From positions 9,349-73,348 of the forward strand of contig JAKUOU010000020.1 of assembly GCA_022451065.1 (NCBI GenBank): a stretch of DNA of 64,000 bases, written 5' to 3'. The notes beneath the pieces are model-generated. The model was not told where the DNA came from, ran no database searches, and saw only the letters and a program-made list of their open reading frames with translations. Of this stretch, positions 1 to 64,000 are shown piece after piece. How positions within the stretch are numbered: the first letter of the stretch is position 1; the number at the start of each line of letters is the position of its first letter. The position numbers and the translations under genes were made by a program. This DNA comes from Pedosphaera sp. Lineage in GTDB: Bacteria; Verrucomicrobiota; Verrucomicrobiia; Limisphaerales; UBA1096.

Positions 1-155
1 CGGCCATGTGGACAAAGTCACGCTGCGCGGTTTGTGGGATCAAACTTGGTACAAAGGCTACATCCTAACTCGTGAACCCAAATTGCCCCGGCGATAATTC
101 ACACCGTGTTCCGGCTTGCACTTCCCCGCAATTCTGTTTCGGTTCCTCACGCCGG

Positions 156-1679
156 ATGAAACCGACAGTCATCATTCTTGGAATTGCTTTTGCAAGTGCG
201 CTTAGCCAGGCGCATTCTGATAGTTGGAGCCAATTCCGTGGCCCGAACGGCTCCGGAGTGGCGAAGGACAGCAGGCCGCCAATCGAACTCGGCGCAGCCC
301 AACTGGCTTGGAAGGCAACACTGCCACCCGGCCTGTCATCGCCGGCGCTATCGGATAAGCGCGTTTTTCTCACCGGCTTGGCCAAGGGCAGGCTCGTCAC
401 CATCGCAATCAACAAAGCCAACGGCAAAATCATCTGGCAAAACCAGGCACCAAAGGTAGAACTCGAAAAGGTTCACAAAGCCAGCCACCCCGCCGCACCA
501 TCAATGCTCGTCGATGATGATCGGGTGTTTACTTACTTCGGCTCATACGGACTGCTCTGCTACAACCTCGACGGTAGGGAACTTTGGAAAAAACCGATCC
601 CCACACCAAAGACACTTTACGGCATGTCCACCTCCCCGATCGTCCACGGCGAACATCTCATCATGGTTTTGGATAACGACACGAATCTCCCCGGCAGCCG
701 GTTGAGCCAGTCTAAAATCGTCGCCTACAACAAAACCAACGGCGATGTCGCCTGGGAAATTCCCCGCCCATTTCACCGCAGCGGTTGGTCCACTCCGATG
801 ATTTGGAAACATGACCGCAGCACCGAACTCGTCGTCCTAGGCAACGGCCGCGTGAGCGGTTACGACATGAAAACCGGTGTGCAGAAATGGTTTGTCCCGG
901 GCTTCTCCCGTGAAACCATTTCAACACCGGTCGCCGGCAATAACGTTCTTTACGTCTCCTCCTCGAAACTCGGCGGTGGTGCGGACATCCAGCCCGATCC
1001 GTTGCCGTTTTGGGAGGCCGTCATTCGTTTCGACAAAAATAGTGATGGCAAAATTGAACGCAAGGAAATGACCGGCCACTTCACTTTTCCAATCCGACCC
1101 GAACTTCCGCTCGGCCATCCCGGCTACGGCATCCCGTTACCGGACGACAAGCGCCGCCGTCAGGAACGGCTCGACGGGATGTTCCGCGGCACCGACCGCA
1201 ACCGAGACGGCTTTTGGAGCAGGGAGGAATTCATGTCGAATATGCGCGGCGGCCGCGGCAAGCCGTTGCTCATCGCCATACGCCCTGGAGGTCAGGGCGA
1301 CGTCACCGACACGCATCTAAAGTGGGAACTTAATCGGAGCATCCCTGAAATCCCCTCTCCGTTACTCTACAGTAATCTCATCTATATGGTTCGAAACGGC
1401 GGCCTTCTCGCAGCAGTTGATGCCACCAACGGAAAGCTGATCTACCGCGAACGCCTCAACGCGCCCGGCCAATACAGCGCCTCCCCTGTCGCCGCAAACG
1501 ATCACATTTACCTCAGCTCAAACCGGGGCGTCATCACCATTGTCAAAGTGGACAAAGAATTTAAAATCACCCATCAACACGATCTTAAAGACCCGGTGTT
1601 TGTCACACCTGCCATTGACAAAAACACCCTGTATGTTCGCACCGAAAAAGCCCTCTGGGCATTTCGAAGGAACGACTAA
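156..1679 (+). CDS. secreted PQQ-like (BamB-type) beta-propeller repeat protein with an internal EF-hand pair
   Basis: ORF 72..1679. A signal peptide (MKPTVIILGIAFASALSQA) begins at the ATG at 156. Repeated propeller-blade motifs are present (GKIIWQ, GDVAWE, GVQKWF, GKLIYR). Two Ca-binding-type loops are present (DKNSDGKIERKEM, DRNRDGFWSREEF). Confidence 0.6.
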   Translation: MKPTVIILGIAFASALSQAHSDSWSQFRGPNGSGVAKDSRPPIELGAAQLAWKATLPPGLSSPALSDKRVFLTGLAKGRLVTIAINKANGKIIWQNQAPKVELEKVHKASHPAAPSMLVDDDRVFTYFGSYGLLCYNLDGRELWKKPIPTPKTLYGMSTSPIVHGEHLIMVLDNDTNLPGSRLSQSKIVAYNKTNGDVAWEIPRPFHRSGWSTPMIWKHDRSTELVVLGNGRVSGYDMKTGVQKWFVPGFSRETISTPVAGNNVLYVSSSKLGGGADIQPDPLPFWEAVIRFDKNSDGKIERKEMTGHFTFPIRPELPLGHPGYGIPLPDDKRRRQERLDGMFRGTDRNRDGFWSREEFMSNMRGGRGKPLLIAIRPGGQGDVTDTHLKWELNRSIPEIPSPLLYSNLIYMVRNGGLLAAVDATNGKLIYRERLNAPGQYSASPVAANDHIYLSSNRGVITIVKVDKEFKITHQHDLKDPVFVTPAIDKNTLYVRTEKALWAFRRND

Positions 1680-1688
1680 ACCATTCGG

Positions 1689-3089
1689 TTATTTCGCGAT
1701 CCGCGGGACGAGCTGGTCGGGCACCGACTTGACACTGGCTTGAAGTTTTTCGCCCAGCTTGGCCAAGCGCTCAACAATCTCCGGGTGCTCGGCCGCCAAG
1801 TCGTATTTCTCTGAGGGATCTTCACCCAAGTGATACAGTTCCGGCTTGGCTAAAGGCTTGGGGTTGATGCCATTTTCCCCACGAAACTGCACCTTGTAGT
1901 TGCCGGAACGTACCGCGCTCAACTGCGCGCCGCCGAAGTAAAACATCCCCTTGCGCGGACTCTTCCCTCGCTTGAGAAGCACATCGCTCAAGTCGTAGCC
2001 GTCGATCGCTCGGTCGTCCGGCGACTTGACTCCAGCCAGACTGGCAAACGTCGGCAGCACATCAAGCGTGCTGCCCATCTCCTGCACCACGCCCGGTTTC
2101 ACGTTGCCCGGACCCCAGAAAATTGCCGGCTCACGCATGCCGCCCTCTCGAGTGCCGCCCTTGGCTCCACGCAGCAGACCGGCCGACCCGCCGTGCGTCT
2201 TGAATACCTCCCACGGACCGTTGTCCGACGTGAACAGCACGATCGTTTTCTTGTGCAGCTTTTGTTTGCGCAACGTGTTGAGCACCTGCCCTACCGACCA
2301 GTCAATCTCCTCGATCACATCGCCATAAATCCCATTCAGGCTTTTGCCTTCAAACTTCTTGGATCGGTACAGCGGGATGTGCGGCATCGAGTGCGCGAGG
2401 TATAAAAAGAATGGTTTCTCTCTGTTATCCTTTATGAATTTGACCGCCTGCTGGGTGTAACGGCGGGTGATGGTGGTTTGATTCACCGGCCGCTCGATCT
2501 CCTCGGCATTTCTAAGCAAAGGCACCTTGTAAATCGACCACGGTGATGACTTGCCAATTTCCACCCAGTTGCCCTTGATCGATGGATCACGATCCATATC
2601 GTTGGAGTAAGGGATGCCGTAGTACGAGTCGAAGCCCTGTGTGATCGGCAGGTGCCTGGGCAAATGCCCCATGTGCCACTTGCCGACCATGCCGGTTTTG
2701 TAACCGGCATCTTTCAGCACCTCGGCAACCGTGATCTCGCTTTGAGGCAGGCCACCGGCGGAATCGGGAAACAGCACCACCCGCTTACTCGATGCCATGC
2801 CAGAACGCACCGGCAACCGACCGGTCATCAAGGCTGCGCGGCTGGACGTGCAGACCGGCGCCGAGGAATAGAATTGAGTCCACTTCTGCCCCTGATGCGC
2901 CATGCGATCAAGGTTCGGCGTGTGAATGGTCGGATGACCGTTGCACGACATATCGCCGTAGCCCTGGTCATCGGTGAAAATCACAACGAAGTTCAGTTGC
3001 TCCTTGGCCAATCCCGACGAACCCAAACCAAGCGCCACGCCCAAACCAAGCGCACCCAGTTTCAAACCGTTCAAAAAAAGGGAGTTCAT
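1689..3089 (-). CDS. arylsulfatase (arylsulfatase A-like) with non-canonical CTSSR maturation motif
   Basis: ORF 1689..3164. The likely start is MNSLFLNGLKLGALGLG (signal peptide). Sulfatase metal site VVIFTDDQGYGD. The formylglycine box reads PVCTSSRAALMTGR. GKWHMGH motif present. Confidence 0.8.
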   Translation of the reverse strand: MNSLFLNGLKLGALGLGVALGLGSSGLAKEQLNFVVIFTDDQGYGDMSCNGHPTIHTPNLDRMAHQGQKWTQFYSSAPVCTSSRAALMTGRLPVRSGMASSKRVVLFPDSAGGLPQSEITVAEVLKDAGYKTGMVGKWHMGHLPRHLPITQGFDSYYGIPYSNDMDRDPSIKGNWVEIGKSSPWSIYKVPLLRNAEEIERPVNQTTITRRYTQQAVKFIKDNREKPFFLYLAHSMPHIPLYRSKKFEGKSLNGIYGDVIEEIDWSVGQVLNTLRKQKLHKKTIVLFTSDNGPWEVFKTHGGSAGLLRGAKGGTREGGMREPAIFWGPGNVKPGVVQEMGSTLDVLPTFASLAGVKSPDDRAIDGYDLSDVLLKRGKSPRKGMFYFGGAQLSAVRSGNYKVQFRGENGINPKPLAKPELYHLGEDPSEKYDLAAEHPEIVERLAKLGEKLQASVKSVPDQLVPRIAK

Positions 3090-3209
3090 GCGGAGCAACC
3101 TACCAAACGCCCTGTACCGTTGGAAGAAAAAGAAACCAGACGCTCTCATAGTCGACAGCTTCAAAAACTATCCTCGCTGAACTCAAGGTTTTGTTTCGGC
3201 GCGTCGCGC

Positions 3210-4874
3210 CTAGGAAATAGTAGCTGGCCGCTCTTGGGTTGCCCCTTGTACGCCATGACTTACTTCCTCCGGCCACAGTTCAGGGTGATCCGCGGGGTGG
3301 CAACTCAGTGACTGACCGACAGCATTAAACAGATCGCCATAATGACAGCCCAACGCTGTATGTGCGGCTGCCAGTCCCGACATTGTTGCGCCAGCGACAC
3401 CATGACCCGATGTGCTCGCTCCACACATCATCAGGCCGTTTATCGGTGTCTTTATTGGCCACGCAAACGGCCCAACATGGCTCCAGGTTTTTTCTGTCCC
3501 GTAAAGATTGCCGGAAGTCGAGGCAACATAATGGCGATTGGTCAGGGGTGTGCCAAGTTCTGCGAAAACCGTGGCGTCCCGAATCCCGGGAAGGGTCTTC
3601 TCCAACGCTTCAAACATGCGGGCAATGAGGTTTCTTTTGAATTTTTTGTATTCCTCTGACCGGTCCCCCTGGGGCGTGTTCTCCCATCGCCTGAATGCCT
3701 CCCAGGAAACAAACGAGAATGCCTCCATGGTATGGTGGCCGTGGGCGCGCTTGGATGGATCCTTTAATGTTGTGCAAGTCAGGAATGTGCCTAGCAACTC
3801 CTTCGACTCATCCAGATCCGGGTTGGCAGCAACATCGTAGTTAGCCTGGATATCGGGAGTCTTGCTCCACCAATAGTTGCCGGAATCCAAACCGGCTGCC
3901 CTGACGTCCATGTCCACTGCCAGAAAGAGTGACAAGGCAGAGGTCGACCATTTCGTGCGCCTCAAATGCCGATTAATCTTAGGATGCAGGTGTTCGGGTT
4001 CCACCAGTTTGCCGTAGGTTACAACTGGGTCTGCATTGGAAATCACTAGCGGAGCCAGAATCTGCTCACCACTCTCCAATTGCACGCCGGCCACTTTCTT
4101 TGTGCTGCCATGTCCTTCAATGAGAATTCGATTCACGCCGGTGCGGACACTAATCTCGCCGCCACATCGTCGAAGTTCCTTGATGAATGCCCTGGGCAGG
4201 GCCTTGGCGCCGCCCTTGGGATACCAGCCTCCGTCGAAGTAGTGCGACGCAACGGCAGCATGGATCGCCGTGAGTGCCCTGCGTGGCCCAACCCCGTGAT
4301 CCCCGGATTGAATCGTTAGAATTGCCCTCAACAGGGGATCCTTGGTGAACCGGTCCAGAAACCGGTCCAGAGGCAGAAGCCCTTGGAGAAAAAGATCCCT
4401 CTTCCGCCAACCGGCCTTGATAGCATCGCCGAAGGTTCTGACCTCAAAGTCATCGGAAATTTGATTCGAGATGCGAGTGCATGTCGCCAGATACCGGTCA
4501 ATGCCATCGGCCTCGCTGGGGAATCGGGACTTCAGGCGTTCCGCGTACACCTCCCGTCCCTTGGGAATGTCAAAGTACTCATCGCCAATGTGCACGTGAT
4601 CATAGCCATCAGGATTCAGCTCAAGGAAAACAAGATCGTTGGCTACGCCCAATCCCTCATAAATCTGGCGCATGTTGCCTCCGGGACCCAAATCGCCAAT
4701 GTAGTGGACACCAGGACTGAATTGGTACCCCCCCATCGGAAACGAGTGACACCATCCCCCGGGCAAATAGTGCTGCTCAAACACCATGACTCTTTTGTTC
4801 GCCCTGGCAAGAGCCACTGCCGCGGCCATCCCACCCGCCCCGGAGCCAATCACAATGACATCTGCATCCTTCAT
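3210..4874 (-). CDS. FAD-dependent oxidoreductase, phytoene desaturase (CrtI/CrtD)-like family
   Basis: N-terminal Rossmann motif DVIVIGSGAGGMAAAVALA..VMVFEQ. Length of 554 aa and overall layout are typical of the CrtI-like amine-oxidase fold. Confidence 0.6.
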   Translation of the reverse strand: MKDADVIVIGSGAGGMAAAVALARANKRVMVFEQHYLPGGWCHSFPMGGYQFSPGVHYIGDLGPGGNMRQIYEGLGVANDLVFLELNPDGYDHVHIGDEYFDIPKGREVYAERLKSRFPSEADGIDRYLATCTRISNQISDDFEVRTFGDAIKAGWRKRDLFLQGLLPLDRFLDRFTKDPLLRAILTIQSGDHGVGPRRALTAIHAAVASHYFDGGWYPKGGAKALPRAFIKELRRCGGEISVRTGVNRILIEGHGSTKKVAGVQLESGEQILAPLVISNADPVVTYGKLVEPEHLHPKINRHLRRTKWSTSALSLFLAVDMDVRAAGLDSGNYWWSKTPDIQANYDVAANPDLDESKELLGTFLTCTTLKDPSKRAHGHHTMEAFSFVSWEAFRRWENTPQGDRSEEYKKFKRNLIARMFEALEKTLPGIRDATVFAELGTPLTNRHYVASTSGNLYGTEKTWSHVGPFAWPIKTPINGLMMCGASTSGHGVAGATMSGLAAAHTALGCHYGDLFNAVGQSLSCHPADHPELWPEEVSHGVQGATQERPATIS

Positions 4875-4880
4875 TGTCTT

Positions 4881-6197
4881 TCAATGCTTGGCCAAGGTCT
4901 TGAGGTAGCGCTTGGCTTCTTTGGGATTCAGTTTCACCGGTTCAGTGAGCGTGGCTTCGCGGGGGCCGAAGGGGCATTTGGCCGGGGGAACGTCAAAAAA
5001 ATCGTTCTGTTTTTTGAGGGCGAACTGGGCGCCGGTCATGATGGCATTTTCGCCGAACCGCCGCTCAAGCACTTGCAGGGCGTGGTCGATTGCGCCCCAG
5101 CGCTCGGCGTCCGTGCTGCCCCACAGGGTCGGCTGAGTGTCGAGTCGCTGCAGATCGGAGAAGCCGAGACAGAGTTGCCGGATCGCCTTGTGAGCGCCGC
5201 GCATGGCGTCCCAGTAAAGTTGCTCCACGACCTCGTTGATGACAGAGTTGCGAAACTGCGGATGCTGGAACCGATGCCGACTGCCGGTCCGCTCAAAATC
5301 ACTGAACCGAATACTGACGAACAGTTCCCGCGCCTGCAGGCCTTCGCGGCGTAACTGGCCGGTTAACCGGGCGGCTTCGCTCAGCAAAAAAATCAGCCCG
5401 GCATCGTAGTCCGGCTCATCAACCGGCAACGTGGTACTGCTGGAGATAGTGGTGCGGTCCTTGACCTCGACCTCGACCGGCTCGGTCCATTTGCCACGGG
5501 CAAACAGCCACAACTGTTGCCCCCAGATGCCGAAGCGTTTGCGCAGCAGTATCGACGGCATACGGGCCACGTCACCGAACGTGTGCGCGCCGAGCGCAGC
5601 CAGCGCGCGTTCACGCCGCCTGCCGCAGCCGGCGAGTTCGCTCAGCGGCCGGTCGGCCAAAAACTCCCGCTCGCGTCCCGGCGATATTTCGCAGAACCCC
5701 GGCTTGGCGGCGCTGGTCGCCAACTTGGCAGCCCACATCGAGCCGCCCAAGCCGGCCGACACCGGTATCCCGACCGTTCGCTCGATCTCCTCGCGCAGCC
5801 GGTTGACGTACTCCGACGACGACGGTTTACGCCAGACGTAGCGCTCCATCGCGGTAAGATCTAAAAAACCCTCGTCGATCGACGCCGGCAGCAGCGTCGG
5901 GGTGTAGCGCTCCATCACGCGAAACATGTTGCGGGAGATACGCCGGTAATCGTCGTAGTGCGGCCTGGCCAATACACCGTGCGGACAGAGGCGCCTAGCC
6001 TCGAAACAGGCGGTGCCGGTCCTGATGCCAAAGCGCTTAGCCAAACGGTTGGCGGCAATCACGATGCCATCGCCCTTACGGCCGCCTCCAACCCACACCG
6101 GCCGGCCCGATAGCGACGCGTCCATGGCAATCTCGCAACTGGCGAAAAACGTGTCGCCATCGACGTGCAGGATGCGGAGTTGTTGAACCTCGGACAC
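4881..6197 (-). CDS. dinB: Y-family DNA polymerase IV
   Basis: ILHVDGDTFFASCE (catalytic DxD/FFASVE box), IVIAANRLAKRFGIRTG, and SIDEGFLDLT motifs. The ORF track extends to 6473, but that extension overlaps the divergent gene. I place the start at the GTG at 6195-6197, and this is uncertain. Confidence 0.7.
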   Translation of the reverse strand: MSEVQQLRILHVDGDTFFASCEIAMDASLSGRPVWVGGGRKGDGIVIAANRLAKRFGIRTGTACFEARRLCPHGVLARPHYDDYRRISRNMFRVMERYTPTLLPASIDEGFLDLTAMERYVWRKPSSSEYVNRLREEIERTVGIPVSAGLGGSMWAAKLATSAAKPGFCEISPGREREFLADRPLSELAGCGRRRERALAALGAHTFGDVARMPSILLRKRFGIWGQQLWLFARGKWTEPVEVEVKDRTTISSSTTLPVDEPDYDAGLIFLLSEAARLTGQLRREGLQARELFVSIRFSDFERTGSRHRFQHPQFRNSVINEVVEQLYWDAMRGAHKAIRQLCLGFSDLQRLDTQPTLWGSTDAERWGAIDHALQVLERRFGENAIMTGAQFALKKQNDFFDVPPAKCPFGPREATLTEPVKLNPKEAKRYLKTLAKH

Positions 6198-6327
6198 AGT
6201 GGTCTCGAGTGTCGCAACCAAACCGAGTCCGGTCAATTCGCCAGCCCCGAGCGAGACAAATTGGCGCAAAAACAGGGTTGCCTTTTGTTGAATATCGGGG
6301 CGGAATGGGCCGCTACTTTTCTTAGCT

Positions 6328-8766
6328 GTGTTTTTAAGGACCACATGGAAAATCAGCGCCTTGGGCGCGGCGCTCGCCACGGCGGGCGCGCTTGGCCAAG
6401 CGGGTGCCGCCGTAGCGGACGCCGCGGGCATTGCGTTTTTCGAGAAAAACATCCGCCCGGTGCTGGCGAACAACTGCTACCAGTGTCACTCGGCCGAAGC
6501 CCGCAATCTCAAGGGAGAGCTGTTTCTAGACTCGAAGCAGGGCATGCTCAATGGTGGCGAATCCGGCCCGGTGATCGTCCCTGGCAAACCGGCCGAGAGC
6601 CGGCTGCTGCAGGCGATCCGCCAAGTTGGCAAACTGAAAATGCCGCCCCGCGACAAGCTGTCCGGGCAGGTCGCAGCCAACTTTGCCAAGTGGATCAGGA
6701 TGGGCGCGCCTGACCCGCGAGCGGTCAACGGCGGCAATCCGGTCAAAAGTAAAATCGACCTCGAGGCCGGCCGCAAGTTTTGGTCGTTCATCCCGCCAGT
6801 CAAGCCGAACACCCCGCCGGTCAAGGACAGCGCCTGGCCAAGGGGCGAGATCGACCACTTCGTCCTGTCCAAGTTGGAGGAAAACAAGTTGTCTCCGGTG
6901 CGCGATGCCACTCGCCGCGAGCTCATCCGACGAACTTACTTTGACTTGATCGGGCTGCCTCCCTCGCCAGAACAAGTTGCTGGATTTTTGAGTGACACGT
7001 CAGCGAACGCCTTTGAGAAAGTTGTCGATGAGTTGCTGCGGTCGCCCCACTTCGGCGAACACTGGGGACGGCACTGGCTCGACGTCGCACGCTATAGCGA
7101 GTCCAACGGCATGGAACGCAACTTCACCTACCCCCATGCGTGGCGCTACCGCGACTACGTGATCAACTCGTTCAACAACGACAAGTCGTTTCGACGGTTC
7201 GTACGGGAACAGGTTGCCGGTGATCTGCTTGGTCGCGACAAACGAAAACCCACCGACGAAGAACTCATTGCGACCGGTTTCCTCGCGCTTGGCCCCAAAC
7301 CTCTCAACCAAGGCAACAAGGTACTTTTCAAACTCGACGTCATCGACGAGCAGATCGATGCGACGACACGGACATTCCTTGGCCTGACCGTCTCGTGCGC
7401 CCGCTGTCACGACCACAAGTTTGACCCCATCCCAACCAGGGACTATTACGCGATGGCCGGCATCTTTCGCAGCACCGATGCGCTCTACGGCACGATCAAT
7501 GGCAGGGGTAACCGCCAGCCGTCCGACCTGCACGCCATCGCCAGCAACGCCGCCAATCGGGCAGAAAAAGTTCGCGATCACAACGACAAGCTGCGCAAGG
7601 CCAAGCGCCGCCTCTCGGGCATGCAAAACCAGATAAAGGATTTGCGGATGCTGAAAAAGAAGGCCACCGAGGACGACAAAGCCCGCATGCGGAACCTTAG
7701 TCGTTCACTGAAGGATCTCCGCTTGAACATTAAAGACCTTGAAGAAAAAACGCCGGATGCCGATTACGCGATGGGCGTGCGCGACGGCAAAATTGGCGAC
7801 ACGCGCCTGTTGCATCGTGGCGAGATTCGAAACCAAGGCCAATCGGTGAAACGCGGCTTCCTTCAGGTGCTGGATCACGTGAAGGCCTACCCGATCGGCA
7901 GCCGATCCAGCGGCCGCCTGCAACTTGCTAGTTGGTTAACTCAACCGGACAACCCACTCACATCTCGCGTGATGGTCAACCGCATTTGGCATCACCTCTT
8001 CGGAGTGGGCATCGTGCACACGATGAACAACTTCGGCGCGACCGGCGAACACCCCACCCACCCCGAGCTGCTCGACTACTTGGCGGTGCGTTTTGTCGAA
8101 GACAACTGGTCGATGAAATCGATGATCCGCGAGATGGTGCTCAGCCGCACCTACCAACTTTCCAGCGACACGACCGAAGCCAATGCCGAAGCCGACCCGA
8201 ACAACCAATTGCTCTGGCGAATGAACCACAAGCGTCTCGGCGCGGAAGCGCTGCGTGATGCCATGTTGGCCACCAGCGGCCGACTCAACCGTCAACCGGC
8301 TGACGGGTCGGTAATCACGAAACTTGGCGACGTCAACGTTGGACGTGCTCAACGCCAATTAAATCAATTGAAACGCAATACTGGTCAGCGAAGCGTTTAC
8401 CTGCCAATCCTGCGAAATGCCTTGCCGGAGATGATGCGAATTTTCGATGTCGCCGAACCCAGTTTGATCGTTGGTAAACGAAACAAAACCACCGTGCCAA
8501 CCCAGGCGCTTTACCTAATGAACAACCAGTTTGTGATTGGGCAGTCGTTCAACATGGCCAAGCGCGTGATGAACTCGACGGAAACCAGGCGCGACGGCAT
8601 CCGACTGGCCTACGAACTGGCGTTTGCGCGTGAGGCCACCGACAACGAGATGTCGAAGGCTCGTGAGTTTCTGGACGCTGTTTCCGAGGAAAAAGATCGC
8701 CCTGGCCAATGGACAGTGCTTTGCCAGGCGCTACTGGCCAGCGCGGAGTTCCGCTATATTGACTAA
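6328..8766 (+). CDS. PSCyt1 (planctomycete cytochrome c) / DUF1549 / DUF1553 domain protein
   Basis: GTG start followed by a signal peptide. Heme-type motifs are CYQCHS and KMPP. DUF1549 core is HWGRHWLDVARYSESNG. Also has the conserved [12 protein letters not shown] box, a coiled-coil linker, and a DUF1553 C-terminus (NRIWHHLFG..G). Confidence 0.8.
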   Translation: MFLRTTWKISALGAALATAGALGQAGAAVADAAGIAFFEKNIRPVLANNCYQCHSAEARNLKGELFLDSKQGMLNGGESGPVIVPGKPAESRLLQAIRQVGKLKMPPRDKLSGQVAANFAKWIRMGAPDPRAVNGGNPVKSKIDLEAGRKFWSFIPPVKPNTPPVKDSAWPRGEIDHFVLSKLEENKLSPVRDATRRELIRRTYFDLIGLPPSPEQVAGFLSDTSANAFEKVVDELLRSPHFGEHWGRHWLDVARYSESNGMERNFTYPHAWRYRDYVINSFNNDKSFRRFVREQVAGDLLGRDKRKPTDEELIATGFLALGPKPLNQGNKVLFKLDVIDEQIDATTRTFLGLTVSCARCHDHKFDPIPTRDYYAMAGIFRSTDALYGTINGRGNRQPSDLHAIASNAANRAEKVRDHNDKLRKAKRRLSGMQNQIKDLRMLKKKATEDDKARMRNLSRSLKDLRLNIKDLEEKTPDADYAMGVRDGKIGDTRLLHRGEIRNQGQSVKRGFLQVLDHVKAYPIGSRSSGRLQLASWLTQPDNPLTSRVMVNRIWHHLFGVGIVHTMNNFGATGEHPTHPELLDYLAVRFVEDNWSMKSMIREMVLSRTYQLSSDTTEANAEADPNNQLLWRMNHKRLGAEALRDAMLATSGRLNRQPADGSVITKLGDVNVGRAQRQLNQLKRNTGQRSVYLPILRNALPEMMRIFDVAEPSLIVGKRNKTTVPTQALYLMNNQFVIGQSFNMAKRVMNSTETRRDGIRLAYELAFAREATDNEMSKAREFLDAVSEEKDRPGQWTVLCQALLASAEFRYID
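6389..6402. repeat. perfect 14-mer palindrome CGCTTGGCCAAGCG (inside a signal-peptide coding region)
   Basis: Read directly from the sequence. It is translated as ALGQA. Confidence 0.95.
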
Positions 8767-8822
8767 TTTGACCGGTTGACGATTGGCCTAGCGAAGCCTA
8801 GCGTCAGCCAAGGCAACGAGGA

Positions 8823-10220
8823 ATGAACAACTGGAACAACAGTTTCTGCAGCAACCGCCAATATCTGCTGTCCCGCCGTGACATACTAAAGGGTATCTCG
8901 GCCGGCTTCGGCTACATGGCGTTTGCCGGAATGAGCACCGCCCAGGCCGCGGCCAACGCCCCCCTTTCACCCAAGCGGCCGCACTTCCAGCCCAAGGCCA
9001 AGCGCGTGATTTTTTGCTGCATGCGCGGCGGCCCATCGCACGTCGATACGTTTGACCACAAACCGTCCCTCGTCCGAGATGAAGGCAAGCAGTTGCCTAA
9101 GTTCCGCAACCGCGAACTGATGCCATCGCCATGGGAGTTCAATTCGCACGGCCAGGGCGGCCTGATGATTTCCGAACTGTTCCCGAACTTGGCCAAGCAC
9201 GCCGACGACCTCTGTCTGCTTAACGGCATGCACGCCTCCGTACCGGCTCATCCGCAAAGCTTTTTGCAATTGCATACCGGCAGCTTTCAGTTTGTTCGCC
9301 CGTCGATGGGTTCGTGGGTGTTGTACGGTTTGGGTTCTGAAAACCAAAACCTGCCCGGCTTTATTTCGCTCTGTCCGCCGGACAACGTCGGCGGCGCGCA
9401 AAATTACGGCAGCGCTTTTCTGCCGGCGTTTTATCAGGGAACCAAGATTGGCGAGTTCAACCAAAACATCCGTACCGCTTCGCTGCGCAACCTCGACAAC
9501 AAAAACATTTCGTCCAAGCTGCAGCGCAAGCAACTCAACTTTGTTCAGTCGCTGAACCGCGACCTGCTCGACCGCAAAAAACAAAGCTCGCAGGTCGAGG
9601 GTGTCATCGAGTCGTACGAACTGGCTTTCCGCATGCAGTCGACCGTGCCGGAATTGATGGACATCGGCGATGAAAGCCAGGCTACGCTCGAGAGTTACGG
9701 CATCGGCAACCGCGCCACCGAGAATTTCGGCCGCCAATGCCTGATGGCACGCCGCTTCGCCGAGGCCGGCGTCCGGTTCATCGAAGTGGCACACGGCAAC
9801 TGGGATCAGCACAAGAACCTCGAATCCAATCTGTCACGAAACTGCCGAGCGACCGATCAGCCATTGGCAACTCTCCTGAAGGATCTAAAGGAGCGCGGTT
9901 TGCTCGAGGAGACGTTGGTTGTTTGGGGTGGCGAGTTCGGCCGCACGCCGCACATCAAGCAAGCGAACGGGCGCGACCACAACGCCACCGGATTCACCTT
10001 CTGGATGGCCGGCGGCGGCGTGAAGGGCGGCATGACCTACGGCGCGACCGACGAACACGGTGTTGCCGCGGTGGAAAACCGCATGCACTTTCACGATCTG
10101 CACGCAACGATCCTCCACCTGCTGGGACTCGACCACGAGGCGTTGACCTACAAATACGCTGGTCGTGACTTCCGACTGACCGACGTCCACGGCAACGTCG
10201 CCCACGACATCATCGCCTGA
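8823..10220 (+). CDS. DUF1501 domain protein (Tat-exported, sulfatase/alkaline-phosphatase-like fold)
   Basis: Twin-arginine signal SRRDILKG. GGPSHVDTFDHKP metal/nucleophile box. C-terminal GRDHN..GF and [16 protein letters not shown] motifs are shared with the two paralogues at 52693 and 59266. Confidence 0.8.
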   Translation: MNNWNNSFCSNRQYLLSRRDILKGISAGFGYMAFAGMSTAQAAANAPLSPKRPHFQPKAKRVIFCCMRGGPSHVDTFDHKPSLVRDEGKQLPKFRNRELMPSPWEFNSHGQGGLMISELFPNLAKHADDLCLLNGMHASVPAHPQSFLQLHTGSFQFVRPSMGSWVLYGLGSENQNLPGFISLCPPDNVGGAQNYGSAFLPAFYQGTKIGEFNQNIRTASLRNLDNKNISSKLQRKQLNFVQSLNRDLLDRKKQSSQVEGVIESYELAFRMQSTVPELMDIGDESQATLESYGIGNRATENFGRQCLMARRFAEAGVRFIEVAHGNWDQHKNLESNLSRNCRATDQPLATLLKDLKERGLLEETLVVWGGEFGRTPHIKQANGRDHNATGFTFWMAGGGVKGGMTYGATDEHGVAAVENRMHFHDLHATILHLLGLDHEALTYKYAGRDFRLTDVHGNVAHDIIA

Positions 10221-10242
10221 CCGCCAGGCACCAGCGCCGGGA

Positions 10243-11409
10243 TTGCCCAAGCGACCGACTCACGTTAGAACGCCCGTGGTGAGCCAAGTTGTTCAACTCC
10301 TGCGCGACCTAATCGCGTTGCCCAGCGTCAATGCCGCCTTTCTGCCGCCGGGCGATGCTCGCGCTGGGGAGACCAAAGTCACCGACTATCTGGTCAAGCG
10401 CGCCGCCATGGCCAGACTCGACATCGAGCGCCAGCCGGTCACGCCAGAGAGCGATAATTTGATTGTCCGCCTCCAGCCGCTTGGCCAAGCGCGTCACCGC
10501 ATCGTCCTCGCACCGCACCTCGACACCGTTGGCGGCGACGACCCGAAAATGTTTCGCCCTACAAAAAAGGGCAATAAATTGCACGGCCGGGGCGCGTGCG
10601 ACACCAAGGGTAGCGTCGCCGCGATGTTCCGCGCGCTCGAAAACGTGGCCAACCGCAAAAAGCGCCCCAGTGAAACCGAGATCGTTTTCGTCGGCCTGAT
10701 GGACGAGGAATGCAACCAAACCGGCTCACGCGCCTTTGCTAAGCTGCGGATGAAGGCCGACCTCGCTCTTGTCGGTGAACCGACCCGCTGCAAAGTCGTC
10801 ACCGCGCACAAGGGCGACCTCTGGCTGCGACTCACCGCCACCGGCAAGGCCGCCCACGGCGCTCGCCCCGAGTTGGGCCGCAACGCGGTCCACGCGTTGG
10901 CCCAGTGCATCGATGCCATCGAGACAGACTATGCCGCGTTGCTCCGCAAACGCCGCCATCCGGTGCTTGGCCACGCGACGATCAACACCGGCACCATCCG
11001 CGGCGGCGCGCAGCCGAACATCGTTCCCGACCACTGCGAAGCCGACCTTGATCGCCGCACCCTCCCCGGCGAAACGTTCGCCAAGATCCGCCGCGAACTC
11101 CTCGGCGTACTGGCCAGGCGCGGCCTCAAGGCCAAACTGATCGACGTCAAGGGCTACACCTGTCCCGCTCTCGAGACCAACCCCGGACTGCCATGGGTGC
11201 GCGACTTCATGCGGTCTGCCCGGCAGAAAAAACCGCTCGGCGTCGATTACTACTGTGACGCCGCCAACCTCGCCGGCGCGGGCATTCCCACTGTCGTCTG
11301 GGGGCCGGGCGACATCGCACAGGCGCACACGTCCGACGAGTGGATCACCATCGAGCAACTCGAGCGCGGCACCGACATGCTAACGCGATTCCTTTTGTCG
11401 CTGCCATGA
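10243..11409 (+). CDS. M20 family metallopeptidase (ArgE/DapE-like deacylase)
   Basis: HLDTV, GRGACDTKG and MDEE motifs of the M20 family. The listed start is TTG. In-frame GTG codons at 10276/10279 are alternative starts. Confidence 0.7.
   Translation: MPKRPTHVRTPVVSQVVQLLRDLIALPSVNAAFLPPGDARAGETKVTDYLVKRAAMARLDIERQPVTPESDNLIVRLQPLGQARHRIVLAPHLDTVGGDDPKMFRPTKKGNKLHGRGACDTKGSVAAMFRALENVANRKKRPSETEIVFVGLMDEECNQTGSRAFAKLRMKADLALVGEPTRCKVVTAHKGDLWLRLTATGKAAHGARPELGRNAVHALAQCIDAIETDYAALLRKRRHPVLGHATINTGTIRGGAQPNIVPDHCEADLDRRTLPGETFAKIRRELLGVLARRGLKAKLIDVKGYTCPALETNPGLPWVRDFMRSARQKKPLGVDYYCDAANLAGAGIPTVVWGPGDIAQAHTSDEWITIEQLERGTDMLTRFLLSLP
10478..10491. repeat. perfect 14-mer palindrome CGCTTGGCCAAGCG (inside the M20 peptidase gene)
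   Basis: Read directly from the sequence. It is translated as PLGQA. Confidence 0.95.
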
Positions 11410-11431
11410 TTTCGCGGCACACTTCTGTGAG

Positions 11432-12604
11432 ATGAGATTGGCCCTGCTCACGCATGAACCGTTTTATCCGCCCTCCGGCGGCGGCTCGGCAGAGGCCAAC
11501 TACCTCGTCAGCGAACTCATCCGGCGCGGCCACGAGGTGCACCTGTTCTGTCCGTACTTCCCCGCTAGGGATGCCGTTGCCGATCGTTTCGGAATCACCG
11601 TCCACCCCTTCACAAGCTGGGAAATGAGCCGCCACACCCGGTTGCGCTCGATCAAGTACCTCGCCTATCCCGGTACACTCCGAAGACTCGTTCGCCGTAT
11701 CGCGCGTGACATCCCGTTCGACGCCATCCTGTCTCAGCATGCCATCTCCGCCGTGGCCGCCGGCCGACTAAAGGCCGATCTGGGTGTGCCGGTAGTGATG
11801 AACTTTCTCGATTTCCTCACCGGCTTCATGGAATCGTGGTCGCCTTGGACAATGCCACGCTTTGCGCTGCGCCGCTTGAAGGCGTACGAGCTTTCGCTGC
11901 CCAAGCGCCACGATGCCGACGCCGTGCTCACCGTCTCCGACGAACTCGCCCAACGATTCGCCGAAACCGGCTATGCCGCCGACCGGCTCCACCCCATTCA
12001 CTACGGCTACGACGCAAAACTTTTCCAACTGGGAACCGGGAACCGGGAACCGAGAACCGTCGCCATGCACGGCTCGTTCGACACACATCACCTCGGGCCG
12101 ATCGCCATCCGCGCCATCACCGACATCGCGTTGGACAGGCCTGAGACACATTTTCTTTTCATCGGCCGTGAAACTAACGCCGTCAAAAAACTGGCCAAGC
12201 GCGTCCTCACTGCCGCGCCATCGGCCAAGCTCGAGTGCACCGGCTTTGTGCCTTACGGCGAAGTCGCCAAGCGACTTGGCCAAGCGGGCGTCGGTATCAT
12301 CCCGTACGAGTCTTCGAGCGGCACACACTGCGCCTTCGTTGCCAAGCTCGTCGAGTATGCCGCGCTTGGCCTACCGGTGGTGAGTACGCCACTGGCTGGA
12401 GTGAAGGCGTTTTTCAGCGACGAGCCGTCGGTGCGTTTTTCGGCGTTCGACGGCGAGCAGTTTGCCCGGGACGTTATCGATGTACTCGATAACCCGCCGC
12501 CACAGGCCGAGTCGGAGCGCTTGGCCAATCGCGTCGCCGCTGAACTCGATTGGCCGGTAATCTGCGCTCGAGCCGTCGACCAACTGGAAGCCGTTGTCTC
12601 ATGA
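11432..12604 (+). CDS. glycosyltransferase family 4
   Basis: N-terminal MRLALLTHEPFYPPSGGGS..GHEVHLF (GT-B/GT4 signature). C-terminal E-x7-E-like region (FVAKLVEYAALGLPVV). Confidence 0.7.
   Translation: MRLALLTHEPFYPPSGGGSAEANYLVSELIRRGHEVHLFCPYFPARDAVADRFGITVHPFTSWEMSRHTRLRSIKYLAYPGTLRRLVRRIARDIPFDAILSQHAISAVAAGRLKADLGVPVVMNFLDFLTGFMESWSPWTMPRFALRRLKAYELSLPKRHDADAVLTVSDELAQRFAETGYAADRLHPIHYGYDAKLFQLGTGNREPRTVAMHGSFDTHHLGPIAIRAITDIALDRPETHFLFIGRETNAVKKLAKRVLTAAPSAKLECTGFVPYGEVAKRLGQAGVGIIPYESSSGTHCAFVAKLVEYAALGLPVVSTPLAGVKAFFSDEPSVRFSAFDGEQFARDVIDVLDNPPPQAESERLANRVAAELDWPVICARAVDQLEAVVS
12031..12058 (+). repeat. heptanucleotide tandem repeat (GGGAACC)x3 + GAGAACC inside the GT4 gene
   Basis: Read directly from the sequence: GGGAACCGGGAACCGGGAACCGAGAACC. 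It encodes GTGNREPRT. Confidence 0.9.
12265..12286. repeat. phased copies (CGCCAAGCG a CTTGGCCAAGCG) inside the GT4 gene
   Basis: Read directly from the sequence. It shares the 20-mer CAAGCGACTTGGCCAAGCGG with hisA (28436-28455). Confidence 0.9.
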
Positions 12605-13887
12605 GTAAAGCCGACTCCAAACACGTATTTTATCGGCAGGGAAGCTGGATGGTGATCGCCACCTTCGTCAGCGGCCTGCTGATGTTTGCAGTGCATATTT
12701 TCGGCGGCTGGATGAGCCCCGAGGAGTACGGCCTATTCGTCACGTTATTGCAAATTCTCAACCTCATGATGATTCCCGCGCTTGGCCTGCAAACGGTATT
12801 CGCGCAACAAACCGCTGCCGCTACCGAGCCACAACAGAGACACGACTTGGCCAAGTCCACCCAAAAAATGCTCCTCATTTGCCTGTACGTTTGGATCGCG
12901 ATTTCGTCTCTTATTCTTCTGAATCGAGAGGCCATTCTTGAGTTGCTGAAGATCGAAAAACCAACGGCACTTTACGTGACTTTACTGCTGGGCCTGCCAC
13001 AGCTTTGGCTGCCGATGATGCTCGGCATCCTGCAGGGCAGACAAAACTTCACGTGGCTTGGCAGCGCAGCGATCGTTAACGGTGTGGGGCGTTTTGCCGC
13101 GGTCGGAATCATCGTCATGCTGCTCGGTGGCCAAGCTGCGGGAGCGACTACCGGTGTGCTGATAGGACTCACTACTACTTGCCTACTAGCTGGTTGGCAC
13201 GGTCGGCAAACTTGGCTTGGCCAATCAGGGGCCAGCCGAGGCAACTTCGATGCCAAGGCTTGGCTAGCCCGAATAGTACCTCTCACACTGGGCATGGGCG
13301 CAGGACTATTCATGTTGAGCGCAGACATGATCGCGGCGCGGGCCATCCTGCCTGAGGTGGACTCCGGCCCTTACGGCGCAGCCGGTATGATCGGGCGCGG
13401 ACTGGTTGCATTTACCGCGCCACTGGCTGCGGTGATGTTTCCAAAGCTCGTGCGCGAAGCTGCTAGGGCAAAGTCGGGTGTGCTTGGCCAGGCGTTCCTC
13501 GGCACGGCCATCCTCGGCGTGTTGGCCGGGATCGGATGCACACTCGCCGCCTGGCTGCTGCCGGACATCGCCGACCGTTTCTCCATCTTGGCCGCAAAGA
13601 AAAAAATTATCACAGAGATCGCGTCGCTAATCCCGTACTTTATCTGGAGCATGTTGCCGCTGGCGTTGGGGAATGTTTTCGTGGCGGCACTCTTGGCTCA
13701 AGAACGCTACCGCGCCGTGCCCTGGCTGGTCGGGATCGCCGTCGCCTATGGGCTGACACTGGCTTGGCTTGCGAACACCGCCGAGCCGCCGTCGCAGCAG
13801 ACGATTATTCTCACCCTGGGTGGGTTTAACCTCGCGTTTCTCTGCACAGCAGCGACCTTGGCCAGGCGCTACGCCTCGTCGCCGTAG
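12601..13887 (+). CDS. polysaccharide/oligosaccharide flippase-like membrane protein (MOP superfamily)
   Basis: The ATG at 12601 overlaps the GT4 stop as ATGA. The protein is about 428 aa and almost entirely hydrophobic multi-span helices, as in Wzx/MurJ-like transporters. Confidence 0.5.
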   Translation: MSKADSKHVFYRQGSWMVIATFVSGLLMFAVHIFGGWMSPEEYGLFVTLLQILNLMMIPALGLQTVFAQQTAAATEPQQRHDLAKSTQKMLLICLYVWIAISSLILLNREAILELLKIEKPTALYVTLLLGLPQLWLPMMLGILQGRQNFTWLGSAAIVNGVGRFAAVGIIVMLLGGQAAGATTGVLIGLTTTCLLAGWHGRQTWLGQSGASRGNFDAKAWLARIVPLTLGMGAGLFMLSADMIAARAILPEVDSGPYGAAGMIGRGLVAFTAPLAAVMFPKLVREAARAKSGVLGQAFLGTAILGVLAGIGCTLAAWLLPDIADRFSILAAKKKIITEIASLIPYFIWSMLPLALGNVFVAALLAQERYRAVPWLVGIAVAYGLTLAWLANTAEPPSQQTIILTLGGFNLAFLCTAATLARRYASSP

Positions 13888-13979
13888 AGCCGACAGGCTC
13901 TAAACACCTCCAGCAGCACCTTCACCGAGAAATAGCGGTCCCGCTTGGTTTTCGTTTTCACCGCCTAGCTGTTGCGTTA

Positions 13980-13993
13980 CGCTTGGCCAAGCG
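13980..13993. repeat. perfect 14-mer palindrome CGCTTGGCCAAGCG (intergenic, 9 nt before the GTG at 14003)
   Basis: Read directly from the sequence. Confidence 0.95.
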
Positions 13994-14002
13994 ATAGCTA
14001 CC

Positions 14003-14545
14003 GTGAAAAACATCGTTTACTTCGACCTCGAGACTATGCGCTCCGCCGATGATGTCGGCGGCTGGAGTCATATCGACAAGATGGGCATGAGCATCGGGGT
14101 CACTTACAGCACTGGCAACGGCGGGTACTCGATCTATCCGGAGTCCGAGGTGAACGACCTGATAGAGGAACTACAACGCGCCGATCTTGTTGTCGGCTTC
14201 AACCACATTCGGTTCGACTATGAGGTGCTGCACGGCTATACGACGCTCGATCTGCGCCAACTCCCCTCGCTCGACCTGATGGTGGACCTGCAGGGGATCC
14301 TGTCGCACCGTCTCAAGCTCGACTCGATCGCCTCCGCCACGTTTGGCGCTGAGAAAACCGCCGACGGACTGCAGGCGCTGAAATGGTTTAAGCAGGGCAA
14401 ACTGATGGAGATCGCTGAGTATTGCTGCTACGACGTGAAGATCACCAAGATGGTCCACGAGTTTGGTGCCGAAAATGGATGCGTTTTTTACAACAACCGC
14501 TTCGGCAAAAAACTCAGCGTCGAGATTGACTGGAGCACCGCGTAG
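14003..14545 (+). CDS. RNase H-like fold 3'-5' exonuclease (DEDDy type, PolB-exonuclease-like)
   Basis: GTG start. ExoI is YFDLET, ExoII is GFNHIRFDYEVL, ExoIII is YCCYDVKIT. It is a stand-alone 180 aa protein. Confidence 0.55.
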   Translation: MKNIVYFDLETMRSADDVGGWSHIDKMGMSIGVTYSTGNGGYSIYPESEVNDLIEELQRADLVVGFNHIRFDYEVLHGYTTLDLRQLPSLDLMVDLQGILSHRLKLDSIASATFGAEKTADGLQALKWFKQGKLMEIAEYCCYDVKITKMVHEFGAENGCVFYNNRFGKKLSVEIDWSTA

Positions 14546-14619
14546 CGGCCGCACTTGACCAAGCGCAGCTCGACAACAGTGATTGCTTGCGGTACCACTT
14601 GCGCCGTCCAACAAGCAAT

Positions 14620-16335
14620 ATGATGAAGCAAACTGTATCCACTTATGTCCGTCGGTGGCTGGCCGGGGTTCTCGGTCTGGTGTTGACCTCGACTGCGTTC
14701 GCCGCCAAGCGGCCCAACATCATCATCGCCATGGCCGATGACATGGGATGGAGCGACATCGGCTGCTACGGCGGCGAGATTAATACGCCCAATCTCGACA
14801 CACTCGCCGACAACGGCGTGCGGTTCACCCAGTTTTACAACACCGGCCGATGCTGCCCCACGCGCGCCACCTTGCTATCCGGCACCTACGCGCACCAGGC
14901 CGGCGTTGGCCACATGATGAACCCACGCAACCTGCCGGGCTACAAGGGCGATCTGAACAAAAATGTCCGCACCATTGCAGAAGTGATGAAGACAGCCGGC
15001 TACTCGACATACATGGCCGGCAAGTGGCACGTCACCCCAAAAATCCAGCCCGGCGGCCCCAGGGACAACTGGCCACGGCAACGCGGGTTCGATCGCTTCT
15101 ACGGCACCATTCACGGCGCCGGTAGTTTTTTTGATCCCAACTCGCTCACTCGTGAAAATACCCAGGTCTCCCCGCTGACCGACGAAGGCTATCAACCCAA
15201 GGGCACCTATTATTACACCGACGCCATCAGCGACCACGCCGCGCGCTACATCCGCGAGCATAAGGGCGACCAGCCGTTTTTCATTTATGTCGCCTACACC
15301 GCGCCACACTGGCCGATGCACGCACTGCCAAAAGACATCGCCAAGTACAAGGGCAAGTACGACGCCGGTTGGGACGCCATGCGTCGCGCGCGTTACGAGC
15401 GCCAACTCAAGATGGGGCTCATTGATCCCCAGTGTAAACTAACGGCGCGTGACCCCAAAGCGCCCAAGTGGGAAGATTCCGAAAACAAGGATTGGGAACT
15501 ACGGCTTATGGAAGTTTATGCCGCAATGGTCGATAGCCTCGACCAAGGCATGGGCCGAGTTGTCACAGCGCTCAAGGAGTCCGGCCAGTACGACAACACG
15601 CTGATCCTGTTTCTCGCCGACAACGGCGGCTGCGCCGAGGGCATGGGTCGCCGTCAGGGCATACAATACAAGGACAAAAACCCCGAGCAACTCAAGCCGA
15701 TGACCAAGGGCGAACTGCAAACCGACATGATCCCCAAGCGCACACGGGACGGTCGCGTCCTCAGGCAAGGTACCGAGGTAATGGCCGGCGGTCCCGATAG
15801 CTACCACGGCTACGGCCTCGCCTGGGCCAACGCCAGCAACACACCGTTTCGCGAGTACAAACATTGGGTGCACGAGGGCGGCATCAGTTCGCCGCTGATC
15901 GCCCATTGGCCAAGCGGCATCAATGCCAAGCGCCGCGGCAAACTCGAGAGGCAACCCGGCCACCTCATCGACCTCATGGCCACCTGCGTTGATCTTGGCC
16001 AGGCAACCTACCCGAAAAAAGTCGGCAGCACAGAAATTGTCCCGATGCAGGGCACCTCCCTCGCCCCTGCGTTCAACGGAAAAAAAATCGGGCGCAAAAA
16101 ACCAATCTTCTGGGAGCACGAGGGCAACCGGGCCATGCGTGACGGCAAATGGAAACTCGTCGCCAAGGGCGCGACCGGCCCATGGGAACTGTACGATATC
16201 AAGGCCGACCGCACAGAGCTGAACAATCTTGCCGAAAAACAACCCAAGCGACTCAAGCGGATGGCGACTCAATGGGAAAGCTGGGCTGTTGCCGCCTTGG
16301 CCAAGCCGTGGCCGTGGGGCAACAGGAAAAAATAA
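14620..16335 (+). CDS. arylsulfatase
   Basis: ATG at 14620 followed by a signal peptide. IIIAMADDMGWSDIG metal site. Canonical CCPTRATLLSG (CxPxR) box. GKWH motif. Confidence 0.85.
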   Translation: MMKQTVSTYVRRWLAGVLGLVLTSTAFAAKRPNIIIAMADDMGWSDIGCYGGEINTPNLDTLADNGVRFTQFYNTGRCCPTRATLLSGTYAHQAGVGHMMNPRNLPGYKGDLNKNVRTIAEVMKTAGYSTYMAGKWHVTPKIQPGGPRDNWPRQRGFDRFYGTIHGAGSFFDPNSLTRENTQVSPLTDEGYQPKGTYYYTDAISDHAARYIREHKGDQPFFIYVAYTAPHWPMHALPKDIAKYKGKYDAGWDAMRRARYERQLKMGLIDPQCKLTARDPKAPKWEDSENKDWELRLMEVYAAMVDSLDQGMGRVVTALKESGQYDNTLILFLADNGGCAEGMGRRQGIQYKDKNPEQLKPMTKGELQTDMIPKRTRDGRVLRQGTEVMAGGPDSYHGYGLAWANASNTPFREYKHWVHEGGISSPLIAHWPSGINAKRRGKLERQPGHLIDLMATCVDLGQATYPKKVGSTEIVPMQGTSLAPAFNGKKIGRKKPIFWEHEGNRAMRDGKWKLVAKGATGPWELYDIKADRTELNNLAEKQPKRLKRMATQWESWAVAALAKPWPWGNRKK

Positions 16336-16392
16336 CCCAACGCTTGGCAAGCACATGGAACCTGCCATCCCGTGCTCTGTATTTGGTCCCCA

Positions 16393-18246
16393 CTACTCTT
16401 TTTCCTCAAGGTAGACGGCGATTTCACTGATGAAGAGGTTGCCGTACTCGGCTTTCTTTTTATCGCCGACGCCGCTGATGAGCCCGAACGCCTCGGGCGT
16501 CGCCGGGCAGTCCCTTGCCATTTCACGCAGGGCAACATCCCCGAAAACCATGTATGCCGGGACACCTCGACTGGCCGCCAACTCATGACGTAATTCGCGC
16601 AACCGGGCGAATAACATCTCGTCGCACTCAATCTCACCGGCTCGCTCGCTGCGAGGACGCCTTTCTCTACTCTTCGGCTTGGCCACGACGGGGCGCGTCA
16701 ACTCCAGCGGCTCTTTACTACGCAGCCAATCGCTTCCTTCATGCGTCAACTCCACGACACTCATACGGCCGGGTGTGAGCCGCGCGTAGCCTAGCCGCAT
16801 CAACTCGCGACCGATTGCCTTCCACTCGTCGCGGCCAAATTCATCGCCTATGCCATGGGTGGAAACCTGGTCGTGCCCCCACTTACGAATGGCCTCCGTG
16901 TCCGCGCCGGTGAGGACTTCCACGACATGGTTCAACCCAAAACCAAAACCGGATTTCTCGCGAATCCGATAGAGGCAGGCGAGGAACTTTTGCGCTGCCT
17001 CCGTGCCGTCGAATGTCTCTTTTGGCTCGAGACAGTTGTCGCAGGCGTCGCAGTTTTTGCCCGTGAAAGCTTCGCTAAAATAGTCCAGCAACGAACGACG
17101 TCGGCAGTCACTCGTCTCGGCAAAATGCACCATCTGCTGCAGCAATTGCCGAGCAACAGTTCGTTCGTGTTCATCTGTTTTTTCCTCGATAAACCCGATC
17201 TGCTTGGCTACGTCCGAGGCGTTGAACAGCAGCACACAATCCGCTGGCAGCCCGTCACGCCCTGCCCTGCCCGTTTCCTGATAGTAACCCTCGATGTTCT
17301 TCGGCAAATCGTAATGAATCACGAAGCGCACATCCGGTTTGTCGATGCCCATCCCGAACGCGATCGTCGCGCACACGATCTGTACGTCGTCGCGAATGAA
17401 CGCCTCCTGGTTTTTCGCACGCGTCCCGGCATCCAGCCCAGCATGGTACGACACCGCTCGGATCCCCTGATCGGTCAGGCGATTGGCCAGACGCTCGGTG
17501 CCGGCGCGGCTACCACAGTAAACAATGCCGCTCTCGCCGTTGTGCCGCCTGGCCACGTCCAGCACCTGCCGCAACGGCTGGTTGCGCGGGATGACGCGGT
17601 ACGTGAGGTTGGCCCGGTTGAAACTGGCGACGTAGCGCCTGGGCTCGCGCAGATTCAACTGCAACACGATGTCCGCCCGAACCCGTTCGGTCGCTGTCGC
17701 GGTCAGCGCCATCAACGGCGTCTCAGGAAAGCGCTCGCGTAACTCGGCGATCTGCCGGTACTCAGGGCGAAAGTCATGTCCCCACTCGCTGATACAGTGC
17801 GCCTCGTCGATCGCGATCAGCCCAGGCTGCCACTCGACCAGTCGCTCGAGCATCTCCGGCAACATCAACCGCTCCGGTGCGACGTACAGCAGGCGGAATT
17901 CACCCTTGTACAGGCCAGCTAGGCGGCGGCGCGCCTCTGAGGCATTGAGCGTGGAGTTCAAGAACGTCGCCGACACACCGGCCTCGTGCAGCGCGTCAAC
18001 CTGATCCTTCATCAGCGCGATCAACGGCGAGACGACAATCGTCAGTCCTCCCTTGGCCAGGGCCGGCAACTGGTAACAAAGCGACTTGCCGCCACCGGTC
18101 GGCATCAGCACGAATGTATCGTGCCCGGCGAGCGCATCGCGCATTATCTCCTCCTGCAGCGGCCGAAATGACTCGTAACCAAAGAATCGCTTCAGCAACC
18201 CAATCAAGTCAGGTTCCCCTGCATTGCTAAAGAGTTTCGTCTCCAT
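16393..18246 (-). CDS. recQ: ATP-dependent DNA helicase RecQ
   Basis: FGYESFRPLQ, MPTGGGKS, and the DEAH box (IAIDEAHCISEWGHDFRPEY). A Zn-binding C-x-C cluster and a C-terminal HRDC-like region are present. The likely start is METKLF at 18246. Confidence 0.9.
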   Translation of the reverse strand: METKLFSNAGEPDLIGLLKRFFGYESFRPLQEEIMRDALAGHDTFVLMPTGGGKSLCYQLPALAKGGLTIVVSPLIALMKDQVDALHEAGVSATFLNSTLNASEARRRLAGLYKGEFRLLYVAPERLMLPEMLERLVEWQPGLIAIDEAHCISEWGHDFRPEYRQIAELRERFPETPLMALTATATERVRADIVLQLNLREPRRYVASFNRANLTYRVIPRNQPLRQVLDVARRHNGESGIVYCGSRAGTERLANRLTDQGIRAVSYHAGLDAGTRAKNQEAFIRDDVQIVCATIAFGMGIDKPDVRFVIHYDLPKNIEGYYQETGRAGRDGLPADCVLLFNASDVAKQIGFIEEKTDEHERTVARQLLQQMVHFAETSDCRRRSLLDYFSEAFTGKNCDACDNCLEPKETFDGTEAAQKFLACLYRIREKSGFGFGLNHVVEVLTGADTEAIRKWGHDQVSTHGIGDEFGRDEWKAIGRELMRLGYARLTPGRMSVVELTHEGSDWLRSKEPLELTRPVVAKPKSRERRPRSERAGEIECDEMLFARLRELRHELAASRGVPAYMVFGDVALREMARDCPATPEAFGLISGVGDKKKAEYGNLFISEIAVYLEEKE

Positions 18247-18324
18247 GCCAGGCCCCGTTGTAAGCGAGAGACAGCCGAGCTTCAAACTTCACCGTTGATC
18301 GAATTAATATTTGAAACTCTCTTA

Positions 18325-18338
18325 CGCTTGGCCAAGCG
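18325..18338. repeat. perfect 14-mer palindrome CGCTTGGCCAAGCG (recQ/bioB divergent spacer)
   Basis: Read directly from the sequence. It lies 27 nt before the bioB ATG. Confidence 0.95.
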
Positions 18339-18365
18339 CGTGGTTTTGGCTAAATTGCCGGCCAC

Positions 18366-19481
18366 ATGAGCGTGACTTTATCGGATGCCACAAAAGAGAT
18401 GACGGTACGGGAACGTGTTGCCGAACTGGGCCAACGGATTCTCGACGGCGGAAAAATATCCCGCAACGATGCGCTTGAGTTGGCAAACATTGAGTCGAAC
18501 ACCGATATCATGGACCTGCTCGCGTGGGCCAATCGCATCCGAGAACATTTCAAGGGCAACAAGATTCACCTCTGCTCCATCGTCAACGCCAAGGCCGGTG
18601 CCTGCTCGGAGAACTGCTCGTTCTGCGCCCAGTCTGCCGCCTACCAGACCGAATCGCCGCGCTACGGTTTTGTCGATCCCGAGCCGGTTTCGGAAGCAAT
18701 GTCCGAGGCCAAGGACAACGGCGTCACCGCCGTCGGGCTGGTCGCCGCCTGGCGTGGGCTCAAGGAAGGCCCAATGCTCGACGAGGTGTGCGACCGCATC
18801 CGCGAGATGAAGGAGAACGGCAAGTCGCGCCCGGATGCCTCGCTAGGCTTGATCGAAAGCCAAGCCGTCGCCGACCGGCTTAAGGATTCCGGGCTCTCAT
18901 GTTACGGACACAACCTCGAAAGCTCGCGCCGGTTTTTCCCGGAGCACTGTACGACGCACACGTTTGAGGATCGTCTCAAGACGATCCAGTTTTTAAAAAA
19001 TGCCGGTATTAAGATTTGTTCCGGTGGCATCATCGGCATGGGCGAGGACCGCGTGGACCGCGTGGATCTGGCGATGGAATTGCGTGAGATTGATGCCAAT
19101 GTCGTGCCGATAAATATTCTCAACCCGATCGAAGGCACTCCGCTAGAGAATCAGGAACCGCTGCCGCCAATGGAGATTCTCAAAACCATTGCCGTGTTCC
19201 GATTCATCCTGCCGCGAAAGGAGATCATGATTGCCGGCGGCCGCACAGTGAACCTGCGCGACATGCAGAGCATGGTGTTCACCGCCGGCGCAAGTGCGCT
19301 GATGGTCGGCAACTATCTCACCACGCTTAACCAGCCGGTCGAGAAGGATTTGCAGATGCTGCGAGACCTCGGGCTCGATCCGGACTGGGACAACGATTTC
19401 GCCGACCAGACAACCGGCGGGGGCTGTGGCAGCCGTTGCGGTTGCGAGGAAAAACCGGCCGATACTGCCGCAACCGCCTAA
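18366..19481 (+). CDS. bioB: biotin synthase-like radical SAM enzyme (atypical auxiliary-cluster ligands)
   Basis: CSENCSFCAQS radical-SAM box, YGHNLESS, KICSGGIIGMGE, VPINILNPIEGTPL, and IAGGR motifs are collinear with E. coli BioB. See the finding on the missing Cys ligands and the C-terminal CGSRCGC tail. Confidence 0.7.
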   Translation: MSVTLSDATKEMTVRERVAELGQRILDGGKISRNDALELANIESNTDIMDLLAWANRIREHFKGNKIHLCSIVNAKAGACSENCSFCAQSAAYQTESPRYGFVDPEPVSEAMSEAKDNGVTAVGLVAAWRGLKEGPMLDEVCDRIREMKENGKSRPDASLGLIESQAVADRLKDSGLSCYGHNLESSRRFFPEHCTTHTFEDRLKTIQFLKNAGIKICSGGIIGMGEDRVDRVDLAMELREIDANVVPINILNPIEGTPLENQEPLPPMEILKTIAVFRFILPRKEIMIAGGRTVNLRDMQSMVFTAGASALMVGNYLTTLNQPVEKDLQMLRDLGLDPDWDNDFADQTTGGGCGSRCGCEEKPADTAATA

Positions 19482-19493
19482 ATCCGACGGCAA

Positions 19494-20276
19494 ATGACTG
19501 CGCCGCTCGGAAAAAACATCGGCGGATACGGCGGCGACACCATCGACATCGATGACGTGCTGCAGCGCACTCTCGCCGCTGCCCAAGCGCACGGCTGGTC
19601 GATCGAAAATTTCCCGAACACCGGTGAATTGAAGCTGTACGGTTTGCGTCGCCTGACCTCCGACCCGCGACTGGCTATTTACATTTCCACCGGCATCCAC
19701 GGCGACGAACCGGCCGGGCCACTGGCCATGCTCGAGTTGATCCAGGCCAACGACTGGCCAAGCGGCGTTAACCTGTTCGTCTGTCCATGCCTCAACCCGA
19801 CCGGCTTCCAGAAGAACACCCGCGAAAACCAAGATGGGGTCGATCTCAACCGCGACTATCGCTACATCAAGACATGCGAAGTGCAGGCGCACACCAAATG
19901 GATCGACAGTCTACCCACGTTCGATTTTGGCATCTGTCTACACGAGGACTGGGAGGCCAGAGGCTTCTACCTTTACGAACTGAACCCCGACAACTTGCCC
20001 GCCGTGTCGAAGGATGTCATCGATGCCATTGACCAGACCTGTCCGATCGACCATTCCGAGCGCATCGATGATCGACCGGCCAGCGGCGGTATCCTTAAAC
20101 CGGTCGTCTCCCCCGAGGCGCGGTCGCTTTGGCCCGAGGCGTTTTACATCGTGCTAAAAAAAACCCGCCTTTCGTACACGCTCGAGGCGCCGTCTGATTT
20201 CCAAATGGTGACGCGTGTCAATGCCCTTTCCACTGCTGTTCAAACGTTGTTAGACTCCCACTTAACCAAGCTATAA
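19494..20276 (+). CDS. M14-type zinc carboxypeptidase / succinylglutamate desuccinylase-aspartoacylase-like protein
   Basis: STGIHGDEPAG (HxxE zinc site), CLNPTGF, and DLNRDY motifs. It begins 12 nt downstream of bioB. Confidence 0.55.
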   Translation: MTAPLGKNIGGYGGDTIDIDDVLQRTLAAAQAHGWSIENFPNTGELKLYGLRRLTSDPRLAIYISTGIHGDEPAGPLAMLELIQANDWPSGVNLFVCPCLNPTGFQKNTRENQDGVDLNRDYRYIKTCEVQAHTKWIDSLPTFDFGICLHEDWEARGFYLYELNPDNLPAVSKDVIDAIDQTCPIDHSERIDDRPASGGILKPVVSPEARSLWPEAFYIVLKKTRLSYTLEAPSDFQMVTRVNALSTAVQTLLDSHLTKL

Positions 20277-20578
20277 CATGAATCCGGGAACTGCCTGAAA
20301 ACTGTTGGTGTGGATTTCGCGCGGTGTAGGCGTCATCTGCACGTTGGCGATTACCCGCATGCCGATGCCAATCGCCTGGGCGCAGTCTGCCCACACCGCT
20401 ATTAGCCTTGGCGAACTGCCCGGCGAACCTATCAGGCCATCGCCATTTTTATAGTGGCCACCTGCGGAACAATCATTATGAACAGCCATCCCGTTCTCGG
20501 GAAATACGTCCTCATGGACGGAGCCAGTTGCTGGCTCTACTGTGTCTCTACCCTCTGGCTACAAACCCAACTGAATAC

Positions 20579-21421
20579 TCAGAGTGCGAAAAACAGTAGC
20601 GGTGAGTAGAGGCCAAAGTCGGCCATGGCACGGAGAAACCCGGCACTGAAACGATCGCAGCGATCGTGCAGCCAGGCCATGCCAAGTGCACTGATCCCAA
20701 CCGCCGCCATTGCGTGCTGTTCCGCAGCCTGGCTAAGCGCAACAGCGGCAATCACCGCCAACAGGCCAAGCGTAATATCAAACCACGACAGGCGGCGAAC
20801 GAACCTCGGATGAGCATTTAGCAGCGAGTCGGGGTCGTCCCGATCCGCCGTGACGACCTCCCAGGCAGTGATGTGCGAACAACTCATCGCGCACAACGCA
20901 CCGAAGCCGAACACCGGCAGCAGCAAACTTGACCAAGCACCTGGTGCGACGGACCAAACCTGCAGTGCGCAGCCCACCGAAAACACAAAACCGACGTGCC
21001 ATTCCTTCGGCCAAAACCGATTGCGCAGGGCCGGCCACCAATGCGTCGCCCCAAAGTGTGCCACCGTGAAGACCAGCACCACGCCACCTCCCAGCCACGC
21101 GCGGGAGTTGAGTGTAATTACCGCGAGCACAGTCGCGACGACTAAAACCACAATGGAGATGCCCAGCCAAATGGGCTTCCCTCGAAGTTGAATCGCGTGC
21201 CGGTCGGTCTCCGTTTTTCCACCAGACTCAACGGCATCCAGTGCCCGGTCGGCCCAGTAAACCAACCATATACAGCAGAAGAGCAGGACGCGCTCGCCCC
21301 ACCCCACCGACACGCCGGCGACCCGAGCAAACTGCTCCTGCCAGATTAGCGCCAGCAGCGGCGAGTCGAGGTTGAGCAGGTTGGGCCAAAGCCACCAAGG
21401 GGCGCGGATTGCCATTCGCAC
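20579..21421 (-). CDS. polytopic membrane protein, possibly UbiA-like prenyltransferase fold
   Basis: The protein has 7-8 hydrophobic spans. Two Asp-rich patches (YWADRALD and ADRDDPDS) loosely resemble UbiA motifs. The assignment is weak. Confidence 0.35.
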   Translation of the reverse strand: MRMAIRAPWWLWPNLLNLDSPLLALIWQEQFARVAGVSVGWGERVLLFCCIWLVYWADRALDAVESGGKTETDRHAIQLRGKPIWLGISIVVLVVATVLAVITLNSRAWLGGGVVLVFTVAHFGATHWWPALRNRFWPKEWHVGFVFSVGCALQVWSVAPGAWSSLLLPVFGFGALCAMSCSHITAWEVVTADRDDPDSLLNAHPRFVRRLSWFDITLGLLAVIAAVALSQAAEQHAMAAVGISALGMAWLHDRCDRFSAGFLRAMADFGLYSPLLFFAL

Positions 21422-21520
21422 ATCACTGGGATTTTAAGGCAAGCAACGCGATTTGAAACGAAAAACCGGTAACGTTGTCTTTGACATTCCCGGCGGGCGA
21501 TCGTTGGATTGTCGCACAAT

Positions 21521-22444
21521 ATGCGCGACATCTCGATTCCCACCATTTCACTCCGGTCACTGGATTCATCGGCGCACCGTACCGTATCGGTGAAAACGGT
21601 TGGACAGGCGCTGGAGCAGTCCGGTTTTTTTATCGTCACGGACCACGGGATTTCGGCCGGACAAATCGCCGACTGCTACCGGGTCGCTGAGACATTTTTC
21701 TCGCTGCCGGAGGAAACCAAGCGAATCTATCGCCGACCGGAAACGAATGGGCAGCGCGGTTTCACCGAGTTCGGCCGCGAACATGCCAAGAATAGCAAGC
21801 AGGCGGACTTGAAGGAATTTTTCCAGATCGGCCGTGAGGACGGCAACTCGCTGCCTGCCAACGCCTGGCCAAGCGAGGTACCCGGGTTTCGTGAAACGAT
21901 CGATAGACTGTATCGGCAACTCGAGGGCATAGGCATAAAACTGCTTGGCGCATGCAGTGAGCACCTTGGCCTAGAGGCGGAGTTTCTGCCGCGCCTGACC
22001 GAAGGCAGTGACAGCATCCTACGCCTGATCCATTACCCTCCGATTGAGGAAGTCGACAACTCGGCAGCACGAGCGGCGGCACATCAGGATATCAACTTTA
22101 TTACACTGCTGATCCAGGCGACCGGAGGCGGGCTGGAGTTGCAGACCCCGGATGGTGATTGGGTGCCGATAGATGCCAAGCCAAACCAGTTGATTGTCGA
22201 CTCGTGTGACATGATGGCCAACCTGACAAACGGCCGGTTTCGCAGCACGATGCATCGCGTGGTGAACCCGCCGGAGTTGCTCAAGCGCCGCTTGTCGATG
22301 CCGTTTTTCATGCATCCAAGAAAAGATACCGACCTGACACCGCTCCCGGCCTGCATCAAGCGTACGAATGGCCAGGCGAATTACCCAAGCTGGACAGCGG
22401 GAGAATTCCTGGCCAAGCGGCTCGAGGAAATTGGCCTTGGCTGA
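21521..22444 (+). CDS. 2-oxoglutarate/Fe(II)-dependent oxygenase (isopenicillin N synthase-like)
   Basis: IPTISL N-terminus, HYPP..AAAHQDINFITLL (HxD), and STMHRV (distal His, RxS region). The ATG at 21521 is preferred over the TTG at 21509. Confidence 0.7.
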   Translation: MRDISIPTISLRSLDSSAHRTVSVKTVGQALEQSGFFIVTDHGISAGQIADCYRVAETFFSLPEETKRIYRRPETNGQRGFTEFGREHAKNSKQADLKEFFQIGREDGNSLPANAWPSEVPGFRETIDRLYRQLEGIGIKLLGACSEHLGLEAEFLPRLTEGSDSILRLIHYPPIEEVDNSAARAAAHQDINFITLLIQATGGGLELQTPDGDWVPIDAKPNQLIVDSCDMMANLTNGRFRSTMHRVVNPPELLKRRLSMPFFMHPRKDTDLTPLPACIKRTNGQANYPSWTAGEFLAKRLEEIGLG

Positions 22445-22449
22445 AATAA

Positions 22450-23700
22450 CTACTTGGCGGCGGTCCCATTGACGAGACGCAGCGACTCGCGGATAAGAAT
22501 CTCGGCGGTCGATTCGCCAAGGCTAATGCGGGTGACGTAGTCGTACCTCTCGAAGCTGTTCCAGTCCTCCTTGGTCAGTATATAGCCCAGCGCGTCGTTC
22601 GTCAGGCCGAACAGGAAGTTGTGACGTCCTGTCATTTTGCGCTTGAGATAATACCCAATGTTCGGCAATGCCTCGCCGGGAATAGTGAGAATCTGCGCAT
22701 CGCCAACGTGCACAAGGTTGACGCGGGTGGTGATCGATTTTTCGTCTAGCTCGGCCAGGCGCAACGGCGATGACTTCATGATGGCCAAAAGCATCGGCGA
22801 GTCAACCGGCAGCGTCACATCCCGCCAAGCGCAACTGATCTTCAGATTTTTTTGCGCTTCTGTACCGCTGATAATCCGCAATGCCTCGTCGGCGAGCAGG
22901 TGGCCGATGCGGCGGCACTCGTCCCATGTCTGCACATCATTGCCGTCCGGTCCGCGGACATCGGCGGTGACCATCCCGCCCTGTGCGCCATTCATGAAAA
23001 TGCCAGTGCCACCGCCGTTCCGCTCGATGCGATCGTAGAGCGGCCCGACCATGTCCGGGCTGAGAATGCCCTGGCTTGAGCCAAGCACCTCTGGATGGAT
23101 GGCGTAGTTGACCAGCGTGGCGAACGGCTTGCCGTCGCGGTCGACTGCCTGCATTACATTGCAGCGCGGGTCATACAGCTTCGGCGCGTAATAGTTGTAA
23201 GCGATCTTTCCGTTGGCCTTGCCAGTGGCGATCCTAAGAGACGCCAGTTGCAGCCCTGCGACCGCCTCGTTGACCGCCTCGGCGGCTCTGTTGCAGACCG
23301 ATTCCAAATACTCGAGATCCGCATCTGTGCCACCCTTGCCGTTGGGGAAACCGTAGCAGTCGGGCGCGCTGTGCGTGTGTGTCGCGCCGATTAAAATATG
23401 CCCGGGCGGGATCGATTTCACCTTTCGCCGCACACGGTCCCCTAACACGGCGGGGAAGCCGAGAAAATCGGTGCTGACGAACGCCACCCGCGTGCCGTCG
23501 TTCTCGAGAACCAACGCCCGCACCGTGAGATCACCTTTTTTTTTGGTGACCGGACTGGACGGGCCGACACCGCCAGATACCGGAAGCAACGGATCGGGCG
23601 TGACAATCCGCACCGCAATCCCGGCGCGAAACTCCGCGTGCACCAGCACCGCCTGGCCAAGCGCCGCGGCAAAGAGGATGATAACCCTGATCGTTTTCAT
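22450..23700 (-). CDS. neutral/alkaline ceramidase-like hydrolase (N-terminal domain type)
   Basis: Signal peptide present. The GATHTHSAP motif is typical of the neutral ceramidase family. There is no C-terminal ceramidase tail domain. Confidence 0.5.
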   Translation of the reverse strand: MKTIRVIILFAAALGQAVLVHAEFRAGIAVRIVTPDPLLPVSGGVGPSSPVTKKKGDLTVRALVLENDGTRVAFVSTDFLGFPAVLGDRVRRKVKSIPPGHILIGATHTHSAPDCYGFPNGKGGTDADLEYLESVCNRAAEAVNEAVAGLQLASLRIATGKANGKIAYNYYAPKLYDPRCNVMQAVDRDGKPFATLVNYAIHPEVLGSSQGILSPDMVGPLYDRIERNGGGTGIFMNGAQGGMVTADVRGPDGNDVQTWDECRRIGHLLADEALRIISGTEAQKNLKISCAWRDVTLPVDSPMLLAIMKSSPLRLAELDEKSITTRVNLVHVGDAQILTIPGEALPNIGYYLKRKMTGRHNFLFGLTNDALGYILTKEDWNSFERYDYVTRISLGESTAEILIRESLRLVNGTAAK

Positions 23701-23850
23701 AAAATGATAATCTCGGTGGAGCGTGACGCCGAGCAGTTCAGAATGCCACTCAGAATATTCATTACTACAAAATCACCACTGATCTAGGTAATATTTGCGG
23801 TTATTCCATTGAACGGGTAGTCGCAAGACGCCAAATTACCCAGACGGCAA

Positions 23851-25128
23851 GTGGATGCATCCCACGAAAAGTACCTACAGAAATCGGCTGGACCCCGGCT
23901 GATCAACGCCAGCCCACACCCTGCCCTGAAGATGGTTGTCGTCATCCCCTGCCACGACGAGCCGGACCTCGTAGGTGCGCTCGAACGCTTGGCCAACTGC
24001 GAGCCTCCGCTTGGCCAAGTCGAGGTGATTGTCGTCATCAACAGCTCCGAAAAAAACTCCGCAGAGGTAGCCCTTCAAAACCAGCATACCCTCAGTCAAA
24101 CCACCAATTGGCTGGCCGGGCGGGGCAACCACTGGCTGCCCATTCACCTGCTGCATCTGCCAGACCTGCCGCACAGGCATGCCGGTGTCGGCCAGGCGCG
24201 TAAGAGCGGGATGGACGAGGCACTGCGACGACTCGCCGACGTTGCTCAGGCAGAAGATGGCCTACTCGTCTGCTACGACGCCGACTGCCGCTGCTCCGCC
24301 AATTACTTCACCGGAATCGAAGCACACTTCGCCGAGCAGCCGGATATGCCTGGTTGTAGTATTCACTTCGAGCATCCGCTCGACGCTGACGAGTGGGCTG
24401 CGCTTGAATTTGGAGACAGGACGCCTGTCCAGCCGGTGTTTGATGGTATCGCCGCCTACGAGCTACATCTGCGCTATCACGTCCAGGCGCAGAAGTTCAT
24501 CGGTTTCCCGTACGGCTTTCACACCATCGGCTCGGCGATGGCGGTTCGCGCCTGGGCCTATGTGAAACAGGGTGGGATGAACCGTCGACAGGCCGGCGAG
24601 GATTTTTATTTCCTACAGAAAATCAGTTGGCTTGGACAGGTGTCACTACTGACCGGCGTCACCGTGTACCCCTCACCGCGCCTTTCCTGTCGTGTGCCGT
24701 TCGGCACCGGCAAGGCAGTCGGTGACTACGTGGCCGACGGAAAACTGGCCACCTATCCCCTGCAAGCGTACCGCGACGTGCAATGGCTGCTTGGCCAGGT
24801 GGAGGAGCTGTGGGAAACCGGCAAACCCAGCATTGACGCACCCGATGCGATAGCCCGGTTTTTAGGCGATGAATTTCTCGAGTCGGTTGTTCCTGAAATC
24901 CGGGCTAACTCGGGCGACTTGGGCGCGTTTCGAAAGCGGTTTTTCCGCTGGTTTAACGCCTTCCGCCTGATGAAATTCTTGAACTTCGCTCGAGATGAAG
25001 TCCATGGCCCGGCTGCAATCGAAGAGGCAACAATCGGTCTACTTGAGTGGATGGAGCTACCGCATCCGAATTCGCGTGGGATCGTGAATTTACTACGGCA
25101 GTTCCGCCGAATGGATAAGGAATCCTAA
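23851..25128 (+). CDS. glycosyltransferase family 2
   Basis: [20 protein letters not shown] and the YDADC (DxD) region. The start is uncertain: the GTG at 23851 or the ATG at 23932. Confidence 0.6.
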
Positions 25129-25970
25129 CGGCGCCGACCCTTCAGGATGGTGGCCCGTTCCTGCAGCCACATAACGTCCGTATTTCGGGCATTTCCGTGG
25201 GTGTGATTGCCCCAGTGGGCTTCCTTGGTCCTTGCCAGTAAAGCTTTTGTTTGTGGATGATTCCATTCATTTACCCTGGAGCCGCCATCGATGTATCCCA
25301 ACGCCGCCTTGCCGTTGTGATAACCGGCCGGCACATGATAGAAACTCTGTTTCATTTGATGTCCAAAAAAAGGCCGGCACAGGCTCACCGGATGTACCTC
25401 AATAAAGGTGAACAGCTCTGAAGGCCCCTTGGCGGAATCAGACATCTTGAGATAACTCTGGTAACTCGGGTTAGGCTGGTTCCGATAGGCCGGTTCGCCT
25501 GCGCCCCGGGTATTCGTGTTCCAACCGACGAAGCTGTTGAGTGAATAGCTGCGCAGACGCGGCTTCGGGATCGTCTTCCTCTTAATAGGATCCCTCACGT
25601 TGATGGTGGTTTTATCGGAGGGGCAGCGGTAAATGCCCACGGTCTTGATGTACTGGCCAAACAGAGAAAGCCTCTTATCGATCAGCATTTCCGGCTTGCC
25701 GGCATCCTCAGGTCGGCTGGAAAAAACACCGCCAACCCAGGTCAAACGAAGTTGTCCATTACCGTTGTGCACCACGTCGTCCTCGTTGTCGTCCGCATAT
25801 AACTGCATCATGATGCCCAGCTGCTTGAAGTTGTTCAGGCAAATGCTCTGGTGCGCCTGGCTTTTGGCCTTGGCAAGCGCCGGCAGCAGCAGGCTAGCAA
25901 GTATGGCGATGATGGCGATTACCACCAGCAACTCGATCAACGTAAATGCATTCGTTCTGTTTTTCTTCAT
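25125..25970 (-). CDS. prepilin-type N-terminal cleavage/methylation domain protein, H-X9-DG family
   Basis: [29 protein letters not shown] pseudopilin N-terminus. The C-terminal [12 protein letters not shown] region matches H-x9-DG. The likely start is MKKNRTN at 25970. Confidence 0.8.
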
Positions 25971-25971
25971 A

Positions 25972-26391
25972 TTAGTCTTCTGTTTTCGTCCCGTTTTTCC
26001 ATGCAACCATTCGCCCGGCCTTATCAAAAGTCAGCTGCAGATACCGGTCGCGCAACCGGTGTATCTCCGTCGGCTCCAGCGGCACCACGCTCATTGAGCG
26101 GCGTTTGTAACCAGGCCCAACCAGCGCGCGTCCGATCGATACACCCGAGTTGGTAATCCACTCGGCCCGTCGCATGCCGCCCGAAAGTTTCGTTTCCTCA
26201 ACCGGCAAGCCGAGCTCCACCACGGCCTGCTCGTAATCGAACCGCCCGATGCGTTCGTCCCAATCAACCTGTTGCAACGCCTGGCACCCGGCCCAAAGCA
26301 TGCCAAATAGCACCCCACAAATTAGCCGGGCAACATGTGGAACCTTTGGCACCACGAACCGACAACATACTCCTTGGGAGTCGGTTTGCAA
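25972..26391 (-). CDS. small hypothetical lipoprotein
   Basis: Possible lipobox LWAGC. There is no recognisable domain. The stop lies 1 nt before the pseudopilin start. Confidence 0.4.
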
Positions 26392-26415
26392 CTCGTAAAA
26401 ACAGGCGAAATACCA

Positions 26416-27447
26416 TTAATTTTGGCCGCTGCGCTGCTTCACTTGACCAATCGCCCATTGGGCGTGCTCGGCAATCAGCGGCTCGGGGTCGGTAGCTGCG
26501 TGCTCAAGCGGTGGGATCGCTGTGGCATCGCCGACATTGCCCAGCGCCACGCAGACGTTTCGCAGCACGCCCCGCCGCTTGGTTCGCTGCATCGGTGTGC
26601 CGCGAAACTTGGCCTGGAAACCCTCTTCATCCAGCATCAACAAATCGATGAGATCCGCTTGACCAAGATCGTCGCGCCGATGTGGCGCCATCAATCGGCC
26701 CTCGCCGGCAAAACGGTTCCACGGACACACCTCGAGACAATCGTCGCATCCGTAAATCCTGTTGCCGATCGCCGACCGGAACTCCTCCGGGATCGAGCCC
26801 TTCAACTCGATCGTCAGGTAGGAGATACAGCGGCGGGCGTCAAGTTGGAACGGCGCAGGGATCGCTTCGGTCGGGCAAACATCAATGCAGCTCGTACACT
26901 TGCCACAGTGGTTGCGCTCCGGCTCGTCCGGTTCCAGCTCGGCGGTGGTCAAAATTTCGGATATGAAAAACCAATTGCCTAAACGGCGGCTGATGAGGTT
27001 GGTGTGCTTGCCGATAAAGCCTAGTCCGGCGCGCTGGCCAAGGTCGCGCTCGAGGATCGGCCCGGTGTCCACGTACCAAAGCGATCGAACGCCCTCACCG
27101 GCAAGCGACTGCAATTGCGTGGTTAGTTGGCCAAGCGCTTGGCCAAGTACATCGTGGTAATCTGCATACCGCGTGTACCGGGCGATCACACCCAGGTTTG
27201 ACCCGGTCTGTTCGCCGTTGCCACTGTCGTAGCTCGCCGCCAGCGTAATGACCGACCGCGCACCCTCGAGGACGAGTTGCGGATCAATGCGCTTAGCCGC
27301 ATTGCGCCCCATCCACTCCATCGTGCCGTGGCATTGACCCTCGAGCCATTTCAGGAATTGCTCCGCGCTCTCAGGCGGCTCGGCGGTGGTGAAGCGGCAG
27401 TCATCAAAGCCCAGCTCAAGTGCGACCTGGCGGATGGCTTCCTTCAT
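26416..27447 (-). CDS. queG: tRNA epoxyqueuosine(34) reductase
   Basis: CGKCTSCIDVCP and CDDCLEVCPWN 4Fe-4S boxes. C-terminal HEAT-like LGNVGD repeat. Confidence 0.85.
   Translation of the reverse strand: MKEAIRQVALELGFDDCRFTTAEPPESAEQFLKWLEGQCHGTMEWMGRNAAKRIDPQLVLEGARSVITLAASYDSGNGEQTGSNLGVIARYTRYADYHDVLGQALGQLTTQLQSLAGEGVRSLWYVDTGPILERDLGQRAGLGFIGKHTNLISRRLGNWFFISEILTTAELEPDEPERNHCGKCTSCIDVCPTEAIPAPFQLDARRCISYLTIELKGSIPEEFRSAIGNRIYGCDDCLEVCPWNRFAGEGRLMAPHRRDDLGQADLIDLLMLDEEGFQAKFRGTPMQRTKRRGVLRNVCVALGNVGDATAIPPLEHAATDPEPLIAEHAQWAIGQVKQRSGQN
27127..27147. repeat. head-to-tail doublet TTGGCCAAGCGCTTGGCCAAG inside queG
   Basis: Read directly from the sequence. It encodes VLGQALGQL on the minus strand. 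Confidence 0.95.
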
Positions 27448-27995
27448 GGTGCCTCGGGTGTCACCTGATGAAACTGACTGAGGATCAGGTTGGCGACATC
27501 CCTGGCGGAACGGTACTCGGTGTTGATGAGCATATCTGAGCGACTATAAGCCGGTTTGCGCTCCTCGAGCAGGTCAATGATTCGTTGCTTGGAATCGTCG
27601 GTGTTGAGGAGCGGCCGATGCGACTGCCCCTTGACACGACGCCAGATCGATTCCGGCGAGGCCCACAGACAAAACACCATCGCGTATTGCTTCATGGTGT
27701 CCATGTTTTCGGCGTCCACCAAGAGACCGCCGCCAGTAGCGATAACAGTGTTCTCACGCTCCGCCAGCCGCACGACCACCTCCCGCTCGTATCGCCGGAA
27801 GGTCTGCTCGCCTTGCTCCTCGAAAATTCGTGGGATGCTCATGCCAACATGCTCCTCGATAAAATGGTCGGTATCGAGAAACTCAAAGCCAGCAACACTG
27901 GCGGCCACCCTGCCGACAGCGGTTTTGCCGCAGCCCATGAAGCCGGTCAGTGCGATGTTGCGTATCTGTCGCTTCTCACCCACGGCAGAGACCAT
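27444..27995 (-). CDS. aroK: shikimate kinase
   Basis: IALTGFMGCGKTAVGR P-loop, LDTD, and GGG (ATGGGLL) motifs. The stop overlaps the queG start as ATGA. The likely start is MVSAVGEK at 27995. Confidence 0.85.
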   Translation of the reverse strand: MVSAVGEKRQIRNIALTGFMGCGKTAVGRVAASVAGFEFLDTDHFIEEHVGMSIPRIFEEQGEQTFRRYEREVVVRLAERENTVIATGGGLLVDAENMDTMKQYAMVFCLWASPESIWRRVKGQSHRPLLNTDDSKQRIIDLLEERKPAYSRSDMLINTEYRSARDVANLILSQFHQVTPEAP

Positions 27996-28084
27996 ACGGC
28001 AAACCGCACTACAACTCGCGCCTTTTTGACAAATTGCCAGCAACCAAACTCGACCCACTGCTCACCCACCCGTAAACTGCACCC

Positions 28085-28855
28085 GTGTTTAGGCCTTGCA
28101 TAGATTTGCATGACGGAAGGGTCAAACAAATCGTCGGAGGCTCCATCGACGACAGCCAACCCGATTCACTCCGAACCAACTACGTCTCCGACAAACCACC
28201 CGCCTGGTTTGCCCAGTTATACCGTCGAGACGACCTACGCGGCGGCCACGTCATCAAACTTGGCCAAGGAAACGACGATGCCGCTCGAGAGGCGCTTGCC
28301 GCCTGGCCGGGCGGACTACAAATCGGCGGCGGCGTCACGATGGACAATGCTGCCAAATGGATCGACGCCGGAGCGTCGCATGTCATTGTCACCTCATGGT
28401 TATTTCAGGGAGAGCAACTCGATGAGGACCGGCTCAAGCGACTTGGCCAAGCGGTTGGCCAATCGAGGCTTGTGATCGACTTGAGTTGCCGACGACGCGG
28501 CGATGACTATTTTGTCGTGACGGACCGCTGGCAAACCTTCACCCAACTCCGGGTCGATGCCGACACCCTCAGCCAACTCGCCGAACACTGTGACGAATTT
28601 CTCATTCATGGAGTTGATGTCGAGGGGCTTGGCCAAGGGATCGATAAAACCCTCGTTCGCCTCATTGCCAAACACTCTCCCATTGCTGCCACCTACGCCG
28701 GAGGCGCCCGTTCGATGAATGACCTGCAGCTGGTGACGGATCTTGGCGAAGGGCGGGTGCACCTAACTATCGGCTCGGCACTCGACATCCTCGGTGGTGA
28801 CGGCTTACGATACGAGGATGCCGTCGCCTTCAACCGCAAACTTTCCGCCAGCTAA
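28085..28855 (+). CDS. hisA: ProFAR isomerase, eukaryote/His6-like HisA
   Basis: GTG start. The FRPCIDLHDGRVKQIVGG N-terminus is characteristic of His6-type HisA. (beta/alpha)8 length. Confidence 0.7.
   Translation: MFRPCIDLHDGRVKQIVGGSIDDSQPDSLRTNYVSDKPPAWFAQLYRRDDLRGGHVIKLGQGNDDAAREALAAWPGGLQIGGGVTMDNAAKWIDAGASHVIVTSWLFQGEQLDEDRLKRLGQAVGQSRLVIDLSCRRRGDDYFVVTDRWQTFTQLRVDADTLSQLAEHCDEFLIHGVDVEGLGQGIDKTLVRLIAKHSPIAATYAGGARSMNDLQLVTDLGEGRVHLTIGSALDILGGDGLRYEDAVAFNRKLSAS
28434..28465. repeat. three phased copies (tCAAGCG a CTTGGCCAAGCG g TTGGCCAAtCG) inside hisA
   Basis: Read directly from the sequence. The period is 11-12 nt. It encodes LKRLGQAVGQS. Confidence 0.9.
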
Positions 28856-28858
28856 ATT

Positions 28859-28886
28859 GAAACCCCGCCTTTCCTGGCGAGGTTTC
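28859..28886. terminator. hairpin between convergent hisA and galM (possible bidirectional terminator)
   Basis: GAAACCcCGCC-tttcct-GGCGaGGTTTC: a stem of 6+4 bp with one bulge on each side. There is no clear U-run. Confidence 0.35.
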
Positions 28887-28908
28887 CCTTCAAGTTGTTC
28901 GCACAAAA

Positions 28909-30045
28909 TTATTTCGTGCTGAATTTATGGATGGTCGTCTGCGTGTACTTTTGCTTTGGACGCAGCACGGTGTTTGGGAACTGAGGATGGTTGATGGAAT
29001 CTGGGAAGTGTTGTGTTTCCAAACAAAGTGCATTTCGAAACTCATATTTCCAACCGCCCTTGCCCACTTCGGTGCCATCAAGGAAGTTGCCAGTGTAAAA
29101 CTGGATGCCTGGCTCGGTGGTAAAAATCTCAAGTACCCGACCCGAGGTCGATTCCTCCACTCGCGCCGCCAAACTCAAGCCACCGAACTCTTTCTTATTT
29201 AGACAGTAGTTGTGATCGTAGCCACCCGGCTCACCGGCAAGCTTGTCGATGCGCGCGCCGATGGCTGTTGGTTTAATAAAGCTCATCACATCGTCAACTT
29301 TCAGAATTTCCCCTGTCGGGATGCCGGTCGCGTCCACCGGCGTGTAGTGGTTGGCGTTGATCTGCAGTATGTGATCGAGGATTGTGCCTTTTCCGGCAAG
29401 ATTCCAATAGGCGTGGTTGGTGAGATTTACCGGGGTTGCCTTGTCGGTGGTGGCGACATAGTCGATTCGCAGTTCGTCATTGTTGGTTAATGTGTAAGTC
29501 ACCTTCATTTTCAGGTTGCCCGGGTAACCTTCCTCGCCGTTCGGGCTTGTGTAACTGAAGGCAACAGCAGGGCCGGCTTTGCTCCTGCTCACGCGGGCGG
29601 ACCAAACTTTTTTGTCGATTCCCTCGGTGCCCCCATGCAGATGATTGGGATCGTTGTTTGTGGCCAGCGTGTATTCACTGCCGTCTAGCGTAAACTTGCC
29701 CCCGGCGATGCGGTTGGCCACACGGCCTGTGGTCACGCCAAAGTATGAGTGGCCATCAAGGTAATCATCGAGCTTATCATGCCCCAAGACAATATCACCA
29801 AACTTGCCATTTTTGTCCGGCACGTGCATCTCGGTAAGCATTGCCCCATAAGTAATGATCCTGGCCTTGAGGCCGTTTTTGTTAACCAGCGTGTAGGCTT
29901 CGACTGCTTTGCCTTCCGTGGTTTTTCCAAATGCTTCTTTTTTCACAGTACCCTTGTTTTTTTTCTTCGCAGCGGTTGCCGTAGGTTCGGTCACCACCCC
30001 GACAATGAGCAATCCGGCCGCCACGCATTCCATTATGTTTTTCAT
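28909..30045 (-). CDS. galM: aldose 1-epimerase (galactose mutarotase)
   Basis: Signal peptide/lipoprotein-like N-terminus. ITYGA, HLHGG, NHAYWNL, GYDHNY, and CLETQHFPD motifs of the mutarotase family. Confidence 0.85.
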   Translation of the reverse strand: MKNIMECVAAGLLIVGVVTEPTATAAKKKNKGTVKKEAFGKTTEGKAVEAYTLVNKNGLKARIITYGAMLTEMHVPDKNGKFGDIVLGHDKLDDYLDGHSYFGVTTGRVANRIAGGKFTLDGSEYTLATNNDPNHLHGGTEGIDKKVWSARVSRSKAGPAVAFSYTSPNGEEGYPGNLKMKVTYTLTNNDELRIDYVATTDKATPVNLTNHAYWNLAGKGTILDHILQINANHYTPVDATGIPTGEILKVDDVMSFIKPTAIGARIDKLAGEPGGYDHNYCLNKKEFGGLSLAARVEESTSGRVLEIFTTEPGIQFYTGNFLDGTEVGKGGWKYEFRNALCLETQHFPDSINHPQFPNTVLRPKQKYTQTTIHKFSTK

Positions 30046-30181
30046 ATTATATATTCGTTAATCCGCCAAGCGCAGCCTGGTGTGGAACACCAAAAACTTT
30101 TATGGAGCTGCCAGACTGGTGTCAATGCCATTCACAGCCAGGCACGTCGAAACTGACCAAGTGCCTGGCCAAGTCTAACAC

Positions 30182-30209
30182 AAAAAAACGGAAACCGGCA
30201 ACGGCTCCC
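30182..30209 (-). terminator. intrinsic terminator after rplW
   Basis: On the minus strand: GGGAGCCG-uugc-CGGUUUCC (8 bp stem including 2 G.U pairs), followed by G and U7. It begins about 27 nt after the rplW stop. Confidence 0.55.
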
Positions 30210-30236
30210 GCTTGGCAAAGTTTTTGCGCGATCAGG

Positions 30237-30554
30237 CTAGGTGAGCGTGATTTGATCACCGGCCTTGAGAGTAACAATGGCCTTCTTCCAGCGCGGTGTG
30301 CGGCCCTCGTGCCGTGTACGCTTGCGCCTCAGGCGACCGCTCACATTCATGGTGTTCACACGGTCGACCTTGACCTTGAACAGAATTTCAACTGCACGAC
30401 GTATATCGTTTTTATCCGCGCGCGTGTCGGTAACGAGGTGAACCTGTTGGCGGGTTTCCCGGCTCAGACGCTCGGCGGCGGCATCGTTGTACTCCTGAAC
30501 AGCCATGACCTTCTCGGTCAGGCGCACGGTTTTTATAACATCAAATGGGCTCAT
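30237..30554 (-). CDS. rplW: 50S ribosomal protein L23
   Basis: 105 aa, VIKTVRLTEK..; positioned after rplD. Confidence 0.9.
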   Translation of the reverse strand: MSPFDVIKTVRLTEKVMAVQEYNDAAAERLSRETRQQVHLVTDTRADKNDIRRAVEILFKVKVDRVNTMNVSGRLRRKRTRHEGRTPRWKKAIVTLKAGDQITLT

Positions 30555-30559
30555 GTTGT

Positions 30560-31210
30560 TTACTTGTTCAGGCGTTGTTCAAACTTCTCGTAGGCGTCCT
30601 TGGTGAAGACAAGGACATCGGGCCAGAGAATTTCGTAAGTGGTCAACGAGTCGCTCGTGGTGGAGCGAACGCGCTCGATGTTGCGAGCGGACAGCGCAAC
30701 GTTGTTATCGGCCTCAGCTGTTATCAACATGGCGCTCTTGTACCGTGCGCTGGCCGGTTTCCTGGCATCGATGCCCAGTGCTTTGAGGATTTTGGACAGT
30801 TGCGCAGTGGCCGGCTTGTCGAGACTCAACTCGTCGAGAATGACAACCTGGCCATCCTTTACGCGCTCGGTAAAAGCCTTGAGCACGGCAAGGTCTCGAA
30901 CCTTCTTGTTGAGTTTCTTGATGTAAACGCGCGGCTTGGGGCCGTGGGCGACACCGCCGCCGCGCCAAATGGGGTTGCGCTTGTAACCAACACGAGCGCG
31001 GCCGGTGCCTTTCTGACGCCACGGTTTCGCGCCTGTACCAGCGACCTCGGCCACCGTCTTAGTACAGGCGTTGCCGGAGCGCTGGGCAGCGTTGTAGGCA
31101 ACGACCGCCTCGTGAACTGCCTGTTGGCCCTTGTCGTCGTCCACGGGTTTAAACTTGGCCTTCAGTTCACCCTGGTCAGCGCCGCTGGTGTCCTTGATTG
31201 CTACTTTCAT
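30560..31210 (-). CDS. rplD: 50S ribosomal protein L4
   Basis: KPWRQKGTGRAR..GGGVAHGPKPR motif. Confidence 0.95.
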   Translation of the reverse strand: MKVAIKDTSGADQGELKAKFKPVDDDKGQQAVHEAVVAYNAAQRSGNACTKTVAEVAGTGAKPWRQKGTGRARVGYKRNPIWRGGGVAHGPKPRVYIKKLNKKVRDLAVLKAFTERVKDGQVVILDELSLDKPATAQLSKILKALGIDARKPASARYKSAMLITAEADNNVALSARNIERVRSTTSDSLTTYEILWPDVLVFTKDAYEKFEQRLNK

Positions 31211-31231
31211 TCTTTGTATCCTCTACTGCCT

Positions 31232-31963
31232 TTACTTGGTTTTTTTGGGCTTTTTCTTGGCCTCGCGAATGACAACGTAGTCGCCGTTTGCGCCGGGTAT
31301 GGCACCCTTGACAAGCAGCAGGTTGTCATCGGCGTGCACCTGGACGATCTCGAGGTTCTGTACCGTGCGACTGGCCTGCCCCATGTGGCCGGGCATCTGC
31401 TTGCCCTTGATCACGAAGCCGGGTGTCGAACCGGCGCCAATAGCACCCGGACGGCGTCTCCAGCCGCCTGAACCATGCGAAGCCCGTCCACCGCCAAAGT
31501 TCCAGCGCTTGACAACCCCCTGAAAACCGCGGCCCTTGGTCTTGGCGATCACGTCCACATAATCGCCGGCCTCGAACACGTCAGCCCCTATCGAGTCGCC
31601 GGGGTTTACTTCCAGTGAAAAATCGCGAAATTCCCTGATACGACGGATGGGAGTGATGGCGCGTGCGTCCCATGCCTTACGATTGGCCAAGCGATCCTTG
31701 CCCTTGACAGAGCGACCCGGAGAGCGCGACTTGTAGTCCTCCCCACCGTTGTGCGCCTTAAGGTGTCCGCGTTTGGCCAAGTTCAGCCGATTCTCCTTTT
31801 GTCCGTCAAAGCCAAGTTGAACAGCCTCGTAACCATCCTTGTCAGTGGTCTTTCGTTGCAGCACCTGGTTGGGACCGGCCTGTACGATGGTGACGCTCAC
31901 AGATTTGCCGTCCTCGGTGTAAAACCGTGTCTGGCCCAGTTTTTTTCCTAACAATCCAACCAT
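31232..31963 (-). CDS. rplC: 50S ribosomal protein L3 (with about 30 aa internal insertion)
   Basis: MVGLLGKKLGQTR.., KGRGFQGVVKRWNF, and LLLVKGAIPGA motifs. 243 aa versus about 209 in E. coli. Confidence 0.95.
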   Translation of the reverse strand: MVGLLGKKLGQTRFYTEDGKSVSVTIVQAGPNQVLQRKTTDKDGYEAVQLGFDGQKENRLNLAKRGHLKAHNGGEDYKSRSPGRSVKGKDRLANRKAWDARAITPIRRIREFRDFSLEVNPGDSIGADVFEAGDYVDVIAKTKGRGFQGVVKRWNFGGGRASHGSGGWRRRPGAIGAGSTPGFVIKGKQMPGHMGQASRTVQNLEIVQVHADDNLLLVKGAIPGANGDYVVIREAKKKPKKTK

Positions 31964-31969
31964 GGCTGC

Positions 31970-32278
31970 TTAAATCTTGATGGTAATGTCGACACCTGCG
32001 GGGAGGTTCAACTTTTTCAACTCGTCCACAGTCTTGGCCGTGGGTTCCATAATGTCGATCAACCGCTTGTGGGTGCGCTGCTCGAACGTCTCGTGTGCCT
32101 TTTTATCAACGTGCGGGGAACGGCCCACGGTAAATCGCTCGATGCGGGTTGGCAACGGAATGGGGCCAGCGACCTGCGCCCCGGTGCGCTTGACCGTCTC
32201 GACGATGTCGCCAGCCGACTGGTCGATCACCCTGTGATCGTATGCCTTGAGACGAATTCTAATGCGGTTTTTTTGCAT
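31970..32278 (-). CDS. rpsJ: 30S ribosomal protein S10
   Basis: [17 protein letters not shown] motif. Confidence 0.95.
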
Positions 32279-32289
32279 GACAGTATAAC

Positions 32290-34470
32290 TTAAGTACGCG
32301 CCGGTTTCTTGCTGCTTCCGCTGATGATTTCCTCGGCGATGCTGCTTGGCACTTCTTCAAAACTAAATGGCTCCATGGAGTAAGAAGCACGGCCCCTGGA
32401 CAACGACCTAACAGCCGTTGCGTAACCAAACATCTCGGCTAACGGTACTTCGCAAGTCACGGTGCAGAGTTGCTTCGTGTCGGTCTCCATTCCGAGAATT
32501 TTGCCGCGGCGCCTGTTCAGGTCGCCCATAACGTCGCCCTGATATTCGTCGGGCGTGACCACCTCGACCTTCATGACCGGCTCGAGCAGGATCAGCTTGG
32601 CCTTTTTGCAGGCTTCTTTCAGGGCGAAGATACCGGCCATCTTGAACGCCAACTCGTTTGAATCGACTTCGTGGTATGAGCCATCGACCACCTCCACCCG
32701 CACGTCGACCATCGGGTAGCCGGCCAGCACGCCACCGGCGATCGCTTCCCGGATGCCAGCATCCACTGCAGAGTGATACTCCTTCGGGATGACTCCACCG
32801 ACGATCTTGTTCTCGATCTCAACACCTTTGCCTCGCTTGTTGGGCTCGATGTTGATGATGGCATGGCCGTACTGGCCGCGCCCGCCGGATTGGCGGACAA
32901 ACTTGCCCTCGCCCTCGGCGGGCGCCGTGATGGCTTCACGGTAGGAAATCTGCGGTGCCCCGACGGTGGCCTCCACCTTGAACTCCCGCATCAGGCGGTC
33001 GCGGATAATGTCCAGATGAAGCTCGCCCATGCCAGCAATGATCAACTGGCCGGTTTCGTCGTTGGTAAAGACGCGGAAAGTAGGATCCTCCTCAGCCAAG
33101 CGCTGCAACGCCTCGGACATTTTATCGCGATCGGCATTGGTGTTGGGCTCGACCGCCATCGAGATAACCGGCTCAGGAAAAGTCGGCGGCTCGAGCATCA
33201 CGTCGAGCTCCTTATCGCACAGCGTGTCGCCGGTGGTGACGTTACGCAGCCCCACAATCGCGGCAATATCACCGGAATAAACAGCATTCACGTCGGTGCG
33301 CTTGTCCGCCTGAAGCATGATCAGGCGACTGACACGGTCGCGTTTGCGCGTGCGCGGATTGTAGATGGTGTTGCCCTTCTTCAGTTGGCCGGAGTAAACG
33401 CGGATAAACACCAGCTTACCCACGAACGGATCGGTCCAGAGCTTGAAGGCGAGCGAACAGAAATTGCCATTGTCATCCGGCTCAACAACGACTTCTGTGG
33501 TTTCGTCATCCGCCTCAACTGCCGTTGCGGCGGGAACCTCGACAGGTGAGGGTAGGTAGTCCACCACTGCATCCATGAGTGGCTGCACGCCCTTGTTCTT
33601 GAACGCGGAACCTCCCAGGACCGGAACAAATTTCAACTCACACGTCAGGCGACGGATGGCCTTCTTGAGGGTCTCGGGAGAGATTTCACTGTCCTCCAGC
33701 ACCATCTCAGCCACTTGATCGTCAAGGTTGGACACTGCGTCGATGAGTTGCTCGAAGGCCATCCCGGCCTCATCTTTAAGGTTTTCCGGAATGTCCGTTA
33801 TGTCATACTTGACGCCGGTTTCATCAGATGGATCGTAAACGATGGCTTTTTGGTTCACCACGTCGATGACACCCCTGAGTTTGTCCTCCGCACCGATGGG
33901 AATGCCAACCGGGTGCGCCTCGGCGCCGAGCTTGGTTCGCAGGTCGCTGATGGCCTTGTGGAAATCTGCGCCAGTACGATCCATCTTGTTGATGAACGCT
34001 ATACGGGGAACGTTGTACTTGGTGGCTTGACGCCAGACGGTCTCGGACTGGGGCTGCACGCCGGCCACGCCACAAAAAACAGCCACCGCACCGTCGAGCA
34101 CGCGCATTGAGCGTTCTACCTCTGCGGTAAAATCCACGTGGCCGGGGGTGTCAATGATGTTGATACGATTGTCGATCCCCGTGAATAGCTTGGCCAAGCC
34201 CTCGTCCTGCTGTTTCCAGAAACAGGTGGTAGCGGCTGATGTGATGGTGATCCCGCGTTCGCGCTCCTGCTCCATCCAGTCCGTGACAGTGTTCCCGTCG
34301 TGAACCTCGCCGATCTTATGCATAAAACCGGTGTAGTAGAGGATTCGCTCCGTGGTCGTGGTCTTGCCGGCATCAATGTGGGCAGCGATACCAATGTTCC
34401 GCGTCCGCTCAAGCGTATACTCCCGGTCAGGCGAGTTGATGTTCTTGTCCTGTTCCAATGTGGCTATCAT
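32290..34470 (-). CDS. fusA: elongation factor G
   Basis: [25 protein letters not shown], and NKMD GTPase boxes. 726 aa. Confidence 0.95.
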
Positions 34471-34603
34471 TTACTTCGTTGCTAAAAGTTTCAGCAAAAT
34501 ACCATCTAAAAAACCAAGCTATTTCAGAGAGCGTCTCATCCGCGTATAAACCGCTGGACGCTGACAACCTGGCCGAACGGTTGGCCAAGCCGACTCTTCT
34601 TTC

Positions 34604-35077
34604 CTACCAACGGAAGTGCGCAAAGGCTTTGTTTGCCTGGGCCATCTTGTGCATCTCGTCTCTCTTCCGGATGCAGCTACCCTGGCCTTCACTGGCATCC
34701 CTGATCTCAGTGGCCAAGGCATCCCTCATTGGGACTCCTTTCCGGGCCTGCGAAAAACTCACCATCCAGCGCAACGCCAGAGCGGTCTGCCGGCTGCCAC
34801 TGATCTCGAGCGGGATCTGGTAGGTCGCCCCACCGACACGCCGCGACTTGACCTCGAGCCGTGGCCGGGCATTGCCAACAGCGCGTTCCAAAATTTCCAA
34901 TGGGTCGCTTCCTTGCTTTTCCGCAGCTAACTTGTCGAACGCACCGTAAATGATTTTTTCTGCCACACTTTTCTTCCCCCGCCGCATGGTAAAATTCACC
35001 AGCAGGGTGACCAACCTACTCCCATAACGAGAGTCCGGCTGCACTTCACGTTTTTCTGCTCTTCTACGGCGTGCCAT
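34604..35077 (-). CDS. rpsG: 30S ribosomal protein S7
   Basis: MARRRRAEKR.., RVGGATYQIP motif. Confidence 0.95.
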   Translation of the reverse strand: MARRRRAEKREVQPDSRYGSRLVTLLVNFTMRRGKKSVAEKIIYGAFDKLAAEKQGSDPLEILERAVGNARPRLEVKSRRVGGATYQIPLEISGSRQTALALRWMVSFSQARKGVPMRDALATEIRDASEGQGSCIRKRDEMHKMAQANKAFAHFRW

Positions 35078-35106
35078 GGCTGGTTAAATAAGTTCCCTGC
35101 CTGAAA

Positions 35107-35490
35107 TTATTTCTTACCCGCCTTGGGGCGCTTGACCCCGTACTTGGAGCGGCTGCGTCGGCGCTTCTCAACTCCGGTGGCATCCAGAGCGCCACGTACC
35201 ACATGATAACGCACACCCGGAAGATCCTTTACCCGCCCGCCCCGAATCAGGACAATTGAATGCTCCTGCAAGGTATGTCCCTCGTCTGGTATGTAGGCAA
35301 TTACCTCGAACCCGTTAGTCAGGCGCACCTTGGCTACCTTTCGCATGGCCGAGTTCGGTTTCTTGGGTGTTCGAGTGTAAACCTGCAGGCAAACCCCCCG
35401 TTTGAAGGGACAATTCTCCAGTGCTGGGGAGGTGGTCTTGGATTTCACCTTTACCCGGCCTTTTCGGACTAATTGATTAATTGTCGGCAT
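35107..35490 (-). CDS. rpsL: 30S ribosomal protein S12
   Basis: [12 protein letters not shown].., PKKPNSA(M)RK motif. Confidence 0.95.
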
Positions 35491-35616
35491 TAAAAAAACG
35501 TTGAAGAGGCGGTTCTCAAGCGCCCATCCCGTTCAAAGGGGCGCGGAGACTATCAAAAACCAATTCTGATGCAACAGGTTTTTTGAACATTTTCCAGAGT
35601 AATTTATCCGCCCAGC

Positions 35617-39771
<4,155 letters not shown>

Positions 39772-39801
39772 CTTTAAATTCCAGTGTTTAAGTTGTTAAG
39801 G

Positions 39802-42800
39802 TTATTCGCCCAGCAACAGGCTTGGGCGGGAACTTTCCTCCTTGGCCTGAACCACCGGATTGGTGTAACTGACAGTCACATTCAGGCCAAGCGACTGCAT
39901 TTCCTTAACCAAAACATTGAACGATTCCGGCACGCCGGCCTCCAGCGCGTGGTCTCCCTTCACCAATGCCTCATAAATCCGGGTACGCCCCTGGACATCG
40001 TCTGATTTTACAGTGAGCAGTTCCTGCAACATGTAGGAGGCACCGTAGGCCTCCAATGCCCACACCTCCATCTCGCCGAAACGCTGCCCCCCGTATTGGG
40101 CCTTGCCCCCAAGCGGCTGCTGGGTAACCAGCGAGTACGGACCAACGGCACGGGCATGTATCTTGTCCGCCACCAAATGGCCAAGCTTCAGCATGTAGGT
40201 GTACCCGACAACCGTTTCCTGATCGAACGGCTCCCCTGTATGGCCATCAAAAAGCCGGGCTTTGCCGTGAGCCGGCAGCCCAGCTTCCTCGAGGTAGTTC
40301 TTGATGCGATCCTCCTTAATGCCATCAAAAACCGGTGTGGCAATCTTGATCCCGAGTTTCTCCGCCGCCCAGCCGAGATGGGTCTCGAACACTTGGCCAA
40401 TATTCATGCGGGAAGGCACGCCCAGGGGATTGAGAATGAAATCCACCGGGGTTCCATCCTCGAGATAAGGCATATCTTCCTCGGGAATGATCTTGGCCAC
40501 AACACCCTTGTTGCCGTGGCGACCCGCTACCTTGTCGCCCACCGACAGCTTGCGCTTGGATGCGATAAAAACCCTCACCGACTTGATCACACCCGAGTCG
40601 ATCTCATCACCGGCAGCCACGCGCCCTGCCTGTTCCTTGTGCTTGGCTTTTAGGTCGTCAAACTTCTTGGTAAAGCCCCCGACAATCTCGAGAATCTTGT
40701 TCTTGATCGGCGAGGGATCGATGGAGATCTGGTCATAGACCTGCGACAGCTTGCGGAGCAATGTCTTTGTGATTTTTCGATTGGCAGGGATGATGACATC
40801 TCCCGTCTCGGAATTCGTTACATCCAGCGGGATTTTCTCACCCAGAAGGATGTTACTCAAGTTTTCAGTCAACTGCTCGTGAAGACTGTTGAGTTCCTTC
40901 TTGTAGTCGTCCTCAAGCTGCTTGGCCTGTTTCTTGGCCTCGATTGCGGCAGACTTGACCCCTTTATCGCTTTCCTTCTTGGATGAGACTTTCACCCCCA
41001 TCACCTTGCCGAACACGCCCGATGGCACTTTCAGTGAGGAGTCTTTCACGTCGGCAGCCTTCTCCCCAAAAATGGCTCTCAGGAGGCGTTCTTCCGGGGC
41101 CAGTTCGGTTTCGCTCTTGGGTGTTATTTTGCCCACTAGGATATCTCCCGGTCCGACCTCGGCACCGACCCGAATGACGCCATCCACGTCGAGGTTGCTC
41201 AGGGCTTCCTCGCCAAGGTTGGGTATATCCCGCGTGATTTCCTCCGGGCCAAGCTTGGTGTCGCGGGCGTTGACCTCGTACTCGCCGATGTGGATCGACG
41301 TGAAAACATCATCCTTAACGATGCGTTCACTGATACAGATTGCATCCTCGAAATTATATCCGTTCCAAGGCATGTAGGCGACCAACACATTCTTCCCGAT
41401 GGCCAGTTCCCCATTGTCGGTGCAGGGACCATCCGCAATCGCTTCGCCCTCCTTGACCCTGTCTCCAACGGAAACCAAGGTCTTCTGGTTAATACAAGTG
41501 CCGGCATTGGACCGGTGATACTTGCGCATCGCGTACACCCAGCACCCTTCCTCCGGCCGGTGTTTTATCTTGCGCCGGCTCTCGGGAAGTTTGCCCGTCT
41601 TGGTGATTACTATTTCGTCCGCAGTCACAGAGGCCACCACCCCGTCCGCCTCGGCCTTGACCAGTGCGTGCGAATCCCGTGCCACCTTGGTCTCCATCCC
41701 CGTGGCGACGAGCGGCGACTCGGTGGTCAACAATGGAACGGCTTGGCGCTGCATGTTCGACCCCATCAAGGCCCTGTTAGCATCATCATGCTCCAGGAAG
41801 GGTATCAGGCTTGCTGCCACGGACACCAGTTGCTTGGGCGAAACGTCCATGTAATCGACCTTGTCCCCCGGCATATCAACAAAGTCCGCCCGGAAGCGGC
41901 AGGCCACCTGTTCGGTAGTGAACTTGCCATTGTTGTCAATCGGCTGGTTTGCCTGGGCAATGAAGTACTTCTCCTCAACGTCGCCGGTCAGGTAATCGAC
42001 TTTGTTGGTCACTTTGCCCTTCACCACCTTGCGGTAGGGACTCTCGATAAAACCAAAATCGTTCACCCGGGCAAACGTGGCCAAGCTGGCAATCAATCCA
42101 ATGTTAGGGCCTTCCGGCGTCTCCACCGGACAAATACGGCCGTAGTGGGAGGGGTGAACATCCCGGACCTCAAACCCGGCGCGTTCACGGGACAAACCGC
42201 CCGGACCAAGTGCAGAGAGGCGACGCTTATGGGTCAACTCTGCCAGCGGGTTGATCTGATCCATGAACTGGGATAACTGGCTCCGGCCAAAAAAATCCCG
42301 CACGACGGCGGACAAGGCCTTAGGGTTGATCAGCTTGGCCGGGGTCATGGTATCCAGTTCCTGGTCAAACAGCGTCATGCGCTCCTTAACCAAGCGCTCC
42401 GTGCGAGCCAAGCCGACCCGGCACTGGTTAGCCAGGAGCTCGCCCACGGTGCGAATGCGGCGGCTGCCCAAGTGATCAATATCGTCGATTGTGCCATCCC
42501 CCAGCTTAAGACGAAGAAGGTACTTTGTTGCCTCGACCAAGTCTTCCTTCATCAAAGTACGGGAGCCATCAACACCTTTGAGGTCGAGCTTCTGGTTGAT
42601 CTTGTAACGGCCCACACGGCCTAGGTCGTAGCGCTTGGGATCGAAGAACAAACGCTTGACCAAGGCGCGAGCGTTGGCAGGAGTCGGCGGATCGCCGGGC
42701 CTTAATCGCTTGTAGATTTCCTTGAGGGCATCCTCCTCGTTATGGGCTGGATCTTTGGCCATGCAGCGAATAATCAGCCCGTCGTCGCTCGATATATCCA

Positions 42801-43647
42801 CGATCTGGATTTTCTTGACACCCAGCTCACGCACCCGCTTGACCACTGCCTTGGACAGCGGCTCGAACGCGCGTGCCACCACGATACCCTTCTCCGGCTC
42901 CACAAGGTCGCTGATTAACACCTTGTTACCGAGGTTATCCATTTTCTCAGCTGTTCTGGTGGTGACCTCTTTAATACTGTAGAAGGTGTTCAGCAGTGAT
43001 GCATCACTGCTGGTGTCCTCCCCTTCCAGGAAGTTGATGGCCCGCAAGAATGTGGTGATCAGAAATTTGCGGCGGCGCTTTTTCCGGTCGAGATAGACAT
43101 ACAGCATGTCGTTGGTGTCAAACTGCGCCTCAAACCAGGAACCCCGGTCCGGAATGATCCGGAAGGAGAACAGCATCTTGCCGTTCGGATGCCGGGAAGC
43201 CTCGAAGGCAACGCCCGGTGACCGGTGCAACTGGCTCACGATCACGCGCTCGGCCCCATTAATGACAAAGCTGCCCTGCGGGGTGATGAGCGGCACCTCG
43301 CCCATGAACACTTTTTCCTCCTTGGTACCTTTTTGATCCTTCAGTCGGAAGATGACGTGGAGCGGTGCGCCGTAGGTCTGGCCCTCATCGATGCACTTGA
43401 GCCAGTCCATCTTGGGCGCGCCTATCTCGTAGTGGCAATACTTTAAAACGACTTTCTCGTCGTAGCTCGTAACCGGGAATATTTCGTTAAACACCGCCTC
43501 CAGACCGATGTTCTCACGTTTTCCGGGACTGAGCTCCGCCTGCAGGAACTCGTGATACGAGTCCACCTGAATTTCAATCAGGTTGGGTGGAGAAATGATT
43601 TCCTTGATGTTGCCGAAGTTGATGCGGCCGTTCGCTTTGTTAGGCAT
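39802..43647 (-). CDS. rpoB: DNA-directed RNA polymerase subunit beta
   Basis: GRHGNKGVV, the [12 protein letters not shown] rifampicin-region homologue, 1281 aa. Confidence 0.97.
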
Positions 43648-43820
43648 CGATTATGTCGAGGTTTGTCAGGGCCGGTCGGTTACCGGGGGATTTATAAACA
43701 CACACAGAAACAAGCAACACGCTCCCCAGCTTACGCTTTGGGGCGTATCCACTCTTAATAGACAGTCGGTTCTTAAAACTGTTTAAATAAATATTTATTC
43801 CTAAAATCAGGAAACGCATT

Positions 43821-43849
43821 GGCCAAGGGGCATTGCCGCCCCCGGGGCC
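43821..43849 (-). terminator. GC-rich hairpin just after rplL (possible attenuator/processing site before rpoB)
   Basis: On the minus strand: GGCCCCGGGG-9 nt-CCCCUUGGCC (4+4 bp with a 2x2 internal mismatch), 8 nt after the rplL stop. One arm is a copy of the TTGGCCAAG word. There is no U-run. Confidence 0.3.
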
Positions 43850-43857
43850 AAATGCTG

Positions 43858-44241
43858 TTACTTGAGTTCGACGGCTGCGCCAGCCTCCTCAAGTTTTGCC
43901 TTGGCGGCTTCGGCCTCATCCTTGGGCACGCCTTCCAAGACCGGTGTCGGGGCACCTTCAACCAGACCCTTCGCCTCGGCCAAGCCCAAACCGGTCTTGA
44001 CAGCACGTACGGCCTTGATGACCTGAATTTTCTTGCCGCCGTCACTCACCAGGACGACATCAAACTCAGTTTTCTCCTCAGCCGGGCCGGCATCCGCGCT
44101 TTCACCACCGCCTGCAGCCGCAACCGCAACCGGGGCAGCAGCACTGACACCCCATTTTTCTTCCAGTTCCTTGACCAGTTCGGCGGCCTCAAGGACCGTC
44201 AAACCGCTCAACTGTTCCACTATTTTTGCTATGTCTGCCAT
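43858..44241 (-). CDS. rplL: 50S ribosomal protein L7/L12
   Basis: [32 protein letters not shown].., Ala/Glu-rich hinge. Confidence 0.95.
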
Positions 44242-44360
44242 TGTTTTATTAGTTTCTTCGCCCCCGGAGCCCCGGGGATTTAAGTGCGCAGACCGCGCAC
44301 CGACGAGTTACTGTTGTTTTATCCTCCACGGCTTTGTGCGTGGAAAAAATCCAAATTTAA

Positions 44361-44876
44361 TCATGCTTCGTTTTCGCTAAACTTGGCCCGGACAATCCTT
44401 GCCAGGCTCGCGCCTGGCTCAGCTAAGGTCCTTACCAGTTGTCCCGCTGGTGCTTGCAACGTGCCAAGTAGCTTGGCCCGCATCCCGTCCAGCGACGGCA
44501 AGTCGGCCAGCATCTTGATCTGGTCCGCGTCGAGCCGGTCATTGTCAAGAAAACCAAAATGCCACTCTAACTTGTCAAATTCTGCTCTGAAATTCTTCAG
44601 CATTTTTGCCGCGCCGGCGATCTCCCCCTCGCCGGTGACCGCCGCTAGTTGGCCTGTCAGCGCTTGACCAAGGTCTTGGATCCCGGCTTCCTTGGCCGCT
44701 GCCTTAAATATAGAGTTCTTGAAGACATGCACCTCAGCACCAGCACCGGCTAGGCGATTACGCAATTCCTCAAACTGGGCGACCTTCAACCCCTCGTAAT
44801 TCACCACGATGAAGTAAGGGCTAGCGTTCAGTCGTTCGACGTACTCTTTTGTAATTAGCTTCTTTTCTTCACGCAT
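44361..44876 (-). CDS. rplJ: 50S ribosomal protein L10
   Basis: Position between rplA and rplL. 171 aa with the L10 fold pattern (..YFIVVNYEGLKVAQFEELR..). Confidence 0.9.
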   Translation of the reverse strand: MREEKKLITKEYVERLNASPYFIVVNYEGLKVAQFEELRNRLAGAGAEVHVFKNSIFKAAAKEAGIQDLGQALTGQLAAVTGEGEIAGAAKMLKNFRAEFDKLEWHFGFLDNDRLDADQIKMLADLPSLDGMRAKLLGTLQAPAGQLVRTLAEPGASLARIVRAKFSENEA

Positions 44877-44898
44877 CTGTCTTCCTTTCGTTTCCAGG

Positions 44899-45606
44899 TC
44901 AGGCGGCCTTCAGGATTTCACGCAAATCCAGCGGTATCCCTGGACTCATGGTTGAGGAAAGCACGCAGTTTTCGATGTAACGGCCCTTAGCCGCGGACGG
45001 CTTGGCTTTAAGGATCGCGTCAATTATTGTATGTGCATTTTCCACAATCTGTTCCGGCTTGAAGGAAATCTTCCCTGCTAGCACCTGAACATTTGCTCCC
45101 TTGTCGAGTTTATACTCCACACGACCAGCCTTAACCTCCTGAACGGCCTTGGCGGTGTCATCTGTGACAGTACCGACCTTGGGGTTAGGCATCAGCCCGC
45201 GAGGCCCGAGAACCCGGCCCAGTTTGCGCACCTCGCCCATGGCCTCAGGAGTGGCTATGGCCACGTCGAAACCAGTCCAGCCGCTGGTCACTTTCTCGAT
45301 GTATTCCTCAAAGCCAACGAATTCCGCACCGGCCTCCTTGGCGGCTTCCACCGCACCGACTTCCTTGGCAAAAACAAGGACCTTTACCTCCTTGCCACTC
45401 CCGTGAGGCAAGCGCACGGTACCTCGGATCATCTGATCCGTCTTGCGCGGGTCGATGGTCATCTTGAATGCCAGCTCGACCGACTCGTCAAACTTGGCCT
45501 TGGGGAACTTGCTAACCAAGTCGGCCGCCTCGGCAACGGAGTATCGTTTGCCGGGCTCCACCAGTTCCAGTGCTTTCTTGTATCGCTTACTTATTTTTCT
45601 GGGCAT
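44899..45606 (-). CDS. rplA: 50S ribosomal protein L1
   Basis: KRYKKA.., LPHGSGK, and LGPRGLMPNPK motifs. Confidence 0.95.
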   Translation of the reverse strand: MPRKISKRYKKALELVEPGKRYSVAEAADLVSKFPKAKFDESVELAFKMTIDPRKTDQMIRGTVRLPHGSGKEVKVLVFAKEVGAVEAAKEAGAEFVGFEEYIEKVTSGWTGFDVAIATPEAMGEVRKLGRVLGPRGLMPNPKVGTVTDDTAKAVQEVKAGRVEYKLDKGANVQVLAGKISFKPEQIVENAHTIIDAILKAKPSAAKGRYIENCVLSSTMSPGIPLDLREILKAA

Positions 45607-45655
45607 TGTCTTGCGCGCGGTGCAACCGGGCCGCGAGGCCCTCCCGCTTTTGTGA

Positions 45656-46081
45656 TTAATTCACGACCTCAAGCCCCATTGATCGGGCGGTGCCAGCGAT
45701 CATGTTAGCAGCCATCTCCGGGTCGCGGGCATTCAAATCCTCCTTCTTGGCCTCGACGATCTCGAGCAACTGGGCCTTGGTCACCTTACCGACCTTGGTC
45801 TTGTTCGGTTCACCCGAGCCTGAGGCGATTCCCGCCGCCTTTTTCAGCAGCACCGCCGCAGGTGGCGATTTGGTGATAAAACTGAATGACTTGTCACTAT
45901 AAACCGTGATCACCACCGGGATAATCAGGCCGGCCTTGTCCTTAGTCACCGCGTTGTATTGCTTGCAGAATTCCATGATGTTCACGCCCTGTTGGCCAAG
46001 GGCGGGGCCAACCGGCGGGGCGGGGTTCGCCTGGCCCGCCGGGATCTGCAACTTAATGTAGCCTGAAATTTTCTTTGCCAT
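45656..46081 (-). CDS. rplK: 50S ribosomal protein L11
   Basis: [32 protein letters not shown] motif. Confidence 0.95.
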
Positions 46082-46113
46082 TGTTCTTTTTATCTACCTT
46101 TTATAAAACTTGC

Positions 46114-46127
46114 CGCTTGGCCAAGCG
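46114..46127. repeat. perfect 14-mer palindrome CGCTTGGCCAAGCG (nusG-rplK spacer)
   Basis: Read directly from the sequence. It lies 8 nt after the nusG stop and 32 nt before the rplK ATG. Confidence 0.95.
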
Positions 46128-46135
46128 CTCCGCGC

Positions 46136-46684
46136 CTAGCCCTTGTCGACCTCCCAATATTCGACATCCACCGGTGTGTTCCGACCGAAAATATTGACGG
46201 TCACCTTGAGTCTCCCCTTTTCAGGATCAACTTCCTCCACGATACCGTTGTTCCCCTCAAACGCGCCGTGGTTTATTTTTACGGTTTCACCCACTTCAAA
46301 CTCAACCTTGGGCCGCTCCAAATCCTCGGAGTCGGCGATTCGGTTCTTGATGTCCTCGATTTCGGCATCCGGGGTCGGTTCCGGCTGGTCGCCTCCAACA
46401 AACCCAATCGCCCCCGGCGTGTCCTTGATAAAGTTCATCGGCTCAGAGATGATCTTATGATCCTCATCTCGAAGTCGAATATGAATGAACACGTAGCCCG
46501 GGAAGAGCTTTTTTGTGGACACCTTCTTCTCGCCGCCGCGCACATCTACCACCTTCTCCTTGGCCATGAACACCTCGTTGATATTCTCACCCATCTCCTC
46601 CACACCAATGCGCTTACTGATGCTGTCGAGCACCTTTTGTTCCTGCCCAGATAAAGTATGAATGATGAACCACTCGTATGCCAT
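46136..46684 (-). CDS. nusG: transcription termination/antitermination factor NusG
   Basis: WFIIHTLSGQEQKV (NGN domain) and a C-terminal KOW domain (GETVKINHGAFEGNNGIVEEVD). Confidence 0.92.
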   Translation of the reverse strand: MAYEWFIIHTLSGQEQKVLDSISKRIGVEEMGENINEVFMAKEKVVDVRGGEKKVSTKKLFPGYVFIHIRLRDEDHKIISEPMNFIKDTPGAIGFVGGDQPEPTPDAEIEDIKNRIADSEDLERPKVEFEVGETVKINHGAFEGNNGIVEEVDPEKGRLKVTVNIFGRNTPVDVEYWEVDKG

Positions 46685-46695
46685 AACGGGTCAAC

Positions 46696-47079
46696 TCAGC
46701 CTGCGCCACCACCACCAAGCCATTTCAGGAGGAAATCCTGAATCAGAAGGCCACCTAGGAGCCAATCTGCGAGAAACGTAAACGTACCCAGCATCGCCAC
46801 CGCCGTGAGCACCATCCAGGTGGAGCCACGGAGTTCCTCGCGATTAGGCCAGGAGCACTTCAACAATTCCTCACGGGTCTGCAAAAAGAAAACACGGATG
46901 CGATCGAGCCAGCCAAGCTTCTTGGCGATCACCAGAATAACCAGGAGAACAACTCCCCCGATGATCCAGTCAAGTGGCAGCGGACTACCCATCGCCGAGC
47001 CGGTATCAGGCTGCCCCGCCGATTGCTCCACGGCTGCGGTTGGCTGAACCGCGCCTGAATTACTGTTGGTTTCTTCCAT
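46696..47079 (-). CDS. secE: preprotein translocase subunit SecE (extended N-terminus)
   Basis: Position immediately upstream of nusG. The C-terminal LLKCSWPNREEL..TFLADW region is SecE-like. The low-complexity N-terminal 40 aa is lineage specific. Confidence 0.75.
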   Translation of the reverse strand: MEETNSNSGAVQPTAAVEQSAGQPDTGSAMGSPLPLDWIIGGVVLLVILVIAKKLGWLDRIRVFFLQTREELLKCSWPNREELRGSTWMVLTAVAMLGTFTFLADWLLGGLLIQDFLLKWLGGGGAG

Positions 47080-47114
47080 TAGCGAACTTTCTTTTTTTCA
47101 GTTCTCCCGGAACT

Positions 47115-47202
47115 TGGCGGAGGGGGAGGGATTCGAACCCCCGGAAGCTTGCGCTTCAACGGTTTTCAAGACCGCCGCATTCGACCACTCTGCCACCCCT
47201 CC
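47115..47202 (-). tRNA. tRNA-Ser (anticodon UGA)
   Basis: The minus-strand sequence is GGAGGGG UG GCAG..; anticodon stem-loop GCGGU-CUUGAAA-ACCGU; long variable arm; T-arm GGGGGTTCGAATCCCTC; encoded CCA. 88 nt. Confidence 0.85.
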
Positions 47203-47227
47203 GGTCTGGGGTTGGTTTAAACTTGAT

Positions 47228-47303
<76 letters not shown>

Positions 47304-47362
47304 ACTCAGGGTTCACATCCATTCCCGTGTGCGGCTCCATGCCCCACCCGCAAAAAACGAAA

Positions 47363-48550
47363 TCACTCTACAACCTCGGCCACACGGCCTGAGCCAATCG
47401 TTCGGCCACCCTCGCGAATGGCAAAAGTCAACCCCTGCTCCATCGCGACTGGCTTGCCCAATTCCACCGAGACCGTCACGCGATCCCCAGGCATCACCAT
47501 CTCAATGTTGTCCTCGAGGGTTAATGATCCAGTCACATCAGTCGTTCTAAAATAGAACTGCGGACGGTAATTGGTAAAGAACGGCGTGTGCCTTCCGCCT
47601 TCCTCTTTGGTCAGCACATAGACCTCGCCCTTGAACTTGGTATGCGGCTGGATCGTGCCGGGCTTTGACAATACCTGCCCGCGTTCCACTTGATCCTTCT
47701 TGATACCTCGCAAAAGCACTCCCACATTCTCGCCAGCACGAGCTTCGCCGAGCAGCTTGCGAAACATTTCCAGATCCGTCGCAACAGTTTTCTGGATATC
47801 TCGCAATCCAACAATCTCGACTTCATCCATCTTTTTAATGATGCCTCGCTCCACACGGCCGGTCACCACGGTGCCACGGCCTTCGATGCTAAACACGTCC
47901 TCGATGCACATCAGGAACGGCTTGTCCTCTTCGCGAACCGGGTCAGGAATGCCGCTATCACAGGCCTCCAGCAGCTGGGCAATGGACTCCACCCACTTCT
48001 CCTCGCCGTTCATGGCTCCCATGGAGCTGGACTGTACAATCGGGGTTTCCTTGTCGAAATCGTATTTCTCCAGTAGGTCCTTAATCTCCTCCTCGACGAG
48101 CATCAGCATCTCCTCGTCTTCGACCAAGTCACACTTGTTTAAGCAAACCACGATGGCGGGAACACCTACCTGCTTGGCCAACAAAACGTGCTCCTTTGTC
48201 TGGGGCATCGGGCCTTGTGAGGCATCCACCACAAGAATGGCGCCGTCCATCTGCGCAGCTCCAGTGATCATATTTTTCACGTAGTCGGCATGGCCCGGAC
48301 AGTCAACGTGAGCGTAGTGACGCTTCTCACTCTCATACTCCACATGCGACACTGCGATGGTCACCGTCTTTGATTCATCTCGGACAGTACCGCCCTTGGT
48401 GATGTCGGCATACGAAATAGGGGTCGCCAACCCCTTCTTGGACTGTACCTCCACGATGGCTGCTGTGAGGGTCGATTTACCGTGGTCAACATGACCAATG
48501 GTACCGATGTTTACATGGGGTTTTCCGCGTTGGAACTCTTCTTTTGCCAT
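47363..48550 (-). CDS. tuf: elongation factor Tu
   Basis: [17 protein letters not shown], and NKCD boxes. 395 aa. Confidence 0.97.
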
Positions 48551-48616
48551 TCGATTTTTTCTATTTGGTTGGTTCGTTCTATCTACTACTGAACAAATTC
48601 ATTCCTCACCCCTAGA

Positions 48617-48692
48617 TGGAGCCCATGACCAGGATTGAACTGGTGACCTCATCCTTACCAAGGATGTGCTCTACCAACTGAGCTACATGGGC
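48617..48692 (-). tRNA. tRNA-Thr (anticodon GGU)
   Basis: GCCCATG-TA-GCTC-AGTTGGTA-GAGC-A-CATCC-TTGGTAA-GGATG-AGGTC-ACCAG-TTCAATC-CTGGT-CATGGGC-T-CCA. 76 nt. Confidence 0.9.
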
Positions 48693-48823
48693 ATCGGGCG
48701 ATAGGGCCGTCTGCCAGTTCAAGCCCGCCTGAAACATCAATAACCCGCTGCCCCCAATTGCATCTTGTAAGCAACTGGAGGCCAATGAGTTAGCGATTAT
48801 TCTGCGCCCCAAAAGGGAAGGGA

Positions 48824-48852
48824 ATTTAGTAGCTCGACGTCCCCCAGTCAAC
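48824..48852 (-). promoter_or_regulatory. candidate sigma70-type promoter for the tRNA-Thr/tuf block
   Basis: On the minus strand: TTGACT-17 nt-TAAATT, preceded by an A/T-rich stretch (AAAACAAAAAAATCG). It sits about 125 nt upstream of the tRNA-Thr 5' end. This is a pattern match only. Confidence 0.3.
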
Positions 48853-48881
48853 GATTTTTTTGTTTTCCTGCAAAAAATCGC

Positions 48882-49880
48882 TCATACGGGCTTTTTGATG
48901 TTCACCCAGGCGTGGACATGGGGATCCCCCCGGAAAAACCACAGGCAGTTCGGGCCTTCAATCTGCCAGACATCCCAAACCTTGTCGTTCCCGATGTCAT
49001 GATTCTTGAAAAAAGCCAGATGCAGATGCTCAAAACCACCCGCATCGACCATTTTCAACGCCTCTTTGGCGTCCTTTTCGCGGAACATCGCCAGCAAATC
49101 AGCCATGGTCTTGCGCACTTGGCCCTGTTGGTCGCTGCTGAGCTCTGACATAGGGATCCCCGGCAGCCCATCTTTTTGACCAGTCAACGCCACGGTCTTG
49201 GTGCCCTGCTCCGGCCGGCTTTTGCCTAATAGCGCCATTTTCCGCTGTTTTCCATCCATCATGGCAAACACCTTGTTCGCCTGCTTGGCCTGATACCAAT
49301 AGACATTGCCAGGATGATCCGGGGCCTCATTGAAGCTTCGAGCAGCATGGCCGTAAAAGATCGGACCGCCGAACGCCTCTCCATCGACGGCATCGCCATC
49401 ACAGCGGCGCGTGCAGTGGCGACCAGTCAACACAAACTCAAACTTCCCGGTATTCGGCTGGCCGAACAACGCCACGGAGGTGCTCTCAAATCCATCGCCC
49501 TCGGAGTCGTGCAACACTTGGCCAAGGACGGTCTCGGCATATTGCTCGCTGTGCAGCTTGAGAAATATCTCCTTCACCAATGCCTGTTGCTCCCCTGTAA
49601 AAATCTCGCCGATGCTCTTTTTGGTGATGTTCCAGTTATTGTCGACCTTTTCGCGCAATGGATGGTCGAATGGAAACGCCACGACTTTCTTCTGGTTTTC
49701 ATTGAGGCTGCCGAATAACTGGGCCACCAGTGTCTCGGAGTTGGTCTTCTTCTTTTTCGCTGCTTTGCCAAGCGGCGCCGCGGCCAGGGCGGCCGAGCCA
49801 AGCGCGGCGGTCTTCACAAAATGCCTACGATCTATCGTCGTCGGGCAAACCGGGCATTCTTTTGGGTTTTCGATTTTCAT
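48882..49880 (-). CDS. Tat-signal secreted protein of unknown function (possibly DUF3500-like)
   Basis: The ORF runs to 50033, but the probable start is MKIENPKECPVCPTTIDRRHFVKTAALGSAALAAA (twin-arginine signal). I recognise no catalytic motif. Confidence 0.45.
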   Translation of the reverse strand: MKIENPKECPVCPTTIDRRHFVKTAALGSAALAAAPLGKAAKKKKTNSETLVAQLFGSLNENQKKVVAFPFDHPLREKVDNNWNITKKSIGEIFTGEQQALVKEIFLKLHSEQYAETVLGQVLHDSEGDGFESTSVALFGQPNTGKFEFVLTGRHCTRRCDGDAVDGEAFGGPIFYGHAARSFNEAPDHPGNVYWYQAKQANKVFAMMDGKQRKMALLGKSRPEQGTKTVALTGQKDGLPGIPMSELSSDQQGQVRKTMADLLAMFREKDAKEALKMVDAGGFEHLHLAFFKNHDIGNDKVWDVWQIEGPNCLWFFRGDPHVHAWVNIKKPV

Positions 49881-50044
49881 GGCACTTTTAATGGTGAATC
49901 TTCGCACCGCGGAAACTCGCACATCCTTTGGCCAAGTCAACCCGGAATTGTCCCGCTTGTCCAAGCGGACATTTTCCTGTTTGCGCCGTTGGCTGGCAAT
50001 GGCACACTCCGCAGCCCGTTTCACGGCTTGCAAGGATCAATTAA

Positions 50045-51205
50045 ATGGACAAGGTACGCATAGGTATTATCGGCTTGGGTAATATTGGGCAAATTCACGT
50101 CAACAATTTGTTGGAGAGTAAGGTTCCACGCGGTGTTTTGACAGCGGTGGGGGATGCGTTTCCGGACAAACTGCCAGAGTATGAGGCCAAGGGGCTGAAG
50201 ACATTTGACAGCGGCGAGGCGCTCATTGGCTCGGGCGAGATTGATGCGTTGATAGTTGCCACTCCGCATTTTCAGCACACCACTCTCGGCATCGCGGCGC
50301 TGGAGGCCGGCCTACATGTGATGGTGGAAAAACCGATCTCCGCCCACAAGGCTGATGCCGAGCGCCTTATCGCGGCGGCCAACGCGCGGCCGGAGTTAAC
50401 GTTCTCCGGCATGTTCCAAATGCGAGTGGAGCCGCGCTACCAAAAACTGCGCAAACTAGTTCGGGACGGCGAACTGGGCGACTTGATACGCGTGATTTGG
50501 ATCATGACCGACTGGTTCCGGGCTGAGGCGTATTATCAAAGCAGCGACTGGCGCGCCACGTGGAAGGGCGAAGGCGGCGGCGTACTACTCAACCAATGCC
50601 TTCATCAGCTAGATGCCCTGCAATGGATTGTCGGCATGCCATCCAAGGTGCAAAGCCATGTCGGAATCGGCAGACATCACGACATCGAGGTGGAGGATGA
50701 CGTGACCTGCTACATGGAATATGCCAACGGCGCGAACGGCGCATTCATCACCTCCACCGGCGAAACGCCCGGAAGCAACCGGTTCGAGATCGCCGGCACA
50801 AAGGGCCGCGCCCTGCTGGAAAACGACCGGTTAATCGTGACCCGCAACGAGGTCGCCTCCGACGAATGGAGCCGCACATCCAAGATCGGCTTCAAGCAAC
50901 CGGAGAGCACCGTCGAGGAAATCCCGATCCCCGGCGCGGACAACGCCCACGCGCAGCTCATCGCCAACTTCGTCAACGCCATCCTGGACGGCGAAGCCCT
51001 CATCGCCCCCGGCGCGAGCGGCATCGGCTCCGTCGAGTTGGCCAACGTGATGGTCTACTCCGGCCTGCTTGGCCAAGCGGTCGACCTGCCCATGGACAGT
51101 GCCGCGTGGGAGTCCAAGCTAAACGAGTTGATCGCCAGCTCCACCCACGAAAAGAAAACCGTCGAGGTCAGCAACGAAGATTTCAGCGCAAGTTTTCGCA
51201 AATAA
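50045..51205 (+). CDS. Gfo/Idh/MocA family oxidoreductase
   Basis: RIGIIGLGNIGQIH Rossmann motif. EKP motif (VMVEKPIS). Confidence 0.85.
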   Translation: MDKVRIGIIGLGNIGQIHVNNLLESKVPRGVLTAVGDAFPDKLPEYEAKGLKTFDSGEALIGSGEIDALIVATPHFQHTTLGIAALEAGLHVMVEKPISAHKADAERLIAAANARPELTFSGMFQMRVEPRYQKLRKLVRDGELGDLIRVIWIMTDWFRAEAYYQSSDWRATWKGEGGGVLLNQCLHQLDALQWIVGMPSKVQSHVGIGRHHDIEVEDDVTCYMEYANGANGAFITSTGETPGSNRFEIAGTKGRALLENDRLIVTRNEVASDEWSRTSKIGFKQPESTVEEIPIPGADNAHAQLIANFVNAILDGEALIAPGASGIGSVELANVMVYSGLLGQAVDLPMDSAAWESKLNELIASSTHEKKTVEVSNEDFSASFRK

Positions 51206-51223
51206 TCTAAAGGAAGGACAAAC

Positions 51224-52117
51224 ATGGAACTAATGGGAATCGCAGACGAGGCATCACCCTCAATAGACGGCCAAATCCGGGCCACAAAAGAGCTCGGCTG
51301 GAAATGGATCGAGGCCCGGTTCGCCGAAGTCGATGGATTCGAGAAAGGCCCCGTCCACGACATACCGGACGAGGCCTTCGACATCATGGCCGCCAAACTC
51401 GAGGACGCCGGCGTCGGCATCTACGCACTCGGCTCCACCATCTGCAACTGGGCCAAGACCGTCGACAGCCCGTGGGATGTCACCGTCGGCGAAATCGACC
51501 GCGCCATCCCGCGCATGCAACGTCTCGGCACAAAATTCGTCCGCATCATGAGCTTCAAGCCAGCCGACGATGCCGACCAAACCCCGGACATCGTCTTTGA
51601 GCGACTGCGCGAGGTCACCCAGCGTTTCCTCGACGCCGGCCTGCAGCCGGTACACGAAAACTGCATGAACCACGGCGGCATGAGCTGGCAACATGGCGTT
51701 GAACTGCTCGAGAAAGTCCCCGGCCTCAAGTGGGTCTTCGACACCGCCAATCCCATCTTCAACGCCGACCGCTCCAAGCCACAGCCCTGGCCCAAGCAGG
51801 ATCCGTGGGAATACTGGCAACACGTCCGCGAACACACCGCGCACATCCACATCAAGGACTGCGTCTGGGTCGATGAAAAGGATGACGCCGACTACACTTT
51901 CCCGGGCGAAGGTGACGGACGCGTCCGCGACATCCTGTGTGACGCCTTGTCCAACGGCTACGACGCTGGCATCTCCATCGAGCCTCACATGGCTGTCGTC
52001 TTCCACGACACCAACATCGAAGCCAACGAGAACGACATGTTCAACAACTACGTCGAATACGGACGCCGGCTTGAGGTTCTCATCGAGGAGGTTAAATCCG
52101 CATTAAGCACCGAATAA
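51224..52117 (+). CDS. sugar phosphate isomerase/epimerase (xylose isomerase-like TIM barrel)
   Basis: AAGGAAGG RBS 8 nt upstream. About 297 aa with the pattern HENC..H..D..E typical of the AP endonuclease 2/xylose-isomerase-like fold. This is a common partner of Gfo/Idh/MocA genes. Confidence 0.6.
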   Translation: MELMGIADEASPSIDGQIRATKELGWKWIEARFAEVDGFEKGPVHDIPDEAFDIMAAKLEDAGVGIYALGSTICNWAKTVDSPWDVTVGEIDRAIPRMQRLGTKFVRIMSFKPADDADQTPDIVFERLREVTQRFLDAGLQPVHENCMNHGGMSWQHGVELLEKVPGLKWVFDTANPIFNADRSKPQPWPKQDPWEYWQHVREHTAHIHIKDCVWVDEKDDADYTFPGEGDGRVRDILCDALSNGYDAGISIEPHMAVVFHDTNIEANENDMFNNYVEYGRRLEVLIEEVKSALSTE

Positions 52118-52126
52118 TTCAATTTC

Positions 52127-52663
52127 ATGAAACACACACTGAGACGTTTTTTTTGTTTGGCGGGGGCTACTTTGATAGCCGTTGGGGTTCAGGCGGAGAA
52201 GTTTACTGCTGGGGGCATTTCGTTTGAAGGGCCGAATGGGTGGCAGACTCAAAAGCCGTCGTCGTCGATGCGAAAGGCGCAGTTCGTCGTCAAGGGTAAA
52301 GACGGCAAGACGGCGGAGGTGGTGTTCTTTCATTTCGGACCAGGCGCAGCAGGCGGGGTGCAAGCAAATGTGCAGCGTTGGCTGGGGCAATTCAAGGAAC
52401 CGACCGACAAACTCAAGGCGAAAATCAGCGACGAGACGATCGACGGCACGAAGGTCACCTACGTGACCGCCGAGGGTACCTTCATGAAAGGACCACCATT
52501 TGGTGGCAGTAAGGTGCCGGTGCCGGACAGCGGTCTGCTCGGGGCGATCATCGACGGAAAACAAGGAGCAGTGTTTATCAAGACCACCGGGCCCAAAGCC
52601 ATCGTCAAGTCCGCTGAGAAGGCCCTCAAAGCCATGATAAACATGGCTTTGAAAAAAAAGTAA
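52127..52663 (+). CDS. hypothetical secreted protein
   Basis: Signal peptide MKHTLRRFFCLAGATLIAVGVQA. No recognisable domain. It begins 9 nt after the preceding gene. Confidence 0.45.
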   Translation: MKHTLRRFFCLAGATLIAVGVQAEKFTAGGISFEGPNGWQTQKPSSSMRKAQFVVKGKDGKTAEVVFFHFGPGAAGGVQANVQRWLGQFKEPTDKLKAKISDETIDGTKVTYVTAEGTFMKGPPFGGSKVPVPDSGLLGAIIDGKQGAVFIKTTGPKAIVKSAEKALKAMINMALKKK

Positions 52664-52670
52664 TCAACGA

Positions 52671-52686
52671 CCAAGCGCTTGGCCAG
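52671..52686. repeat. permuted palindrome CCAAGCGCTTGG+CCAG between convergent genes
   Basis: Read directly from the sequence. It uses the same word centred on GCGC instead of GGCC. Confidence 0.9.
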
Positions 52687-52692
52687 ACGGTA

Positions 52693-54153
52693 TCAAGCTA
52701 ACAGACCTTTAATGACATTGCCGTGGACGTCGGTGAGGCGGCGTTGGATGCCGTTGTGGTAGAAGGTGAGCTTTTCGTGGTCTAGGCCGAGGAGGTGGAG
52801 CATGGTGGCGTGCAGGTCATGGAAGGGATGGATGTTTTCGGCCGCCTTGAATCCGAGTTCGTCGGTGGCGCCATGGCTGACGCCGGGTTTGATGCCGGCA
52901 CCGGTTAAAACGGCGGTGAAGCCACCGGGGTTATGGTCGCGGCCTTTGGCTCCTTTTTGGAACATGGGCATGCGGCCAAATTCGGTGCACCAAAGGATGA
53001 GGGTATCTTTCAGCAGACCGCGCTGTTTGAGATCCCGGATGAGGGCGGCTGAAGGTTGATCCATGATCGGGCCGTGGACGTCGTATTGCTCGCGTAACTT
53101 TTGGTGGCCGTCCCAATTCAATTGGCCGGCGGTGGCATAGGCTCCGTTGAAGAGTTGCACGAAGCGCACTCCTTTCTCGATCAGGCGACGGGCGAGGATG
53201 CAGTTCTTGGCATAGTCGGCCTTGACCTTGTTCTTGGAGTCATCAGCGCCGTACATGTTGAGGATGTGCTGTGGCTCGCTGGAGAGATCGCTGATCTCCG
53301 GAACGGATAACTGCATCCGGGCGGCCAGTTCGTAGCTGGCGATGCGGGCGAAGAGGTTGGCGTCTTTCGGATTGCGTTTGAGGTGCTGGTCGTTCAGCAG
53401 TTTCAACAGGTCGCGAGCGGCAACGTCGGTCTTCTTCGCGATGGATTTCGGCGGCTGCAGGTTTTGAATCGGTTGCTTGGAATTGAAGGGAGTGCCTTGG
53501 AAAACGGCGGGCAGGAATCCGGGGCCCCAATTGTTGACGCTGGCCTGCGGGACACCGCGTGGATCGGGAATGGCGACGAAGGCGGGCAGGTTTTCGTTTT
53601 CGGATCCGAGGGCATAGGTAATCCACGCTCCCATGCTGGGAAAACCATCGAGGGTGAAGCCGGTGGAGATGAAATTCTCAGCGGGACCGTGAGTATTCGA
53701 TTTGCTGGTTAGCGAATGGATGAAGGCGTAGTCATCGACCATGGAGGCAAGATGCGGGACCATGTCGGAGCACATCTTGCCGGTTTGGCCGTAAGGACGG
53801 AATTCGTACTGCGGCCGGGCCAGATTGCCGGATGGGCCTTGGAAAGTTACCGGCGGTCCGTTTTTCAACGGCTTCCCGTCGTGTTTGATCAATTCGGGTT
53901 TGTAGTCCCAAGTTTCCAACTGGCTGCAGGCGCCGGCGCAAAAGATGACCAATACGTTCTTGGCTTTGGCGGGGTAATGCGGTGAGCGCGCGGCGTGTGG
54001 CCGGCCTGGGTTGATCGCAGGCTGGTCGGCCAGAAGCCCCTGTTTGCTCAAGAGACTCGTGAGCGCGATGGCACCGAGACCGGTGGCCGATTGGCCGAGA
54101 AAATTGCGGCGATTCAGAAGACTCAGGGTATGGCTGGAAACGTCGTGTTTCAT
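52693..54153 (-). CDS. DUF1501 domain protein (Tat-exported, sulfatase-like fold)
   Basis: NRRNFLGQ Tat signal, [14 protein letters not shown] box, GRDHNPGGF, and [16 protein letters not shown]. The start overlaps the upstream stop as ATGA at 54150-54153. Confidence 0.8.
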
Positions 54154-57086
54154 GGGATGAACAGGAATTCGTTGCTATTGAGTAACACCCGGCAAAGTGT
54201 GGCCAGGCCATGGGCCTTGGCGGAGGCGATGGCGGCCTTGGCTTCGAAGGGATTAGGCTGGCGACCGAAAGCGAGTTGGAAGGCGCGAGTGATCTGTTGG
54301 CTCGTGTCATCTCCGGTTTCTTTGGTGATACGATTGGCAAAGGCGGTTGCCTGATCGTTTACAAAGGGGCTGTTGAATAGGTTGAGCGCCTGGATTGCCG
54401 TGGTGGACTGTTTGCGGCGAGGCATGGTTTGGCCGGCATCGGGAGCGTCGAAGGCGCCGAAGATGGGAACCGGTTCCATGCGAATCTTGTGTTGGTAAAT
54501 CATCCGGCGAAATTCCCTTTGGGTAAATTCGGTCACCGGAGGGAAACCGGTGAGGCCGCCGCGGCTCTTAAAGAAACTGAAGCCCGGACCGCCGGCTTCG
54601 AAATTCAAGTTGCCGCTCACAAAGAGGATGCTATCACGAATGGCTTCGGCTTCGAGCCGGCGAGAGGGGAACCGCCAAAGCAGACGGGAATCCGCATCGA
54701 CCTTCCGTCCCGCTTCGTTCGTACGGCTCGACTGCTGGTAGGTATCACTCAGCATGATCAGCTTGTGCATGTATTTTACCGACCAGCCGCTGCGAATGAA
54801 CTCGTGGGTGAGCCAATCGAGCAGCTCGGGGTGTGAGGGTTTGGCACCGTTGCGGCCGAAGTCGCTGCTGGTGAGGACGAGTCCCGCACCAAAATGGAAT
54901 TGCCAGATCCGATTCACCGCGACGCGTGCGGTGAGCGGATTTTTTGCGCTGGCGATCCAGTTGGCCAGGGTCAGGCGCCGATCCGCTTCCGGAGCATCCT
55001 TCGCCAGGGATAAATCACCGAGTGCACTTAGCACCGTTGGCGCTACTTCCTCTTCTGGCTGCTCGGCATCGCCACGCTTTAAAAGGTGAACCGGCTCCGG
55101 CTCACCGAATTTGCCTCCAAACACCGTTCGGGATTTGGAGATTTCCGCCAGCCGAGATTCAATATTCTTCTTCTCCATCATCAAAGCCTTGGACTTTGCC
55201 AGTTGCTTGGGATCGAGCGCGGTGATGCTTCTTCGTTTTTTCGGTTTCTGGAGAGCGCCGCTGCAGGCCTCGATCTCGCGGATGGTCCAGTGCTTGAAGT
55301 TGCCCTCGTTCTTCCACTCCAATTCGATGCCGGTGGCGCCCGGCACAGGATCGAACACAATGGAATAAAAGCCGTCGTGAGCCGTGTCGAGGTGCTCGAT
55401 CGTGTTGCCGGTGATGGAGAACTTCGGAAGGGGATTGGCGTCGCCGCTGAACATCTCGATCGAGAGATTGGTGACATCGGAATAGGATCGCGCAGCGAGG
55501 TCGGCATCTATGTCGGTGGTGACGCGCACGGTAATCTGCTGCAGCGGGCCATTATTATCGTTACCCGCGATGTCATTGATGCGGATGTGCGACAGGTTGT
55601 GAACGGCTCCCTTTTCAAACGCCAGTATCGAGCGCTGAGGCGCAGTCGTGGTACCGGGATTTGTTGTGAAGGTCATCGTCCCGACATCGCCATCGTACGC
55701 GTTCTTAAACCCGGCATTTCCATGGCGTTCCGGGCCGGGGCGGACAATACCTTTTACGATTTTGATCAGCGAGCGGCGGTCGGTCGAGTCAGCCACGACT
55801 TTCCATTCTCCCGAATCATCCGCCACCTCAATCACGTATTCGAGCGCCAATCGGTCGTTATACTTGCCGTCGCGATCCCGGGACCAGACGATGCGATCGA
55901 TCGTGTGCACGGCGGGGAATTCGAGCATGACCCACCCGGTCGTTTCGCCGCACATCCAACTGCGAGCATTGCCAAACTTCCCGTCATTGATGAACTCGAG
56001 CTGGTGGTGTCTTGAGACTTTACTGCCCGAGGCACTCCGCTTCACGTTGAGCGATGCGAGGGCGATGTTTTTGCCCTCCGTGTCAAAGATTTCCAGTTCG
56101 TCGATGCAAGGCTCCAAGCGGTTCGTCTTTTTGATCGTGAACCGAACTTTCCGTGCCTTCACCGGAGTAAATCGCTCGACGTTTAGCAAGGCGTTGACCG
56201 ACGCTCGTTCCACGCCCGATCGGGCCAGCGGCACGAAGCCGGCCACCGCGCGATCAATTTCACGCACGCGGGATTTGAGCTCTTCTATCTGCTTGTGCAA
56301 GGCCTCTGAATCGTCCGGTTGGATCGGACGCTCGCCGTAGGACACTCCGGCGAAGAACGCCTGCATGGAGTAGTAATCCTTCGCCGAGATCTCATCAAAT
56401 TTGTGGTCATGACAGCGCGCACAACCAACACTTAGCCCCAGAAATGCCTCGCTTGTGTTGATGACGATTTCACTTAACTCATCCTGGCGTGCGAGCCGCA
56501 TCGATTCTGTGTCTTTGCCAATCTGCCCCGGCAACAGGCGTGCTGCCGTCATCAGAAAACCGGTCGCTGCATCCTTGCCCAGCTGATCTCCCGCAATTTG
56601 TTCCCGGATGAACTGGTCAAACGGAATGTCCTTGTTGAAAGCCTCGATCACGTAGTCCCGGTATGGCCACGCGTTCGGGCGCGGCGTGTTCACTTCGAAT
56701 CCGTGGGTGTCCGCATAGCGCACCACATCCAGCCAATGCTGTGCCCAACGCTCACCATAACGAGGGGAGGCAAGCAGCCCTTCAACCGCTTCAGCAAAAG
56801 CGATCTCTGTCGTTCTCGGATCCTCGACGAATTTTTTCACCGATTCAGGACTGGGCGGCAGGCCGGTCATATCCAGAGTTGCGCGCCGCAGAAGGGTGAT
56901 CCGATCTGCCTTGGGCGAAGATGTCAGACTATTCTCCCGCAGCTTTCGGCCAATGAAGTAATCGATGGGATTGCTTTTTGCCGGCACCGCCACGCGCTTC
57001 ACCGGTTGGAATGACCAATGCTTTTTGTCGGCGGCCCAGACGCCCGACGCAAAAACGAAGGCCAAAATGATATTCGAAATCTTCAT
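54150..57086 (-). CDS. DUF1549/DUF1553 protein lacking the N-terminal cytochrome module, with two discoidin (F5/8 type C)-like inserts
   Basis: Signal peptide present. [20 protein letters not shown] (DUF1549), [21 protein letters not shown] (DUF1553). The central approximately 330 aa contain [21 protein letters not shown] and HWTIREIEA beta-sandwich-like segments. There is no CxxCH before DUF1549. Confidence 0.7.
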
Positions 57087-59089
57087 TTCAAAATGCGCAG
57101 GATGGCTTGGTCATTTCCATTGGGCAGCAAGGTGAACGAGCCGCCTTTATAAAAGCGGCGGGTGAATTTGAAATTGGCCTTCAACTCCGCTGCTGTCAAC
57201 GCCTTGCCGCTGCCGTGGACGGCGCCGGCGATGCTGAGTTTGCGGGGGGCAATAAGCGCGGCGAGATGCGGGATGTCGCCGGCTTCGCGCAACATGTTCG
57301 GTGCCATCAAGCCGAGCCGCTGATTGGTGTAAGGCACGTCGCTGATGTAACTGGCGAGCGAACCGATGGTGACTGTATGGGCAATGCGCTCATCCAACGC
57401 TGCCGCACACAGCGCCACCACGCCAGCGGGGCCGTCGCCGATCACAGTGACGGGCTCGTGGCCGAGTTGGTCGAGCAGAGTGCGGAGGTCGCGGACCCAT
57501 TGGCCGAGGAGCGGGCGGCCGAGCCAGAGGGACCACTCAGCGCTGTTGTGGTCCGGCGCGCGGCGAATGGCGTCCCGCGTGTAGGCGTGCTGACCGGTGG
57601 CGCGCAGGCTGAGAGAAAGTACAGTGTGGCCGGATCGCTGAAGGGCGGCGGCGAGTTTGTTTTCGGTGAGTTTCACTTCGCCTTCAATGTTCAGGAAAAT
57701 GACTTTGTCTTTTTTGCGTGGAGCTTTGCCGAGTGTTTCGGTGGCAGTGAGGCGAATGCCCGGCTCGGGCGAGAAATTGATGCGACGCGTGGGTGCCTCG
57801 GGGCCATCCTTGAGCAGCCGCGTCGGGCGCGGTTTGGTGCCGCCGAGCACGTGCACGTCCAGCGCGTGGCGGACTTCGTCGAGGTCGTCGGCCCAGTTGG
57901 ACTGCTCGAGTTGCGCCACGAGCCGGCGGCCTTCGCGCGCGGCGAGTTGCGGGATGGTCAGCCAATTATCCGGGCGCGTTTGGCCCGGGAAGCAGCGCAG
58001 CTTTTCAGGGTCCACCGTTTCAATCTTCGGCTCGTCGATGGGCGCGCCGTTGCCTTCGCCCTTGAGGTGCAGCGTCATCCAGCCGTACATCGCCTCGCGC
58101 ATCGGCTCGTTGTAATCGTGCTTCGACTCCACCGGCAGATGCTTCACCGATTTCGGTTTGCCGTGCAGCGCGTAAATCGGCCGCGTCAGCGCTAGCGATT
58201 TCTTCGCCTCGCCGACCGAAAACTGGATGCCATCCTGCGTCGCGTTGATGACCATCAGCGCGCGCGGTGCCGTGAGGCTGAGCACGCCCCATTCCTCCGT
58301 GAACCTCAACGCCCCCGGCACCACCTCGCACATGCAGCACGCCACGCCGAGGTACGCCTGGTAATTGCCCACCGAACACACCGGCACCACCGCCTTGAAC
58401 CGTTCGTCCCACGCGCCCGCGTACATCGTCTGGTTGCCGCCGCCGCTCGTGCCCGTGATGCCCAGCCGCTCGCCGTCCACCTCCTTGCGCGTCAGCAAGT
58501 AATCCACCGCGCGCATGTTCTCATAAACCTGCAGCCCGCTCAGCGGCCGGCCCACCGGCCAAAGCGTCGCCGCCACCATCTCGCCGTGATACTCCCCCAA
58601 CGCCTTGCCAATGCCGCGTTCGCCCGCGCCCAGCGCATCCACCGCCAGCGCGAAAAAACCCAGTTTCGCCAGCCCGATACACCGCGCCTGCACTGTGCGA
58701 TCCTGCTTCGCCCCACTCCAGTGCCCATGCACACACAACACCGCGGGCCGCTGCCCCGGGCCGTCGGGCACGTAAGCGTTGGCCGTCATCCACACGCCCG
58801 GCAGAGTTTGAAAAATAATGCGCTCCACGCGGTAGCCGTCGCGAATCTCCGTACCGAGAATGCGCGGCTTCAATTCGCATTGCTCCTTGGGAAAACCGCC
58901 CCAAGCGCGCAACAGATTTTTGCGAATCATCGCTCGCTGAGTATGCCATTCCGCCAGCGTCGCCGGTGTCCGATCCATCGCCCTCAACGCCGCCGCGCGT
59001 TTTTTGACAAACTGCAAAAACGCATTGGGCTTCTCCTCTGCGGCCGGCGCTGCCAGGGCGAACAGGAAAATGAGGATGAACCTTTTCAT
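57083..59089 (-). CDS. alpha/beta hydrolase (acetyl-xylan-esterase/dienelactone-hydrolase-like), two-lobed
   Basis: Signal peptide present. Nucleophile elbow GITGTSGGGN. VHGHWSG oxyanion region. The stop overlaps the downstream start as ATGA at 57083-57086. Confidence 0.6.
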   Translation of the reverse strand: MKRFILIFLFALAAPAAEEKPNAFLQFVKKRAAALRAMDRTPATLAEWHTQRAMIRKNLLRAWGGFPKEQCELKPRILGTEIRDGYRVERIIFQTLPGVWMTANAYVPDGPGQRPAVLCVHGHWSGAKQDRTVQARCIGLAKLGFFALAVDALGAGERGIGKALGEYHGEMVAATLWPVGRPLSGLQVYENMRAVDYLLTRKEVDGERLGITGTSGGGNQTMYAGAWDERFKAVVPVCSVGNYQAYLGVACCMCEVVPGALRFTEEWGVLSLTAPRALMVINATQDGIQFSVGEAKKSLALTRPIYALHGKPKSVKHLPVESKHDYNEPMREAMYGWMTLHLKGEGNGAPIDEPKIETVDPEKLRCFPGQTRPDNWLTIPQLAAREGRRLVAQLEQSNWADDLDEVRHALDVHVLGGTKPRPTRLLKDGPEAPTRRINFSPEPGIRLTATETLGKAPRKKDKVIFLNIEGEVKLTENKLAAALQRSGHTVLSLSLRATGQHAYTRDAIRRAPDHNSAEWSLWLGRPLLGQWVRDLRTLLDQLGHEPVTVIGDGPAGVVALCAAALDERIAHTVTIGSLASYISDVPYTNQRLGLMAPNMLREAGDIPHLAALIAPRKLSIAGAVHGSGKALTAAELKANFKFTRRFYKGGSFTLLPNGNDQAILRILK

Positions 59090-59265
59090 GGCACGGGCTC
59101 GACCGATTAAATGCAGCCTACGCCGATTTGTCAGCTAAACATTTGCCGGACAGCTTTGTAAATTTTTGCAAAAAATCTGCACGAGACCTCACTTTTTCTC
59201 GGTGAGCACGTTGCCGGATTACTTGTCGTTGAGTTCCTGACATGGGGCGAGGCTGTTGTGTACAT

Positions 59266-60699
59266 CTATGCCACAATGCTGCGGACGACGTGGCCGTGGA
59301 CGTCGGTGAGGCGGTAGTGGCGGCCCTGAAACTTGAACGTTAGCTTTTCGTGATCGATGCCGAGGCAGTGCAGCATCGTCGCGTGCAAATCGTAAACGTG
59401 CACTGGATTTTCGACGATATTGAATGAAAAGTCGTCGGTCGTTCCGTACATCGTCCCGCCCCGAATTCCGCCCCCGGCCAGCCACATGCTGAAGCAGCGC
59501 GGGTGATGGTCGCGCCCGTACTTGGCCATGTTCAGGCCACCCTGCGCGTAGACGGTGCGGCCGAATTCCCCGCCCCAGATGATCAGCGTCTCCTCGAGCA
59601 TGCCGCGCTGCTTGAGGTCGGCGATAAGCGCGGCGGACGGCTGATCGATGTCGCCGCATTGGAGGGGCAAATCGCGCGGCAGGTCGCCGTGCTGATCCCA
59701 GCCACGGTGGTACAACTGGATGAAGCGCACGCCGCGCTCGGCCAGACGCCGGGCCAGTAGGCAGTTGGCCGCGTACGTGCCCGGCTTGCGCGCGTTCGCG
59801 CCGTACAAATCAAAAATGTGTTCCGGCTCGCTGGAGGTGTCCATCAACTCCGGTACCGAGGTCTGCATGCGGTACGCCATTTCCGCCTGCCGGATGCGCG
59901 TGAGGATTTCCGGATCGCCCAGACGCTCGTGATGCTCCCGGTTCAGCGCCTGGCCAAGGTCCAGTATCCGCCGCCGCCGCTTGGCCGTGATGCCCTCCGG
60001 GTTGGACAGGTACAGCACCGGATCACCCGACGAGCGAAACTTCACCCCCTGATGTTCGGACGGCAAAAAACCGCTGCCCCAAAGCCGCGCGTACAACGCC
60101 TGCGAATCGCGCTTGGCGCTGCCATGCGAAATCATCACCACATAGGCCGGCAAATCAGCGCTCTCACTGCCCAGTCCGTAGCTCGCCCACGCGCCCATGC
60201 TGGGCCGTCCAGCCTGCTGAAAGCCGGTCTGGAAAAACGTGATCGCCGGGTCGTGGTTGATCGCCTGCGTCTGCATCGAGCGCACCACGCAAAGCTCGTC
60301 CGCCACCCGACCGAGGTGCGGCAGCAACTCGCTCAACTCCGTGCCGCTCTGCCCATGCCTCGAAAAGTTGTAGATCGATTTACAGACTTTTTTTTCCTTC
60401 TGCCCGGACGTCATCCCAGTGAGGCGTTGCCCGCCGAAAAACTCGCTGCCCAACACCTCCCCATGCGCCTTAGCCAACGCCGGTTTGTGGTCGAGCAACT
60501 CGAACTGCGACGGCGCGCCGCTCTGGAACAGATAAATCACCCGCTTAGCCTTCGGCGCGAAATTCGGAAAACCGACCAAGCCGGCGAACAGTCTCGGGTT
60601 GAGCAGCGACGCCAACGCCACCGAGCCAATGCCCGCGCTCGTGCGGCCGAGAAACTGCCGCCGGGTCTGCATCATCGCGTTGTCGTGTTCGAGAGTCAT
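59266..60699 (-). CDS. DUF1501 domain protein (Tat-exported, sulfatase-like fold)
   Basis: TRRQFLGR Tat signal, SGAPSQFELLDHKP, GRDHHP, and [16 protein letters not shown] motifs. Confidence 0.8.
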   Translation of the reverse strand: MTLEHDNAMMQTRRQFLGRTSAGIGSVALASLLNPRLFAGLVGFPNFAPKAKRVIYLFQSGAPSQFELLDHKPALAKAHGEVLGSEFFGGQRLTGMTSGQKEKKVCKSIYNFSRHGQSGTELSELLPHLGRVADELCVVRSMQTQAINHDPAITFFQTGFQQAGRPSMGAWASYGLGSESADLPAYVVMISHGSAKRDSQALYARLWGSGFLPSEHQGVKFRSSGDPVLYLSNPEGITAKRRRRILDLGQALNREHHERLGDPEILTRIRQAEMAYRMQTSVPELMDTSSEPEHIFDLYGANARKPGTYAANCLLARRLAERGVRFIQLYHRGWDQHGDLPRDLPLQCGDIDQPSAALIADLKQRGMLEETLIIWGGEFGRTVYAQGGLNMAKYGRDHHPRCFSMWLAGGGIRGGTMYGTTDDFSFNIVENPVHVYDLHATMLHCLGIDHEKLTFKFQGRHYRLTDVHGHVVRSIVA

Positions 60700-60702
60700 A
60701 CT

Positions 60703-63042
60703 TCAGTTCCTGGTAATGGCTTCGTCGGTGCCGAGCACGGCGTTGGCCAGCGACGCGTAGGCGGCCAACTCCACCACGTCGAGCACCGGGTCGTGCGGCG
60801 ACTCGCCAACCGCCATAAGCCGCCGTGCTGCCTCCGGCTCGGCGCGAAAACTCGTTTGAAACTCCGCCAGCGCGCCGCTCAACAAATCCAGCTCGCGCTC
60901 CGTCGGGCGTCGACCGCAAACCAAGCGATGCAGCAGCGTCAACCGCGACTCCTCCGTCGCGCCGCCATCACGCAACACCCGCCCGGCCAGCTTGCGCGAC
61001 GCCTCGACAAACGTTGGGTCGTTCATCAGCACCAACGCGGCGAGCGGCGTGTTCGTCTTTGCACGCGTCAGAACGCACACCTCACGTGACGGCGCGTCGA
61101 ATGCCTGCATGTTCGGTGGTGGTACGGAGCGCTTCCAGTAAGTATACATGCTGCGGCGATAAAGTTTCCCACCGTGATCCTGCACAAAACGCGGCACGTT
61201 CTCATAAACCACATCATCCCATAGCCCCGGCGGTTGGTACGGCCGGACGCTCTCGCCGCCGAGCCGGCCGACGAGCAACCCGCTCGACGCCAGCGCGTGG
61301 TCGCGGATCATTTCCGCCGGTAACCGAAACCTCGGTCCGCGCGCGAACAACCGGTTCGCCGGATCGACCTCGAGCAGCCCCGGCGACACGCGCGACACCT
61401 GCTGATACGTCGACGACATCACGATGAGCTTGTGCATCGCCTTCCGGTTCCAGCCACCACGGATGAACTCGGTCGCCAGCCAGTCGAGCAGCGCCGGGTG
61501 CGTTGGCCACTCGCCCTGCGCGCCGAAGTCCTCCGACGATTTCACGATGCCGGTGCCGAAGTGCATCTGCCAAAAACGGTTCACGACCACCCGCGCCGTC
61601 AACGGGTTCTCCCCGCCGACAATCCACTTGGCCAAGCCGAGTCGGTTGCGCGGCGCACCGGCGGGCCATTGACCAAGCGCGGCCGGCAGCCCGGCGCTGA
61701 CCTCGACGCCGCTTGGCTGATCGTACTGCCCACGACTCAGTACGAACGTCTTCCGGGCCGGGCTCAACTCGCCCATGATCATCGCCGTCGGCAGCGCTTG
61801 TCCAAGCGCTGCCAATGCCTTCCGCGCTGTCTTTAGCTGCTCCTCCGCCTCCGATTTTTTTTCCAGCTCGGCAATCTTGGCGCGGTGCCACTCCATTTGT
61901 TTCCGCTGTGCCACACTGGGCACCTTAACGAATGGCTTGTCCGCTAGCTTATCCGCGTTGCCGACGTGCGCCGTCTCCGGCACGTTGTTGAACAACGCGT
62001 AAAACTCGTAAAACTCCCTCTGCGAAATCGGGTCGTATTTGTGGTCGTGACACCGCGCGCAGCCAAACGTCAGCCCGAGGAAAACCGCGGTCGTCGTCTC
62101 GACGCGATCCACCACGGTCTCGACACGATACTCCTCATTGATGACGCCTCCCTCGCTCTGGATCGAATGGTTGCGATTGAAGCCGGTCGCTACGCGCTGG
62201 GCGATCGTCGCGTCCGGCAACAGGTCGCCGGCGAGTTGCTCGAGGGCAAACCGGTCGAACGGCATATTGTCGTTGAACGCGCGAATCACCCAGTCGCGCC
62301 ATGGCCACATCACGCGGCGGCGGTCCAGGCTGTATCCGTGCGAGTCGGCGTATCGCGCCGCATCGAGCCAGTCGAGCGCCATCCGCTCGCCGTATCGCGG
62401 CGATGCCAGCAATCGGTCGACAACCTTCTCGAACGCGCGCGGCGAGGCGTCGGCAAGAAATGCGTCGATCTCCCGCGGAATTGGCGGCAGACCTGTGAGA
62501 TCGAAGCTCACGCGGCGAAGCAGCGTCTCCTTGTCTGCACGCGGCGAGGGTTGCAACCCGGCACGCTTCATCTTGGCCAGGACGAACCGATCAATCGCGC
62601 CGCTTGGCCAGGCGGAGTTTGTCGCCGGGAGAATCGCCGGTCGGCTGGGCGGAATAAATGCCCAATGCTTTTCCCACTTGCCCCCCTGCTCAATCCAAGT
62701 ACGGAGAATTTTAATGTCGCCAAGGGCCAGAACTCGACCTGAATCCACTGGCGGCATCCGCTCCTCCAGATCAGTGTGAGTTATGCGCTTGAATAACTCG
62801 CTTTTGTCAGGCTTGCCGGCGTTGATGATCGCTTGGCCAGGAGCACCGGTGTCGAGCCGCAGGTCGGCTTTGCGCTTGGCTGCATCCGGCCCATGACACT
62901 CGAAACAGTTGTCGGAAAGAATCGGGCGGACATCGCGATTAAACAGGACAACCTCCCAGGCAACTATCGAACCGGCTGGGAGCCACCCGGCAAGCAGAAG
63001 CACGGCGGCACGCAACAGTGAGTTGTTCCAAAAGAAAATCAA
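60703..63042 (-). CDS. PSCyt1 / DUF1549 / DUF1553 domain protein
   Basis: CFECHG plus ERMPP cytochrome-like module, [31 protein letters not shown], and NRFWQMHFG. The start codon is TTG and is uncertain. Confidence 0.8.
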   Translation of the reverse strand: MIFFWNNSLLRAAVLLLAGWLPAGSIVAWEVVLFNRDVRPILSDNCFECHGPDAAKRKADLRLDTGAPGQAIINAGKPDKSELFKRITHTDLEERMPPVDSGRVLALGDIKILRTWIEQGGKWEKHWAFIPPSRPAILPATNSAWPSGAIDRFVLAKMKRAGLQPSPRADKETLLRRVSFDLTGLPPIPREIDAFLADASPRAFEKVVDRLLASPRYGERMALDWLDAARYADSHGYSLDRRRVMWPWRDWVIRAFNDNMPFDRFALEQLAGDLLPDATIAQRVATGFNRNHSIQSEGGVINEEYRVETVVDRVETTTAVFLGLTFGCARCHDHKYDPISQREFYEFYALFNNVPETAHVGNADKLADKPFVKVPSVAQRKQMEWHRAKIAELEKKSEAEEQLKTARKALAALGQALPTAMIMGELSPARKTFVLSRGQYDQPSGVEVSAGLPAALGQWPAGAPRNRLGLAKWIVGGENPLTARVVVNRFWQMHFGTGIVKSSEDFGAQGEWPTHPALLDWLATEFIRGGWNRKAMHKLIVMSSTYQQVSRVSPGLLEVDPANRLFARGPRFRLPAEMIRDHALASSGLLVGRLGGESVRPYQPPGLWDDVVYENVPRFVQDHGGKLYRRSMYTYWKRSVPPPNMQAFDAPSREVCVLTRAKTNTPLAALVLMNDPTFVEASRKLAGRVLRDGGATEESRLTLLHRLVCGRRPTERELDLLSGALAEFQTSFRAEPEAARRLMAVGESPHDPVLDVVELAAYASLANAVLGTDEAITRN

Positions 63043-63166
63043 GTGCCCGAGAAGATTAAGCCAGAGCGGCCGGCTTGGCCAAGCGGAACATTATTTAATG
63101 AGTGCCTCGATTTTGGCCAGGGTTGAGGGCTTCAGATCGAGTCGGCACAGGGCGCCCTGGCTTGCT

Positions 63167-64000
63167 TTACTTGGGGATCGATTCACGCAGACGTTCGATC
63201 ATTGATAAGTGACGGGGTAACCTTGCAAGGTTTTTCCATTCTTGGGGATCGGAGTCGTGATCGTAGAGTTCTTCACCTCCATCATGGTATCGGATGTAAC
63301 GCCAACGTCCGGTCCTCACGGCGTGGTTGCCCTGGCCGTAGGTGATTAGCACGGGACGTTTCCACTCCATTTTGGGATTCTGCAACAGCGGCACGATGCT
63401 CTGTCCGTCCAATCCTTTACGCGAGGGCAAACCGCACAATTCAACCAGTGTTGGATAGAGGTCTATCAAACTGACGGGACGCCAGCAAAGTTGGTTTTTT
63501 TGAAGCTGTCCGGGTACAGAAATAATCAACGTTGTCCGAGTTGTAGTCTCCCAAAGCGCATGTTTGCGCCAGTGCTGCTTTTCACCCAGGTGCCAACCGT
63601 GATCGCCCCAGAGAACGACGATGGTGTTGTCAGCATGTTCACTGTGCTCTAGTGCCATTAAAAGCCGACCCACATGGGCATCTACGAAGCTAATCGTCGC
63701 CAGATAACTTTGTACAGCTCGATGCCACTGTTTATATTTCAAAACCATGTCGTGGTCTTCGCCGTGCCTGGCAAAGTTTCGCGGCCCGGACACGTCGTGC
63801 ACCTCCCGCGCCAGCTTTTTTCCAAATGCTGGCAAGTCGTCGCGGTCGCTGTCCTGCGTCTTTGGAATGAGGATCTTTTCCAGAGGGTGCAAGTCGAAGT
63901 ATTTTCGGGGAACGTGCCAAGGTAAATGCGGCTTGGTAAATCCGCAGGCTAGGAAGAAGGGTTTGTCGTGGGTTTTCTCGAGTTCAGAGATCGCCCAGCT
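63167..64000 (-). CDS. sulfatase (iduronate-2-sulfatase-like), 5' end beyond the window
   Basis: The frame stays open to position 64000 (..[29 protein letters not shown]..). [13 protein letters not shown] and the C-terminal sulfatase region are present. The N-terminal catalytic part is not in the window. Confidence 0.75.

Follow-up and report, generated by a model that had tools for sequence, protein, structure and literature searches.

A hyper-abundant dyad-symmetric DNA word of an uncultured marine Verrucomicrobiota clade resembles the highly iterated palindromes of cyanobacteria

The stretch of DNA analysed here (the window, 64,000 nucleotides, 94% coding) carries genes for translation and transcription (rplC, fusA, tuf, rplK, rpoB and rpoC), together with sulfatase, glycosyltransferase, PSCyt/PSD1, HisA-like and queG genes, and one palindromic word recurs through all of these and through the spacers between them. 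Counting of exact copies in the window revealed 40 of the 8-mer TTGGCCAA (625 per Mb), 22 of the 10-mer CTTGGCCAAG, nine of the 12-mer GCTTGGCCAAGC and five of the 14-mer CGCTTGGCCAAGCG. Across the host clade, the palindrome (GCG)CTTGGCCAAG(CGC) occurs about once per 1–2 kb in genes and spacers alike; in the window, 34 of the 40 8-mer copies (about 85%) are intragenic and six lie in spacers, and the spacing of copies is irregular (CV 1.18). Variants of the word are CTGGCCAAGCG (at 12191, 19754, 21865, 22409 and 23653), GGCCAAGCG (at 7599, 8556, 8996 and 39885) and CGCTTGGCCAG (at 52676, 62601 and 62830). All 22 starts of the 10-mer and all five of the 14-mer given in the original prediction were exact, as were 16 of the 17 further 8-mer cores that it listed; the remaining core starts at 45992 instead of 45991, and the list was incomplete, one real copy at 51038 having been overlooked.

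Table 1. Sites of the word and of related palindromes in the window, with their genic context (domain names of genes from Pfam), reading frame and encoded peptide.
Site	Position	Context	Frame	Peptide	Remark
CTTGGCCAAG	377..386	PQQ_2/EF-hand gene	0	GLAKG	
GCTTGGCCAAGC	1757..1768	sulfatase gene	0	RLAKL	
TTGGCCAA	3004..3011	sulfatase gene	0	GLAKE	
CTTGGCCAAG	4887..4896	Y-family polymerase gene, 3' end		TLAKH	
CGCTTGGCCAAGCG	6389..6402	PSCyt/PSD1 gene	1	ALGQA	14-mer
CTTGGCCAAG	9188..9197	DUF1501 gene		NLAKH	
CGCTTGGCCAAGCG	10478..10491	peptidase M20 gene		PLGQA	14-mer
CTTGGCCAAG	12275..12284	GT4 glycosyltransferase gene		RLGQA	
TTGGCCAA	12521..12528	GT4 glycosyltransferase gene		RLANR	
GACTTGGCCAAGTC	12844..12857	membrane-protein gene		DLAKS	variant 14-nt perfect palindrome
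TTGGCCAA	13217..13224			WLGQS	
CGCTTGGCCAAGCG	13980..13993	spacer			14-mer; 96 nt past one gene, 13 nt ahead of the next
TTGGCCAA	15906..15913	sulfatase gene	2	AHWPS	rare frame
CTTGGCCAAG	16296..16305	sulfatase gene		ALAKP	
CGCTTGGCCAAGCG	18325..18338	spacer of divergent recQ and radical-SAM genes			14-mer
TTGGCCAA	23989..23996	GT2 gene		RLANC	
CTTGGCCAAG	24010..24019	GT2 gene		PLGQV	
TTGGCCAAGCGCTTGGCCAA	27127..27146	queG		VLGQALGQL	20-nt perfect palindrome; two copies of the word in 12-bp register, including the secondary palindrome CCAAGCGCTTGG
CTTGGCCAAG	28259..28268	HisA-like gene		KLGQG	
CTTGGCCAAG then TTGGCCAA	28442..28462	HisA-like gene		RLGQA, AVGQS	second copy 12 bp on
CTTGGCCAAG	28628..28637	HisA-like gene		GLGQG	
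TTGGCCAA	31683..31690	rplC		RLANR	
TTGGCCAA	31773..31780	rplC		NLAKR	
GCTTGGCCAAGC	34188..34199	fusA		GLAKL	
TTGGCCAA	34581..34588	rpsG-fusA spacer			
TTGGCCAA	38093..38100	rpoC		CLANP	common to several other clade species
TTGGCCAA	39104..39111	rpoC		KLAKR	common to both sides of the clade's deepest split
TTGGCCAA	40393..40400	rpoB		NIGQV	recent gain, as every relative, even a near-identical strain, reads CTGGCC.. here
TTGGCCAA	43819..43826	rplL-rpoB spacer			polymorphic between near-identical strains
TTGGCCAA	45992..45999	rplK		ALGQQ	arose from CTGGCCAA in the window's species
CGCTTGGCCAAGCG	46114..46127	nusG-rplK spacer			14-mer
TTGGCCAA	48174..48181	tuf		LLAKQ	arose from TTGGCCAG
CTTGGCCAAG	49517..49526	DUF3500 gene		VLGQV	kept across the clade
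TTGGCCAA	49928..49935	DUF3500 gene	2	LTWPK	
GTTGGCCAAC	51037..51046	GFO/IDH/MocA gene		ELANV	overlooked originally
GCTTGGCCAAGC	51067..51078	GFO/IDH/MocA gene		LLGQA	
CCAAGCGCTTGG then CCAG	52671..52682				secondary palindrome; decayed 12-bp-register pair
CTTGGCCAAG	61627..61636	PSCyt/PSD1 gene		GLAKW	
GCTTGGCCAAGC	63073..63084	spacer			next gene starts 33 nt downstream

The unit is a dyad-symmetric site of 14–16 bp, (G)CGCTTGGCCAAGCG(C). The 16-bp consensus GCGCTTGGCCAAGCGC was recovered in every subclade, the information of the site peaks at the centre and declines outward, and sequence conservation around the sites does not reach past ~16 bp. The CTT..AAG flanks occurred together 188 times, versus 59 expected from independent halves; the 14-mer was 6–7 times more frequent than independence of its halves predicts, the co-occurrence of halves overall exceeded that expectation 3–7 times, and half of the CCAAGCG anchors had 0–3 mismatches in the other half, versus 9% in the background. 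The excess of one-mismatch versions over baseline fell from the outermost position to the innermost (central GGCC), amounting to +87, +38, +18 and +10. A secondary arrangement of half-sites, CCAAGCGCTTGG, was present in 43 copies versus none in distant relatives, and copies stand in 12-bp register.

Comparison with null models revealed an over-representation that neither base composition nor codon usage accounts for. In 100 dinucleotide-preserving shuffles of the window, 1.64 copies of the 8-mer (largest, 6) and 0.13 of the 10-mer (largest, 2) were expected, versus 40 and 22 observed, and the dinucleotide O/E of the 8-mer was ~24. The zero-order O/E was ~45 for the 8-mer and ~290 for the 10-mer, the corresponding order-3 Markov values were 8.6 and 50, and the word with its overlapping sub-words ranked first for over-representation among all 6-, 8- and 10-mers of the window. 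A synonymous-codon shuffle, which holds protein and codon usage fixed and leaves the spacers unshuffled, yielded 13.7 ± 2.5 copies of the 8-mer (max 26) and 6.4 ± 1.2 of the 10-mer, totals that include ~7 and ~5 unshuffled spacer copies, respectively, and codon permutation yielded 9.5 copies of the 8-mer. The hyper-abundance beyond chance and codon usage that had been predicted thus held under dinucleotide, Markov, synonymous-codon and codon-permutation nulls, and the word was absent from the same genes in distant relatives; nor was the enrichment restricted to the window, since other contigs and relatives are also rich in the word. The original prediction had also argued that GGCC and TGGCCA, as restriction targets, should be depleted. 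GGCC itself was neither depleted nor enriched (550 observed versus ~590 under the codon null; 9.3 per kb versus 8.1 per kb in distant relatives), and TGGCCA lacking the motif flanks was near baseline (~0.34 versus 0.25 per kb), so that this argument carries little weight.

Among the copies in the window, 17 are read in frame 0 (L-A-K/N), 15 in frame 1 (L-G-Q) and two in frame 2 (W-P), with six in spacers, and the pooled motif-rich contigs contained 141, 108, 13 and 56, respectively. As predicted from the use of several frames, peptides recur in unrelated window proteins: the tripeptide LGQ was found 29 times versus 5.4 expected (~5-fold) and LAK 23 times versus 10 expected, and the peptides quoted earlier (ALGQA, PLGQA, LLGQA, VLGQALGQL, RLAKL, NLAKR, LLAKQ and AHWPS) were all located in the genes to which they had been assigned. 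LA[KN] was written with the word 17 of 36 times versus 3.5 expected from codon usage, and LGQ 13 of 29 times versus 0.75, which places the word-encoding of Leu-Ala-Lys/Asn and Leu-Gly-Gln 5–17 times above the codon-usage prediction and makes the peptide enrichment a consequence of the word, not its cause. Genes and spacers of the contigs had near-equal densities of the word (0.68 and 0.69 per kb, respectively, seeded 14-mers excluded), and 27% of 115 14-mers fell in spacer, which constitutes 10.8% of the sequence. The word is a DNA-level signal that imposes itself on the choice of codons and even on the sequence of proteins.

The host is an uncultured marine Verrucomicrobiota clade and not a planctomycete; the PVC-type lineage originally suggested was right at the superphylum level. 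Every close relative (at least 86% L1 identity) carries the same 16-bp consensus at 0.16–0.94 per kb, and TTGGCCAA was the top palindromic octamer in almost all clade loci. About 65 distant Verrucomicrobiota with the same genes and similar GC were at background (0.040 copies per kb), as were two low-GC sister lineages (0.04 per kb). Of 120 metagenome matches to the 14-mer, 47 were motif-rich beyond the seed, at 680–950 per Mb, and 30 bear more than one 14-mer. A phage-like contig (L277) bears the word at host density, as would be expected under selection but equally under a process that affects whatever DNA is resident. Full-text literature searches found no equivalent word described for the lineage, in agreement with the original prediction.

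Sites were kept at orthologous positions across ~20% base divergence. Between clade members L010 and L062, nine of ten genic sites were conserved versus 0.22 for frame-matched control octamers (p ~1e-5), other deep clade pairs gave p values of 3e-4 to 0.04, and conservation in the window's own lineage was modestly above control (5 of 9 versus 0.19–0.35). The spacer 14-mer at 46114 was intact in nearly all clade members, with one-base changes in L009 and L014, and was absent in the low-GC sisters. Some turnover of sites was observed even among near-identical strains, and gains between strains were single C-to-T transitions at outer positions; given this turnover and the modest conservation in the window's own lineage, a generative bias that still operates is conceivable.

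Pfam analysis revealed no recognising protein, methyltransferase or Vsr in the window, and its competence-related content comprised only one prepilin-type N_methyl protein. A signature-motif search found no recognising protein, methyltransferase or Vsr in 335 kb of motif-rich contigs, and neither the GCFWH (Vsr) nor the PCQ (C5-MTase) signature occurred in ~400 kb of clade DNA.

We compared the word with known classes of repeated short sequences. The USS of Pasteurellaceae and the DUS of Neisseriaceae are non-palindromic and oriented, and competence and uptake bias have been demonstrated for them. The word resembles these in occurring at ~1 copy per kb, in invading core genes and biasing peptide content, and in having a consensus common to a family-level clade with longer or complete forms favoured outside genes; in contrast to these asymmetric 9–12-mers, for which orientation matters, it is a perfect dyad. 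REP/BIME and MITE-type repeats are imperfect palindromes of 20–40 bp found only in spacers; they share with the word the short palindromes and hundreds of copies per genome, whereas the word spans 8–16 bp and is mostly intragenic. VSP repair at Dcm sites shifts oligomer abundances in E. coli, and the resulting skew likewise involves an over-represented short word with a cytosine-methylation-type core, but for the word described here T-containing neighbours are undepleted and the enrichment exceeds that skew by an order of magnitude and spans 10–16 bp.

The closest resemblance is to HIP1 (GCGATCGC), a cyanobacterial word with alternate HIPs also in cyanobacteria (Elhai 2015, PMC4390886; Xu, Lawrence & Durand 2018, PMC5861425). 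Like HIP1, the word has a GC-rich, perfectly palindromic octamer core with palindromic extensions, is the most over-represented octamer, occurs in coding and non-coding DNA and in several reading frames, and is lineage-specific with loss in sublineages (low-GC lineages here, picocyanobacteria and symbionts for HIP1). Its density lies within the 300–2700 per Mb of HIP1, and its zero-order O/E (~45) falls just short of the 55–228 given for HIP1 (Elhai, PMC4390886). One-base deviations are concentrated at outer positions in HIP1 as well (Elhai, PMC4390886), and a comparison of genomes showed HIP1 sites, too, to be better conserved than control octamers (Xu et al. 2018, PMC5861425). A role of HIP1 in methylation-dependent transformation is emerging (bioRxiv 10.1101/2024.09.10.611283, 10.64898/2026.06.24.733823), and the HIP1 story is defined by cognate methyltransferases; for the present word, none was found in the window or in the 335 kb of motif-rich contigs. 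No description of a secondary half-site arrangement or of a 12-bp register was found for HIP1. HIP1 proper was rejected, as the word (TTGGCCAA) differs from GCGATCGC, with a GGCC instead of a GATC centre, and its host is not cyanobacterial; the different word and different phylum indicate an independent origin. Every HIP-class feature testable in these data was present, in line with the HIP1- or uptake-like behaviour originally proposed, and we place the word in the HIP/uptake-sequence class as a new member that evolved independently.

On balance, we favour the reading that this marine Verrucomicrobiota clade has a highly iterated palindrome of its own, which belongs with HIP1 in one class and is functionally akin to DNA-uptake sequences. 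The simplest explanation of the size and symmetry of the site would be recognition by a sequence-specific homodimer whose gene lies elsewhere in the genome; the analogy with HIP1 makes an orphan DNA methyltransferase, or a partner reading its mark, a candidate. The abundance of the word may be maintained because a genome-wide process needs a site every 1–2 kb and is served by every copy; the likeliest such process would be the labelling of self DNA for uptake, homologous recombination or both, as is emerging for HIP1, and methyl-directed repair or nucleoid organisation are conceivable alternatives. New copies would arise mainly by synonymous C-to-T changes, e.g., CTG GCC AAG to TTG GCC AAG or CAG to CAA, and would then be retained by selection or recombination-based drive. 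In the low-GC sister lineages the word has vanished. The CCAAGCGCTTGG arrangement and the 12-bp register count against this reading, because a single dimer-binding geometry does not predict them. Other points against it are the irregular spacing of copies in the window, the modest conservation in the window's own lineage with turnover among near-identical strains, the phage-like contig, and the negative searches for a recognising protein, methyltransferase or Vsr in the window and in 335 kb of motif-rich contigs. A more specific version, which we regard as tentative, is a second HIP-type system in which the 14–16 bp dyad is the target of an orphan methyltransferase/reader pair marking self DNA for uptake and recombination.

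Among other explanations, a strict uptake signal of the USS/DUS type, in which the surface receptor of a natural-competence system prefers the word and biased uptake with recombination (molecular drive) spreads and maintains copies without any per-site benefit, is rather unlikely. It would account for the ~1 copy per 1–2 kb, for core genes penetrated and peptides distorted as by USS, for positions that are stable between species yet show gains and losses, for the enrichment of the full-length form in spacers and for loss of the word in the low-GC, probably streamlined, sisters, and HIP1 is now proposed to work that way; however, USS and DUS are asymmetric and oriented whereas the word is a perfect dyad, and we know of no report of natural transformation for the window's lineage. 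This explanation overlaps the preferred reading and does not exclude it. Codon usage, the amino-acid make-up of the proteins or a frequent peptide motif (LAK, LGQ) has next to no probability as the cause: the window is almost entirely coding and TTG, GCC, AAG, GGC and CAA are all used codons, but the idea is refuted by the codon-aware nulls, by spacers as dense in the word as genes, and by the same proteins in distant relatives and low-GC sisters, which use other codons for the same residues. Remnants or ends of mobile elements (MITE, REP-like), or an artefact of assembly or duplication limited to the window, are very improbable too. Short palindromes are typical of REP/MITE ends and some copies stand in 12-bp tandem register; nevertheless, a REP/MITE repeat was rejected because 34 of the 40 copies are intragenic and similarity does not reach 20 bp; in addition, the majority of copies sit in frame within conserved genes, and many species have them at orthologous positions. 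As for an artefact, independent assemblies of the same region from other samples are 97–99.6% identical with the same copies, and the word also occurs in the 47 unrelated motif-rich contigs.

It is also unlikely, although less so than a codon effect or a mobile element, that the word is a neutral by-product without function, generated by a GGCC/TGGCCA cytosine methyltransferase and a Vsr-like T:G endonuclease that convert near-matches into it. The classic m5C targets in the core, the strain-level gains by single outer-position transitions and the known effect of VSP repair in E. coli speak for such an origin. So do the repair-based origin of HIP1 proposed by Elhai (PMC4390886) and the presence of the word on the phage-like contig. 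However, the deamination neighbours are undepleted (TTGGTCAA/TTGACCAA at 1.27 times and TTGGCTAA/TTAGCCAA at 13.9 times the distant-relative baseline), and the signature of VSP-type repair, depletion of T:G-derived neighbours, was not seen. With flankless TGGCCA near baseline and GGCC unenriched, a specificity of 4–6 bp cannot explain selection for 10–16 bp. Moreover, the gains were C-to-T at outer positions, opposite to T:G-to-C:G correction, conservation of the sites far exceeds that of frame-matched controls in most lineages, and the Vsr and C5-MTase signatures are missing from the ~400 kb of clade DNA.

Three decades after HIP1 became known, a link between its function and methylation-dependent transformation is only beginning to emerge. 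The evidence on HIPs all comes from one phylum, which makes it hard to tell correlation from shared ancestry; an unrelated Verrucomicrobiota word that behaves in the same way is an independent replicate of the HIP phenomenon, and its word-free sister lineages allow gene-presence profiling of methyltransferases, competence genes and repair genes. The word visibly shapes host proteins, as the LGQ enrichment shows, and its strength as a compositional marker makes it useful in binning and in assigning phages or plasmids to these hosts. If the word does belong to a second HIP-type system, the motif-free low-GC sisters would be natural knock-outs, and comparison of both systems would reveal the genes that invariably accompany highly iterated palindromes and help to settle the 30-year-old question of HIP function.

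Exact counting in the window (GC 57.4%) revealed 40 copies of the octamer TTGGCCAA, 22 of the 10-mer CTTGGCCAAG, 9 of GCTTGGCCAAGC and 5 of the full 14-mer CGCTTGGCCAAGCG, compared with 1.64 octamers (largest 6) and 0.13 10-mers (largest 2) expected from dinucleotide-preserving shuffles. Under an order-3 Markov model, the excess was 8.6-fold for the 8-mer and 50-fold for the 10-mer. These nulls bear out the hyper-abundance claimed in the original prediction, which had placed all 22 10-mers and all five 14-mers exactly; its octamer cores were also exact, apart from one displaced by a single base (true 45992) and one overlooked (51038). The word and its overlapping sub-words held the top ranks of the over-representation lists of all 6-, 8- and 10-mers in the window, the half-word GCCAAG/CTTGGC being the most over-represented hexamer (206 vs 74). 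The signal vanished only in Markov models of order 6–7, which already include the word, and GGCC alone showed no enrichment in the k-mer statistics of the window. Octamer spacing was slightly clustered (CV 1.18), not regular; the longest interval free of the exact octamer (10.5 kb, 51069–61628) holds PSCyt2/PSD1, DUF1501 and abhydrolase genes.

Fifty genes were called, with 94% of the window covered. Gene-by-gene shuffling of synonymous codons in 500 runs, with protein and codon usage held fixed, yielded 13.7 ± 2.5 octamers (max 26) vs 40 observed and 6.4 ± 1.2 10-mers vs 22 observed. About 7 and about 5 of these null copies, respectively, were spacer copies left unshuffled; thus, inside genes, the 8-mer is about 5-fold and the 10-mer about 12-fold in excess. 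Permutation of whole codons gave 9.5 and 5.3 copies, and the two nulls together rule out codon usage as the source of the word, as had been argued earlier from its occurrence in several frames and from recurrent peptides. Both of those observations also held: the window copies encode L-A-K/N in 17 cases, L-G-Q in 15 and W-P in 2, with 6 in spacers, and the tripeptides themselves exceeded the expectation from composition (LGQ, 29 vs 5.4; LAK, 23 vs 10; LAN, 13 vs 6). Spelling was equally skewed, since 17 of the 36 Leu-Ala-Lys/Asn tripeptides were written TTGGCCAA (3.5 expected by codon usage) and 13 of the 29 Leu-Gly-Gln were written CTTGGCCAA (0.75 expected), and all six control tripeptides matched expectation. 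The proteins themselves are bent by the word.

Analysis of the flanks about the TGGCCA core revealed the arrangement (S)CGCT-TGGCCA-AGCG(S), with information declining outward from 62–68% at ±1 to 47–49% at ±3 to 4. The two halves of the word are cooperative: given GGCC, left CTT and right AAG occurred together 188 times vs 59 for independent halves, and for CGCTT and AAGCG the co-occurrence ratio reached about 7 in the window, where no seeding was involved, compared with about 6 in the partly seeded pooled set. Half of the CCAAGCG anchors in the window have 0–3 mismatches in the opposite half, vs 9% in the background; the remaining anchors look like solo or decayed halves. TGGCCA without both motif flanks (about 0.34 vs 0.25 per kb in distant relatives) and GGCC (9.3 vs 8.1 per kb) were both near baseline, and specificity therefore extends over at least 10 bp instead of a 4–6-bp site. 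In the window, the octamer had seemed 3–4-fold enriched in spacers; this disappeared in the larger pooled sample, where contigs minus the seeded 14-mers carried 0.68 copies per kb in genes and 0.69 in spacers. Only the full 14-mer favoured spacers (2.5-fold in pooled contigs; three of five in the window), presumably because coding constraints shorten the word inside genes. Spacer copies had neither T-runs nor consistent strong folds, which speaks against a role as terminator or RNA hairpin. One spacer 14-mer (13980) lies just upstream of an exonuclease gene and another (18325) between recQ and its divergent neighbour.

TARA and other ocean metagenome contigs with 97–99.6% identity to the window encode an EF-Tu identical to its own; these near-identical, independent contigs indicate that the window sequence is not an assembly artefact. 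PSCyt/PSD1 and DUF1501 pairs and sulfatases are usually associated with Planctomycetes, and the window has three such pairs and three to four sulfatase genes. A planctomycete origin was ruled out by a search with ribosomal protein L1, whose best matches (84–95% identity) were marine MAGs labelled Verrucomicrobia or Verrucomicrobiales, including ERR599062_bin.58, NIOZ-UU28, ARS81, SP274, UBA673 and UBA6775, followed at ≤67% by Limisphaerales, Pedosphaerales and subdivision-3 MAGs. The PVC-type host proposed earlier was thus right, the phylum being Verrucomicrobiota.

Comparison of the tuf-secE-nusG-rplKAJL-rpoBC neighbourhood across relatives provided a natural control. All close-clade loci (L009–L020, L062) contained 0.16–0.94 TTGGCCAA per kb, and in nearly all of them it was the commonest palindromic octamer. 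Among distant Verrucomicrobiota, about 65 loci with comparable GC contained 35 copies in 879 kb (0.040 per kb), as composition predicts. Two low-GC members (L021, XB_MAG217, and L022, CPC23; GC 0.42–0.44, L1 identity 84–85%) had one copy each, and SP274 (L014, GC 0.49) was intermediate at 0.24 per kb. An apparent loss of the word in locus L013 was not robust, since loci spanning only rpoB/rpoC were all poor in perfect copies. The extended consensus GCGCTTGGCCAAGCGC was common to all motif-rich subclades; hence there are no dialects. Searching metagenome contigs with the 14-mer yielded at least 120 stretches, 30 of them with several 14-mers, and 47 of the metagenome stretches listed (335 kb, GC 0.53–0.64) were motif-rich beyond the seed. 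Tetranucleotide profiles of the motif-rich contigs fit the clade, at a similarity that fails to separate it from other Verrucomicrobiota (r 0.91 vs 0.87), and their taxonomy is therefore only consistent with the clade. The enrichment is thus genome-wide and clade-wide and, contrary to the possibility raised at the outset that it might be confined to the window, not local. The palindrome is a real and strong feature of the clade, a DNA-level, dyad-symmetric and clade-specific word of 14–16 bp with about one copy per 1–2 kb.

Mapping of orthologous positions over 18 loci by blastn revealed 20 positions where one or more genomes have the word, 12 of which were common to both sides of the deepest split of the clade. 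Between the close-clade loci L010 and L062, nine of ten genic sites were conserved, vs 22% of frame-matched control octamers (p ~1e-5), and other deep pairs gave p values of 3e-4 to 0.04; the lineage of the window itself turns over more (5/9 conserved vs 0.19–0.35 in controls). The 14-mer in the nusG-rplK spacer was intact in nearly all clade members and absent from the low-GC sisters. Motif-free L022 keeps most of the same residues, spelled TTAGCCAA, TTCGCTAA or TTGACCTA, and the word in conserved genes is therefore made by synonymous choices. Recent gains in the window's species were single transitions at outer positions (CTGGCCAA to TTGGCCAA at 40393 and 45992; TTGGCCAG to TTGGCCAA at 48174), contrary to the genome's bias towards CTG and CAG, and losses were seen even between near-identical strains (43819). 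Most lineages thus keep the word at orthologous sites; it arises through synonymous transitions and is costly enough to distort proteins.

Very-short-patch repair coupled to methylation would deplete T-containing neighbours of the word. None of these was depleted relative to the distant-relative baseline (TTGGTCAA/TTGACCAA 1.27-fold, TTGGCTAA/TTAGCCAA 13.9-fold), which speaks against this mechanism. The excess of one-mismatch variants fell from outer to inner positions (+87, +38, +18, +10). A mobile element or REP was rejected, because similarity did not extend past 16 bp and most copies lie in frame within conserved genes. The phage-like contig L277 (IMGVR_UViG_3300032087_002358, 1–13670), which encodes a terminase large subunit, DnaB helicase, DnaD-like loader and exonuclease and possibly represents a phage or prophage of the clade, carries 8 TTGGCCAA with typical c/gc flanks in 13.7 kb, equal to host density; retention by a phage at this density argues against a restriction target. 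The other 119 viral 14-mer matches were single, chance-like copies, and the sample of 120 (988 kb) averaged 0.047 extra copies per kb, equal to background; in viral scans with longer words, the 16-mer gave 27 matches of one copy each and the 20-mer lattice none. Pfam revealed no methyltransferase, Vsr or restriction genes in the window, none of these genes was found in the motif-rich contigs, and when signature motifs of C5-, N4- and N6-methyltransferases and of Vsr were searched for, only false positives emerged (sulfatase and SUF/DUF59-like proteins). The window does have three genes of DNA metabolism, all inside a 14-kb stretch (Table).

The two halves of the word also form another palindrome, CCAAGCGCTTGG, with 43 occurrences in 459 kb of clade DNA and none in 1.03 Mb from distant relatives. 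Of the 43 copies, 37 lay next to a primary copy and so created a 12-bp register, (TTGGCCAAGCGC)n, which may have arisen by 12-nt in-frame slippage at the hairpin-prone word, the sole explanation we offer. Elsewhere in the window, the S10 ribosomal operon ends after rplW, and an aldose 1-epimerase gene on the same strand sits in the usual place of rplB; no Rfam families other than the tRNAs reached the gathering score in the window.

Table. Positions of palindromes and other features in the window.
Feature	Position	Context	Remark
PSCyt/PSD1 + DUF1501 pair	6328-10220		
PSCyt/PSD1 + DUF1501 pair	52693-57086		
PSCyt/PSD1 + DUF1501 pair	59266-63042		
Y-family (DinB-like) polymerase	4881-6380		DNA metabolism
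RNase_H_2-type exonuclease	14003-14545		DNA metabolism
RecQ	16393-18285		DNA metabolism
20-nt perfect palindrome	27127-27146	queG, encodes LGQALGQ	example of 12-bp register
S10 operon	28909-32278	rpsJ, rplC, rplD, rplW; then aldose 1-epimerase	
tRNA-Ser(tga), tRNA-Trp(cca)	47115-47303	between secE and tuf	Rfam
tRNA-Thr(ggt)	48617-48692	upstream of tuf	Rfam
CCAAGCGCTTGG	52671-52682		secondary palindrome

The closest known system is HIP1, with the alternate HIPs, of cyanobacteria; HIP1 is tied to two orphan methyltransferases. Like the word here, HIP1 is a palindromic GC-rich octamer with palindromic extensions, lies in genes and spacers, and has been lost in particular sublineages; its density is 300–2700 per Mb (PMC4390886), compared with 625 per Mb for the word. 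Deviations fall mostly at outer positions in both, as described for one-mismatch variants of HIP1 by Elhai (PMC4390886), and HIP1 sites are also conserved between genomes (PMC5861425). HIP1 has recently been linked to methylation-dependent natural transformation and uptake machinery (bioRxiv 10.1101/2024.09.10.611283; 10.64898/2026.06.24.733823). The uptake sequences of Pasteurellaceae (USS) and Neisseriaceae (DUS) resemble the word in density, invasion of genes and effect on the proteome, but are asymmetric. The word is neither HIP1 itself nor a USS/DUS in the strict sense, and it is very probably an independently evolved new member of the HIP class.

A homodimeric sequence-specific protein, for example a methyltransferase or one that reads its mark, would recognise the word, whose function would need closely spaced sites across the whole genome. 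By analogy with HIP1, self-DNA tagging for uptake and/or recombination is the most plausible candidate for this function, though one we consider less likely than not; the class assignment and this function, taken in combination, are slightly favoured. This mechanism leaves unaccounted for the CCAAGCGCTTGG arrangement with its 12-bp register, the phage contig and the higher turnover of the lineage to which the window belongs.

Full-text literature searches returned the word itself only in unrelated primers and eukaryotic sites, and no description of over-represented palindromes or uptake sequences in Verrucomicrobia or Planctomycetes, in line with the earlier statement that the lineage had no described equivalent. 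Within the searchable literature, no HIP-like word seems to have been reported before for Verrucomicrobiota. The low-GC sisters and the intermediate SP274 offer natural contrasts in which to look for genes that accompany the word; since sister lineages free of it exist, its function can now be tested.
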